Made by a program: the position numbers and the translations under genes
Shown: positions 1 through 64,000 of the stretch, one piece after another
Position numbering within the stretch: the first letter of the stretch is position 1
Layout: the number at the start of each line of letters is the position of its first letter
The notes under the pieces: generated by a model
Databases searched by the model: none
Told to the model about the DNA's origin: nothing
The model's input: only the letters and a program-made list of their open reading frames with translations
Source: Nemertoderma westbladi
Taxonomy: Eukaryota; Animalia; Xenacoelomorpha
NCBI GenBank assembly: GCA_032718475.1
Contig: JAUCBJ010000022.1
Span: 15,214 to 79,213, forward strand
DNA: 64,000 nt
Direction of reading: 5' to 3'

Positions 1-3000
1 TTGTGAATCTGTTTGCCCTTACCCGCACTCACCTGTGATTGTGTATCTGTTTGCCCTTACCCGCACTCACCTGTGATTGTGAATCTGTTTGCCCTTACCC
101 GCACTCACCTGTGATTGTGAATCTGTTTGCCCTTACCCGCACTCACCTGTGATTGCGTATCTGTTTGCCCTTACACGCACTTTTCCGTATCTGTTTGCCC
201 TTACCCGCACTCACCTGTGATTGTGAATCTGTTTGCCCTTACCCGCACTCACCTGTGATTGTGTATCTGTTTGCCCTTACCCGCACTCACCTGTGATTGT
301 GAATCTGTTTGCCCTTACACGCACTTTTCCGTATCTGTTTGCTCTTACCCGCACTCACCTGTGATTGCGTATCTGTTTGCCCTTACCCGCACTCACCTGT
401 GATTGCGTATCTGTTTGCCCTTACCCGCACTCACCTGTGATTGCGTATCTGTTTGCCCTTACCCGCACTCACCTGTGATTGTGAATCTGTTTGCCCTTAC
501 ACGCACTTTTCCGTATCTGTTTGCTCTTACCCGCACTCACCTGTGATTGTGAATCTGTTTGCCCTTACACGCACTTTTCCGTATCTGTTTGCTCTTACCC
601 GCACTCACCTGTGATTGTGTATCTGTTTGCTCTTACCCGCACTCACCTGTGATTGTGAATCTGTTTGCCCTTACACGCACTTTTCCGTATCTGTTTGCTC
701 TTACCCGCACTCACCTGTGATTGTGTATCTGTTTGCCCTTACCCGCACTCACCTGTGATTGTGTATCTGTTTGCCCTTACCCGCACTCACCTGTGATTGT
801 GAATCTGTTTGCCCTTACACGCACTTTTCCGTATCTGTTTGCCCTTACCCGCACTCACCTGTGATTGTGAATCTGTTTGCCCTTACCCGCACTCACCTGT
901 GATTGTGTATCTGTTTGCCCTTACCCGCACTCACCTGTGATTGTGAATCTGTTTGCCCTTACACTTTTCCGTATCTGTTTGCCCTTACCCGCACTCACCT
1001 GTGATTGTGTATCTGTTTGCTCTTACCCGCACTCACCTGTGATTGTGTATCTGTTTGCCCTTACCCGCACTCACCTGTGATTGTGAATCTGTTTGCCCTT
1101 ACACGCACTTTTCCGTATCTGTTTGCCCTTACCCGCACTCACCTGTGATTGTGTATCTGTTTGCTCTTACCCGCACTCACCTGTGATTGTGTATCTGTTT
1201 GCCCTTACCCGCACTCACCTGTGATTGTGTATCTGTTTGCCCTTACCCGCACTCACCTGTGATTGTGAATCTGTTTGCCCTTACACGCACTTTTCCGTAT
1301 CTGTTTGCCCTTACCCGCACTCACCTGTGATTGTGTATCTGTTTGCTCTTACCCGCACTCACCTGTGATTGTGTATCTGTTTGCCCTTACCCGCACTCAC
1401 CTGTGATTGTGAATCTGTTTGCCCTTACACGCACTTTTCCGTATCTGTTTGCCCTTACCCGCACTCACCTGTGATTGTGTATCTGTTTGCTCTTACCCGC
1501 ACTCACCTGTGATTGTGTATCTGTTTGCCCTTACCCGCACTCACCTGTGATTGTGAATCTGTTTGCCCTTACACGCACTTTTCCGTATCTGTTTGCTCTT
1601 ACCCGCACTCACCTGTGATTGTGTATCTGTTTGCCCTTACCCGCACTCACCTGTGATTGTGTATCTGTTTGCCCTTACCCGCACTCACCTGTGATTGTGA
1701 ATCTGTTTGCCCTTACACGCACTTTTCCGTATCTGTTTGCCCTTACACGCACTTTTCCGTATCTGTTTGCCCTTACCCGCACTCACCCGTGATTGTGAAT
1801 CTGTTTGCTCTTACCCGCACTCACCTGTGATTGTGTATCTGTTTGCCCTTACCCGCACTCACCTGTGATTGTGTATCTGTTTGCTCTTACCCGCACTCAC
1901 CTGTGATTGCGTATCTGTTTGCCCTTACCCGCACTCACCTGTGATTGTGAATCTGTTTGCCCTTACACGCACTCACCTGTGATTGTGAATCTGTTTGCCC
2001 TTACACGCACTTTTCCGTATCTGTTTGCTCTTACCCGCACTCACCTGTGATTGTGTATCTGTTTGCCCTTACCCGCACTCACCTGTGATTGTGTATCTGT
2101 TTGCTCTTACCCGCACTCACCTGTGATTGTGTATCTGTTTGCCCTTACCCGCACTCACCTGTGATTGTGTATCTGTTTGCCCTTACCCGCACTCACCTGT
2201 GATTGTGTATCTGTTTGCTCTTACCCGCACTCACCTGTGATTGTGTATCTGTTTGCTCTTACCCGCACTCACCTGTGATTGTGTATCTGTTTGACCTTAC
2301 CCGCACTCACCTGTGATTGCGTATCTGTTTGCCCTTACCCGCACTCACCTGTGATTGTGTATCTGTTTGCTCTTACCCGCACTCACCTGTGATTGTGAAT
2401 CTGTTTGCCCTTACACGCACTTTTCCGTATCTGTTTGCCCTTACCCGCACTCACCTGTGATTGTGAATCTGTTTGCCCTTACACGCACTTTTCCGTATCT
2501 GTTTGCCCTTACCCGCACTCACCTGTGATTGTGAATCTGTTTGCCCTTACACGCACTTTTCCGTATCTGTTTGCTCTTACCCGCACTCACCTGTGATTGT
2601 GTATCTGTTTGCTCTTACCCGCACTCACCTGTGATTGTGTATCTGTTTGCCCTTACCCGCACTCACCTGTGATTGTGTATCTGTTTGCTCTTACCCGCAC
2701 TCACCTGTGATTGTGTATCTGTTTGACCTTACCCGCACTCACCTGTGATTGTGAATCTGTTTGCCCTTACACGCACTTTTCCGTATCTGTTTGCTCTTAC
2801 CCGCACTCACCTGTGATTGCGTATCTGTTTGACCTTACCCGCACTCACCTGTGATTGTGAATCTGTTTGCCCTTACACGCACTTTTCCGTATCTGTTTGC
2901 CCTTACCCGCACTCACCTGTGATTGTGTATCTGTTTGACCTTACCCGCACTCACCTGTGATTGTGAATCTGTTTGCCCTTACACGCACTTTTCCGTATCT

Positions 3001-6000
3001 GTTTGCCCTTACCCGCACTCACCTGTGATTGTGTATCTGTTTGCCCTTACCCGCACTCACCTGTGATTGCGTATCTGTTTGCTCTTACCCGCACTCACCT
3101 GTGATTGCGTATCTGTTTGCTCTTACCCGCACTCACCTGTGATTGCGTATCTGTTTGCCCTTACACGCACTTTTCCGTATCTGTTTGCTCTTACCCGCAC
3201 TCACCTGTGATTGTGTATCTGTTTGCCCTTACCCGCACTCACCTGTGATTGCGTATCTGTTTGCCCTTACACGCACTTTTCCGTATCTGTTTGCTCTTAC
3301 CCGCACTCACCTGTGATTGTGTATCTGTTTGCCCTTACCCGCACTCACCTGTGATTGTGTATCTGTTTGCTCTTACCCGCACTCACCTGTGATTGTGTAT
3401 CTGTTTGACCTTACCCGCACTCACCTGTGATTGTGAATCTGTTTGCCCTTACACGCACTTTTCCGTATCTGTTTGCTCTTACCCGCACTCACCTGTGATT
3501 GTGTATCTGTTTGACCTTACCCGCACTCACCTGTGATTGCGTATCTGTTTGCCCTTACCCGCACTCACCTGTGATTGTGTATCTGTTTGCTCTTACCCGC
3601 ACTCACCTGTGATTGTGAATCTGTTTGCCCTTACCCGCACTCACCTGTGATTGTGTATCTGTTTGCCCTTACCCGCACTCACCTGTGATTGTGTATCTGT
3701 TTGCCCTTACACGCACTTTTCCGTATCTGTTTGCTCTTACCCGCACTCACCTGTGATTGCGTATCTGTTTGCCCTTACACGCACTTTTCCGTATCTGTTT
3801 GCTCTTACCCGCACTCACCTGTGATTGTGTATCTGTTTGCCCTTACCCGCACTCACCTGTGATTGTGTATCTGTTTGCCCTTACCCGCACTCACCTGTGA
3901 TTGTGTATCTGTTTGCTCTTACCCGCACTCACCTGTGATTGTGTATCTGTTTGCTCTTACCCGCACTCACCTGTGATTGTGAATCTGTTTGCCCTTACCC
4001 GCACTCACCTGTGATTGTGTATCTGTTTGCCCTTACCCGCACTCACCTGTGATTGTGTATCTGTTTGCCCTTACACGCACTTTTCCGTATCTGTTTGCTC
4101 TTACCCGCACTCACCTGTGATTGTGTATCTGTTTGCCCTTACCCGCACTCACCTGTGATTGTGTATCTGTTTGCCCTTACCCGCACTCACCTGTGATTGT
4201 GTATCTGTTTGCTCTTACCCGCACTCACCTGTGATTGTGTATCTGTTTGCTCTTACCCGCACTCACCTGTGATTGTGAATCTGTTTGCCCTTACCCGCAC
4301 TCACCTGTGATTGTGTATCTGTTTGCCCTTACCCGCACTCACCTGTGATTGTGTATCTGTTTGCCCTTACACGCACTTTTCCGTATCTGTTTGCTCTTAC
4401 CCGCACTCACCTGTGATTGTGTATCTGTTTGCCCTTACCCGCACTCACCTGTGATTGCGTATCTGTTTGCCCTTACCCGCACTCACCTGTGATTGTGTAT
4501 CTGTTTGCTCTTACCCGCACTCACCTGTGATTGTGAATCTGTTTGCCCTTACCCGCACTCACCTGTGATTGTGTATCTGTTTGCCCTTACCCGCACTCAC
4601 CTGTGATTGTGTATCTGTTTGCCCTTACACGCACTTTTCCGTATCTGTTTGCTCTTACCCGCACTCACCTGTGATTGCGTATCTGTTTGCCCTTACACGC
4701 ACTTTTCCGTATCTGTTTGCTCTTACCCGCACTCACCTGTGATTGTGTATCTGTTTGCCCTTACCCGCACTCACCTGTGATTGTGTATCTGTTTGCCCTT
4801 ACACGCACTTTTCCGTATCTGTTTGCTCTTACCCGCACTCACCTGTGATTGCGTATCTGTTTGCCCTTACACGCACTTTTCCGTATCTGTTTGCTCTTAC
4901 CCGCACTCACCTGTGATTGTGTATCTGTTTGCCCTTACACGCACTTTTCCGTATCTGTTTGCTCTTACCCGCACTCACCTGTGATTGTGTATCTGTTTGC
5001 CCTTACCCGCACTCACCTGTGATTGCGTATCTGTTTGCCCTTACACGCACTCACCTGTGATTGCGTATCTGTTTGCCCTTACACGCACTTTTCCGTATCT
5101 GTTTGCTCTTACCCGCACTCACCTGTGATTGTGTATCTGTTTGCCCTTACCCGCACTCACCTGTGATTGTGTATCTGTTTGCCCTTACACGCACTTTTCC
5201 GTATCTGTTTGCCCTTACCCGCACTCACCTGTGATTGTGTATCTGTTTGCCCTTACCCGCACTCACCTGTGATTGTGTATCTGTTTGCCCTTACACGCAC
5301 TTTTCCGTATCTGTTTGCTCTTACCCGCACTCACCTGTGATTGTGTATCTGTTTGCCCTTACCCGCACTCACCTGTGATTGTGTATCTGTTTGCTCTTAC
5401 CCGCACTCACCTGTGATTGTGTATCTGTTTGCCCTTACCCGCACTCACCTGTGATTGTGTATCTGTTTGCTCTTACCCGCACTCACCTGTGATTGTGAAT
5501 CTGTTTGCCCTTACCCGCACTCACCTGTGATTGTGAATCTGTTTGCCCTTACACGCACTTTTCCGTATCTGTTTGCTCTTACCCGCACTCACCTGTGATT
5601 GTGAATCTGTTTGCCCTTACACGCACTTTTCCGTATCTGTTTGCTCTTACCCGCACTCACCTGTGATTGTGAATCTGTTTGCCCTTACACGCACTTTTCC
5701 GTATCTGTTTGCTCTTACCCGCACTCACCTGTGATTGTGAATCTGTTTGCCCTTACACGCACTTTTCCGTATCTGTTTGCTCTTACCCGCACTCACCTGT
5801 GATTGTGAATCTGTTTGCCCTTACACGCACTTTTCCGTATCTGTTTGCTCTTACCCGCACTCACCTGTGATTGTCTATCTGTTTGCCCTTACCCGCACTC
5901 ACCTGTGATTGTGTATCTGTTTGCTCTTACCCGCACTCACCTGTGATTGTGAATCTGTTTGCCCTTACCCGCACTCACCCGTGATTGTGTATCTGTTTGC

Positions 6001-9000
6001 CCTTACCCGCACTCACCTGTGATTGTGAATCTGTTTGCCCTTACACGCACTTTTCCGTATCTGTTTGCTCTTACCCGCACTCACCTGTGATTGTGTATCT
6101 GTTTGCCCTTACACGCACTTTTCCGTATCTGTTTGCCCTTACACGCACTTTTCCGTATCTGTTTGCTCTTACCCGCACTCACCTGTGATTGTGAATCTGT
6201 TTGCCCTTACACGCACTTTTCCGTATCTGTTTGCTCTTACCCGCACTCACCTGTGATTGTGTATCTGTTTGCCCTTACCCGCACTCACCTGTGATTGTGA
6301 ATCTGTTTGCCCTTACACGCACTTTTCCGTATCTGTTTGCTCTTACCCGCACTCACCTGTGATTGTGTATCTGTTTGCCCTTACACGCACTTTTCCGTAT
6401 CTGTTTGCTCTTACCCGCACTCACCTGTGATTGTGTATCTGTTTGCCCTTACCCGCACTCACCTGTGATTGTGAATCTGTTTGCCCTTACACGCACTTTT
6501 CCGTATCTGTTTGCTCTTACCCGCACTCACCTGTGATTGTGTATCTGTTTGCCCTTACCCGCACTCACCTGTGATTGTGAATCTGTTTGCTCTTACACGC
6601 ACTTTTCCGTATCTGTTTGCCCTTACCCGCACTCACCTGTGATTGTGTATCTGTTTGCTCTTACACGCACTTTTCCGTATCTGTTTGCCCTTACACGCAC
6701 TTTTCCGTATCTGTTTGCCCTTACCCGCACTCACCTGTGATTGTGTATCTGTTTGCTCTTACACGCACTTTTCCGTATCTGTTTGCTCTTACCCGCACTC
6801 ACCTGTGATTGCGTATCTGTTTGCTCTTACACGCACTTTTCCGTATCTGTTTGCTCTTACCCGCACTCACCTGTGATTGTGAATCTGTTTGCCCTTACAC
6901 GCACTTTTCCGTATCTGTTTGCTCTTACCCGCACTCACCTGTGATTGTGTATCTGTTTGCCCTTACACGCACTTTTCCGTATCTGTTTGCTCTTACCCGC
7001 ACTCACCTGTGATTGTGTATCTGTTTGCCCTTACCCGCACTCACCTGTGATTGTGAATCTGTTTGCCCTTACACGCACTTTTCCGTATCTGTTTGCTCTT
7101 ACCCGCACTCACCTGTGATTGTGTATCTGTTTGCCCTTACCCGCACTCACCTGTGATTGTGAATCTGTTTGCCCTTACACGCACTTTTCCGTATCTGTTT
7201 GCTCTTACCCGCACTCACCTGTGATTGTGAATCTGTTTGCCCTTACACGCACTTTTCCGTATCTGTTTGCCCTTACCCGCACTCACCTGTGATTGTGAAT
7301 CTGTTTGCCCTTACACGCACTTTTCCGTATCTGTTTGCTCTTACCCGCACTCACCTGTGATTGTGAATCTGTTTGCCCTTACACGCACTTTTCCGTATCT
7401 GTTTGCCCTTACCCGCACTCACCTGTGATTGTGAATCTGTTTGCCCTTACACGCACTTTTCCGTATCTGTTTGCTCTTACCCGCACTCACCTGTGATTGT
7501 GTATCTGTTTGCTCTTACACGCACTTTTCCGTATCTGTTTGCTCTTACCCGCACTCACCTGTGATTGTGTATCTGTTTGCCCTTACCCGCACTCACCTGT
7601 GATTGTGTATCTGTTTGCTCTTACCCGCACTCACCTGTGATTGTGAATCTGTTTGCCCTTACACGCACTTTTCCGTATCTGTTTGCTCTTACCCGCACTC
7701 ACCTGTGATTGTGAATCTGTTTGCCCTTACACGCACTTTTCCGTATCTGTTTGCCCTTACCCGCACTCACCTGTGATTGTGAATCTGTTTGCCCTTACAC
7801 GCACTTTTCCGTATCTGTTTGCTCTTACCCGCACTCACCTGTGATTGTGAATCTGTTTGCCCTTACACGCACTTTTCCGTATCTGTTTGCTCTTACCCGC
7901 ACTCACCTGTGATTGTGTATCTGTTTGCCCTTACCCGCACTCACCTGTGATTGTGTATCTGTTTGCTCTTACCCGCACTCACCTGTGATTGTGAATCTGT
8001 TTGCCCTTACACGCACTTTTCCGTATCTGTTTGCTCTTACCCGCACTCACCTGTGATTGTGAATCTGTTTGCCCTTACCCGCACTCACCTGTGATTGTGA
8101 ATCTGTTTGCCCTTACACGCACTTTTCCGTATCTGTTTGCTCTTACCCGCACTCACCTGTGATTGTGTATCTGTTTGCCCTTACACGCACTTTTCCGTAT
8201 CTGTTTGCCCTTACCCGCACTCACCTGTGATTGTGAATCTGTTTGCCCTTACACGCACTTTTCCGTATCTGTTTGCTCTTACCCGCACTCACCTGTGATT
8301 GTGAATCTGTTTGCCCTTACACGCACTTTTCCGTATCTGTTTGCTCTTACCCGCACTCACCTGTGATTGTGTATCTGTTTGCCCTTACCCGCACTCACCT
8401 GTGATTGTGTATCTGTTTGCTCTTACCCGCACTCACCTGTGATTGTGAATCTGTTTGCCCTTACACGCACTTTTCCGTATCTGTTTGCTCTTACCCGCAC
8501 TCACCTGTGATTGTGAATCTGTTTGCCCTTACACGCACTTTTCCGTATCTGTTTGCCCTTACACGCACTTTTCCGTATCTGTTTGCTCTTACCCGCACTC
8601 ACCTGTGATTGCGTATCTGTTTGCTCTTACCCGCACTCACCTGTGATTGTGAATCTGTTTGCCCTTACACGCACTTTTCCGTATCTGTTTGCTCTTACCC
8701 GCACTCACCTGTGATTGTGTATCTGTTTGCCCTTACCCGCACTCACCTGTGATTGTGTATCTGTTTGCTCTTACCCGCACTCACCTGTGATTGTGAATCT
8801 GTTTGCCCTTACACGCACTTTTCCGTATCTGTTTGCTCTTACCCGCACTCACCTGTGATTGTGTATCTGTTTGCCCTTACCCGCACTCACCTGTGATTGT
8901 GTATCTGTTTGCTCTTACCCGCACTCACCTGTGATTGTGTATCTGTTTGCTCTTACCCGCACTCACCTGTGATTGTGTATCTGTTTGCCCTTACACGCAC

Positions 9001-12000
9001 TTTTCCGTATCTGTTTGCTCTTACCCGCACTCACCTGTGATTGTGTATCTGTTTGCCCTTACCCGCACTCACCTGTGATTGTGTATCTGTTTGCTCTTAC
9101 CCGCACTCACCTGTGATTGTGAATCTGTTTGCCCTTACACGCACTTTTCCGTATCTGTTTGCTCTTACCCGCACTCACCTGTGATTGTGTATCTGTTTGC
9201 TCTTACCCGCACTCACCTGTGATTGTGAATCTGTTTGCTCTTACCCGCACTCACCTGTGATTGTGAATCTGTTTGCCCTTACACGCACTTTTCCGTATCT
9301 GTTTGCTCTTACCCGCACTCACCTGTGATTGCGTATCTGTTTGCTCTTACCCGCACTCACCTGTGATTGTGAATCTGTTTGCCCTTACACGCACTTTTCC
9401 GTATCTGTTTGCTCTTACCCGCACTCACCTGTGATTGTGTATCTGTTTGCCCTTACCCGCACTCACCTGTGATTGTGTATCTGTTTGCTCTTACCCGCAC
9501 TCACCTGTGATTGTGAATCTGTTTGCCCTTACACGCACTTTTCCGTATCTGTTTGCTCTTACCCGCACTCACCTGTGATTGTGTATCTGTTTGCCCTTAC
9601 CCGCACTCACCTGTGATTGTGTATCTGTTTGCTCTTACCCGCACTCACCTGTGATTGTGTATCTGTTTGCTCTTACCCGCACTCACCTGTGATTGTGTAT
9701 CTGTTTGCCCTTACACGCACTTTTCCGTATCTGTTTGCTCTTACCCGCACTCACCTGTGATTGTGTATCTGTTTGCCCTTACCCGCACTCACCTGTGATT
9801 GTGTATCTGTTTGCTCTTACCCGCACTCACCTGTGATTGTGAATCTGTTTGCCCTTACACGCACTTTTCCGTATCTGTTTGCTCTTACCCGCACTCACCT
9901 GTGATTGTGTATCTGTTTGCTCTTACCCGCACTCACCTGTGATTGTGTATCTGTTTGCCCTTACCCGCACTCACCTGTGATTGTGTATCTGTTTGCTCTT
10001 ACCCGCACTCACCTGTGATTGTGTATCTGTTTGCCCTTACACGCACTTTTCCGTATCTGTTTGCCCTTACACGCACTTTTCCGTATCTGTTTGCTCTTAC
10101 CCGCACTCACCTGTGATTGTGTATCTGTTTGCCCTTACCCGCACTCACCTGTGATTGTGTATCTGTTTGCTCTTACCCGCACTCACCTGTGATTGTGTAT
10201 CTGTTTGCTCTTACCCGCACTCACCTGTGATTGTGTATCTGTTTGCTCTTACCCGCACTCACCTGTGATTGTGTATCTGTTTGCCCTTACACGCACTTTT
10301 CCGTATCTGTTTGCCCTTACACGCACTTTTCCGTATCTGTTTGCTCTTACCCGCACTCACCTGTGATTGTGTATCTGTTTGCCCTTACCCGCACTCACCT
10401 GTGATTGTGTATCTGTTTGCTCTTACCCGCACTCACCTGTGATTGTGTATCTGTTTGCCCTTACACGCACTTTTCCGTATCTGTTTGCTCTTACCCGCAC
10501 TCACCTGTGATTGTGAATCTGTTTGCCCTTACACGCACTTTTCCGTATCTGTTTGCTCTTACCCGCACTCACCTGTGATTGTGTATCTGTTTGCTCTTAC
10601 CCGCACTCACCTGTGATTGTGTATCTGTTTGCCCTTACACGCACTTTTCCGTATCTGTTTGCCCTTACACGCACTTTTCCGTATCTGTTTGCTCTTACCC
10701 GCACTCACCTGTGATTGCGTATCTGTTTGCTCTTACCCGCACTCACCTGTGATTGTGAATCTGTTTGCCCTTACCCGCACTCACCTGTGATTGTGTATCT
10801 GTTTGCTCTTACCCGCACTCACCTGTGATTGTGAATCTGTTTGCCCTTACACGCACTTTTCCGTATCTGTTTGCTCTTACACGCACTTTTCCGTATCTGT
10901 TTGCTCTTACCCGCACTCACCTGTGATTGCGTATCTGTTTGCTCTTACCCGCACTCACCTGTGATTGTGAATCTGTTTGCCCTTACCCGCACTCACCTGT
11001 GATTGTGTATCTGTTTGCTCTTACCCGCACTCACCTGTGATTGTGAATCTGTTTGCCCTTACACGCACTTTTCCGTATCTGTTTGCTCTTACCCGCACTC
11101 ACCTGTGATTGTGTATCTGTTTGCCCTTACCCGCACTCACCTGTGATTGTGAATCTGTTTGCCCTTACACGCACTTTTCCGTATCTGTTTGCTCTTACCC
11201 GCACTCACCTGTGATTGCGTATCTGTTTGCTCTTACCCGCACTCACCTGTGATTGTGAATCTGTTTGCCCTTACACGCACTTTTCCGTATCTGTTTGCTC
11301 TTACCCGCACTCACCTGTGATTGTGTATCTGTTTGCCCTTACCCGCACTCACCTGTGATTGTGTATCTGTTTGCTCTTACCCGCACTCACCTGTGATTGT
11401 GAATCTGTTTGCCCTTACACGCACTTTTCCGTATCTGTTTGCTCTTACCCGCACTCACCTGTGATTGTGTATCTGTTTGCCCTTACCCGCACTCACCTGT
11501 GATTGTGTATCTGTTTGCTCTTACCCGCACTCACCTGTGATTGTGTATCTGTTTGCTCTTACCCGCACTCACCTGTGATTGTGTATCTGTTTGCTCTTAC
11601 CCGCACTCACCTGTGATTGTGTATCTGTTTGCTCTTACCCGCACTCACCTGTGATTGTGTATCTGTTTGCCCTTACACGCACTTTTCCGTATCTGTTTGC
11701 CCTTACACGCACTTTTCCGTATCTGTTTGCTCTTACCCGCACTCACCTGTGATTGTGTATCTGTTTGCCCTTACCCGCACTCACCTGTGATTGTGTATCT
11801 GTTTGCTCTTACCCGCACTCACCTGTGATTGTGTATCTGTTTGCTCTTACCCGCACTCACCTGTGATTGTGTATCTGTTTGCTCTTACCCGCACTCACCT
11901 GTGATTGTGTATCTGTTTGCCCTTACACGCACTTTTCCGTATCTGTTTGCCCTTACACGCACTTTTCCGTATCTGTTTGCTCTTACCCGCACTCACCTGT

Positions 12001-15000
12001 GATTGTGTATCTGTTTGCCCTTACCCGCACTCACCTGTGATTGTGTATCTGTTTGCTCTTACCCGCACTCACCTGTGATTGTGTATCTGTTTGCTCTTAC
12101 CCGCACTCACCTGTGATTGTGTATCTGTTTGCTCTTACCCGCACTCACCTGTGATTGTGTATCTGTTTGCCCTTACACGCACTTTTCCGTATCTGTTTGC
12201 CCTTACACGCACTTTTCCGTATCTGTTTGCTCTTACCCGCACTCACCTGTGATTGTGTATCTGTTTGCTCTTACACGCACTTTTCCGTATCTGTTTGCTC
12301 TTACCCGCACTCACCTGTGATTGTGTATCTGTTTGCCCTTACCCGCACTCACCTGTGATTGTGTATCTGTTTGCTCTTACCCGCACTCACCTGTGATTGT
12401 GTATCTGTTTGCTCTTACCCGCACTCACCTGTGATTGTGTATCTGTTTGCTCTTACCCGCACTCACCTGTGATTGTGAATCTGTTTGCCCTTACACGCAC
12501 TTTTCCGTATCTGTTTGCTCTTACCCGCACTCACCTGTGATTGTGTATCTGTTTGACCTTACCCGCACTCACCTGTGATTGTGTATCTGTTTGCTCTTAC
12601 CCGCACTCACCTGTGATTGTGTATCTGTTTGCCCTTACACGCACTTTTCCGTATCTGTTTGCTCTTACCCGCACTCACCTGTGATTGTGTATCTGTTTGC
12701 TCTTACCCGCACTCACCTGTGATTGTGTATCTGTTTGCTCTTACCCGCACTCACCTGTGATTGTGTATCTGTTTGCCCTTACACGCACTTTTCCGTATCT
12801 GTTTGCCCTTACACGCACTTTTCCGTATCTGTTTGCTCTTACCCGCACTCACCTGTGATTGTGTATCTGTTTGCCCTTACCCGCACTCACCTGTGATTGT
12901 GTATCTGTTTGCTCTTACCCGCACTCACCTGTGATTGTGTATCTGTTTGCCCTTACACGCACTTTTCCGTATCTGTTTGCTCTTACCCGCACTCACCTGT
13001 GATTGTGTATCTGTTTGCTCTTACCCGCACTCACCTGTGATTGTGTATCTGTTTGCCCTTACCCGCACTCACCTGTGATTGTGTATCTGTTTGCTCTTAC
13101 CCGCACTCACCTGTGATTGTGAATCTGTTTGCCCTTACACGCACTTTTCCGTATCTGTTTGCTCTTACCCGCACTCACCTGTGATTGTGAATCTGTTTGC
13201 CCTTACCCGCACTCACCTGTGATTGTGTATCTGTTTGCTCTTACCCGCACTCACCTGTGATTGTGAATCTGTTTGCCCTTACACGCACTTTTCCGTATCT
13301 GTTTGCTCTTACCCGCACTCACCTGTGATTGTGTATCTGTTTGCCCTTACCCGCACTCACCTGTGATTGTGTATCTGTTTGCTCTTACCCGCACTCACCT
13401 GTGATTGTGAATCTGTTTGCCCTTACACGCACTTTTCCGTATCTGTTTGCCCTTACACGCACTTTTCCGTATCTGTTTGCTCTTACCCGCACTCACCTGT
13501 GATTGTGTATCTGTTTGCCCTTACCCGCACTCACCTGTGATTGTGTATCTGTTTGCTCTTACCCGCACTCACCTGTGATTGTGTATCTGTTTGCCCTTAC
13601 CCGCACTCACCTGTGATTGTGTATCTGTTTGCTCTTACCCGCACTCACCTGTGATTGTGTATCTGTTTGCCCTTACCCGCACTCACCTGTGATTGTGTAT
13701 CTGTTTGCTCTTACCCGCACTCACCTGTGATTGTGTATCTGTTTGACCTTACCCGCACTCACCTGTGATTGCGTATCTGTTTGCCCTTACCCGCACTCAC
13801 CTGTGATTGTGAATCTGTTTGCCCTTACACGCACTTTTCCGTATCTGTTTGCCCTTACCCGCACTCACCTGTGATTGTGAATCTGTTTGCCCTTACACGC
13901 ACTTTTCCGTATCTGTTTGCCCTTACCCGCACTCACCTGTGATTGCGTATCTGTTTGCCCTTACCCGCACTCACCTGTGATTGCGTATCTGTTTGCCCTT
14001 ACCCGCACTCACCTGTGATTGCGTATCTGTTTGCCCTTACCCGCACTCACCTGTGATTGTGAATCTGTTTGCCCTTACACGCACTTTTCCGTATCTGTTT
14101 GCTCTTACCCGCACTCACCTGTGATTGCGTATCTGTTTGCCCTTACCCGCACTCACCTGTGATTGTGAATCTGTTTGCCCTTACCCGCACTCACCTGTGA
14201 TTGTGAATCTGTTTGCCCTTACACGCACTCACCTGTGATTGTGTATCTGTTTGCTCTTACCCGCACTCACCTGTGATTGCGTATCTGTTTGCCCTTACCC
14301 GCACTCACCTGTGATTGCGTATCTGTTTGCCCTTACCCGCACTCACCTGTGATTGCGTATCTGTTTGCCCTTACCCGCACTCACCTGTGAATGTGAATCT
14401 GTTTGCCCTTACACGCACTCACCTGTGATTGTGTATCTGTTTGCTCTTACCCGCACTCACCTGTGATTGCGTATCTGTTTGCCCTTACCCGCACTCACCT
14501 GTGATTGTGTATCTGTTTGCCCTTACCCGCACTCACCTGTGATTGTGAATCTGTTTGCCCTTACCCGCACTCACCTGTGATTGCGTATCTGTTTGCCCTT
14601 ACCCGCACTCACCTGTGATTGCGTATCTGTTTGCCCTTACCCGCACTCACCTGTGATTGCGTATCTGTTTGCCCTTACCCGCACTCACCTGTGATTGTGA
14701 ATCTGTTTGCCCTTACCCGCACTCACCTGTGATTGCGTATCTGTTTGCCCTTACCCGCACTCACCTGTGATTGCGTATCTGTTTGCCCTTACCCGCACTC
14801 ACCTGTGATTGTGAATCTGTTTGCCCTTACACGCACTCACCTGTGATTGTGTATCTGTTTGCTCTTACCCGCACTCACCTGTGATTGCGTATCTGTTTGC
14901 CCTTACCCGCACTCACCTGTGATTGTGAATCTGTTTGCCCTTACCCGCACTCACCTGTGATTGTGAATCTGTTTGCCCTTACACGCACTCACCTGTGATT

Positions 15001-18000
15001 GCGTATCTGTTTGCTCTTACCCGCACTCACCTGTGATTGCGTATCTGTTTGCCCTTACCCGCACTCACCTGTGATTGCGTATCTGTTTGCCCTTACACGC
15101 ACTTTTCCGTATCTGTTTGCTCTTACCCGCACTCACCTGTGATTGTGTATCTGTTTGCCCTTACCCGCACTCACCTGTGATTGTGTATCTGTTTGCCCTT
15201 ACCCGCACTCACCTGTGATCGCGTATCTGTTTGACCTTACCCGCACTCACCTGTGATTGTGTATCTGTTTGCCCTTACCCGCACTCACCTGTGATTGCGT
15301 ATCTGTTTGCCCTTACCCGCACTCACCTGTGATTGCGTATCTGTTTGCCCTTACACGCACTTTTCCGTATCTGTTTGCTCTTACCCGCACTCACCTGTGA
15401 TTGTGTATCTGTTTGCCCTTACCCGCACTCACCTGTGATTGTGTATCTGTTTGCCCTTACCCGCACTCACCTGTGTTCCGTATCTGTTTGCCCTTACCCG
15501 CACTCACCTGTGATTGCGTATCTGTTTGCCCTTACCCGCACTCACCTGTGATTGCGTATCTGTTTGCCCTTACACGCACTTTTCCGTATCTGTTTGCTCT
15601 TACCCGCACTCACCTGTGATTGTGTATCTGTTTGCCCTTACCCGCACTCACCTGTGATTGTGTATCTGTTTGCCCTTACCCGCACTCACCTGTGATTCGT
15701 GAATCTGTTTGCCCTTACCCGCACTCACCTGTGATTGCGTATCTGTTTGCTCTTACCCGCACTCACCTGTGATGTGTATCTGTTTGACCTTACCCGCACT
15801 CACATGTGATTGTGTATCTGTTTGCCCTTACCCGCACTCACCTGTGATTGCGTTTGCCCTTACCCGCACTCACCCGTGATTGCGTATCTGTTTGCCCTTA
15901 CCCGCACTCACCTGTGATTGTGTATCTGTTTGCCCTTACCCGCACTCACATGTGATTGCGTATCTGTTTGCCCTTACCCGCACTCACCTGTGATTGTGTA
16001 TCTGTTTGCCCTTACCCGCACTCACCTGTGATTGCGTTTGCCCTTACCCGCACTCACCCGTGATTGCGTATCTGTTTGCCCTTACCCGCACTCACCTGTG
16101 ATTGCGTATCTGTTTGCCCTTACCCGCACTCACCTGTGATTGTGAATCTGTTTGCCCTTACACGCACTTTTCCGTATCTGTTTGCCCTTACCCGCACTCA
16201 CCTGTGATTGTGAATCTGTTTGCCCTTACACGCACTTTTCCGTATCTGTTTGCTCTTACCCGCACTCACCTGTGATTGTGTATCTGTTTGACCTTACCCG
16301 CACTCACCTGTGATTGCGTATCTGTTTGCCCTTACCCGCACTCACCTGTGATTGCGTATCTGTTTGCCCTTACCCGCACTCACCTGTGATTGCGTATCTG
16401 TTTGCCCTTACCCGCACTCACCTGTGATTGTGAATCTGTTTGCCCTTACCCGCACTCACCTGTGATTGTGAATCTGTTTGCCCTTACACGCACTTTTCCG
16501 TATCTGTTTGCTCTTACCCGCACTCACCTGTGATTGCGTATCTGTTTGCCCTTACCCGCACTCACCTGTGATTGCGTATCTGTTTGCCCTTACCCGCACT
16601 CACCTGTGATTGCGTATCTGTTTGCCCTTACCCGCACTCACCTGTGATTGTCTATCTGTTTGCCCTTACCCGCACTCACCTGTGATTGTGTATCTGTTTG
16701 CTCTTACCCGCACTCACCTGTGATTGTGTATCTGTTTGACCTTACCCGCACTCACCTGTGATTGCGTATCTGTTTGCCCTTACCCGCACTCACCTGTGAT
16801 TGCGTATCTGTTTGCCCTTACCCGCACTCACCTGTGATTGCGTATCTGTTTGCCCTTACCCGCACTCACCTGTGATTGCGTATCTGTTTGCCCTTACACG
16901 CACTTTTCCGTATCTGTTTGCCCTTACCCGCACTCACCTGTGATTGTCGTATCTGTTTGCCCTTACCCGCACTCACCTGTGATTGCGTATCTGTTTGCCC
17001 TTACCCGCACTCACCTGTGATTGCGTATCTGTTTGCCCTTACCCGCACTCACCTGTGATTGCGTATCTGTTTGCCCTTACCCGCACTCACCTGTGATTGC
17101 GTATCTGTTTGCCCTTACACGCACTTTTCCGTATCTGTTTGCTCTTACCCGCACTCACCTGTGATTGCGTATCTGTTTGCCCTTACCCGCACTCACCTGT
17201 GATTGTGTATCTGTTTGCCCTTACCCGCACTCACCTGTGATTGCGTATCTGTTTGCCCTTACCCGCACTCACCTGTGATTGCGTATCTGTTTGCCCTTAC
17301 CCGCACTCACCTGTGATTGTGTATCTGTTTGCCCTTACCCGCACTCACCTGTGATTGTGTATCTGTTTGCCCTTACCCGCACTCACCTGTGATTGCGTAT
17401 CTGTTTGCCCTTACCCGCACTCACCTGTGATTGCGTATCTGTTTGCCCTTACCCGCACTCACCTGTGATTGCGTATCTGTTTGCCCTTACACGCACTTTT
17501 CCGTATCTGTTTGCCCTTACCCGCACTCACCTGTGATTGTGTATCTGTTTGCCCTTACACGCACTCACCTGTGATTGCGTATCTGTTTGCCCTTACCCGC
17601 ACTCACCTGTGATTGCGTATCTGTTTGCCCTTACCCGCACTCACCTGTGATTGCGTATCTGTTTGCCCTTACCCGCACTCACCTGTGATTGTGAATCTGT
17701 TTGCCCTTACACGCACTTTTCCGTATCTGTTTGCTCTTACCCGCACTCACCTGTGATTGTGTATCTGTTTGCCCTTACCCGCACTCACCTGTGATTGCGT
17801 ATCTGTTTGCCCTTACCCGCACTCACCTGTGATTGCGTATCTGTTTGCCCTTACCCGCACTCACCTGTGATTGTGAATCTGTTTGCCCTTACACGCACTT
17901 TTCCGTATCTGTTTGCTCTTACCCGCACTCACCTGTGATTGCGTATCTGTTTGCCCTTACCCGCACTCACCTGTGATTGCGTATCTGTTTGCCCTTACCC

Positions 18001-21000
18001 GCACTCACCTGTGATTGCGTATCTGTTTGCCCTTACCCGCACTCACCTGTGATTGTGAATCTGTTTGCCCTTACCCGCACTCACCTGTGATTGTGAATCT
18101 GTTTGCCCTTACCCGCACTCACCTGTGATTGCGTATCTGTTTGCCCTTACACGCACTTTTCCGTATCTGTTTGCCCTTACCCGCACTCACCTGTGATTGT
18201 GTATCTGTTTGCCCTTACCCGCACTCACCTGTGATTGTGTATCTGTTTGCCCTTACCCGCACTCACCTGTGATTGCGTATCTGTTTGCCCTTACCCGCAC
18301 TCACCTGTGATTGCGTATCTGTTTGCCCTTACCCGCACTCACCTGTGATTGCGTATCTGTTTGCCCTTACCCGCACTCACCTGTGATTGCGTATCTGTTT
18401 GCCCTTACCCGCACTCACCTGTGATTGCGTATCTGTTTGCCCTTACCCGCACTCACCTGTGATTGCGTATCTGTTTGCCCTTACCCGCACTCACCTGTGA
18501 TTGCGTATCTGTTTGCCCTTACCCGCACTCACCTGTGATTGTGTATCTGTTTGCCCTTACCCGCACTCACCTGTGATTGCGTATCTGTTTGCCCTTACCC
18601 GCACTCACCTGTGATTGTGAATCTGTTTGCCCTTACACGCACTTTTCCGTATCTGTTTGCTCTTACCCGCACTCACCTGTGATTGCGTATCTGTTTGCCC
18701 TTACCCGCACTCACCTGTGATTGCGTATCTGTTTGCCCTTACCCGCACTCACCTGTGATTGGATCTGTTTGCCCTTACCCGCACTCACCTGTGATTGCGT
18801 ATCTGTTTGCCCTTACCCGCACTCACCTGTGATTGTGTATCTGTTTGCCCTTACACGCACTTTTCCGTATCTGTTTGCTCTTACCCGCACTCACCTGTGA
18901 TTGCGTATCTGTTTGCCCTTACCCGCACTCACCTGTGATTGCGTATCTGTTTGCCCTTACACGCACTTTTCCGTATCTGTTTGCTCTTACCCGCACTCAC
19001 CTGTGATTGTGTATCTGTTTGCCCTTACACGCACTTTTCCGTATCTGTTTGCTCTTACCCGCACTCACCTGTGATTGCGTATCTGTTTGCCCTTACCCGC
19101 ACTCACCTGTGATTGCGTATCTGTTTGCCCTTACCCGCACTCACCTGTGATTGTGAATCTGTTTGCCCTTACACGCACTTTTCCGTATCTGTTTGCCCTT
19201 ACCCGCACTCACCTGTGATTGCGTATCTGTTTGCCCTTACCCGCACTCACCTGTGATTGCGTATCTGTTTGCCCTTACCCGCACTCACCTGTGATTGTGT
19301 ATCTGTTTGCCCTTACCCGCACTCACCTGTGATTGTGTATCTGTTTGCCCTTACCCGCACTCACCTGTGATTGCGTATCTGTTTGCCCTTACCCGCACTC
19401 ACCTGTGATTGTGAATCTGTTTGCCCTTACACGCACTTTTCCGTATCTGTTTGCTCTTACCCGCACTCACCTGTGATTGTGTATCTGTTTGCCCTTACCC
19501 GCACTCACCTGTGATTGTGTATCTGTTTGCCCTTACCCGCACTCACCTGTGATTGCGTATCTGTTTGCCCTTACCCGCACTCACCTGTGATTGCGTATCT
19601 GTTTGCCCTTACCCGCACTCACCTGTGATTGTGTATCTGTTTGCTCTTACCCGCACTCACCGTGATTGTGTATCTGTTTGCCCTTACCCGCACTCACCTG
19701 TGATTGTGTATCTGTTTGCCCTTACCCGCACTCACCTGTGATTGTGAATCTGTTTGCCCTTACCCGCACTCACCTGTGATTGTGAATCTGTTTGCCCTTA
19801 CACGCACTTTTCCGTATCTGTTTGCTCTTACCCGCACTCACCTGTGATTGTGTATCTGTTTGCCCTTACCCGCACTCACCTGTGATTGTGTATCTGTTTG
19901 CCCTTACCCGCACTCACCTGTGATTGTGAATCTGTTTGCCCTTACCCGCACTCACCTGTGATTGTGAATCTGTTTGCCCTTACACGCACTTTTCCGTATC
20001 TGTTTGCTCTTACCCGCACTCACCTGTGATTGTGTATCTGTTTGCCCTTACCCGCACTCACCTGTGATTGTGTATCTGTTTGCCCTTACCCGCACTCACC
20101 TGTGATTGTGTATCTGTTTGCCCTTACCCGCACTCACCTGTGATTGTGAATCTGTTTGCCCTTACCCGCACTCACCTGTGATTGTGAATCTGTTTGCCCT
20201 TACACGCACTTTTCCGTATCTGTTTGCTCTTACCCGCACTCACCTGTGATTGTGTATCTGTTTGCCCTTACCCGCACTCACCTGTGATTGTGTATCTGTT
20301 TGCCCTTACACGCACTTTTCCGTATCTGTTTGCTCTTACCCGCACTCACCTGTGATTGTGTATCTGTTTGCCCTTACCCGCACTCACCTGTGATTGTGTA
20401 TCTGTTTGCCCTTACCCGCACTCACCTGTGATTGCGTATCTGTTTGCCCTTACCCGCACTCACCTGTGATTGTGAATCTGTTTGCCCTTACCCGCACTCA
20501 CCTGTGATTGTGAATCTGTTTGCCCTTACCCGCACTCACCTGTGATTGTGAATCTGTTTGCCCTTACACGCACTTTTCCGTATCTGTTTGCTCTTACCCG
20601 CACTCACCTGTGATTGTGTATCTGTTTGCCCTTACCCGCACTCACCTGTGATTGTGTATCTGTTTGCCCTTACCCGCACTCACCTGTGATTGCGTATCTG
20701 TTTGCCCTTACCCGCACTCACCTGTGATTGTGAATCTGTTTGCCCTTACCCGCACTCACCTGTGATTGTGTATCTGTTTGCCCTTACCCGCACTCACCTG
20801 TGATTGCGTATCTGTTTGCCCTTACCCGCACTCACCTGTGATTGTGAATCTGTTTGCCCTTACACGCACTTTTCCGTATCTGTTTGCTCTTACCCGCACT
20901 CACCTGTGATTGTGTATCTGTTTGCCCTTACCCGCACTCACCTGTGATTGTGTATCTGTTTGCCCTTACCCGCACTCACCTGTGATTGTGAATCTGTTTG

Positions 21001-24000
21001 CCCTTACCCGCACTCACCTGTGATTGTGTATCTGTTTGCCCTTACCCGCACTCACCTGTGATTGTGAATCTGTTTGCCCTTACACGCACTCACCTGTGAT
21101 TGTGAATCTGTTTGCCCTTACACGCACTTTTCCGTATCTGTTTGCTCTTACCCGCACTCACCTGTGATTGTGTATCTGTTTGCCCTTACCCGCACTCACC
21201 TGTGATTGTGAATCTGTTTGCCCTTACCCGCACTCACCTGTGATTGTGTATCTGTTTGCCCTTACCCGCACTCACCTGTGATTGCGTATCTGTTTGCCCT
21301 TACCCGCACTCACCTGTGATTGTGAATCTGTTTGCCCTTACACGCACTTTTCCGTATCTGTTTGCTCTTACCCGCACTCACCTGTGATTGTGTATCTGTT
21401 TGCCCTTACCCGCACTCACCTGTGATTGTGTATCTGTTTGCTCTTACCCGCACTCACCTGTGATTGTGTATCTGTTTGCCCTTACCCGCACTCACCTGTG
21501 ATTGTGTATCTGTTTGCCCTTACCCGCACTCACCTGTGATTGTGAATCTGTTTGCCCTTACACGCACTTTTCCGTATCTGTTTGCCCTTACCCGCACTCA
21601 CCTGTGATCGCGTATCTGTTTGCCCTTACCCGCACTCACCTGTGATTGTGTATCTGTTTGCCCTTACCCCGCACTCACCTGTGATTGTGTATCTGTTTGC
21701 TCTTACCCGCACTCACCTGTGATTGTGTATCTGTTTGCCCTTACCCGCACTCACCTGTGATTGTGAATCTGTTTGCCCTTACACGCTCTCACCTGTGATT
21801 GCGTATCTGTTTGCCCTTACACGCACTTTTCCGTATCTGTTTGCTCCTTACCCGCACTCACCTGTGATTGTGTATCTGTTTGCCCTTACCCGCACTCACC
21901 TGTGATTGTGTATCTGTTTGCCTCTTACCCGCACTCACCTGTGTACTCTGTGTATCTGTTTGCCCTTACCCGCACTCACCTGTGATTGTGTATCTGTTTG
22001 CCCTTACCCCGCACTCACCTGTGATTGTGAATCTGTTTGCCCTTACCCGCACTCACCTGTGATTGTGTATCTGTTTGCCCTTACCCGCACTCACCTGTGA
22101 TTGTGAATCTGTTTGCCCTTACACGCACTTTTCCGTATCTGTTTGCTCTTACCCGCACTCACCTGTGATTGTGTATCTGTTTGCCCTTACCCGCACTCAC
22201 ATGTGATTGTGTATCTGTTTGCTCTTACCCGCACTCACATGTGATTGTGTATCTGTTTGCCCTTACCCGCACTCACCTGTGATTGTGTATCTGTTTGCCC
22301 TTACACGCACTCACATGTGATTGTGTATCTGTTTGCCCTTACACGCACTTTTCCGTATCTGTTTGCTCTTACCCGCACTCACCTGTGATTGTGTATCTGT
22401 TTGCCCTTACCCGCACTCACCTGTGATTGTGTATCTGTTTGCTCTTACCCGCACTCACCTGTGATTGCGTATCTGTTTGCCCTTACACGCACTTTTCCGT
22501 ATCTGTTTGCTCTTACCCGCACTCACCTGTGATTGTGTATCTGTTTGCCCTTACCCGCACTCACCTGTGATTGTGTATCTGTTTGCCCTTACCCGCACTC
22601 ACCTGTGATTGTGTATCTGTTTGCCCTTACCCGCACTCACCTGTGATTGCGTATCTGTTTGCCCTTACACGCACTCACCTGTGATTGCGTATCTGTTTGC
22701 CCTTACACGCACTCACCTGTGATTGTGTATCTGTTTGCCCTTACCCGCACTCACCTGTGATTGCGTATCTGTTTGCCCTTACACGCTCTCACCTGTGATT
22801 GTGTATCTGTTTGCCCTTACCGCTCTCACCTGTGATTGTGTATCTGTTTGCCCTTACACGCACTTTTCCGTATCTGTTTGCCTTACCCGCACTCACCTGT
22901 GATTGTGAATCTGTTTGCCCTTACACGCTCTCACCTGTGATTGCGTATCTGTTTGCCCTTACACGCACTTTTCCGTATCTGTTTGCTCTTACCCGCACTC
23001 ACCTGTGATTGTGTATCTGTTTGCCCTTACCCGCACTCACCTGTGATTGCGTATCTGTTTGCCCTTACACGCACTTTTCCGTATCTGTTTGCTCTTACCC
23101 GCACTCACCTGTGATTGTGTATCTGTTTGCCCTTACCCGCACTCACCTGTGATTGTGTATCTGTTTGCCCTTACCCGCACTCACCTGTGATTGTGAATCT
23201 GTTTGCCCTTACACGCTCTCACCTGTGATTGCGTATCTGTTTGCCCTTACACGCTCTCACCTGTGATTGCGTATCTGTTTGCCCTTACACGCTCTCACCT
23301 GTGATTGCGTATCTGTTTGCCCTTACACGCTCTCACCTGTGATTGCGTATCTGTTTGCCCTTACACGCTCTCACCTGTGATTGCGTATCTGTTTGCCCTT
23401 ACACGCACTTTTCCGTATCTGTTTGCTCTTACCCGCACTCACCTGTGATTGTGTATCTGTTTGCCCTTACCCGCACTCACCTGTGATTGTGTATCTGTTT
23501 GCCCTTACCCGCACTCACCTGTGATTGTGAATCTGTTTGCCCTTACACGCTCTCACCTGTGATTGCGTATCTGTTTGCCCTTACACGCTCTCACCTGTGA
23601 TTGCGTATCTGTTTGCCCTTACACGCTCTCACCTGTGATTGCGTATCTGTTTGCCCTTACACGCACTTTTCCGTATCTGTTTGCTCTTACCCGCACTCAC
23701 CTGTGATTGCGTATCTGTTTGCCCTTACACGCTCTCACCTGTGATTGCGTATCTGTTTGCCCTTACACGCACTTTTCCGTATCTGTTTGCTCTTACCCGC
23801 ACTCACCTGTGATTGTGAATCTGTTTGCCCTTACACGCTCTCACCTGTGATTGCGTATCTGTTTGCCCTTACACGCACTTTTCCGTATCTGTTTGCTCTT
23901 ACCCGCACTCACCTGTGATTGTGTATCTGTTTGCCCTTACCCGCACTCACCTGTGATTGCGTATCTGTTTGCCCTTACCCGCACTCACCTGTGATTGCGT

Positions 24001-27000
24001 ATCTGTTTGCCCTTACACGCACTTTTCCGTATCTGTTTGCTCTTACCCGCACTCACCTGTGATTGTGTATCTGTTTGCCCTTACCCGCACTCACCTGTGA
24101 TTGTGAATCTGTTTGCCCTTACACGCACTTTTCCGTATCTGTTTGCCCTTACCCGCACTCACCTGTGATTGCGTATCTGTTTGCCCTTACCCGCACTCAC
24201 CTGTGATTGTGAATCTGTTTGCCCTTACACGCACTTTTCCGTATCTGTTTGCCCTTACCCGCACTCACCTGTGATTGTGTATCTGTTTGCCCTTACCCGC
24301 ACTCACCTGTGATTGCGTATCTGTTTGCCCTTACCCGCACTCACCTGTGATTGTGAATCTGTTTGCCCTTACACGCACTTTTCCGTATCTGTTTGCTCTT
24401 ACCCGCACTCACCTGTGATTGTGTATCTGTTTGCCCTTACCCGCACTCACCTGTGATTGTGAATCTGTTTGCCCTTACACGCACTTTTCCGTATCTGTTT
24501 GCCCTTACACGCACTCACCTGTGATTGCGTATCTGTTTGCCCTTACCCGCACTCACCTGTGATTGCGTATCTGTTTGCCCTTACACGCACTTTTCCGTAT
24601 CTGTTTGCTCTTACCCGCACTCACCTGTGATTGTGTATCTGTTTGCCCTTACCCGCACTCACCTGTGATTGTGAATCTGTTTGCCCTTACACGCACTTTT
24701 CCGTATCTGTTTGCCCTTACCCGCACTCACCTGTGATTGCGTATCTGTTTGCCCTTACCCGCACTCACCTGTGATTGTGAATCTGTTTGCCCTTACACGC
24801 ACTTTTCCGTATCTGTTTGCCCTTACACGCACTCACCTGTGATTGCGTATCTGTTTGCCCTTACCCGCACTCACCTGTGATTGCGTATCTGTTTGCCCTT
24901 ACACGCACTTTTCCGTATCTGTTTGCTCTTACCCGCACTCACCTGTGATTGTGTATCTGTTTGCCCTTACCCGCACTCACCTGTGATTGCGTATCTGTTT
25001 GCCCTTACCCGCACTCACCTGTGATTGCGTATCTGTTTGCCCTTACCCGCACTCACCTGTGATTGTGAATCTGTTTGCCCTTACCCGCACTCACCTGTGA
25101 TTGCGTATCTGTTTGCCCTTACCCGCACTCACCTGTGATTGCGTATCTGTTTGCCCTTACCCGCACTCACCTGTGATTGTGAATCTGTTTGCCCTTACCC
25201 GCACTCACCTGTGATTGTGAATCTGTTTGCCCTTACACGCACTTTTCCGTATCTGTTTGCCCTTACCCGCACTCACCTGTGATTGCGTATCTGTTTGCCC
25301 TTACCCGCACTCACCTGTGATTGCGTATCTGTTTGCCCTTACACGCACTTTTCCGTATCTGTTTGCCCTTACCCGCACTCACCTGTGATTGCGTATCTGT
25401 TTGCCCTTACACGCACTCACCTGTGATTGCGTATCTGTTTGCCCTTACCCGCACTCACCTGTGATTGCGTATCTGTTTGCCCTTACCCGCACTCACCTGT
25501 GATTGTGAATCTGTTTGCCCTTACCCGCACTCACCTGTGATTGTGAATCTGTTTGCCCTTACACGCACTTTTCCGTATCTGTTTGCCCTTACCCGCACTC
25601 ACCTGTGATTGCGTATCTGTTTGCCCTTACCCGCACTCACCTGTGATTGCGTATCTGTTTGCCCTTACACGCACTTTTCCGTATCTGTTTGCCCTTACCC
25701 GCACTCACCTGTGATTGCGTATCTGTTTGCCCTTACACGCACTCACCTGTGATTGCGTATCTGTTTGCCCTTACCCGCACTCACCTGTGATTGCGTATCT
25801 GTTTGCCCTTACCCGCACTCACCTGTGATTGTGAATCTGTTTGCCCTTACCCGCACTCACCTGTGATTGTGAATCTGTTTGCCCTTACACGCACTTTTCC
25901 GTATCTGTTTGCCCTTACCCGCACTCACCTGTGATTGCGTATCTGTTTGCCCTTACCCGCACTCACCTGTGATTGTGAATCTGTTTGCCCTTACACGCAC
26001 TTTTCCGTATCTGTTTGCCCTTACCCGCACTCACCTGTGATTGCGTATCTGTTTGCCCTTACCCGCACTCACCTGTGATTGCGTATCTGTTTGCCCTTAC
26101 CCGCACTCACCTGTGATTGCGTATCTGTTTGCCCTTACACGCACTTTTCCGTATCTGTTTGCTCTTACCCGCACTCACCTGTGATTGCGTATCTGTTTGC
26201 CCTTACCCGCACTCACCTGTGATTGCGTATCTGTTTGCCCTTACCCGCACTCACCTGTGATTGCGTATCTGTTTGCCCTTACCCGCACTCACCTGTGATT
26301 GCGTATCTGTTTGCCCTTACCCGCACTCACCTGTGATTGCGTATCTGTTTGCCCTTACCCGCACTCACCTGTGATTGTGAATCTGTTTGCCCTTACACGC
26401 ACTTTTCCGTATCTGTTTGCTCTTACCCGCACTCACCTGTGATTGCGTATCTGTTTGCCCTTACCCGCACTCACCTGTGATTGCGTATCTGTTTGCCCTT
26501 ACACGCACTTTTCCGTATCTGTTTGCTCTTACCCGCACTCACCTGTGATTGTGTATCTGTTTGCCCTTACACGCACTTTTCCGTATCTGTTTGCTCTTAC
26601 CCGCACTCACCTGTGATTGTGAATCTGTTTGCTCTTACCCGCACTCACCTGTGATTGCGTATCTGTTTGCCCTTACCCGCACTCACCTGTGATTGCGTAT
26701 CTGTTTGCCCTTACCCGCACTCACCTGTGATTGCGTATCTGTTTGCCCTTACCCGCACTCACCTGTGATTGCGTATCTGTTTGCCCTTACCCGCACTCAC
26801 CTGTGATTGCGTATCTGTTTGCCCTTACCCGCACTCACCTGTGATTGTGAATCTGTTTGCCCTTACACGCACTTTTCCGTATCTGTTTGCTCTTACCCGC
26901 ACTCACCTGTGATTGCGTATCTGTTTGCCCTTACCCGCACTCACCTGTGATTGCGTATCTGTTTGCCCTTACACGCACTTTTCCGTATCTGTTTGCTCTT

Positions 27001-30000
27001 ACCCGCACTCACCTGTGATTGTGTATCTGTTTGCCCTTACACGCACTTTTCCGTATCTGTTTGCTCTTACCCGCACTCACCTGTGATTGTGAATCTGTTT
27101 GCCCTTACACGCACTTTTCCGTATCTGTTTGCTCTTACCCGCACTCACCTGTGATTGTGTATCTGTTTGCTCTTACACGCACTTTTCCGTATCTGTTTGC
27201 TCTTACCCGCACTCACCTGTGATTGCGTATCTGTTTGCCCTTACCCGCACTCACCTGTGATTGCGTATCTGTTTGCCCTTACCCGCACTCACCTGTGATT
27301 GCGTATCTGTTTGCCCTTACCCGCACTCACCTGTGATTGCGTATCTGTTTGCCCTTACCCGCACTCACCTGTGATTGCGTATCTGTTTGCCCTTACCCGC
27401 ACTCACCTGTGATTGTGTATCTGTTTGCTCTTACCCGCACTCACCTGTGATTGTGTATCTGTTTGCTCTTACACGCACTTTTCCGTATCTGTTTGCCCTT
27501 ACACGCACTTTTCCGTATCTGTTTGCTCTTACCCGCACTCACCTGTGATTGCGTATCTGTTTGCCCTTACCCGCACTCACCTGTGATTGTGTATCTGTTT
27601 GCTCTTACACGCACTTTTCCGTATCTGTTTGCCCTTACACGCACTTTTCCGTATCTGTTTGCTCTTACCCGCACTCACCTGTGATTGCGTATCTGTTTGC
27701 CCTTACCCGCACTCACCTGTGATTGTGTATCTGTTTGCTCTTACCCGCACTCACCTGTGATTGCGTATCTGTTTGCCCTTACCCGCACTCACCTGTGATT
27801 GCGTATCTGTTTGCCCTTACCCGCACTCACCTGTGATTGTGAATCTGTTTGCCCTTACACGCACTTTTCCGTATCTGTTTGCTCTTACCCGCACTCACCT
27901 GTGATTGTGTATCTGTTTGCCCTTACCCGCACTCACCTGTGATTGTGTATCTGTTTGCTCTTACCCGCACTCACCTGTGATTGCGTATCTGTTTGCCCTT
28001 ACCCGCACTCACATGTGATTGTGTATCTGTTTGCCCTTACCCGCACTCACCTGTGATTGTGTATCTGTTTGCTCTTACCCGCACTCACCTGTGATTGCGT
28101 ATCTGTTTGCCCTTACCCGCACTCACATGTGATTGTGTATCTGTTTGCCCTTACCCGCACTCACCTGTGATTGCGTATCTGTTTGCCCTTACCCGCACTC
28201 ACCTGTGATTGTGTATCTGTTTGCTCTTACCCGCACTCACCTGTGATTGTGTATCTGTTTGACCTTACCCGCACTCACATGTGATTGTGTATCTGTTTGC
28301 CCTTATCCGCACTCACCTGTGATTGCGTATCTGTTTGCCCATACCCTCACTCACCTGTGATTGCGTTTGCCCTTACCCGCACTCACCCGTGATTGTGAAT
28401 CAGTTTGCCCTTACCCGCACTCACCTGTGATTGCGTATCTGTTTGCCCTTACCCGCACTCACCTGTGATTGTGTATCTGTTTGCTCTTACCCGCACTCAC
28501 CTGTGATTGTGTATCTGTTTGACCTTACCCGCACTCACATGTGATTGTGTATCTGTTTGCCCTTATCCGCACTCACCTGTGATTGTGTATCTGTTTGCTC
28601 TTACCCGCACTCACCTGTGATTGTGTATCTGTTTGACCTTACCCGCACTCACATGTGATTGTGTATCTGTTTGCCCTTATCCGCACTCACCTGTGATTGC
28701 GTATCTGTTTGCCCATACCCTCACTCACCTGTGATTGCGTTTGCCCTTACCCGCACTCACCCGTGATTGTGAATCTGTTTGCCCTTACCCGCACTCACCT
28801 GTGATTGCGTATCTGTTTGCCCTTACCCGCACTCACCTGTGATTGTGAATCTGTTTGCCCTTACACGCACTCACCTGTGATTGCGTTTGCCCTTACCCGC
28901 ACTCACCTGTGATTGCGTATCTGTTTGCCCTTACCCGCACTCACCTGTGATTGCGTTTGCCCTTACCCGCACTCACCCGTGATTGTGAATCTGTTTGCCC
29001 TTACCCGCACTCACCTGTGATTGCGTATCTGTTTGCCCTTACCCGCACTCACCTGTGATTGTGAATCTGTTTGCCCTTACACGCACTCACCTGTGATTGC
29101 GTTTGCCCTTACCCGCACTCACCTGTGATTGCGTATCTGTTTGCCCTTACCCGCACTCACCTGTGATTGTGTATCTGTTTGCTCTTACCCGCACTCACAT
29201 GTGATTGTGTATCTGTTTGCCCTTACCCGCACTCACCCGTGATTGTGAATCTGTTTGCCCTTACCCGCACTCACCTGTGATTGCGTATCTGTTTGCCCTT
29301 ACCCGCACTCACCTGTGATTGTGAATCTGTTTGCCCTTACACGCACTCACCTGTGATTGCGTTTGCCCTTACCCGCACTCACCTGTGATTGCGTATCTGT
29401 TTGCCCTTACCCGCACTCACCTGTGATTGCGTATCTGTTTGCCCTTACCCGCACTCACCTGTGATTGTGAATCTGTTTGCCCTTACACGCACTCACCTGT
29501 GATTGCGTTTGCCCTTACCCGCACTCACCTGTGATTGCGTATCTGTTTGCCCTTACCCGCACTCACCTGTGATTGTGAATCTGTTTGCCCTTACACGCAC
29601 TCACCTGTGATTGCGTTTGCCCTTACCCGCACTCACCTGTGATTGCGTATCTGTTTGCCCTTACCCGCACTCACCTGTGATTGTGAATCTGTTTGCCCTT
29701 ACCCGCACTCACCTGTGATTGCGTATCTGTTTGCCCTTACCCGCACTCACCTGTGATTGTCTATCTGTTTGCCCTTACCCGCACTCACCTGTGATTGCGT
29801 TTGCCCTTACCCGCACTCACCCGTGATTGCGTTTGCCCTTACCCGCACTCACCTGTGATTGTGTATCTGTTTGCTCTTACCCGCACTCACATGTGATTGC
29901 GTATCTGTTTGCCCTTACCCGCACTCACCTGTGATTGTGTATCTGTTTGCCCTTATCCGCACTCACCTGTGATTGCGTTTGCCCTTACCCGCACTCACCT

Positions 30001-33000
30001 GTGATTGCGTATCTGTTTGCCCTTACCCGCACTCACCTGTGATTGTCTATCTGTTTGCCCTTACCCGCACTCACCTGTGATTGCGTTTGCCCTTACCCGC
30101 ACTCACCTGTGATTGCGTATCTGTTTGCCCTTACCCGCACTCACCTGTGATTGTCTATCTGTTTGCCCTTATCCGCACTCACCTGTGATTGCGTTTGCCC
30201 TTACCCGCACTCACCTGTGATTGCGTATCTGTTTGCCCTTACCCGCACTCACCTGTGATTGTCTATCTGTTTGCCCTTATCCGCACTCACCTGTGATTGC
30301 GTTTGCCCTTACCCGCACTCACCTGTGATTGCGTATCTGTTTGCCCTTACCCGCACTCACCTGTGATTGTCTATCTGTTTGCCCTTACCCGCACTCACCT
30401 GTGATTGCGTTTGCCCTTACCCGCACTCACCCGTGATTGCGTTTGCCCTTACCCGCACTCACCTGTGATTGTGTATCTGTTTGCCCTTACCCGCACTCAC
30501 CTGTGATTGTGTATCTGTTTGCCCTTACCCGCACTCACCTGTGATTGTGTATCTGTTTGCTCTTACCCGCACTCACATGTGATTGCGTATCGGTTTGCCC
30601 TTACCCGCACTCACCTGTGATTGCGTTTGCCCTTACCCGCACTCACCCGTGATTGCGTATCGGTTTGCCCTTACCCGCACTCACCTGTGATTGCGTTTGC
30701 CCTTACCCGCACTCACCCGTGATTGCGTTTGCCCTTACCCGCACTCACCCGTGATTGTGTATCTGTTTGCCCTTACCCGCACTCACCTGTGATTGCGTAT
30801 CTGTTTGCTCTTACCCGCACTCACCCGTGATTGTGAATCTGTTTGCCCTTAACCGCACTCACCTGTGATTGTGTATCTGTTTGCTCTTACCCGCACTCAC
30901 ATGTGATTGCGTATCGGTTTGCCCTTACCCGCACTCACCTGTGATTGCGTTTGCCCTTACCCGCACTCACCCGCGATTGTGAATCTGTTTGCCCTTACCC
31001 GCACTCACCTGTGATTGCGTATCTGTTTGCCCTTACCCGCACTCACCTGTGATTGTGTATCTGTTTGCCCTTACCCGCACTCACCTGTGATTGCGTATCT
31101 GTTTGCCCTTACCCGCACTCACCTGTGATTGCGTTTGCCCTTACCCGCACTCACCCGTGATTGCGTTTGCCCTTACCCGCACTCACCCGTGATTGTGTAT
31201 CTGTTTGCCCTTACCCGCACTCACCTGTGATTGCGTATCTGTTTGCTCTTACCCGCACTCACCCGTGATTGTGAATCTGTTTGCCCTTAACCGCACTCAC
31301 CTGTGATTGTGTATCTGTTTGCTCTTACCCGCACTCACCTGTGATTGCGTATCTGTTTGCCCTTACCCGCACTCACCTGTGATTGCGTATCTGTTTGCCC
31401 TTACCCGCACTCACCTGTGATTGCGTATCTGTTTGCCCTTACCCGCACTCACCTGTGATTGCGTATCTGTTTGCCCTTACCCGCACTCACCCGTGATTGT
31501 GTATCTGTTTGCCCTTACCCGCACTCACCTGTGATTGCGTATCTGTTTGCTCTTACCCGCACTCACCCGTGATTGTGAATCTGTTTGCCCTTAACCGCAC
31601 TCACCTGTGATTGTGTATCTGTTTGCTCTTACCCGCACTCACCTGTGATTGCGTATCTGTTTGCCCTTACCCGCACTCACCTGTGATTGCGTATCTGTTT
31701 GCCCTTACCCGCACTCACCTGTGATTGCGTTTGCCCTTACCCGCACTCACCTGTGATTGCGTTTGCCCTTACCCGCACTCACCCGTGATTGCGTTTGCCC
31801 TTACCCGCACTCACCCGTGATTGTGTATCTGTTTGCCCTTACCCGCACTCACCTGTGATTGCGTATCTGTTTGCCCTTACCCGCACTCACCTGTGATTGC
31901 GTATCTGTTTGCCCTTACCCGCACTCACCTGTGATTGCGTATCTGTTTGCTCTTACCCGCACTCACCCGTGATTGTGAATCTGTTTGCCCTTAACCGCAC
32001 TCACCTGTGATTGTGTATCTGTTTGCTCTTACCCGCACTCACATGTGATTGCGTATCGGTTTGCCCTTACCCGCACTCACCTGTGATTGCGTTTGCCCTT
32101 ACCCGCACTCACCTGTGATTGTGTATCTGTTTGCTCTTACCCGCACTCACATGTGATTGCGTATCGGTTTGCCCTTACCCGCACTCACATGTGATTGCGT
32201 ATCTGTTTGCCCATACCCTCACTCACCTGTGATTGTCTATCTGTTTGCCCTTACCCGCACTCACCTGTGATTGCGTATCTGTTTGCCCATACCCTCACTC
32301 ACCTGTGATTGTCTATCTGTTTGCCCTTACCCGCACTCACCTGTGATTGCGTATCTGTTTGCCCTTACCCGCACTCACCTGTGATTGCGTATCTGTTTGC
32401 CCTTATCCGCACTCACCTGTGATTGCGTATCTGTTTGCCCTTATCCGCACTCACCTGTGATTGCGTATCTGTTTGCCCATACCCGCACTCACCTGTGATT
32501 GCGTATCTGTTTGCCCTTATCCGCACTCACCTGTGATTGCGTATCTGTTTGCCCATACCCGCACTCACCTGTGATTGCGTTTGCCCTTACCCGCACTCAC
32601 CCGTGATTGTGAATCTGTTTGCCCTTACCCGCACTCACCTGTGATTGCGTATCTGTTTGCCCTTACCCGCACTCACCTGTGATTGCGTATCTGTTTGCCC
32701 TTATCCGCACTCACCTGTGATTGCGTATCTGTTTGCCCATACCCTCACTCACCTGTGATTGCGTTTGCCCTTACCCGCACTCACCCGTGATTGTGAATCT
32801 GTTTGCCCTTACCCGCACTCACCTGTGATTGCGTATCTGTTTGCCCTTATCCGCACTCACCTGTGATTGCGTATCTGTTTGCCCATACCCGCACTCACCT
32901 GTGATTGCGTTTGCCCTTACCCGCACTCACCCGTGATTGTGAATCTGTTTGCCCTTACCCGCACTCACCTGTGATTGCGTATCTGTTTGCCCTTACCCGC

Positions 33001-36000
33001 ACTCACCTGTGATTGCGTATCTGTTTGCCCTTATCCGCACTCACCTGTGATTGCGTATCTGTTTGCCCATACCCTCACTCACCTGTGATTGCGTTTGCCC
33101 TTACCCGCACTCACCCGTGATTGTGAATCTGTTTGCCCTTACCCGCACTCACCTGTGATTGTGTATCTGTTTGCTCTTACCCGCACTCACCTGTGATTGC
33201 GTATCTGTTTGCCCTTACCCGCACTCACCTGTGATTGCGTTTGCCCTTACCCGCACTCACCCGTGATTGTGAATCTGTTTGCCCTTACCCGCACTCACCT
33301 GTGATTGCGTATCTGTTTGCCCATACCCTCACTCACCTGTGATTGCGTTTGCCCTTACCCGCACTCACCCGTGATTGTGAATCTGTTTGCCCTTACCCGC
33401 ACTCACCTGTGATTGCGTATCTGTTTGCCCTTATCCGCACTCACCTGTGATTGCGTATCTGTTTGCCCATACCCTCACTCACCTGTGATTGCGTTTGCCC
33501 TTACCCGCACTCACCCGTGATTGTGAATCTGTTTGCCCTTACCCGTAATCACCTGTGATTGCGTATCTGTTTGCCCTTACACGCACATTTGCGTATCTGT
33601 TTGCCCTTACCCGCACTCACCTGTGATTGTCTATCTGTTTGCCCTTACCCGTAATCACCTGTGATTGCGTATCTGTTTGCCCTTACCCGCACTCACCTGT
33701 GATTGCGTATCTGTTTGCCCTTATCCGCACTCACCTGTGATTGCGTATCTGTTTGCCCATACCCTCACTCACCTGTGATTGCGTTTGCCCTTACCCGCAC
33801 TCACCCGTGATTGTGAATCTGTTTGCCCTTACCCGCACTCACCCGTGATTGTGAATCTGTTTGCCCTTACCCGCACTCACCTGTGATTGCGTATCTGTTT
33901 GCCCTTACACACACTCACCTGTGATTGCGTTTGCCCTTACCCGCACTCACCCGTGATTGTGAATCTGTTTGCCCTTACCCGCACTCACCTGTGATTGTGT
34001 ATCTGTTTGCCCTTACCCGCACTCACCTGTGATTGCGTTTGCCCTTACCCGCACTCACCCGTGATTGTGAATCTGTTTGCCCTTACCCGCACTCACCTGT
34101 GATTGCGTATCTGTTTGCCCATACCCTCACTCACCTGTGATTGCGTTTGCCCTTACCCGCACTCACCCGTGATTGTGAATCTGTTTGCCCTTACCCGCAC
34201 TCACCTGTGATTGCGTATCTGTTTGCCCTTACCCGCACTCACCTGTGATTGTGTATCTGTTTGCTCTTACCCGCACTCACCTGTGATTGCGTATCTGTTT
34301 GCCCTTATCCGCACTCACCTGTGATTGCGTATCTGTTTGCCCTTACCCGCACTCACCTGTGATTGTGTATCTGTTTGCCCTTACCCGCACTCACCTGTGA
34401 TTGCGTATCTGTTTGCCCTTACCCGCACTCACCTGTGATTGTGAATCTGTTTGCTCTTACCCGCACTCACCTGTGATTGTGAATCTGTTTGCCCTTATCC
34501 GCACTCACCTGTGATTGCGTATCTGTTTGCCCTTACCCGCACTCACCTGTGATTGTGTATCTGTTTGCCCTTACCCGCACTCACCTGTGATTGTGTATCT
34601 GTTTGCCCTTACCCGCACTCACCTGTGATTGTCTATCTGTTTGCCCTTACCCGTAATCACCTGTGATTGCGTATCTGTTTGCCCTTACCCGCACTCACCT
34701 GTGATTGCGTATCTGTTTGCCCTTACCCGCACTCACCTGTGATTGCGTATCTGTTTGCCCTTATCCGCACTCACCTGTGATTGCGTATCTGTTTGCCCTT
34801 ACCCGCACTCACCTGTGATTGTGTATCTGTTTGCCCTTACCCGCACTCACCTGTGATTGCGTATCTGTTTGCCCTTACACGCACTCACCTGTGATTGCGT
34901 ATCTGTTTGCCCTTACCCGCACTCACCTGTGATTGTGTATCTGTTTGCTCTTACCCGCACTCACCTGTGATTGTGAATCTGTTTGCCCTTATCCGCACTC
35001 ACCTGTGATTGCGTATCTGTTTGCCCTTACCCGCACTCACCTGTGATTGTGTATCTGTTTGCCCTTACCCGCACTCACCTGTGATTGTGTATCTGTTTGC
35101 CCTTACCCGCACTCACCTGTGATTGCGTATCTGTTTGCCCTTACACGCACTCACCTGTGATTGTGTATCTGTTTGCCCATACCCGCACTCACCTGTGATT
35201 GTCTATCTGTTTGCCCTTACCCGCACTCACCTGTGATTGCGTATCTGTTTGCCCTTATCCGCACTCACCTGTGATTGCGTATCTGTTTGCCCTTATCCGC
35301 ACTCACCTGTGATTGCGTATCTGTTTGCCCTTACCCGCACTCACCTGTGATTGCGTATCTGTTTGCCCTTATCCGCACTCACCTGTGATTGCGTATCTGT
35401 TTGCCCATACCCTCACTCACCTGTGATTGTCTATCTGTTTGCCCTTACCCGTAATCACCTGTGATTGCGTATCTGTTTGCCCTTACCCGCACTCACCTGT
35501 GATTGCGTATCTGTTTGCCCTTATCCGCACTCACCTGTGATTGCGTATCTGTTTGCCCATACCCTCACTCACCTGTGATTGCGTTTGCCCTTACCCGCAC
35601 TCACCCGTGATTGTGAATCTGTTTGCCCTTACCCGCACTCACCTGTGATTGTGTATCTGTTTGCTCTTACCCGCACTCACCTGTGATTGCGTATCTGTTT
35701 GCCCTTATCCGCACTCACCTGTGATTGCGTATCTGTTTGCCCTTATCCGCACTCACCTGTGATTGCGTATCTGTTTGCCCTTACCCGCACTCACCTGTGA
35801 TTGCGTATCTGTTTGCCCTTATCCGCACTCACCTGTGATTGCGTATCTGTTTGCCCATACCCTCACTCACCTGTGATTGCGTTTGCCCTTACCCGCACTC
35901 ACCCGTGATTGTGAATCTGTTTGCCCTTACCCGCACTCACCTGTGATTGCGTATCTGTTTGCCCTTACACGCACATTTGCGTATCTGTTTGCCCTTACCC

Positions 36001-37066
36001 GCACTCACCTGTGATTGTCTATCTGTTTGCCCTTACCCGTAATCACCTGTGATTGCGTATCTGTTTGCCCTTACCCGCACTCACCCGTGATTGTGAATCT
36101 GTTTGCCCTTACCCGCACTCACCTGTGATTGCGTATCTGTTTGCCCTTACCCGCACTCACCTGTGATTGTGTATCTGTTTGCTCTTACCCGCACTCACAT
36201 GTGATTGTGTATCTGTTTGCCCTTACCCGCACTCACATGTGATTGCGTATCGGTTTGCCCTTACCCGCACTCACCTGTGATTGCGTTTGCCCTTACCCGC
36301 ACTCACCCGTGATTGTGAATCTGTTTGCCCTTACCGCACTCACCCGTGATTGTGAATCTGTTTGCCCTTACACGCACTCACCTGTGATTGCGTATCTGTT
36401 TGCCCTTACCCGCACTCACCTGTGATTGTCTATCTGTTTGCCCTTACCCGCACTCACCTGTGATTGTGTATCTGTTTGCCCTTACCGCACTCACCCGTGA
36501 TTGTGAATCTGTTTGCCCTTACACGCACTCACCTGTGATTGCGTATCTGTTTGCCCTTACCCGCACTCACCTGTGATTGTCTATCTGTTTGCCCTTACCC
36601 GCACTCACCTGTGATTGTGTATCTGTTTGCCCTTACCCGCACTCACCCGTGATTGTGAATCTGTTTGCCCTTACCGCACTCACCCGTGATTGTGAATCTG
36701 TTTGCCCTTACACGCACTCACCTGTGATTGCGTATCTGTTTGCCCTTACACGCACTTTTCCGTATCTGTTTGCCCTTACCCGCACTCACCTGTGATTGTC
36801 TATCTGTTTGCCCTTACCCGCACTCACCTGTGATTGTGTATCTGTTTGCTCTTACCCGCACTCACATGTGATTGCGTATCGGTTTGCCCTTACCCGCACT
36901 CACCTGTGATTGCGTTTGCCCTTACCCGCACTCACCCGTGATTGTGAATCTGTTTGCCCTTACCCGTAATCACCTGTGATTGCGTATCTGTTTGCCCTTA
37001 CCCGTAATCACCTGTGATTGCGTATCTGTTTGCCCTTACCCGCACTCACCTGTGATTGCGTATCTG
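1..37066. repeat. Satellite array, 38-bp unit GTATCTGTTTGCCCTTACCCGCACTCACCTGTGATTGY with 30-bp (GTATCTGTTTGCCCTTACACGCACTTTTCC) and 32-bp (ATCTGT-deleted) variants; runs off the left edge
   Basis: Uninterrupted head-to-tail repetition from position 1 to ...TGATTGCGTATCTG at 37066, then unique sequence. Confidence 0.99.
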
Positions 37067-37136
37067 GGTCATTTCCACACTGATTAGCTTTCGTCTTTGC
37101 CTCACCAGATGCGATAGCTGCATGAACGTACGGAGC
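37050..37136 (-). CDS. FAM53: FAM53-like gene, putative coding exon 4 (APYVHAAIASGEAKTKANQCGNDPDTQSQ); its last 17 nt are the start of the satellite
   Basis: Minus strand: CTGAC branch-like motif (37188-37184), long pyrimidine tract TTTCGTTATTCCTCGCCTCTTATTCGTTATTTCTTCTGCTAG, 87 nt open in phase 0 (matching the previous exon end), then donor CAG|GTGAGT. The peptide itself has no recognisable homology. Confidence 0.7.
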
Positions 37137-37809
37137 CTAGCAGAAGAAATAACGAATAAGAGGCGAGGAATAACGAAATCAAGGTCAGTTTATGTAGCTG
37201 ATTTGATTACTGGATCCAAATTCGTCAAACACAAAATGTGGATCTATTACATAGATTTTATCGCCAATATGAAGAATGTTGGGATTTCACTTTTCGGTTG
37301 AAATTATATTTAAATTAAACATATGAATGACTTCTTATTTTATTTCTCCTTATTAGTGTTTTATATACCGAATATTTATATCTTATAACCTGTACTACAG
37401 TGAATATATTAACTTGTTTACTGTTTTGGTTAGATCCTTTCATTCTGTAACCTAATATTCTTCAAATGGGGGTACATTAGGGCCCTTGTCCATCAATTAT
37501 TGCCCTATACGTACATATCGACACAACTTATATATAGCTATAAAAATGAACGAAGGGAGGTAAACTACAAAGTGAAATATAATATAATACTAAAGTCTGG
37601 TATACTTAGGCCATTCGAGATGCTACTATTGTAAATTATAAAATACAACAAAATTACACCCTTTATTTGGTAGAAGGTTAGAAAACATTGTATTTTATTG
37701 CCGCTCACACTTCCAAAACTAAAATATTGATTGAGAAAGATGAAAGCACAAACGTGCCATAAACCCTATACCGGGTGCAGTACCTATTTATTTATATAGG
37801 CATACTAAC

Positions 37810-38405
37810 ATCCTTCATCTTGCATAAGTCTAGGAATGGTCTCCGTCGCTTCAGTCCTAGTTTCCTATGCTGACACTGTCCGAGGGAGGGTTGGCTACGA
37901 CAACGAGGTTTCCCGCCGTTCGGCATCCGCTTACCGGTTGCCACACGAACCGGGCCGGGCGCCAACCCGGGACTGAACCGACTCAACTCGATAGCACCGA
38001 GGCCCTCCGTGAGACTGATGGACCGGAAGTCGCACGGACTGTCGTCACTTCCGGGGGGGCTGACCAGCCAGGCGAACTGCTCCACGCTGGCGGGTCTCCA
38101 CGGCGACGGCTGCGGTGTCGGCGACGACTCGCCGCTCCAGGCGCCGCCGCAGCGCGGCGACGCGGAGCTCGCGGGTCGGATCGGGACCGGAGCGAATATC
38201 CGACGCACCTCATCCTCGGCGGCCACCGATAACTCGTCCTCGAGACTCCGACAGTGGCGTTTCGCAAGCGGCACGGATCGCTCGCCCGCGTCTATACGGT
38301 AGACCGAACGGGATTGGTACTTTCGTAACCCGGGCGATGGGCAGAACGCGGATACGGAGGGAGTTGCATTTGAACTGATCCGTGACCACGGAGTCTCTGG
38401 TGAGG
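37810..38405 (-). CDS. FAM53: FAM53-like gene, main coding exon (596 nt, GC-rich)
   Basis: Motifs KRHCRSL, RPASSAS, SPWRP, RCRSQP and KRRRPFLDLCKMK resemble FAM53A/B/C motifs as I recall them (KRHCRSLS, RPSSAS, RCRSQPC, RPSLDFLKM). Acceptor TTTGTTTCACAG| at 38406 and donor GAT|GTTAGT at 37809. The frame is open 43 codons upstream of the listed 37792-38274 ORF. Confidence 0.88.
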
Positions 38406-39691
38406 CTGTGAAACAAACGGAATGAAATCGTTTACTCGACTACAGATGTTCATTCTGAGTAAAATAAAGTCAGACTGTGTGTGTGTACCGGTACTAGCGT
38501 ATATATGTATATAATATCATCGCTGGAACCATTCATAAATATTACATACAAATTGTTTAGTTAAATTTACAGAATAAAGCGGCACAAATTCCCATAAAGA
38601 ACAGAAAAGCGAAACCTAATATCTCCGTCAGCGTCGATAAAAAAAAGAAACCCAAAACAAACAAGTTCTGTAGTTTCTTAGTGTATCTGTACGTACATAC
38701 AGTAATTTGCAATTTAGTTGTTGATAAAGGGAAAGGACGGTTGTTCGAAATTACGATACGGTCCTTCAATCATACTTACCGGTACATTTTATTGGTCACT
38801 TAGAAAAACGTCCTTCATCTAAACGCCAATAAACTTGGTCATTATGACAACAGCGACCTGGGCAAGGAACTATTTACTGAGAAAACAAACGTTCCCTTCT
38901 TTAGGCTGGTTTGTTTTATTATATCGAGAACTGTCATATACAGTCACTCAAACATACTAACAACAAGCACAAGCATACAAATTGTTCCCTATAAGAAATT
39001 ATTTAATAAATCTACCTAATAAACAATTTAATTGAAGGGATATAACCGCATTCTATTCCGTTACTCCCTGAATTATGGGATCTGTTGTAGGAATACTATA
39101 AGGGTAAGGAAGTACCGCAGGGCAAGGCGTAATGGTATGCAATCAGACGCAATCACCTGGACAAATACGGGGGGGAGGGGGGTCATCGGTCTCCAGGGTA
39201 AAAAATGAACGCAAATAACAGCTGATTACTTTCAAAAATAAATCTGCAACCTGTTCTATTGACTTTCCTTTATTGTTTTAATGTTTTGGTTATAATAACA
39301 ACGTGCCACTGAAAGCTGCTCCTTTCCCATAATTAATAACTTAACATTGAGACGATATATAAATTCGCCGAGATGATATTGTTTATTAATAAATATGATT
39401 GTTGAAATACATAAATAAAAATCACAATTCCTAAATTGTTTTATCTAGTTTATAAATATTTCTAAAACTATAAATTTGAAATGTTTGAAAAGGTTTTTTT
39501 ACTTTACAATGGGAAATTGAAACATTTACAATAAAAATGTGACATTAGCAACAAAACTCAAGCCCTCCAAAACTGTAATAAACAAACTAATAAACACATT
39601 AAAGAAATGATATATAAATCAGTATTGCGGTTCACTTAAATATGAACAACCCCTTCCTTGGCAAAAATTATATTAATAAATAAATACTTAC

Positions 39692-39752
39692 CCGAAGGCG
39701 TCACATTCAATTCTTGGGAAAGTTGATTGTTATTATTAGCTGCATCAGCAAA
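39692..39752 (-). CDS. FAM53: FAM53-like gene, coding exon 2 (FADAANNNNQLSQELNVTPS)
   Basis: Acceptor TTTTCTTTTCAG|, donor G|GTAAGT. The 61-nt exon goes from phase 0 to phase 1 and exactly bridges the flanking exons. Confidence 0.78.
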
Positions 39753-40136
39753 CTGAAAAGAAAATATATTTTATTTAATGAACACAATAGCCTATAAAAC
39801 TACACTAATTGCGTAACATAACTTGTATAGCTGTAAGTGTGGGATGTCAGGATGTAGGCCTAGTGGAAGTGGGTGAATATGTTTTGTTTACATATACTCA
39901 TTACTTATATATATACAACATCATACAATTTAACAACACAACGTTAGGTTAGGCGTATTCAAAATTGAAACTATCTTATATGAGAATTCAGAGTTGAAAT
40001 CGGAACGAATTATAATTAAAATAAAAGCGACCATTTAAGTTAGGCCTATGTTAGGTAGTATAGGTACCCGTCTGTCAGTGTGTTGGTACCGGTATAAATT
40101 TGTGTTTATGTAGACTAATAGATAAAAGTAACTCAC

Positions 40137-40220
40137 TTGATTTGCTATTCGACCGCTAATAATTGACGCCCCATCTTGAATGCGTTGGTTCTGTAGTTTC
40201 TCTGTTATAATTGATACCAT
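40137..40220 (-). CDS. FAM53: FAM53-like gene, first coding exon (MVSIITEKLQNQRIQDGASIISGRIANQ)
   Basis: N-terminus resembles FAM53A MVTLITEKLQSQSL (recalled); donor CAA|GTGAGT at 40136. An acceptor TTTTATCACAG| at 40250 implies an upstream non-coding exon. Confidence 0.88.
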
Positions 40221-40747
40221 TTCATTATTATAACATTGTAATATATAACCTGTGATAAAATAATTGCAACTCCGACCAGGCGTGAACCTGTTTCTTTGAG
40301 TAATATTTACATCGTAGTCGTTGATCCCGTCATCACTGTATTATAATTACAAATAAAACAAATAAAATGTAAATACGCAAGGTACATCACAAAGACATAA
40401 AGAATTCAGCTGTTTTCTGTTTAGAAGTTATCTTGTTAGGAGTACCACGCTGTAAGCTATTATACTGTTATATACTGCTATACGACATATGGTTGTATAA
40501 CCAGATCACTGTCAGCTGTATCAGTGTATGGGTCTGCACCTAGCCTCTAGGCCTACTGTTCAGAGCTAGTAGCATATGTAGAGAGAGAGAGATGGCCATA
40601 ATTCTTTGATTCATGATAATATGCCTGCCTGCCTATTGCATGTATTGCCAACTTACGGACTAAGATCTGTACCGGTACTGGTAGATGGATAGTTAGATTT
40701 ATTTATGCATTATGAAAAAACAATAACAAATACATCAAACAACGGAA

Positions 40748-41765
40748 CATGAATGAATGAATGAATAATTCGTTTAATTTCCTGTACATAATGGAGGAAT
40801 GTAAATAGGAAAATTACCGTTAATCACAAACACAGATTACATAAAACTTTATAATTACAGAAATAACACGTTAAAATTACTTTAAAAAGTATGATAAAAT
40901 CCCCCCCCAGCCCCCCCCCCCCCCCCCCCGGTAGCTAAAAATTGAATAATTCCAGTAAAAATAAATAAAACTTTAAACCGTATATGTCACTTGTTAGCTG
41001 AGATTAGCAACTTAATAAAAATTAAAATCAGGCTAAGTAAAATAATAAATAAATAAATAAAAATTGAAAATACGTTGACAATTGAACGATAAGCCTACAA
41101 ACTAGATAAATAAAATAAAATTAAAATTAAAAATAACGTGCCAATATTTAAGAATTGTAGATAAAACTATAGGGGCCTACATAAATAAAATATCATTGCA
41201 TGAAAATCGGTATCTCATTGTTTATTAGATATCTAATAGTACTTGGACCGAAAGAGTTATGAAACATCTTGGTCCGTGTATCAGGCATTCTGTAATTATT
41301 GCGAGTTGCGGTGGAGTTTGATCGGCAACCAATAATGAAAGCGTGTAGAGGATGACTCGGCGTGTCTACAATCTTCTTTACCATGTTGGTGAACTGTTTG
41401 GAAAACGCATCGTTTATAATGTTCATGTAAACTTGTTTTTCAATTAGAGTGTTTTGCAAACAGCGACAGTGGCCTCTTTAACTTCTTTTTGAGATTCTTT
41501 GGAATGAGGGGGACCCACGCAACCGCACAGTACATATATTGTGGTACAATGTAAGTTTCAAAGATAAATATTTTTGTATCTTTATTTGCAAACCGGATGA
41601 AGAAACTGAATTGGCGAACTATGTAATTTACCCTTTTTATAAGTTTAAATATAAGAGTTTTCCATGATAGATTATTTGCAATCCATATTCCAAGATGTTT
41701 CACTTCGGACGGACGCGGAACCTCGTCACCATCTATGTGGATTATTTCTTCTGCGATATCTAGAA
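40748..41765 (-). mobile_element. 5'-truncated non-LTR retrotransposon (L2/Crack/Daphne-like): ORF2 C-terminus, 3' UTR and (ATTC)n tail; frameshifted
   Basis: Peptides EVKHLGIWIANNLSW...YCAVAW and SHPLH...RMPDTRTKMFHNSFGPSTIRYL in two frames; (TGAA)n at about 40750-40767. Confidence 0.75.
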
Positions 41766-42411
41766 CCCTGTATGGAATCCATCCAAAAAGTGCGCCGGAT
41801 AGCGCGCCGACCTGCCGACCAATTTTTATGCGCGCCGCGCCGCTCTTATGCCATTTCGAAGAAAAACCCCGCGCCAACTAAATTTTTAAGCACGCCGATG
41901 CAATTTCGAAGAAACCCCGCGCCAACTAAATTTTTAAGCGCGCCACACATTGAAACAATTTTGAAGAGCGCCACGCCAATGCAAATTCAATTTTGAGGGA
42001 GTGTAACCAATCTGTCAGTCTGTCAATGTCAGTCAGTAGGATCAGTACTGATGTACCAGTCCCTGCCAGCCTGCTGCGCTGCCCTTTATCTGTATACAAC
42101 AGTAGCCTAACCACTGAACCATACAACAGAAAAAGAAAGGCGAGCGTAGCGAGCCGAAATTTTTAAACAGCTAATGCTATTTTTAAGGCACTTATCCATA
42201 ATTGTTAAACCTGTTTAAACTAACAAATCGGCGCCGGTTTTTATTTTTGGGAGCGCCAAAGCTGAAAGCCGGCGCGCTTTACAATTTTCAAGCGCGCCAC
42301 GCACCAAAGTCGGCGCGCTTTACGATTTTCGAGCGCGCCACGCATTGGCGCGCTTTTATTGCAAAGTGCGCCGGATTATTCCGGCGCAAAGTGTATGGAT
42401 TCCAGTCTGGG
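41766..42411. mobile_element. Non-autonomous DNA element (MITE-like) with imperfect terminal inverted repeats and GCGCGCC-rich subterminal repeats
   Basis: Left end CCCTGTATGGAATCCATCCA...GTGCGCCGGA versus reverse complement of right end CCCAGACTGGAATCCATACA...TTGCGCCGGA; many GCGCGCC/GCGCCA motifs near both ends. Confidence 0.55.
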
Positions 42412-42716
42412 CTGCAATGAACAGATGAAGAATGAAACAAATTCGAAACGGGCAAGGTCGGATTGCCTGATTGCTTGCTACGTAGTTTTACAGTAGATAG
42501 CTCACTTGAACAAATTTAAAATTAAAAATAAGGTAGGCCTAGGCCTACAATTCTGCAATTAATTGATATCATACTGTCTGTGTCTGACTGTCATAAGATG
42601 ATAAGCCAGTAAGCCTGTAGGCCTAAGCAGATAAGAACAAAACCAACAGAACGAGGCAGCAGGGTGGAATTAATACGACTGTACGAGGCTGTACAGAAGT
42701 TAAGCACACTAGACTG

Positions 42717-43010
42717 CTAGACAGTCGGTGAGAAGTCAAAAATTGGACTTGAGTCCAAAATTGGACTTCGACTCCAGTTCAAGTCCAAAATTGGACTTCT
42801 GTGAGTCCAATATTGGACTTCAAATCAGCCAATTGTTCCAGGGCCTTGGTTAATTGGATCGGGCGGGATTTTTTTTTTTAATCGAAAATATATCAAAAAA
42901 TAAGAGTTTTGAACAGGGGGACCTGAAATTCACCAGGGGGAACTTTTTTTATAAGGCTTAGAATTTTACAAAAGTCCAATATTGGACTTTAAGTCCAATT
43001 TTGGACGCGA
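42717..43010 (+). repeat. Dispersed repeat with reiterated near-palindrome AGTCCAAWATTGGACT (copy 1)
   Basis: About 6 copies of the motif; the end CAGTCGGTGAGAAGTCAAAAATTGGACT recurs inverted near 59030-59060. Confidence 0.65.
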
Positions 43011-43561
43011 CATTGAGATTCAAACTTAAATGTACATGAAGCATAACAGATGAGAGACAGCCAGACAGCTATTAAGTTATGGAAAGTTACCTTTGCAGCT
43101 CTGTATGTACTGACTGATGTATCTTCAGTGTACTGTACTTAGAATATAATGGTACATTCTAGCATTCTAGGTACTTTGTAATTTACTCTTTAGCATATTG
43201 TTTAGTTTACATTCATGTTATGTCTAACCTTCGCCTTACAGCCTAGTACCCAGGACTTTAGAGTCTTTAGGACTAGATTAGATTATGCTCCAAGAAATAT
43301 TTAATTACAAATTATATTTGGTGAAAACTGGTAGCAATGCCAGGTTTGCCAACTGCAGCTGCTGCTAAGGCTAACTACAGTACACAGTACAAGCTACGAT
43401 TTCGTCTAAGCCTATAGGCAGATCCAGATAGGAGCCCTATCAGAAAGAAATACTACAACATTGATGCTACCACCACCATCTCTTCAAATTTTTCCATACA
43501 ACAGGAAGGGTATTTTAAAACGGCTGGATAATGAAAGGGGATTAACTGATTAACGGGTTGG

Positions 43562-44076
43562 TGTGAGCGTTTTTGCTTTAATCGCTCTGATTCTGTCAGT
43601 TATGCGTGATTTAATCTTAATGACCGAAAAACATTGTGATAACATAATAGTAATAACAGGAATGTTTATTGAAGAATGTTAGAATTTAATATCATCAAAA
43701 TATGTTCGGTAAAAAGATACACTTCGGATTCCCTAATAACAGAATGAATTTCATCGCGGTTGTTAGTTGATTAAATAGGTTGAGATACGAAGGGACAGGG
43801 AAGTTGTAAAGAAGAGCTGTCATAGGTCAATGTGTCTTATTGTCATTGTATGCGGTATTAGAGCTGGTGATAATTGGCGAGAGTTGAATAGTGAATGTAG
43901 CAATTAGATTACCCGGCCAAGAATGTATAGTAGTAGATATCAGCTGATATTATAAACATTATATTATATTGAATGCTAGCGGTTGGATTTTGTGGGCTAA
44001 TATGCTCGAGCTGACTTGTTACAAGCATTGTACGAAATAAGGGGTATTTTTTACTGGTCATGTACAATCTGTAACA
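43562..44076 (-). repeat. 3' LTR (515 bp)
   Basis: TGTGAGCG...TGTAACA, direct repeat of 51929-52449. Confidence 0.96.
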
Positions 44077-44838
44077 GTCCCCCCTTGAGATATTGCGAAG
44101 CCAAAATCTCAAAAAAATTTTATTTTATTTTTTTTTTGTGGGGGAAGGGCGCTAGTAGACTGTTTGCCCGTGTCTACTTTCCTTTTTTATTTGCAACCCT
44201 TTTCTTTTACTTTATTTTACCGAATAGCATTCATTTGAGATAAGGGTCTTTTATTATTAATTTGTTTTTAATTTTAAATTTTATTATTTGTCTATTTATT
44301 TATTTTATTTTAATATCGATTATTATAGAGATTGTATAGTACAGTATAACATACGGTAGCTAGTATATAGTATATAGCATAGACTAGAGTGACGATTTTA
44401 GATTATTTCGTTCTGTCTCTGTGGTCGAAACTAGTCTTGTCAATATAGTCTGATAATAATGTTTGAGAGAAATGTTAAATGAGTTAGATGTTAGTGAGTG
44501 TTAGTGAGAAATCGTATTGCACAAACTATAATACTAAATATATAAATGCAATAAACATTGAACTACATACAAACAGTACATATAATACTATATATAAAAT
44601 GCACAACATAGAGAAATATATTATTGTAAAAGTCCCTTCACCGTCATTTATGGTTCATATGAATAATTAATGTTCTTTATTATCTTCTAGTGGTTGCCCT
44701 TTATGTGGTTGTCCGTTGTCTCATCTGAGGTACGGTACATGCCTCTGATTGCATCTACATTGCTGAGGGTTTCCAAGAGTACTGTATGAATGTCGTACAC
44801 CCCCTGAAAATAATTAAGGTAATATAATGTAAACATTT

Positions 44839-47800
44839 CTATTTTTCAATGGATATAACGTCAGATTCTAATAAGCAAAGCTTATCTACATGACGCTTAT
44901 AAACCCCTGCTGGAGTTTTTACTGAAGCATGGCGGACAATTCCGTCGGCATCTGGGAACACTTGGATGATACGTCCCCATTGCCACTGTGATCTAGGCTG
45001 ATGATCGTCATAGATCAGTACTGCGTTGTCTACCCGCAGGTTATCACGTTCACGGTTCCATTTGTTTCTGGTTTGTAAAGTCACTACGTACTCCCTGAGC
45101 CACCTCTCCCAATAGTTAGTGGCTATTAGCTGGGATTGACGCCAAGTACGAGTAGAATAAGAGTCACTATCGTAAACTGGCCCTATGTGTACGTTGTAGG
45201 CAGGACGTTGTAGAAGGAAGTGGTTAGGTGTGAGTGGTTCCTCACCTGTGATGTCGTTATTTACGATGCTAAGCGGCCGACTGTTCATTATTGATTCCAC
45301 CTCTGTTATACTTGTGAGTAATGTGTCATCGGTTACTAAATTTTTATTAATTATGGCTAGAGTGGTTCTTTTAGCTATCTGTATTAACCTTTCATGTACT
45401 CCACCCGTGTGGGGCGCTAGTGGTGTCAAGAAGTGCCATTCAGTCCCATTCGGCCTTGAGAATTCAACTAACTCATCTTCCCAGGTTTGTAAGTTACTTC
45501 TAAGTTCTGACTCGGCCCCGATAAAGTTTGAGCCGTTATCAGAGTCGACCCTCTTTGGGGGGCCCCGTCGGGATATAAACCGACGATACACGTTGATGAA
45601 TGCGTCAGCTGATGCATTCATTGCGATGTCAAGATGAACTGCTCTGCAGTTTTGGCATGTGAATAATATTCCGTATCTTTTATTAGTGGTACTGCGACCT
45701 CTTAAAGTGTATAGGGGTCCCCACATATCCACTGTGGAATAAGTGAATGGGGGCTCGTATGGCGTTAGTCTCGATGCTGGTAATGGTGACATTAATTGCT
45801 CCATTCTCCTTGATTTGATCCAGCGGCAGATGAAGCATTTTCCAGTCATGGCTTTAGTTATTGCTTGTACGCTAAGTATCCAATATTTTTCTCTAAGCTT
45901 ACATACAACGTGTGAGTATCCTGCGTGACCTAATTTTGTATGTACGTCCCATATCAACGCCCGTGTTATTGAATGTTTCTTTGGTAGTATAATTGGGTAT
46001 GCGGCGTCATATGATATGGGCGCCTTACTGATACGACTACCTACTCTGATTAATCCGTCATTACCTAGGTGGGGGCTAAGCTTTGCAATTGGGCTATTTC
46101 TAGGCACTGGGGAATTATTAGATAGGCATTTATATTCTTCTTTGAATGTTTGCGTTTGTGTAAAGAACAGAAGCCTTTTGCCGGATTTTTCTAGCTCCTG
46201 AGCACTTACCACTATGTTTTTTAACATGATCGGATCGATAGAGTACTTACATAACCTTATCAACCAGGCGAATAATATTCTTACCTTATTCCAGGATGAA
46301 TTCCTGTCTATAATTTTAGTGATAGCTTCTATTGTGCTGTCGTTCATGTCTGATTCACAACTGTCCTTAAATCTTACCTTTTTGGTGTGAAGTTCTTCCA
46401 GAATACTATACCAGAAATCCTCTGTCCCCTCCGTGACGTCATCAGAGACTTCACTATCGTTATCGACCTCTGATATTTCGCCCGTATATTGAATTTTCAC
46501 ATCAGGATCATCTCTAATGGCGTCGGTCCATTCTGATTTGTTTTGGATTCCGGGCCATTGGGATTCGTCTTGAGAAAGGAAAGTGGGCCCATACCACCAT
46601 TGACGACGATCCTTCAACCCTTTAGCAATGAGTCCCCTGCTAATGTCGTCGGCTGGATTTAGTTCACCTTGAATGAAAAGCCATTGGTTACATTCGGATT
46701 GTTCTAGAATATGATTTACTCTGTTAGTTACATACCTTTTAAACTCTTTGTCCTCATTGTTTATGTATCCTAGAACTACTTTGGAGTCAGACCAAAATGT
46801 TGACTTTTCGATTTTAAGGTTGAGTTCTTCCTTGAGAGTTCGGCCAACGTCAGCGACTATTACTGCCGCCTGCAACTCCCGTCTGGGCGTTGACAACCCG
46901 CTAGAAACTGAGGAAATTTTAACCTTGGAAAATAAATATGATATTGTTATATGGCCATCCATTTCAACTCTAAGATATGAAATGCAACCGCATGCTACTT
47001 CGGAGGCGTCGCAAAAGTGATGTAATTGGTACTTTATATTTTCTAATGCCTGAGTAAAGCTATGGTACACTCTGGGTATCTGTATGACCGACAGTTCGGC
47101 AATCTGTTGAGACCATTTGGTCCATTTTTTGATGTATTCCTGTGGTATTGGTTCGTCCCAACCAATACCGGAATGCCATATATCTCGTACAATTAATCTT
47201 CCCTTCACTACAAAGGGGGATAAAAAGTTCAGAGGGTCAAATATCGAGTTTACAACGCTTATGCATCCTCGCTTAGTTAGAGGGGCGTCCTTTTTCTGGA
47301 AATTAAAGTTAAAATTATCCAATTGGGTGTCCCAAATGACACCCAACACTCTTGTGGCTGGGAGGTTGTCCAGGTCTAAGTTTATGTATTGTTTACCTAA
47401 GTGTGAGACATTCAATGCCTCTAAAAACTTTCTAGAATTAGACATGAATTTGTGTAATCTAAACCCACCTTTGGAAAGGCAAGCAATGAGTTGTGGAGCC
47501 AGGTCTATTGCTTCTGGAACTGTATCTAAGGATTCACAGATATCATCTACATAAAATGATGTTAGTACACTGTTTATTACATTTTCATCAAATTCGTCTG
47601 CATTATCCAACCCGGTTCTCCTTAGAGTGTGTGTGGCAATGCACGACGAATCTGTAGCACCAATTATATGTACAAGCATTTTGTAAGTTTCTATTTGGTT
47701 ACTACCTATTGGCTTCTATAAAAATCTTAAGCTGTCGCTATCCTCATCGGTGACTTTCACCTGATGATACATGCCTTCTATGTCTGCTATGAAGGCAATG

Positions 47801-50800
47801 CTTCCCTTGCGGAAGCGCAATAGAATTCCTATAATTTTATTTGTCAAGTTAGGACCCTGTAAGAGGCAGTCATTAAGACATTCCCCCTTGTATCTGGCGG
47901 CGGCATCTTTTACAATGCGTATTGTGCCAGGTTTTGCTGCGCGCTCCACATAATGGTGCGGCAAGTAGTACGTTTGATTACTTACATGTTGTTGCTCACT
48001 TAAATCTAGCTTTCTCGCGTAGCCTTTAGTTTCATATTCCTTTATCATATTATCATAAAGCAGATATTTATCCGGTTTACCTGTTAATCTCTTTAATAAC
48101 CCTTGTAACCTTACCTTAGCTAAGGGATAATTATTATGCAATACTGGTGGGCGCAATTTCCAGAGCATTCCTACGCAATAATGCCCATTTATGAAACTAG
48201 TAGTGTCTTGTAGTATTTTTAGCGCCTTTTTGTCGTTCCTTGACATACTAAGTTCCTCATCCTTTAATTCTGAAGTATAAGTACTCTTCTCTGCTTGGCC
48301 ATATTGCTCTAGTCCTAGGGATTGTAAAATTAGTGCGTTTGTCCCTTGTTGGAATTCCATATCTTCTTGAATGAAGTAATTATTACTCATTATTGGGTCT
48401 TCTTCCTGGTTTACTGGTCCAACGACACACCATCCAAATCGTGTTCGGATAGCTATGGGTGCTTCCGGGTCATCGACCTCTAGGATCTTGTCGTTTCTAT
48501 GTACTTGAGGGTAATTCTGCCCAATTAGAATAGTAACCTGCGGTACATCTATATCGGGGTTTTCTAGTAGTGGGGTTAGATTCTGTAGATGTGGCCAGTT
48601 GTTTAAATTTAATTTAGTGTGGTCGTTACGATACTTATGGGTGTACTGGGAAACTACGTAAACATGTTTCATGTCTAAGAAGAATCCACGTTTGGTCTGC
48701 ATTTTGCCATCTACAGGGGTTACCTGGAATGATAGTTTACCAACTTGAACTAACTTACAGGGGTCGAATACCGTCTTGGCCTTTATTTCGACTTGTTCAG
48801 GAACTGTAATTTGTAATGTGTCTATAATTAGTGTGTCGATTACTGAGCTGGTGGAGCCTCCATCGAGTAGCGCATATGTTGTTAGTGACTTACCTTCTAC
48901 CTTGATCCTTACTGGTACAACAGACAGCCACACATTAGGCGTAGTACTCACTGGCTCTACATTTTCGATATTGCAAATTGCAGCATCTTCTAGATGCTGT
49001 ATTTCTTGGGTTTGCGGACCATCTAGACCTATACTGGCATTATTTTCTAGGTTATTACTTTGCTCGGTTTCCGATATTTCGGCATGTGCTACTTGTTCAT
49101 TACTAACCTTGTTTAAAGTATCTCCAGATTTATTGCTATGTTTCCTGTGCAATAATGAACTGTGTCTTTTACCGCAACCTGGCACTGTACACACCTATAT
49201 AAATTTGTGCAGTCCATTATTATATGATTAGGGCTGAAACAGAGATAACACAATTGTTTATTAGTGACCAGATCATTACGTTCGCTTACAGACAGTTTTA
49301 ATAGTTCTGGGCACCTAAATACTGTGTGGGTATTATGCCCGCAAATAATACAATTTCGAATTATTGTTTTGGTTTGGCTTATACTCGGTATCGCATCACC
49401 ATCCTGTGAATACTGAGCCGCGGTTTCACTATGAGATACTTTCCCCTTAGTTTCACCGGATAGGTTCAGCATTTTCTTTGGATTGGTGTTTTGCAATGCA
49501 ACTTCTGTATTCAATGTGGTAATTTTCGGTCGTTGCTCTATGTTTGATTTATACTTGTAGTCCTGCGGCGGTATATGTACTTGTCTGGCTTCTGTATTAG
49601 AATAAGTGTAGACGGGGTCATTCATAGTGTCGGCTTCTTTCCGTATGAATTCGGCTAACTCGTGTAGCGTAGGTTCATGATGCTTATGTGTGCGTATATC
49701 GCCCGCTACGCGTCGCCAGCGGCTCATCACATTGGGGGGCAGGTTTGCTGCAACCATACGCAAGTTTGCTGTGGAGTTCATTTCTTGCGTATTATTAAAA
49801 TGTTGTAAAATTATAGCCTTGTTTCTTACTTTATCAGCGTAAGATCTAAACTTTTTCTTACACTGCTCGAAAGATCCTGAAATTAGATCGACCTTATCAG
49901 TTAAGTCTCTAAGAGTGTGTTCTACAATGACACTGGGGTGACCGTACCTGTCGTGCAGTATTTCCCCTGCTCTGGTGTACCCGCCGCTCAAACCTGAAAG
50001 GAAGGATATTAAGTGCAGAGGTTCACCTGTTAAATAATTCAATAAATATGAAAATTTCTCCATTTCTGTAAAGGGTTTCAGGTCCACTTGAGCTCTAAAG
50101 GTTGCTGTGAAGGATATGTATTGCCCGGGGTCACCACTAAATTTAATGGGTTCAAGTTGAGGTAAGGTCAATCTTGTGTTTAGTTTGTCTAAGGCGGAAA
50201 ATGTTATCTCAGCAGCAGAGTTGTTCAATTGAGTTAACTGTGATGGTGTTGACACGTATGTCTCTGCAGGAGCAAATGGTAGTTCATTACTGTAGTTTTG
50301 ATATGTTTGTCTATAGCCAGAATGATAGCCCGTGCTGTTAATGCAAGATGGGTCTCCTACTGTAGGTATATTTGTATTGCTTACGGTGTTTGTAAAGTTA
50401 CATGGGTTAGAACCAACAGATTGGATCATACGGCGTGACGTAACTTGCCCGCCCGCACTGGCGATCGAAACAGATGGTATATACGCAGGACAGTGCGCAT
50501 TTAAAGGCCTATTTGTTGGGCTAACATAGGCATTTATATCTGTAGTTCTAGTTAACCCTCCCTCATGTGTACTAGGCCTACTATTTATAAAGGGGGCTGG
50601 ATTACGTGTAGGATAACTAAAGCTATTCGTCATCGTGTGTATAGGCAGATAGGAGATATTCCTATATTTTCGGCGGGTGCCATATTGCGAGGTGCACTCT
50701 GTGTGTAGATTATTGACGACATAGATGTTTCCTGAGATTTACCGACGATGTCTTGTTTTGTAGTGACTGGTTTGTGGCTTGGTTCAATATCTATATTATC

Positions 50801-51736
50801 TGCTATTTTATAGTTTACATTAGCATCCAGTGTACCACCATTATTTTCCTCTTCTGCCAATTCTGTAGCTAATTTTAGCGCGTTTAATTTGTCTCTCTGT
50901 TGACACAGCTTTCGCTCGCTCTCTAGATCTCTAATTTGTTTCTCACGTTCTTGGTCTCGAATTAATTGTTCTAATTTTAAGCCTTCTAATTTTTCTTGAG
51001 CTCTTAATCTGGTAGTAGTAGACGCAACTGAGCCCGACCTACTACTATTTACAGACGCTCGGTCATGTGTGGGGCACGTTGAGTTTTTCAATGGAAGTTG
51101 CGCCGATGAAAATTGACCATCAGTAACGCTAATAGTGGGCTTATGTAAACTATTATCTGTAATATAATTATTATTATCCACAACGGCTGCAGTTGAACCT
51201 GAGGATATAAGGTGAGACATTTCTTGTAGATCCCCCTGGAGAGCTACTGCTAGCACTTCAAATTCTCCCTGAAGCTTATTCGCTTCATTAGAAAAATTAT
51301 TGTCATATAATTTTTCTATAAATACTTGGTAGGCTTCGCATATCCTGTTGTAAGAAGTTACACACTCCTTATAGGTTGGAGGCACTAAGTCTAAACCTCC
51401 CGGTTTTCGTATATCCTGAAAGAAAATGTTTCTTTTCTTGGAAAAATATCCTTTATGACCTGCAATAGAACGGTTAAATACTTCTAAGTCTGGAGGGTTT
51501 TGTACACACGTGGTCCCTGAGTTTCGAGCCCTGGCACCTGCGTCATTTCTATCACGACGTAGAATGCGGTTACTGGCTTGTCCAGGTGCAGAAGCATTGG
51601 ACATACCTTCAGTCCCAGTGGGTTCTTACGTGTTATGTGGGCCAACTAGTACCGTTGATGTACGGGGAGCGCCAATAAACTCACCTTCATTTCCGTCGTC
51701 TTCACAGTCGTCGAAGGCCGTCAGTGTTTCATCCAT
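44839..51736 (-). pseudogene. Bel/Pao gag-pol polyprotein broken by a stop codon (51628-51626) and frameshifts near 50630, 49195 and 47700
   Basis: Gag LEPIKFSGDP; knuckles CIICGHNTHTVFRC, CYLCFSPNHIIMDC, CTVPGCGKRH; protease ALLDGGS; RT YYLPHH, ADIEGMYHQV, FYVDD; RNase H FCDAS, WSDS, NPADDISRG; integrase H..H..CFIC, VDMWGP, SDNGSNF, GGVHERL. ATG at 51736 is in frame with the 51604 ORF. Confidence 0.93.
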
Positions 51737-51928
51737 CCTGAACTCGAGCAGCTCGATTATCCTCTTGAAACTCAATTTGTGAGCTGTAGTTTATCGTCCG
51801 GATCCACCACTTACAACTGTAGCTACTGTATCTACAATATGTATTTAATAATGCCTAGTAACCAAATATATGGTTATATTCTGATCAACCGTAAAGACGG
51901 TATTAAAAAGACTGGTGTATCTTTTTAC

Positions 51929-52449
51929 TGTGAGCGTTTTTGCTTTAATCGCTCTGATTCTGTCAGTTATGCGTGATTTAATCTTAATGACCGAAAAACA
52001 TTGTGATAACATAATAGTAATAACAGGAATGTTTATTGAAGAATGTTAGAATTTAATATCATCAAAATATGTTCGGTAAAAAGATACACTTCGGATTCCC
52101 TAATAACAGAATGAATTTCATCGCGGTTGTTAGTTGATTAAATAGGTTGAGATACGAAGGGACAGGGAAGTTGTAAAGAAGAGCTGTCATACAGTAGGTC
52201 AATGTGTCTTATTGTCATTGTATGCGGTATTAGAGGTGGTGATAATTGGTGAGAGTTGAATAGTGAATGTAGCAATTAGATTACCCGGCCAAGAATGTAT
52301 AGTAGTAGATATCAGCTGATATTATAAACATTATATTATATTGAATGCTAGCGGTTGGATTTTGTGGGCTAATATGCTCGAGCTGACTTGTTACAAGCAT
52401 TGTACGAAATAAGGGGTATTTTTTTACTGGTCATGTACAATCTGTAACA
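51929..52449 (-). repeat. 5' LTR (521 bp)
   Basis: Differences from the 3' LTR that I can see: 2 substitutions, 1 extra T and a 5-bp insertion at about 52192-52196. Confidence 0.96.
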
Positions 52450-52729
52450 GTTGGGGTCTCCACATAATAAGTACAGAAGTAACACACGTCATAAACCAAT
52501 TGAGGGAAAGGAACAGGTTACAGAGGCAGGCTTTTCTAACTAAAACAATAAACGGCCACTTTTGACTTTACCAATTGAAGTCGAGCCCTATCACCTCACC
52601 ACATACTACTAACTACAATCCAGCAATCGGCATGCAGCATTGCAGCTGCATTATATATATACTGATATAGGCCGTATTAAGAATGCTGTGCCGGCTTGTT
52701 GACACAAGTGCGCCTCCACAACTCCGTTA

Positions 52730-52852
52730 CACTCTTACAGCCTTATCACCCATGACATTTGCTAGATCATCCGTATCTTCAAGGCCAGTGTCCTCTGAGA
52801 CAGTAAGAAAGATGCGTCTCAAGAAAGTCATGGGCTGTCCACCATCCCTATT
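52730..52852 (-). mobile_element. Degraded RTE-like LINE ORF2 C-terminal fragment
   Basis: Minus-strand translation ...VSEDTGLEDTDDLANVMGDKAV resembles the DTGL...DL...M.DR end of RTE-clade elements. Confidence 0.4.
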
Positions 52853-52867
52853 GAAAAGTTTTATTTT

Positions 52868-53155
52868 CTGCGCCGAACGCGGCGCCGGGTGCCTAAAATC
52901 CTGCGCCGGCTCTGAGCAAAACCACGCTGGGTGCCAAAAATCCTGCGCCGGCTCTGAGCAAAATCACGCCGGGTGCAAAAAATCCTGCGCCGGCTCTGTG
53001 CAAAACCGCGCCGGGTGCAATAAATTATGCGCCGGCTCTGCAAACCCACGCTCATGGCCATGCCGGGTGCAAAAATCCTGTGCTGGCTCTGTGCAATGCA
53101 AAATGCTGCGCCGAGTGAAAAATCTTCCACCGGCTCTTCAAAGCTGCACCGGGCT
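52868..53155. repeat. 42-bp GC-rich minisatellite (AAAATCCTGCGCCGGCTCTGAGCAAAACCACGCTGGGTGCCA), about 5 degenerate copies
   Basis: Visible tandem units; they give the 14-aa KSCAGSEQNHAGC periodicity in the ORF track. Confidence 0.8.
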
Positions 53156-55033
53156 GACTGGTGTAAAATATAAAATCTGGCTGTTATACTGTACAGTACC
53201 TGTAGTTTATTCGGTTATCTATAATACTGCAGCTGCACTAATCCGAGTTGTTACTTAAACGAACGAAAGTTGTGGGTGGGTGAAACAGTGAAATGAAAAT
53301 AAGGATACAGAGACGGAAAACCTTAATAAAGACAAATGCAACAAGTACAGTAGGTAGGTACATTGTTTTATTCAAAAGTGTAACATTACGAAACAACTAC
53401 TTAAGAAACACTGCATGTAAATTTTTGTTGTCAAGTAAAGTGTACATTTTTTGAAATTACTCAAATGTTACAATATGAATTATAGAAAGAATATTAAAGA
53501 CTACTTCAGTAGGCCTAGTCCTTGTATTTATGTACTACGTTCTACTTTATTACATACTACGTAATGTGGTCCTATGCGTCTATGCTACATATACGGTATG
53601 TCTGAATGAATAATGACTAGCTGTATGTTATGTTATGTTTATTAATATCGCCAGAATAACAATAAAATATTAATTTTTGCACATGTACGTACACGTACAG
53701 TAGATTAAAATAAAATGAGCACTTATCTGCAAAGTACGCTAATAAGCGTATGTATGTACTATTGTAATAAAAATACGGATAATGGTATTCAGGTAAAATT
53801 AGTAAAATAATTAAAATTATAGTTTATTTACAGTACTTACAGTTGGTGCATATTAATTATATAAAAAAAATGAAATTACAGAAAAATTAAATTAAAAACC
53901 GGCAAAGCATACTTACAGTAGGTTCAAGGGCTTCAACAACATACAGTACTAAAGGCAAACATATTAATAAGGACACGAAGTGGGGCCTTCGCGCAGCACG
54001 TGAAATGAGTTAATGCTAAGTATCAATTCGAAAGGATTATAAAAACATAGGAGAAGATTTTCCCGGAAAACGTTAACCCTCTAGCGGGAGACTGGGTAAC
54101 TGAAGAAGGAAGGATTAGTTTCCCTACAAAGCCACAGCCTATGGTCTATTACATATCTACCAAGTTTCCGATTGATGGATCATAAATAACGAAATGTTGG
54201 AAGGTTTTCACTTTCATACATTTAGCCCTCTAGCGGCATATTAAAGAACTACGGATCGATCACCTTCCTCACAAAGACGAGGCATGTGGTCTAGTACATA
54301 CCGGTACTGTATATTCCAAAATTCAGCTTAAATAGATTAAGATCAAGGAATTCGCGAAGGTTATCACTTTCCTACATTTCGCCCTCTAGCGGCAGACTCG
54401 AAAACTCCGGACCGATTACTGTCCACACAAAGACTTAGGATGTCTTCTAGTACATATATGACAAGTTTCAGCGTAATCAGATCATAAACAACTAAATGGA
54501 AGAATAATTTCACATTCGGGACATTTCGCCCTCTAGCGGCAGACTGGAGAACTGCAGACAGATTAGCCTCCTTTGAAATTTACAGCTAATGGTCTAGTAC
54601 ATACTTCCCAAGTTTCAGCTTAAACGGATTAAAAGCAAAGAAATGGGTGGCCATTTAATGTTTAGACATGTGGCCCTCTACCGGCAGACTGGAAAACTTC
54701 GGACCGATTACAATCCACACAAAGACTCAGGATGTCATCTAGTACATATATGACAAGTTTCAGCGTAATCAGATCATAAACAACTAAATGGAAGAATAAT
54801 TTCACATTCGGGACATTTCGCCCTCTAGCGGCAGACTGGAGAACTGCAGACAGATTAGCCTCCTTTGAAATTTACAGCTAATGGTCTAGTACATACTTCC
54901 CAAGTTTCAGCTTAAACGGATTAAAAGCAAAGAAATGGGTGGCCATTTAATGTTTAGACATGTGGCCCTCTACCGGCAGACTGGAAAACTTCGGACCGAT
55001 TACAATCCACACAAAGACTCAGGATGTCATCTA

Positions 55034-57289
55034 CAGTCCAGCTCACCAACAGAGTGCCATCGGATCCGATCTGAACCGATCGGATCCAACAGCTTCAAAC
55101 ACTTTCAGACAAACTCCAACAGTCCAACAACTTCAAACAGATTCAGACAGTTTCAAACAGATTCAGACAGTTTCAAACAGAATCAGACAACTTCCAACAA
55201 CCTGTCAATCACTCCACCCACACTCAACCGCAACCCCAACTCAACTCCCATCTTCTTGCGCGCAGATAGAATGAAAGCGTTTGAAACTACTAAAGGATCT
55301 CCATTCATAAAGCCACAATAACGACAGAGTGGACTGGCCACTGGCGGCGCCCTTGAACATTCACACTGTAACTTAAGCTGACCTGAAGGAACAGCCCATT
55401 AGTGAGGTCGGTATTTCTCTTTATTCCTGCCGCTATCTTTGAATAACACAATAGCAGAAAGCTAACCAGTGGTCTACCCCCAATACAAGATAGACAAGTT
55501 GGCTACCATTGAAATGAATGGGGAATGGAATTCTGTGTTCACATACTAATGTTGCTTTGGGTTGGTCTAGAGCCATACAATAGAGCTTTACGGAAATATA
55601 CTTCCAAAGAGCCAAGCAGTGGCGGTATAGGTCCAAAATGCCCATGTAGAATTTCTTCGAATAAGGCTCAATTTCTTTAAGTTACATTAATTAAAATACT
55701 GATAAATATATTTTGCTTTTCGCAGGAGGGACAGTATCCCACTCTACAGTTAACATAGTGTACGTACATGTGTTAGTTATATCGTTGCGTTTATTTATAT
55801 TTATACAGGTTTGGATATGATCTCTACTAGTTTGATTTTTGTTTTGTCAATTAATTAATTGTGCGGTTAATTTGTCAATCACAGCCTTAATTGGCTACAT
55901 TGCTTATTGTATGAATGAATATAATTTAGTTATTAAGACATTATTTTAATATAGCATGGCAGTCACGTGAAAACAAGGGCCTTCACATTCCCAATTCTCT
56001 ATCTAATCTATTATGGTTGTGCGTATTGCTCAATACTACTTTATGATATTAATTCATTCACGTTTAACATTAACAGCCATACGTTTCATCAACCCCCCCC
56101 CCCCCCCCCCCCTCCCCTTCCAATGTGACAAACTATCACAATATGTTGGCGTTGGGCCCCGTCCCTACGTCCACCCTCCCTTGTGAAGGGCTAGGGGGGA
56201 CTTTCGACCCATCATTACTAAAGGGTAGTGATAATATTCAAAATAAGTTTTCCCATGTATACGTAATTGTATTCTTAAATAGGTACTTGTTTGTTCCTAA
56301 ATTCTGCCTAAATGCTGCCTTACTCAATGTTAAATAATTTATTGTTCTCGAATATTTATTTCGTAACTAGGGAACCGCTTAACTACAAACCAATATTGGA
56401 TATGGAGTTCCGTTCGAAGTTCGCCTTGCAGAGACTAAAGTTGCAATAACTTTTGAGGGTGTGAATGTAATTTACTCAAATAGGGTAGGTGCGCGAAAAA
56501 ATAGTTGGGCTAGAAGTATTACGTGCAAACCTTTTCATTTCGATGCTCTTTCAATACAACTAATAAAATTAACCAAAAATATTTTTTTCACTCATTGTAA
56601 TTATATTTACTGTTTGCGTAATCTATTTGTGTTCATATCTGTTTATGTGCAGTATTTAGTGCCCAACGTCAAAGAAACTAATATATTTATAGCATTATTT
56701 ACATTTCTAATTAAATTAAGGAATTAAAAACGTGTTGGTGTTATTATATTCATTTATCGGAATTTATATTATAGGAATTTATTATTCGTTTATGCATTCT
56801 AGTTAATTAATTGATATAATTAACGACATAATTATGTAAATAAAAATTGTTAAATGAAACAAATCTTTGTTTCGGTTTATAATTGACAATAGCACACCCT
56901 CACAATCACTTCAAATTGAGAGTTAAAGTGATTGACATTTTGTTAATGAACTACGCTTTTGTAGGGCATTGGCAAATTCCAACAAATTGCGATGGCGTCA
57001 AACATCTTCAGACAACTTCAAACAGTTTCAGACAATTTCAAACAGCTTCAGACAACTTCAAACAACTTCAGATAGCTTCCAACAACATCCAACAGAAATT
57101 TCAAACACTTTCAGACGGATTTCAGACAGATTCAGATGGGCTCCAACAGACTAAACTTGTTGGAAATATTTTCTCCAACAGAATCAAACAGTACTAAATC
57201 TCCGTAGGTTAGCATTGTGCTTGTTTGAAGCTGTCGGAGTGTGTTGGATCCGATCGGATCCGATGGCACTCTGTTGGTGAGCGGGACTG
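55034..57289. mobile_element. Non-autonomous Tc1/mariner-type DNA transposon (2256 bp)
   Basis: TIRs CAGTCCMGCTCACCAACAGAGTGCCATCGGATCCGATC; TA duplication (55032-33 and 57290-91) at the GATGTCATC-TA-GTACATATATG site, which is intact in the neighbouring tandem unit; no transposase ORF. Confidence 0.9.
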
Positions 57290-57651
57290 TAGTACATATA
57301 TGACAAGTTTCAGCGTAATCAGATCATAAACAACTAAATGGAAGAATAATTTCACATTCGGGACATTTCGCCCTCTAGCGGCAGACTGGAGAACTGCAGA
57401 CAGATTAGCCTCCTTTGAAATTTACAGCTAATGGTCTAGTACATACTTCCCAAGTTTCAGCTTAAACGGATTAAAAGCAAAGAAATGGGTGGCCATTTAA
57501 TGTTTAGACATGTGGCCCTCTAGCGGGCGACCATTGCACTGATGGTGTCTGAAAGTCTCTCAAAAATCTCAACTTTTGCTCATATTGATACCTACAAATT
57601 TTCAACTTGGCAGCTTTAAATCCGACAAAGTTATTAGCATGTCAAAATCGT

Positions 57652-57707
57652 AACAACGACGACGACGACAACGACGACGACAACGACAACGACGACGACG
57701 ACGACAA
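57652..57707. repeat. (ACG/ACA)n microsatellite
   Basis: Direct reading. Confidence 0.9.
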
Positions 57708-58149
57708 CTATTTGCATAAATTGACCCACCCCCTAACAGTGTCAATTCGCTAAGGCTCCGCCAACTTCGTGGCTCGCCCCACAAGTTTACAATACTCTAT
57801 AGGATACAACACAACAATACGTAGTTATACGGGTATAAATTTGGTACCGTACAGTAGGTATGTCGCATAAGTAATATATTACTGCTGAAATAAAACGTGC
57901 AAAGTAAAGTAACTACAAAAGATAGGAAAACAATTAAACATAAAAAATCACTATTTTAAAATTTAACACAAAAAAAAGTTTATTGGGATTGAAAAAATGA
58001 AAATAATAGGTACTGTAGCTAGATTTTAATAAAGATATCGTTGTATCCGAAAGATATCGCTTTCGCTACTGCCACTTGGCGCACAGGAGTATCACTATAT
58101 ATTCATTTTAAAGGACATTTCGCAGTCTAGTCTATTTTTCAATACAGTA

Positions 58150-58400
58150 TGCTCAATCATGGAGTACCAAGGGTATTATGTGCATTAACAACACTTTCCG
58201 GTAATGGTAAAGGATTCCAAATGTTTGCAACGCTGTCTGCAAAGTTGTTGCGTGTTAGCATTGGTGGAACGAAACTGGAAGAAATTACTTTGCTCAAATT
58301 TGTCAATCCCGTTGATAAACTTGTATGTTGTTATAAGGTCGGCTAGTACACGGCGATATATTAATGTCGGTAGTTTGAGTGCATAGTCGGTTTTCATATG
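58150..58400 (-). mobile_element. CR1-like LINE ORF2 C-terminal fragment
   Basis: LKLPTLIYRRVLADLITTYKFINGID...FF resembles the CR1-clade L.TL..RR.RGDLI..YK motif. Confidence 0.6.
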
Positions 58401-58429
58401 ACAACTCAGCCAGTGATAGTACAACTGTA

Positions 58430-58580
58430 CAAGGCGAGTGACCAGGCGAAAGCAATGTCCCGCAAAGCGGAGGCGGCTTTGTTCTAGTGTCAAGCTTGGG
58501 GGAACTAATGAGACACCTCCAACTCCAATGTTATATAGTGTCTGGTTGGAGATGTGTGCATTGTACTTGACACAGTGAAC
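58430..58580 (-). mobile_element. RTE-like LINE fragment
   Basis: HISNQTLY...SRLRFAGHCFR motif. Confidence 0.55.
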
Positions 58581-58966
58581 CTAATCAAAACAATTAGTCA
58601 ATAAACATTAACTCAATAACATAATAGGTTACAGTTTACAGTAGTCTTATTTTTGCCATACGAAAATACCACAGGTATGGGTATGAATGAACTATACAGC
58701 TATAACTCAACTACCGCTACCGCGGTATACACCGCTAAGGCAGTAAGGCTACCGCAAAGCCATACCACTACCACAAAAAGTAACTACTGATGTCTGACTG
58801 TACGTATGCGATCCCTGCTTATAATACTTATAATAATTAATTTGATCATTAAAATAATGTTGCATTGTAATTATATAATATATATGTACTGATACGGGAT
58901 GCAGTTTTGATTGAAATACCGATATACAGTATGACAGGACAGCATGGCTACACTTGGAGTTGTACT

Positions 58967-59063
58967 AAAGTCCAATATTGGACTTTGGAGTCCAAAATTG
59001 GACTTGAAGTCTTAAATTGGACTTGAAGTCCAATTTTTGACTTCTCATCTCACCGACTGCTAG
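58967..59063 (-). repeat. Second, inverted partial copy of the AGTCCAAWATTGGACT repeat
   Basis: Reverse complement matches 42717-42820. Confidence 0.65.
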
Positions 59064-59777
59064 ATAGTCAGATAGTAGATAATTATTACTGAACAGATCT
59101 GCAGATTGGTGATTGAATCAGTGAATGCAAAATGCACTAAAACCGCAATTTAATTTACCAGAACTTCTGAACTTGGCGCAATTTATCGCAACTAGCAGAC
59201 TAGCACTGACTAGGTCAGGTCTAGTTCATTAAAACTGCATTAAGTTTGTACAAATCTGGCAAATGCGGCTGAATGGCCTGGCCTGCCTGCTGCTGGTCAG
59301 CCTGTCCTGTCAGGCTCCAGACTGTAACCCTACAATCTGTTACCACAAGACATTGGTGACAGCATCAACAGATCTGCCACAGCCAATCAAATACTCATCA
59401 TATATGGGTGTCTAAACTAATCTGCCAAACAAGAACTGAAGAAGGAAAGTTAGGCTGTTACCTAACCTGACAGCATGGAATGGAGATAACCAGTGGAGCA
59501 GCCGTTATACAGACTTTATGACGACAAGATAGATAGATAGATTTATTTATACATTATGTAAAAACAATAACAAATACACCAAACAATGTACCGGTATAAA
59601 GGTATTGTCCAACATAACATATAGGATTACCCCTAAAGCTTTGCAGCTTATTTCCAAGGGGGTCCTTTATGTTACTTGGTTACAAATACAATATTACACT
59701 ACGCTAACCTAAAACCAATATAAAACGTAATTACACTATGTACATGTACAACTTTACCGAGAGCGTGACAATGTCCG

Positions 59778-59945
59778 ACTCAACGATAAAGATGTAATGT
59801 ACAGAACAATTTATTATAAAACGTAATTACAGTATAAATAGTAAATAATTAATAAACTAAGCTTAGTTTATTAATTATTTACTATTTATACTGTAATTAC
59901 GTTTTATAATAAATTGTTCTGTACATTACATCTTTATCGTTGAGT
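59778..59945. repeat. Perfect 168-bp palindrome (84-bp arms, no spacer, centre AAG|CTT at 59861/59862)
   Basis: Arms compared base by base. Confidence 0.95.
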
Positions 59946-61977
59946 ACAGTACAGAGGACAAGCTAGTACAGTACTGCAGTAAGCAAGTACACTTCAATGG
60001 CGGCCACGTTAATTGATGTTAGGGCAAGCCACTTAATATCATTGTTTGTAGTAGTGAGTGGCAAGGCAAGGTGGTTTCCTCAAAGTGGTTGGCGGCTTCC
60101 ACAAAGTGGTAGGCAGCACTCAGCTGGTCATAGCAATTAACCTTAGAGTCTTAGGTTGAGCTAATAGATTGGCTTGTTATTGGTTGTGGTAAGATCCAGC
60201 CAGATTTGTTAATATTGACTGCGTTCTGGCGTTGTAGTGAGTGTTAAGTTTATACAATAATATTTAAGGAATGGATGAATGACTGAATGAATGACGGTTA
60301 TTGAAAATAATATATAATTCTGTAATTGGTTGTATCAAACACATATGACATATCTCATTGTCAGATTGTATTATATTATACTTTTTTAAAACATGAGAAA
60401 CAAATAATAAAACGGATAATTTAAAATATTTAAATTAAAATATCTATTATTATTCTAAATATTTAAAACTTTAAATGAAATAATTAAAATAGTTTAAAGT
60501 AAATAATTAAAATAAAATTGTAAAAGCTTTTGCGTAATTAGCCGGTTATTTTCCCCGTAAAGTACTCTGTAGTTGGTTTACTGGGCATAAAAAGGCCGTG
60601 TCCTTACTGTACTGGTGTTTTAGAGGACATAAAAGCCATTTCTTCTGTATTTGTACTTTAGAGGACATAATCCGCAATTTCGGGACGCAATAAGCTCGAT
60701 ACTCTTGAAAACAGTGTCGCTACCATGACGACGGCTAACAGCTGATATTGCCACGTCGACATTTCTTTGTTTCTTTGTTCTCTCGTTGTTCGGTCGACCA
60801 ATCAGAGCGTTTTTTGTCTCTGTGTTGGAGGTGGATACAGAAACTCAGGAATTCAGTGTTATGTTTTTGCCCAGAGCCTAAGAACACCGGCTTTTGGCAC
60901 CTCCGTGTTTCAGTCTTTAGTCTTACATTAGTAGGCTTAATTATAGAACGTATATCTGTTATCAAACGAGTTAACGAGTTACCTTATCAATGCTTACTAA
61001 ACATATCATGCATATCTTACTTAACATTACTGCTTTTGCTGTCGGTTATTCATTATATTTGTTGATGGAAGATTATATTTGGAATACTGATCAATAGTCA
61101 GACACCCAACCTTCTTGATATACTAAAGGTTAGAGAGACCGGTTACAGATAAACGATTGCGACCTATGTTAAGTGGTTTGAAGTGAATCTAATGCTATTT
61201 TATAGGCCCTACATGTATTGTCTGTTATTCTCTTTGTATGTGACTAAAATTAGTGAAGGTCGGCAGATTGGTGTGCAGTATTGTGCAGCATTGTGTATGA
61301 TTGTAACTGATAACAAAGCATCTCCTAAAGAATGCGCCATATACGTGAATCTATAGCCTTTTCGTTGTGTCTAGTTTAAGTCATAACTCTGTTTACATAA
61401 TTAGAGCGCCACGTCCTAAAGGAACTGTTAATATTTCCCGAAAGTGAATAATATTTGTCAGAGATTATATATTAGGATCAGTCGAATAATACAGTAGGCT
61501 TACACCATCAATCATTAAGCTTCCGAATTCAGTCTCCCGGGTATATCCAGCGGGTGAATGATTGCGCATAGACTGGCTTCGGCTAATGTAGTGTATCAAA
61601 TACTCGTCATAGGCTAAAGACTATATATCATCTAAAAGACATCCTAATTTGGCAGGTTAAACTGTCAAAGGTCTTAAAAGCGCAAACAATAACAGATATT
61701 GCTTCTGGATTGCGGCGTAAGCAATCAAGTCGAAAGTACCGGTCGACCGGAAACCTGTAGGCCTGACTGCCTGATCCCTGATCACCCGAACCGGTATACT
61801 TACAGTACAGGTACAGCAGTATTATTCGATTTTGATTATTATATACCGGTAGGTCTTAATAATTAATCAGGGACTGCAGCCCTGGTTTTTTATTGAGATT
61901 TTACTTATTTCTGTCAAGTTTTATTTGTTTGTAGGCCAGTATTGAGCAGAAGGCGTGTAAGCCTGCTCAGATTGTAC

Positions 61978-62545
61978 AGATAATTTGTAGGCTTGACTGT
62001 TGTCTAACTGTTGGGTCTGAACGGATTGCAGTGTGTGTAGAGTCTGTCCGATAAAGTACGGTTAGGAAGTAGGGGCAGCCAGAGCTGTAAGGTCAATCCC
62101 CACCTAAAGAATAAGTCGTACTACCGTGTTAGAACGCATACTAACTAACCATTTTGGAATCTGCACATACTGTAGTTTATTTGGGCTTGATAGTAGTCTG
62201 CCAGCGTTTGGTCTGTACTTTGTTTGTGTAGTCTGTACGGGTAGCGTATAATTTTATTTAGATAATTTGTAGGCTGGATGGTTGTCTGACTGTTGTTGGG
62301 TTTGAGGAAATTTCGGTGTGTGTAGAGCATCTGTCCGATAAAGTGCTAAGTTAGGAAAGTAGGGGCTTCAAGTGCTGTGAGGTAAACCCCCTGTGAAAGA
62401 ATAAGTCGTACTACTGGGTTAGAACGCATACTAACTAATCATTTCGGAGTCTGCATATACCGTAGTTTGTTTAGGCTTGATAGTAGCCTGTCAGTATTTG
62501 GTCTGCATTTTGTTTGAGTAGTTTGTACGCGTAGCGTAATATTTA
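61978..62545. repeat. Diverged tandem duplication with a period of about 282 bp
   Basis: AGATAATTTGTAGGCT..., AAGAATAAGTCGTACTAC and GTTAGAACGCATACTAACTAA each occur twice (units start at about 61978 and 62260). Confidence 0.8.
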
Positions 62546-63892
62546 TTATTCAGAGTTTATGCTATTATTCGCAACATTCATTCCCCAAGTTTATTCCTAC
62601 AGTAATTGTGTGTGTTATACATACCGTTATAGTTAAACTAACCCCGGTACTACATCAGGGCTGCTCGGCGTAGGTAAAGACTGGAGATTTTGTGCTTTGG
62701 TCACTCCGGCAGATACCGTGGTTCTTTTAGCTGTTCAAGTATTTTTAACTACTAATTATTTGTCGTACAAGTACTTGTACCTAATTTAGGGTTTAGTGTA
62801 CAGTGCTTTCCGAAAGCAATTAGTGTGTAGGCAGTATATTTGTGTTGTAAAGTGGTTAATAGGCACGTTGGTTCTGGTAGACCGCGGTAATTAATCTCTA
62901 GGTAGGAACACTCCGTGATACATAACGTAGTACCTATAGCGATACGGTTATAGGTCGTCAGGCGGTGGTATTTTCCTATCTGTACAACGCAGTATATTTA
63001 CTACTACTTATTATTTTCAAATACCGTAGTAACCTGTCTGTTGTAATAACCAGATATTCTAACCCTTTGTTAGGCTGGTTAGTAGACTTCTTGTAAAATT
63101 ACCCTAAAAATTTGTATTTGTGTATTTGTAATTAAGTTTTTTGTGTTTATTTAGAGATTGTAATCTCAACCCGAATTGTACATAATTTGTAGTATTAAGT
63201 AACTTAGGTAAATTAGAATTATTTGTTTTAGTGTCCAACAAGTAGCACTCCACTGAGAGCGCACAGCTTCTGTGTAGTGACTCCCCCCAGAAATAATAAC
63301 ATTTATTTCAAACATTGACAAAACCCATTAAACGGGTAGATATATATTATAAATCAACTCAAACGATTTATAAATAGTAGGCCTGCCATATAACAATTAG
63401 GTCTCAATATCAGTTGGACTACTGCTTAAATAACGGCAATAAAGTAAGTTAAAGTAACCAAGTAACCCTTAAAATTCAGAAATTCAATTATTTAAAATAA
63501 TTGATATACCGGTATTTACAATAGGCTTATTTATCTTTATTTTCATAAACTTAGGCTGAAATCATACCGGTATTCTGCAATTAATTCTAGTCCAGAATTA
63601 TACTTATATAGAGTTATATATACTATAAGTAGGCTGTATACCGGTATTCACGATAGGCCTATTATATATTTATATATTTGTGCTAAAATTATACCGGTAT
63701 TCTGTAACAAACCTAGTCTGTAATAATACTTATATATATACTATAAGCATACCGGTATTCTAATATATTATATATATCACGCTACACTGAGTAGCAGTAT
63801 CGGTAATTAATTGTTAGGCTAACAGTGATACTGAATTACTAGACTTGCTTTAACTGTAATATAGCAGTAGGCATTCAACTATACAATCAAAC

Positions 63893-64000
63893 ATGGCTGA
63901 CACAAGGCAAACTCTGTCAGATAGTCTCCTAGAAACAACAGCCTGTTTCTCAGATCAAAGTGTAGAGAATCCCAGACCGAGGTCTGAAACCCCTCATACT
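63893..64000 (+). CDS. Possible ORF start (MADTRQTLSDSLLETTACFSDQSVENPRPRSETPHT...) running off the window; product unknown
   Basis: AAACATGG start context and 36 open codons after AT-rich sequence; no recognisable motif. Confidence 0.2.
   Translation, partial: MADTRQTLSDSLLETTACFSDQSVENPRPRSETPHT

What the first reader, a model, noticed from the sequence alone, without database searches (positions are those of the whole stretch)
1..37136. The 37-kb satellite is an amplified exon/intron junction of the FAM53-like gene: a tandem array of 5' splice sites
Seen: on the minus strand the putative exon 37136-37050 ends ...GACC CAGATACGCAATCACAG|GTGAGTGCGGGTAAGGGCAAA. That 38-mer (17 exonic + 21 intronic nt) is the satellite unit, and the array boundary (37066) lies inside the exon. 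Most 38-bp and 32-bp units therefore carry CAG|GTGAGT plus a second donor-like CGG|GTAAGG, all in the sense orientation. Established: MAG|GTRAGT is the U1 snRNP consensus, and U1 binding also suppresses premature polyadenylation in long introns. Inference: the pre-mRNA would carry hundreds of strong donors, which could act as a U1-loading or sponge array, as alternative donors, or as a neutral expansion tolerated because exon definition selects the first site.
Basis: partly seen in the sequence, partly recalled or inferred. Interest (0 to 1): 0.92.

Follow-up and report, generated by a model that had tools for sequence, protein, structure and literature searches.

The report
Giant splice-donor repeat in FAM53-like intron
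A 38-base piece spanning the end of an exon and its splice signal in an animal's FAM53-like gene is repeated over 1,000 times in this genome but only an estimated five times in another sample; the RNA found uses the first signal, and the giant array is likely an unselected, runaway example of a repeat type already known from human and lancelet genes.

Summary
The array (1-37066, about 1,018 units, running off the window) begins inside an 87-nt exon. 739 of 820 38/32-nt units carry CAG|GTGAGT; 182 30-nt units lack it. Two intronless runs from two studies join the exons as predicted and leave at 37050, the first donor; no later donor was seen. New here: a second sample holds only about 5 copies, while a dispersed control repeat is equally deep in all three DNA runs, so this is a 200-fold or larger length difference. 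Both RNA runs carry a different allele at 37067, so splicing of the long allele itself is untested. A selected U1 sponge or telescripting array is unlikely: the array is nearly absent in another sample, mutations do not spare the donor, and there is no poly(A) signal to suppress. It belongs to a known class (human F7 intron 7, ABCA7 intron 18, amphioxus 'mirages'). This scan noted the kind before (12 notes, at least 8 genomes; the 8 shown reach 3.7 kb). Its size exceeds every donor-spanning case my searches found. An LL2R-like snRNP condensate on the long allele remains possible.

The parts
1..37066 (-). Minisatellite array of about 1,018 units (38, 30 and 32 nt; 64-65 types), continuing beyond position 1; lies in the intron after exon 4 except for its first 17 bases
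37029..37066 (-). First unit: 17 exonic + 21 intronic bases
   Evidence: perfect loop contig of this unit type in run X2
37044..37052 (-). Authentic 5' splice site CAG|GTGAGT (intron starts at 37049)
   Evidence: X4 and X5 contigs leave the window at 37050 into the same unseen exon
37034..37042 (-). Second donor-like site CGG|GTAAGG, 10 nt downstream; 7 of 10 bases match the first site; use not seen
37041..37060 (-). Imperfect inverted repeat centred on the donor (arms 37060-37052 and 37049-37041, 8 of 9 pairs), present in each full unit; predicted hairpin
   Evidence: 24 of 2000 shuffled units as good
37050..37136 (-). Exon 4 of the FAM53-like gene, 87 nt, phase 0-0
37067..37067 (.). Allele marker beside the array: G in the window, T in X2, X3, X4, X5 (Pro/Thr codon)
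37810..38405 (-). Exon 3, 596 nt; two FAM53 profile stretches in order, below the Pfam cut-off
   Evidence: 5 of 5 differences between samples are synonymous
39692..39752 (-). Exon 2, 61 nt
40137..40400 (-). First coding exon seen (ATG at 40220); transcript extends at least to 40400

Best explanation
The array is a minisatellite whose first unit spans the exon 4/intron 4 boundary of a transcribed FAM53-like gene, with over 1,000 units in this genome and an estimated five in another sample; it likely grew without selection by repeated slippage and unequal exchange, and is likely tolerated because the spliceosome takes the first donor. Shown: the gene model, use of the first donor in two samples, the unit's position, the patchwork of variant units. 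Estimated from contig depth: the copy numbers. Inferred: a short duplication at the junction came first; the hairpin centred on the donor helped slippage; only the first donor lies 87 nt behind a real acceptor and is made first, so exon definition and first-come selection pick it; the array offers no acceptor and no poly(A) signal, so the copies have nothing to pair with; rare use of later donors gives frameshifted or stop-containing RNA that would be degraded. That the long allele itself splices this way is inferred, not shown.
For: Four exons join in one open frame, phases 0,1,0,0. Run X4 covers exons only and skips all 3 predicted introns. X4 and X5, two studies, leave at 37050 and have zero depth on 37029-37046. 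X2: unit depth 126 against flank 24, one perfect loop contig, about 5 copies; X3 agrees. X1: the exact 31-mer 37029-37059 gives 197 copies against 180 in the window, so the long array is in the reads. The control repeat gives 4059, 3359 and 4554 in X1, X2, X3. Donor not spared: 4 of 20 substitutions, 4.7 expected; donor-bearing units fall from 0.96-1.0 in the first 250 units to 0.56-0.88 beyond. No poly(A) hexamer; at most 9 pyrimidines in 15 nt before any AG, against 12 at the 3 true acceptors. DNA hairpin stronger than shuffled units, 0-8 of 200 as good. Precedent: F7 uses only the first of 5-9 identical donors; mirages do not disturb splicing and are length-unstable.
Against: No RNA from the long haplotype was seen: X4 and X5 carry T at 37067, the window G; X5 comes from the short-array sample and X4's array length is unknown. 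Contigs drop rare variants, so minor use of later donors would be missed. In ABCA7, long alleles raise exon skipping 3-4-fold and lower expression, so a much longer array need not be neutral. Only two DNA samples were compared, and X1 may be the window's own source. The far end of the array and the next exon were not located. The hairpin does not favour the first donor (opening cost 9.3 against 8.9 +/- 2.0 kcal/mol).
Confidence: 0.68

Rival explanations
1. Same origin, but the long allele is not neutral: it lowers or alters the gene's output (exon skipping, use of later donors followed by decay, slow elongation), as long ABCA7 alleles do.
For: About 1,620 sites with predicted U1 pairing of -5 kcal/mol or better, 87 per 2 kb against 13 in the rest of the window; 737 are as strong as the real donor. 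ABCA7 length correlates with exon 19 skipping and lower expression. 6-16 and CBS use later donors (as cited).
Against: The array holds 20 distinct substitutions and 64 unit types, so the long form has lasted through many rounds of turnover. Exon 3 of this haplotype is open and differs from the others only at synonymous sites (5 of 5). No RNA data bear on it directly.
Confidence: 0.2
2. The array is a selected U1-loading, telescripting or sponge element.
For: High donor density, no poly(A) signal and no acceptors, the signature reported for chicken LL2R RNA that gathers snRNPs.
Against: About 5 copies in another sample that expresses the gene. Donor not spared by mutation; 182 of 1,018 units have lost it. 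No poly(A) signal inside the array needs suppressing. A few nascent transcripts would hold thousands of sites against a U1 pool of about a million per human cell (recalled figure; inference).
Confidence: 0.04
3. The size difference is technical (library bias, filtering, mis-assembly) or reflects two species under one label.
For: Depths are contig means, not copy numbers, and a filter leaves some records out. Introns differ between samples by about 1-4%.
Against: X1 supports the window's counts. The control repeat is equal across runs. X2 shows only the first unit type, whereas a depleted long array should also show the common variants. The longest exact repeat inside the array is 18 units. Two species would change the wording (lineage-specific, not polymorphic), not the mechanism.
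Confidence: 0.06
4. An unrelated satellite inserted here and supplied the donor by chance, or the array is a new intron made by tandem duplication of an AG|GT segment.
For: The unit contains AG|GT. The rest of the genome could not be searched.
Against: The short-array sample uses the same donor and its total unit depth is about 5 copies, which leaves no room for a dispersed family there. The only loose end in X1 at the unit's edge is array-internal. The next exon does not begin with the rest of the unit, as the new-intron model needs.
Confidence: 0.02

Closest known systems
Human F7 intron 7 37-bp VNTR (PMC1557585; read: abstract, introduction, discussion)
   Same: First unit spans the exon/intron boundary; identical donors follow; length polymorphic; only the first donor is used. 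The short allele here (about 5 copies of 38 bp) matches it almost exactly.
   Different: F7 has 5-9 copies; here over 1,000, with 17 exonic bases per unit and a second donor-like site.
Human ABCA7 intron 18 25-bp VNTR (PMC5954066, PMC13747324; passages only)
   Same: Unit carries the donor; wide length range; mosaic of variant units.
   Different: 12-440 copies, largest 10.7 kb; unit is intronic from the GT on; length effects on splicing are measured there and unknown here.
Amphioxus 'mirages' in Adh3 and globin genes (PMC3087553; passages only)
   Same: Invertebrate tandem repeats across exon/intron boundaries; unstable length; normal splicing.
   Different: A handful of copies (3 and 6 at BflGb6); somatic instability reported there was not testable here.
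Chicken LL2R repeat RNA (bioRxiv 10.64898/2026.03.19.712899; abstract, sections 22 and 29)
   Same: Long tandem array, donor excess over acceptors, few poly(A) signals.
   Different: LL2R is a 160-kb non-coding unit (360 x 446 bp) from a retrotransposon promoter with more than 5 predicted donors per 2 kb; this array is intronic in a coding gene with about 87 per 2 kb by a different predictor. Condensates are shown there and untested here.
Satellite-filled giant introns of Drosophila kl-3 and kl-5 (PMC6508621; search listing only)
   Same: A gene transcribed through a large tandem array.
   Different: Megabase introns; nothing in the listing says the units carry the gene's own donor.

Membership tests
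Exon/intron-boundary minisatellite (F7 IVS7 type, 'mirage') | First unit spans a real exon/intron boundary | tested here: met
   Intronless contigs in X4 and X5 end their match at 37050, inside unit 1
Exon/intron-boundary minisatellite (F7 IVS7 type, 'mirage') | Donor reiterated in tandem in the intron | tested here: met
   749 of 1,018 units carry CAG|GTGAGT
Exon/intron-boundary minisatellite (F7 IVS7 type, 'mirage') | Variable copy number | tested here: met
   At least 1,018 in the window against about 5 by depth in sample S2; control repeat equal; two samples only
Exon/intron-boundary minisatellite (F7 IVS7 type, 'mirage') | Most upstream donor is the one mainly used | tested here: inconclusive
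   Met in X4 and X5, but both carry the other allele at 37067; long allele not observed
Exon/intron-boundary minisatellite (F7 IVS7 type, 'mirage') | Somatic length instability (Adh3 mirages) | not testable with these tools
   Needs long reads from several tissues
LL2R-type architectural repeat RNA | Donor excess, few acceptors and poly(A) signals | tested here: met
LL2R-type architectural repeat RNA | Own non-coding transcription unit | tested here: not met
   Array starts in a coding exon whose transcript continues to a later exon
LL2R-type architectural repeat RNA | Nascent RNA retained and enriched in snRNPs | not testable with these tools
   Needs FISH and immunostaining
Intron gain by tandem duplication of AG|GT (Rogers model) | Next exon starts with the remainder of the unit | tested here: not met
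   The 30 letters beyond the junction are unrelated to the unit
Recursive-splicing ratchet points | Pyrimidine tract before AG|GT (feature recalled) | tested here: not met
   Longest pyrimidine run in the array is 3
FAM53 (Pfam PF15242) | Score above the gathering cut-off (27 bits) | tested here: inconclusive
   Only single exons or parts were scanned: best 18.7 bits, E 0.0016; profile 102-126 and 261-302 in order; top family in 4 of 6 pieces, none in 2. No hit for the longer stop-to-stop frame and no relatives. 'FAM53-like' is likely, not proven.

The most novel reading that the evidence does not exclude
The long allele is transcribed into 37 kb or more of donor-only RNA (over 1,600 predicted U1 sites, no acceptor, no poly(A) signal) that gathers snRNPs into an allele-specific condensate of the LL2R kind inside a protein-coding gene. 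Long and short alleles in one nucleus would then be a natural 200-fold dosage series for U1 loading, first-come donor choice and condensate seeding.
Probability: 0.15. Interest if true: 0.75.

Novelty: new member of a known kind. Interest (0 to 1): 0.42.

Why it matters
The class is known, so the basic oddity is not new. The scale is: at least 1,018 copies against 440 for ABCA7, the largest donor-spanning case in my searches, and about 5 in another sample under the same organism label. If the long allele splices normally, first-come donor choice holds against over 700 equally strong competitors, a far harder test than F7. If it does not, this is a natural repeat-expansion allele acting through splice-site dosage in a non-model animal. 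A coding marker beside the array allows allele-specific tests.

Tried and rejected
No whole genome is held, so the far end of the array, the next exon and other loci were not searched; the next exon is not in the window. Searches for relatives found none, so no orthologue junction could be compared; a second Atlas query did not complete. The array has no long reading frame on either strand (longest 44 and 77 codons). G-quadruplex as the driver: no 25-nt window reaches G4Hunter 1.2. Mutations that perfect the hairpin: 3 of 20, p = 0.14, not significant. RNA structure as the reason for first-donor use: rejected, opening costs are alike. No strong fixed higher-order period, only local duplications. 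Look-ups by place and by sequence among earlier findings returned nothing. Seven paper searches showed no larger donor-spanning intronic array; the library lacks most subscription papers, and no supplements were opened.
Full report
Observation. Tandem Repeats Finder reports one array at 1-37066, period 38, 1021 copies; it runs off the window start. On the minus strand it splits into 1,018 units: 776 of 38 nt, 182 of 30 nt, 43 of 32 nt and 17 others. The first unit has 17 exonic and 21 intronic bases. The 30-nt units lack the first donor. The unit core occurs nowhere else in the window.

The gene. Four exons (40220-40137, 39752-39692, 38405-37810, 37136-37050) have GT-AG edges and join in one open frame, phases 0,1,0,0. 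Pfam FAM53 is the top family for 4 of 6 exon pieces scanned, with two profile stretches in order in exon 3, but below the cut-off (best 18.7 bits against 27, E 0.0016). The longer stop-to-stop frame gave no hit and four searches for relatives found none. All 5 differences between samples in exon 3 are synonymous. The gene is coding; 'FAM53-like' is likely.

Splicing. The run search listed 6 runs, none on record as RNA. Run X4 covers exons only and skips all 3 predicted introns at the predicted edges. X5, from another study, also joins 37136 to exon 3. I read both as RNA. Both stop matching at 37050 and continue into the same sequence, which is not in the window and, read by eye, stays in frame for the 10 codons shown. 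Neither has depth on 37029-37046, and X4 has no 'goes back 38' joint. The first donor is therefore the one used. Contigs drop rare forms, so minor use of later donors is not excluded. All 24 later sites tested would shift the frame or include a stop.

Copy number. In X1, which may be the window's source, the exact 31-mer 37029-37059 has depth 2800 against 14.2 for the flank: 197 copies against 180 in the window. Six other contigs, which I assigned to unit types from length and mismatch counts, give 1.4-2.4 times the window's counts. The array is thus in the reads and is probably about 40-90 kb per genome equivalent. In X2 (sample S2) only 3 records were laid; the unit's depth is 126 against a flank of 24, from one perfect loop of the first unit type: about 5 copies. 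X3, the same sample, agrees. A dispersed repeat in intron 2 gives 4059, 3359 and 4554 flank-equivalents in X1, X2, X3, so the runs are comparable. The difference is at least 200-fold. It rests on two samples and on contig depth.

Main gap. X2, X3, X4 and X5 all read T at 37067, the window G. X5 is from the short-array sample; X4 shares five differences with it and its array length is unknown. No transcript of the long haplotype was seen. The X1 flank contig stops at 37068 and a depth-4 contig carries three S2 alleles, so S1 may be heterozygous (inference).

Inside the array. The map of unit types shows domains and local duplications, the longest exact one 18 units. There are 20 distinct substitutions and 64 types, so it grew over many rounds. 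The donor is not spared: 4 of 20 substitutions fall in its 9 positions, 4.7 expected. Donor-bearing units fall from 0.96-1.0 in the first 250 units to 0.56-0.88 beyond (blocks share descent, so the p value is overstated). The sense strand has none of 12 poly(A) hexamers and no pyrimidine run above 3; about 1,620 sites pair with U1 at -5 kcal/mol or better, 737 as well as the real donor (U1 end recalled). Each full unit has an imperfect inverted repeat centred on the donor (24 of 2000 shuffled units as good) and folds more stably as DNA than shuffled units (0-8 of 200). This may help slippage (inference). It masks first and later donors alike (9.3 against 8.9 kcal/mol), so position, not structure, best explains the choice.

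Mechanism. A short duplication across the junction made an F7-like VNTR, still seen in S2. In the window's lineage it expanded by slippage and unequal exchange (inferred; the opposite direction is less likely because S2 shows only the first unit type). Only the first donor lies behind a real acceptor at exon distance and it is transcribed first; the copies have no acceptor to pair with. I give this 0.68, a harmful long allele 0.2, a technical or two-species explanation 0.06, a selected U1 array 0.04, a chance insertion or new intron 0.02.

Known cases. F7 intron 7: 37-bp unit across the boundary, 5-9 copies, first donor only; the same introduction lists 6-16, CBS, LAMIN B2 and PDGF (PMC1557585; abstract, introduction, discussion). 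ABCA7 intron 18: 12-440 copies, up to 10.7 kb, length linked to exon skipping and lower expression (PMC5954066, PMC13747324; passages). Amphioxus mirages (PMC3087553; passages). Chicken LL2R shows that donor-rich repeat RNA can gather snRNPs (bioRxiv 10.64898/2026.03.19.712899; abstract, sections 22, 29). This scan holds 12 notes of the kind in at least 8 genomes; the 8 shown span 756-3674 letters (unchecked AI notes). Seven paper searches showed no larger donor-spanning intronic array; that is not proof.

Verdict. A real, extreme member of a known class, with a 200-fold length difference that makes donor choice and U1 loading testable between alleles. Interest 0.42.

Noticed in passing
window 43562-52424, minus strand: Bel/Pao-type LTR retrotransposon upstream of the gene's first coding exon, same orientation: terminal repeats 99-100% alike, Pfam DUF1759, Peptidase_A17, DUF5641 and weak integrase hits; coding region in four separate open frames. 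Probably a recent insertion; presence in other samples not tested.
   Followed up: partly
window 59778-59945: Perfect 168-bp palindrome, two 84-nt arms with no spacer.
   Followed up: no
window about 39200-39400 (intron 2): Short dispersed repeat at about 3,400-4,600 flank-equivalents in three DNA runs; used as depth control.
   Followed up: partly
window 37801-37812: The exon 3 donor GAT|GTTAGT pairs weakly with U1 (-3.4 kcal/mol) yet is used, while hundreds of -13.3 sites in the array were not seen used.
   Followed up: partly
window 37127, run X4: A depth-7 contig ends in 23 letters that resemble a template-switch cDNA adaptor (recalled), consistent with X4 being cDNA.
   Followed up: no
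window 54200-57507: 292/147-bp tandem repeat and 10-bp repeats, with partial second copies about 2 kb away, some inverted; looks like pieces of a transposon.
   Followed up: no
window 37068 and 37557-37669, run X1: Flank contig stops just before the G/T marker and a minor contig carries S2-like alleles; the window's sample may be heterozygous, second array length unknown.
   Followed up: partly

Follow-up and report, generated by a model that had tools for sequence, protein, structure and literature searches.

A splice-donor array of about 1,021 tandem units, likely intronic, at an exon boundary of a FAM53-like gene in Nemertoderma westbladi

In a 64,000-nucleotide stretch of the Nemertoderma westbladi genome (assembly GCA_032718475.1, contig JAUCBJ010000022.1, positions 15,214 to 79,213; hereafter the window), a FAM53-like gene on the minus strand runs into a 37-kb tandem array whose first unit straddles an exon-intron boundary. 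We think it probable that the gene is spliced from the first donor of this array to an exon outside the window, and that the array itself is an extreme expansion, at the level of the individual, of a short minisatellite copied from the splice junction. The array likely lies in an intron, since in two other samples the spliced RNA connects the first donor with an exon that the window does not contain.

All four visible coding exons are on the minus strand. The first (40137..40416), with its ATG at 40220 and 5′ UTR to 40416, is covered by a contig of run X4; exon 2 (39692..39752, 61 nt) has both of its joints in X4; exon 3 (37810..38405, 596 nt) carries two FAM53-like motifs and is joined in X4; and exon 4 (37050..37136, 87 nt or 29 codons) is joined to exon 3 in both X4 and X5. 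When they are joined exactly (40220-40137, 39752-39692, 38405-37810, and 37136-37050), 828 nt result, or 276 codons with no stop, and the three introns between them measure 384, 1286, and 673 nt, all of them GT..AG. A reading made earlier from the sequence only had put the gene at about 276 stop-free codons with introns of 0.4-1.3 kb, and the exact joining agrees. What we take as the visible part of intron 4 occupies 1..37049 on the same strand, at least 37,049 nt, with the 3′ end outside the window. A candidate exon at ~39156 was discarded; it has a stop in frame and is skipped by X4. Within 40417-42507, a further upstream, non-coding exon is likely: an acceptor-like CAG precedes the 5′ UTR piece ending at 40416, the X4 contig has 2 unaligned letters beyond 40416, and a donor-like site near 42505, the one match to the donor pattern used, is a candidate for its end. 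Inside intron 2, at 39200-39375, lies a very high-copy dispersed repeat, seen in the cDNA runs as well, with a summed depth of tens of thousands in X1 and X2.

The identity of the gene was addressed with the Pfam FAM53 profile (PF15242; length 304, cut-off 27 bits), scanning single exons or parts of them. Exon 3 as a whole scored 14.1 bits (E 0.041) and its sub-pieces 16.9 (E 0.0059), 15.4, and 12.7, all below the cut-off. Four of the 9 gene pieces matched FAM53 and none of the 9 matched another family, with no Pfam match for exon 1 (3 scans), exon 4, or one 27-aa piece. As in vertebrate FAM53A/B/C, the two motifs stand in family order, with profile positions 102-126 near the start of exon 3 and positions 263-302 where the exon ends; at 12.7-16.9 bits they fall under the cut-off. 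On these two collinear sub-threshold matches, “FAM53-like” seems a reasonable name, with membership in the family not established. The Pfam model stops where exon 3 ends, and the C-terminal motif that the sequence-only reading had named for the family lies beyond it, and beyond the 30 letters seen of the next exon. No protein relative of exon 3 was found in a word-index search at three settings or among 1.84 billion representatives, there was no usable Atlas match, and the one PDB match was a chance one (E 0.52); this absence of relatives says nothing against FAM53 identity. The family is described as little known in the accessible text of PMC13132546, a role in Wnt/beta-catenin signaling is reported for vertebrate FAM53B in that of PMC10600473, and an exact-phrase search of the open-access literature returned nothing relevant on invertebrate FAM53.

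Just upstream of the gene, at 43562-52433 on the minus strand, sits a BEL/Pao-type LTR retrotransposon, with Pfam domains DUF1759, Peptidase_A17, integrase, and DUF5641 in separate reading frames. Of the 491 letters aligned between its two LTRs, 489 agree, and there is a single gap of 5 bases, which makes this a young insertion; no target-site duplication was evident at the element ends inspected. Farther along are a perfect 84-bp inverted repeat without spacer (59778-59945), which is either a real hairpin element or an assembly artefact, a 292/147-bp tandem family with a 10-bp repeat that is present twice (54200-55220 and 56970-57510), and a 290-bp dimer (61977-62554).

The evidence that the gene continues past the array comes from spliced RNA. 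The region is present in five public sequencing runs from three studies, with X6 left out of the comparison. Four runs were aligned to 37029-40600, and two of these, X4 (study P3, sample S3) and X5 (study P2, sample S2), are cDNA-like. No run is recorded as RNA, and the status of these two was judged from the alignment pattern: both cover the exons, have joints across GT-AG introns, and leave the introns nearly bare except at dispersed repeats. Because the GT-AG introns are joined and nearly uncovered, we take X4 and X5 to be cDNA. All three internal introns are seen joined in X4, and the last one in X5. Both runs depart from the window at precisely the same place, 37050, where the first CAG/GTGAGT lies (37044..37052, minus strand), and both go on beyond it, X5 for 31 letters and X4 for 565 letters of a 643-letter contig. 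The 30 non-repeat letters adjoining this joint are identical in the two runs, that is, in two studies, and have no match in the window with up to 3 mismatches allowed. These letters make ten open codons in frame, as do 53% of 10-codon windows in flanking DNA. No extra array unit occurs in the X4 or X5 contigs, so splicing starts from the first donor. Both spliced runs (2/2) thus use the most upstream site, as read from contigs, which conceal rare forms through the loss of rare variants, such that minor donor use could be invisible. First-donor splicing is established for S3 and for S2, a sample with an apparently short array, but not for the 37-kb allele; for this haplotype, we infer that the next exon lies to the left of the window.

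These results support two proposals of the sequence-only reading, namely that the gene continues, as seen in the splicing of X4 and X5 from 37050 into a common sequence foreign to the window, and that the array is intronic rather than 3′ UTR, as seen in the spliced contigs of two studies. Its alternative was read-through past exon 4. The translation it gave for this, VSAGKGKQIRNHR and then a stop, is correct, with the TGA in the second unit, 39 nt into the array. As an account of where the gene ends, the alternative loses ground: the donor at 37050 is used in two studies, and the array lacks a poly(A) signal, neither AATAAA nor ATTAAA occurring on its transcribed strand.

Tandem-repeat analysis places the array at 1-37066, with a period of 38, 1021.3 copies, 85% matches, and a score of 51252; lying on the minus strand, its ~1,021 units run off the left edge of the window. 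The first unit consists of the last 17 nt of exon 4 and the first 21 nt of intron 4. Cutting at an anchor gave 1022 pieces of 65 kinds, the longest of 42 nt. Among the units, 778 are 38 bp long, 184 are 30 bp, 43 are 32 bp, and a few have odd lengths. G+C content is ~49%, versus 31-48% to the right, the strand skew is strong, and words of the unit longer than 12 letters are absent from the rest of the window. A terminal exon hidden within the array was considered and rejected, as none of the 1022 pieces is a unique insert and no sense-strand stop-free stretch exceeds 44 codons. Identical-monomer runs of 8-18 recur at short offsets, with 18 such cases in the array versus 0 in 10 shuffles, and from these recurring runs the array would appear to have grown by local block duplication. 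The monomer types are unevenly placed, 32-bp units being mostly near the exon, and most of the 30-bp units that lack a donor lying past ~28 kb in the direction of position 1. Units with single-copy indels, which look like errors, are concentrated at 15.5-22.9 kb of the array; hence the assembled length and order are uncertain.

CAG/GTGAGT is present in 750 of the 1,021 units, variants of it in 86, and no donor in 185, and the number of donor-like sites rises to 1,546 when the second site of each unit is counted. The CAG/GTGAGT donors fit the consensus MAG/guragu at 9/9 places; the 26.9 kb of the same strand outside the array hold only 2 occurrences of MAG/GTRAGT, versus the 750 in 37 kb. Not one of the 1,545 alternative donors after the first gives an extension of exon 4 that is in frame and free of stops, and mis-spliced products are therefore likely to be destroyed. 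Stopped or frameshifted messages are likely degraded by nonsense-mediated decay. Selection for weak decoys nearest the exon was also entertained, given that units 2 and 3 carry CAG/GTGATT, a variant found in 7 of 1,021 units; the idea was dropped, as the variant is apparently not shared, the S2 contigs ceasing to match the window at this variant.

The size of the array was compared between samples by aligning runs to 36991-37260, which covers two units and exon 4. X1 may be the source run of the window and is not independent, and X2 and X3 are DNA runs of S2, the sample that also gave the cDNA of X5. In X1, repeat-contig depth is as high as 8143 among the matches listed (8 of 23 records), with a unique flank at 12.6-14.2. 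By comparison, X2 has a single 68-letter repeat contig at depth 101.9 versus 17.5-33.7 for the flank (all 4 records), and X3 has repeat contigs at 115.7 at most versus 7-8 (all 6 records). As rough ratios of repeat to single-copy depth, these correspond to 573-646 in X1 (from the deepest among the matches listed), 3-6 in X2, and 8-16 in X3. The contrast between X1 and S2 is thus roughly 35-210-fold, with contig depth a rough guide only, since it is no copy number and the filter omits records, such that the S2 array could be undercounted. Taken on these terms, the depths point to an oversized allele of what is ordinarily a short repeat rather than to a giant intron that is fixed, and the S2 copy number may be within the usual minisatellite range. 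An exit from the array into unique intron was seen in no contig of any run.

What S2 does have in common with the window is monomer variants: its first unit is of a type found 25 times in the window, and a 30-bp-type unit also occurs in X3. The repeat probably predates the split of the S2 and window haplotypes, which would differ mainly in copy number. Scaled to the 398 window copies of the same words, the X1 depth corresponds to ~53-60 kb of repeat on each chromosome when the two both carry it, or to ~107 kb when one does, rough values that assume all of the repeat to be at this locus. Provided that the array was assembled from X1, it is not a product of the assembly process, because the X1 depth covers the assembled amount and the monomer order is non-random. 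Position 37067 offers a usable allele marker, with G in the window and T in X2, X3, X4, and X5; the T form changes Pro to Thr in exon 4 and extends the match to the repeat unit by one base. The X1 contig breaks at 37068, which may mean that both forms are present in X1.

Minisatellites that span a splice donor have precedents in human genes. The VNTR of F7 intron 7 has a 37-bp unit in 5-9 copies (Borensztajn et al. 2006, PMC1557585), and the accessible part of the same article gives similar cases in 6-16 (25 pseudo-sites), CBS (15-20), LAMIN B2 (10-15), and PDGF (16-18), and reports that splicing in arrays of the F7 type is confined to the first donor or to the first three. The N. westbladi array is like these in that its first monomer straddles the boundary between exon and intron, further copies of the donor follow within the intron, and splicing, in S2 and S3, starts from the most upstream copy. 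In unit size, too, it is near F7 (38 bp versus 37 bp), and rough contig depth points to variation in array length between individuals. Unlike the F7-type cases, with their 5-25 copies, it comprises at least 1,021 units, 750 consensus donors, and 37 kb, ~40 times the largest case in the accessible part of PMC1557585. The layout is known from human genes and the scale is new; this is an extreme case of a known arrangement. In the open-access literature, an exact-phrase search found no satellite-scale donor array, and the available text of a mouse PAR preprint (10.1101/2022.03.26.485930) and of PMC10078293 treats large or splicing-linked repeats without a donor array.

Putting this together, the origin of the array would have been a tandem duplication of a 38-bp piece spanning the donor, as the sequence of the unit indicates. 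The repeat would then have diversified into a few monomer types common to individuals and been amplified by local block duplications, presumably through slippage or unequal exchange, with the expansion to satellite scale taking place in the lineage of this individual. In S2 and S3 the spliceosome picks the donor farthest upstream, in parallel with intron 7 of human F7, and it would do so on the long allele as well. Any use of other donors should lead to a frameshift or stop, and such transcripts would likely be destroyed and not yield new proteins. On this account the organism probably tolerates the long allele, which would be close to neutral and lower output modestly if at all.

Several other accounts need to be weighed against this one. 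The main rival is that the long allele damages the gene: its 750 perfect donors, or its purine-rich repeat of 37+ kb, might cause mis-splicing, decay, or stalled transcription and so leave this individual with a weak or null allele. In favor of this, only perfect-consensus pseudo-sites drew some splicing in F7 constructs (accessible part of PMC1557585) and the array donors match at 9/9 places; moreover, every alternative donor means a frameshift or stop, and repetitive introns are said to be likely to hinder polymerase in the available text of PMC11207136. We nevertheless consider damage unlikely, as the reading frame is intact where visible, both samples with spliced RNA use the first donor, and among the matches listed X1 has just 3 variants in 37068-39188, all of low depth, which would fit two chromosomes that are alike here. 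A different possibility is that the whole species has this giant satellite intron and that selection maintains it to delay transcription of a Wnt-linked regulator. The span of at least 37 kb, versus 0.4-1.3 kb for the other introns, invites this idea, as do the 10-80 kb given for timer-type genes in the accessible part of PMC11207136 and the ~53-107 kb of repeat implied by X1 depth if all of it is at the locus. The sequence-only reading drew a parallel with Drosophila Y-loop genes, of which kl-3 and kl-5 have introns of hundreds of kb to Mb, conserved in size across species (Fingerhut et al. 2024, PMC11207136, accessible part). There is a likeness, in that a big intron of tandem repeat stands between small exons; unlike those of kl-3 and kl-5, however, this intron measures tens of kb as far as it is seen (at least 37 kb) and is built from the gene’s own splice junction, and, in place of a conserved size, the array is apparently short in another sample of the species, by rough contig depth. 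Both S2 DNA runs reach only ~3-16 times single-copy depth, leaving the array roughly 35-200-fold smaller by depth in the same organism, which leans against the Y-loop parallel, and vertebrate FAM53B is the sole source of the Wnt link. Size alone, in the light of 10-80 kb timers, permits a delay; it is the apparent short allele in the same species that disfavors a fixed role, and with the array looking short in S2 the built-in delay of the sequence-only reading, a timer in effect, is unsupported. We regard the delay account as quite improbable.

The gene could also end at the array on this haplotype, either by read-through to the TGA in unit 2 or because the 3′ exons have been separated from it by a break or mis-join. 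The array does leave the window, a downstream exon is absent within the window, and there are error-like units in mid-array. Yet two studies show use of the donor, which is intact, a poly(A) signal is absent from the array, and the X1 depth is enough for all of the repeat assembled or more, in a monomer order that is non-random; such an ending is very improbable. It is barely credible, finally, that the units serve as recursive splice sites or as cassettes of a tiny intron (24 nt, GT..AG) and a 14 nt micro-exon. Full units do carry both CAG/GTGAGT and an AG ending 24 nt past the donor. However, none of the 4,057 AGs in the array exceeds 9 pyrimidines in the 15 preceding places, versus 11-12 at the three real acceptors, and the longest pyrimidine run in the array is 3 (a weak measure, as intron 2 reaches only 4). 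Moreover, the RNA contigs are without an extra unit, by which the notion is contradicted for mature RNA.

First-donor splicing and an individual-level expansion thus remain our preferred explanation. A bolder extension, offered tentatively and as possible rather than probable, is that a splice-junction minisatellite is here turning into a satellite, that alleles of ~ten to more than 1,000 units segregate in one species, and that the at least 750 perfect U1-binding donors which the long allele places in a single pre-mRNA alter the timing or output of a FAM53-type regulator. If this is true, the locus would provide a natural allelic series for the way in which the spliceosome chooses one donor among hundreds of identical ones. 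Should the long allele be spliced correctly, first-donor choice would hold against 750 identical competitors; should it be mis-spliced, a wild-type genome would be carrying a repeat-expansion allele of a developmental regulator.
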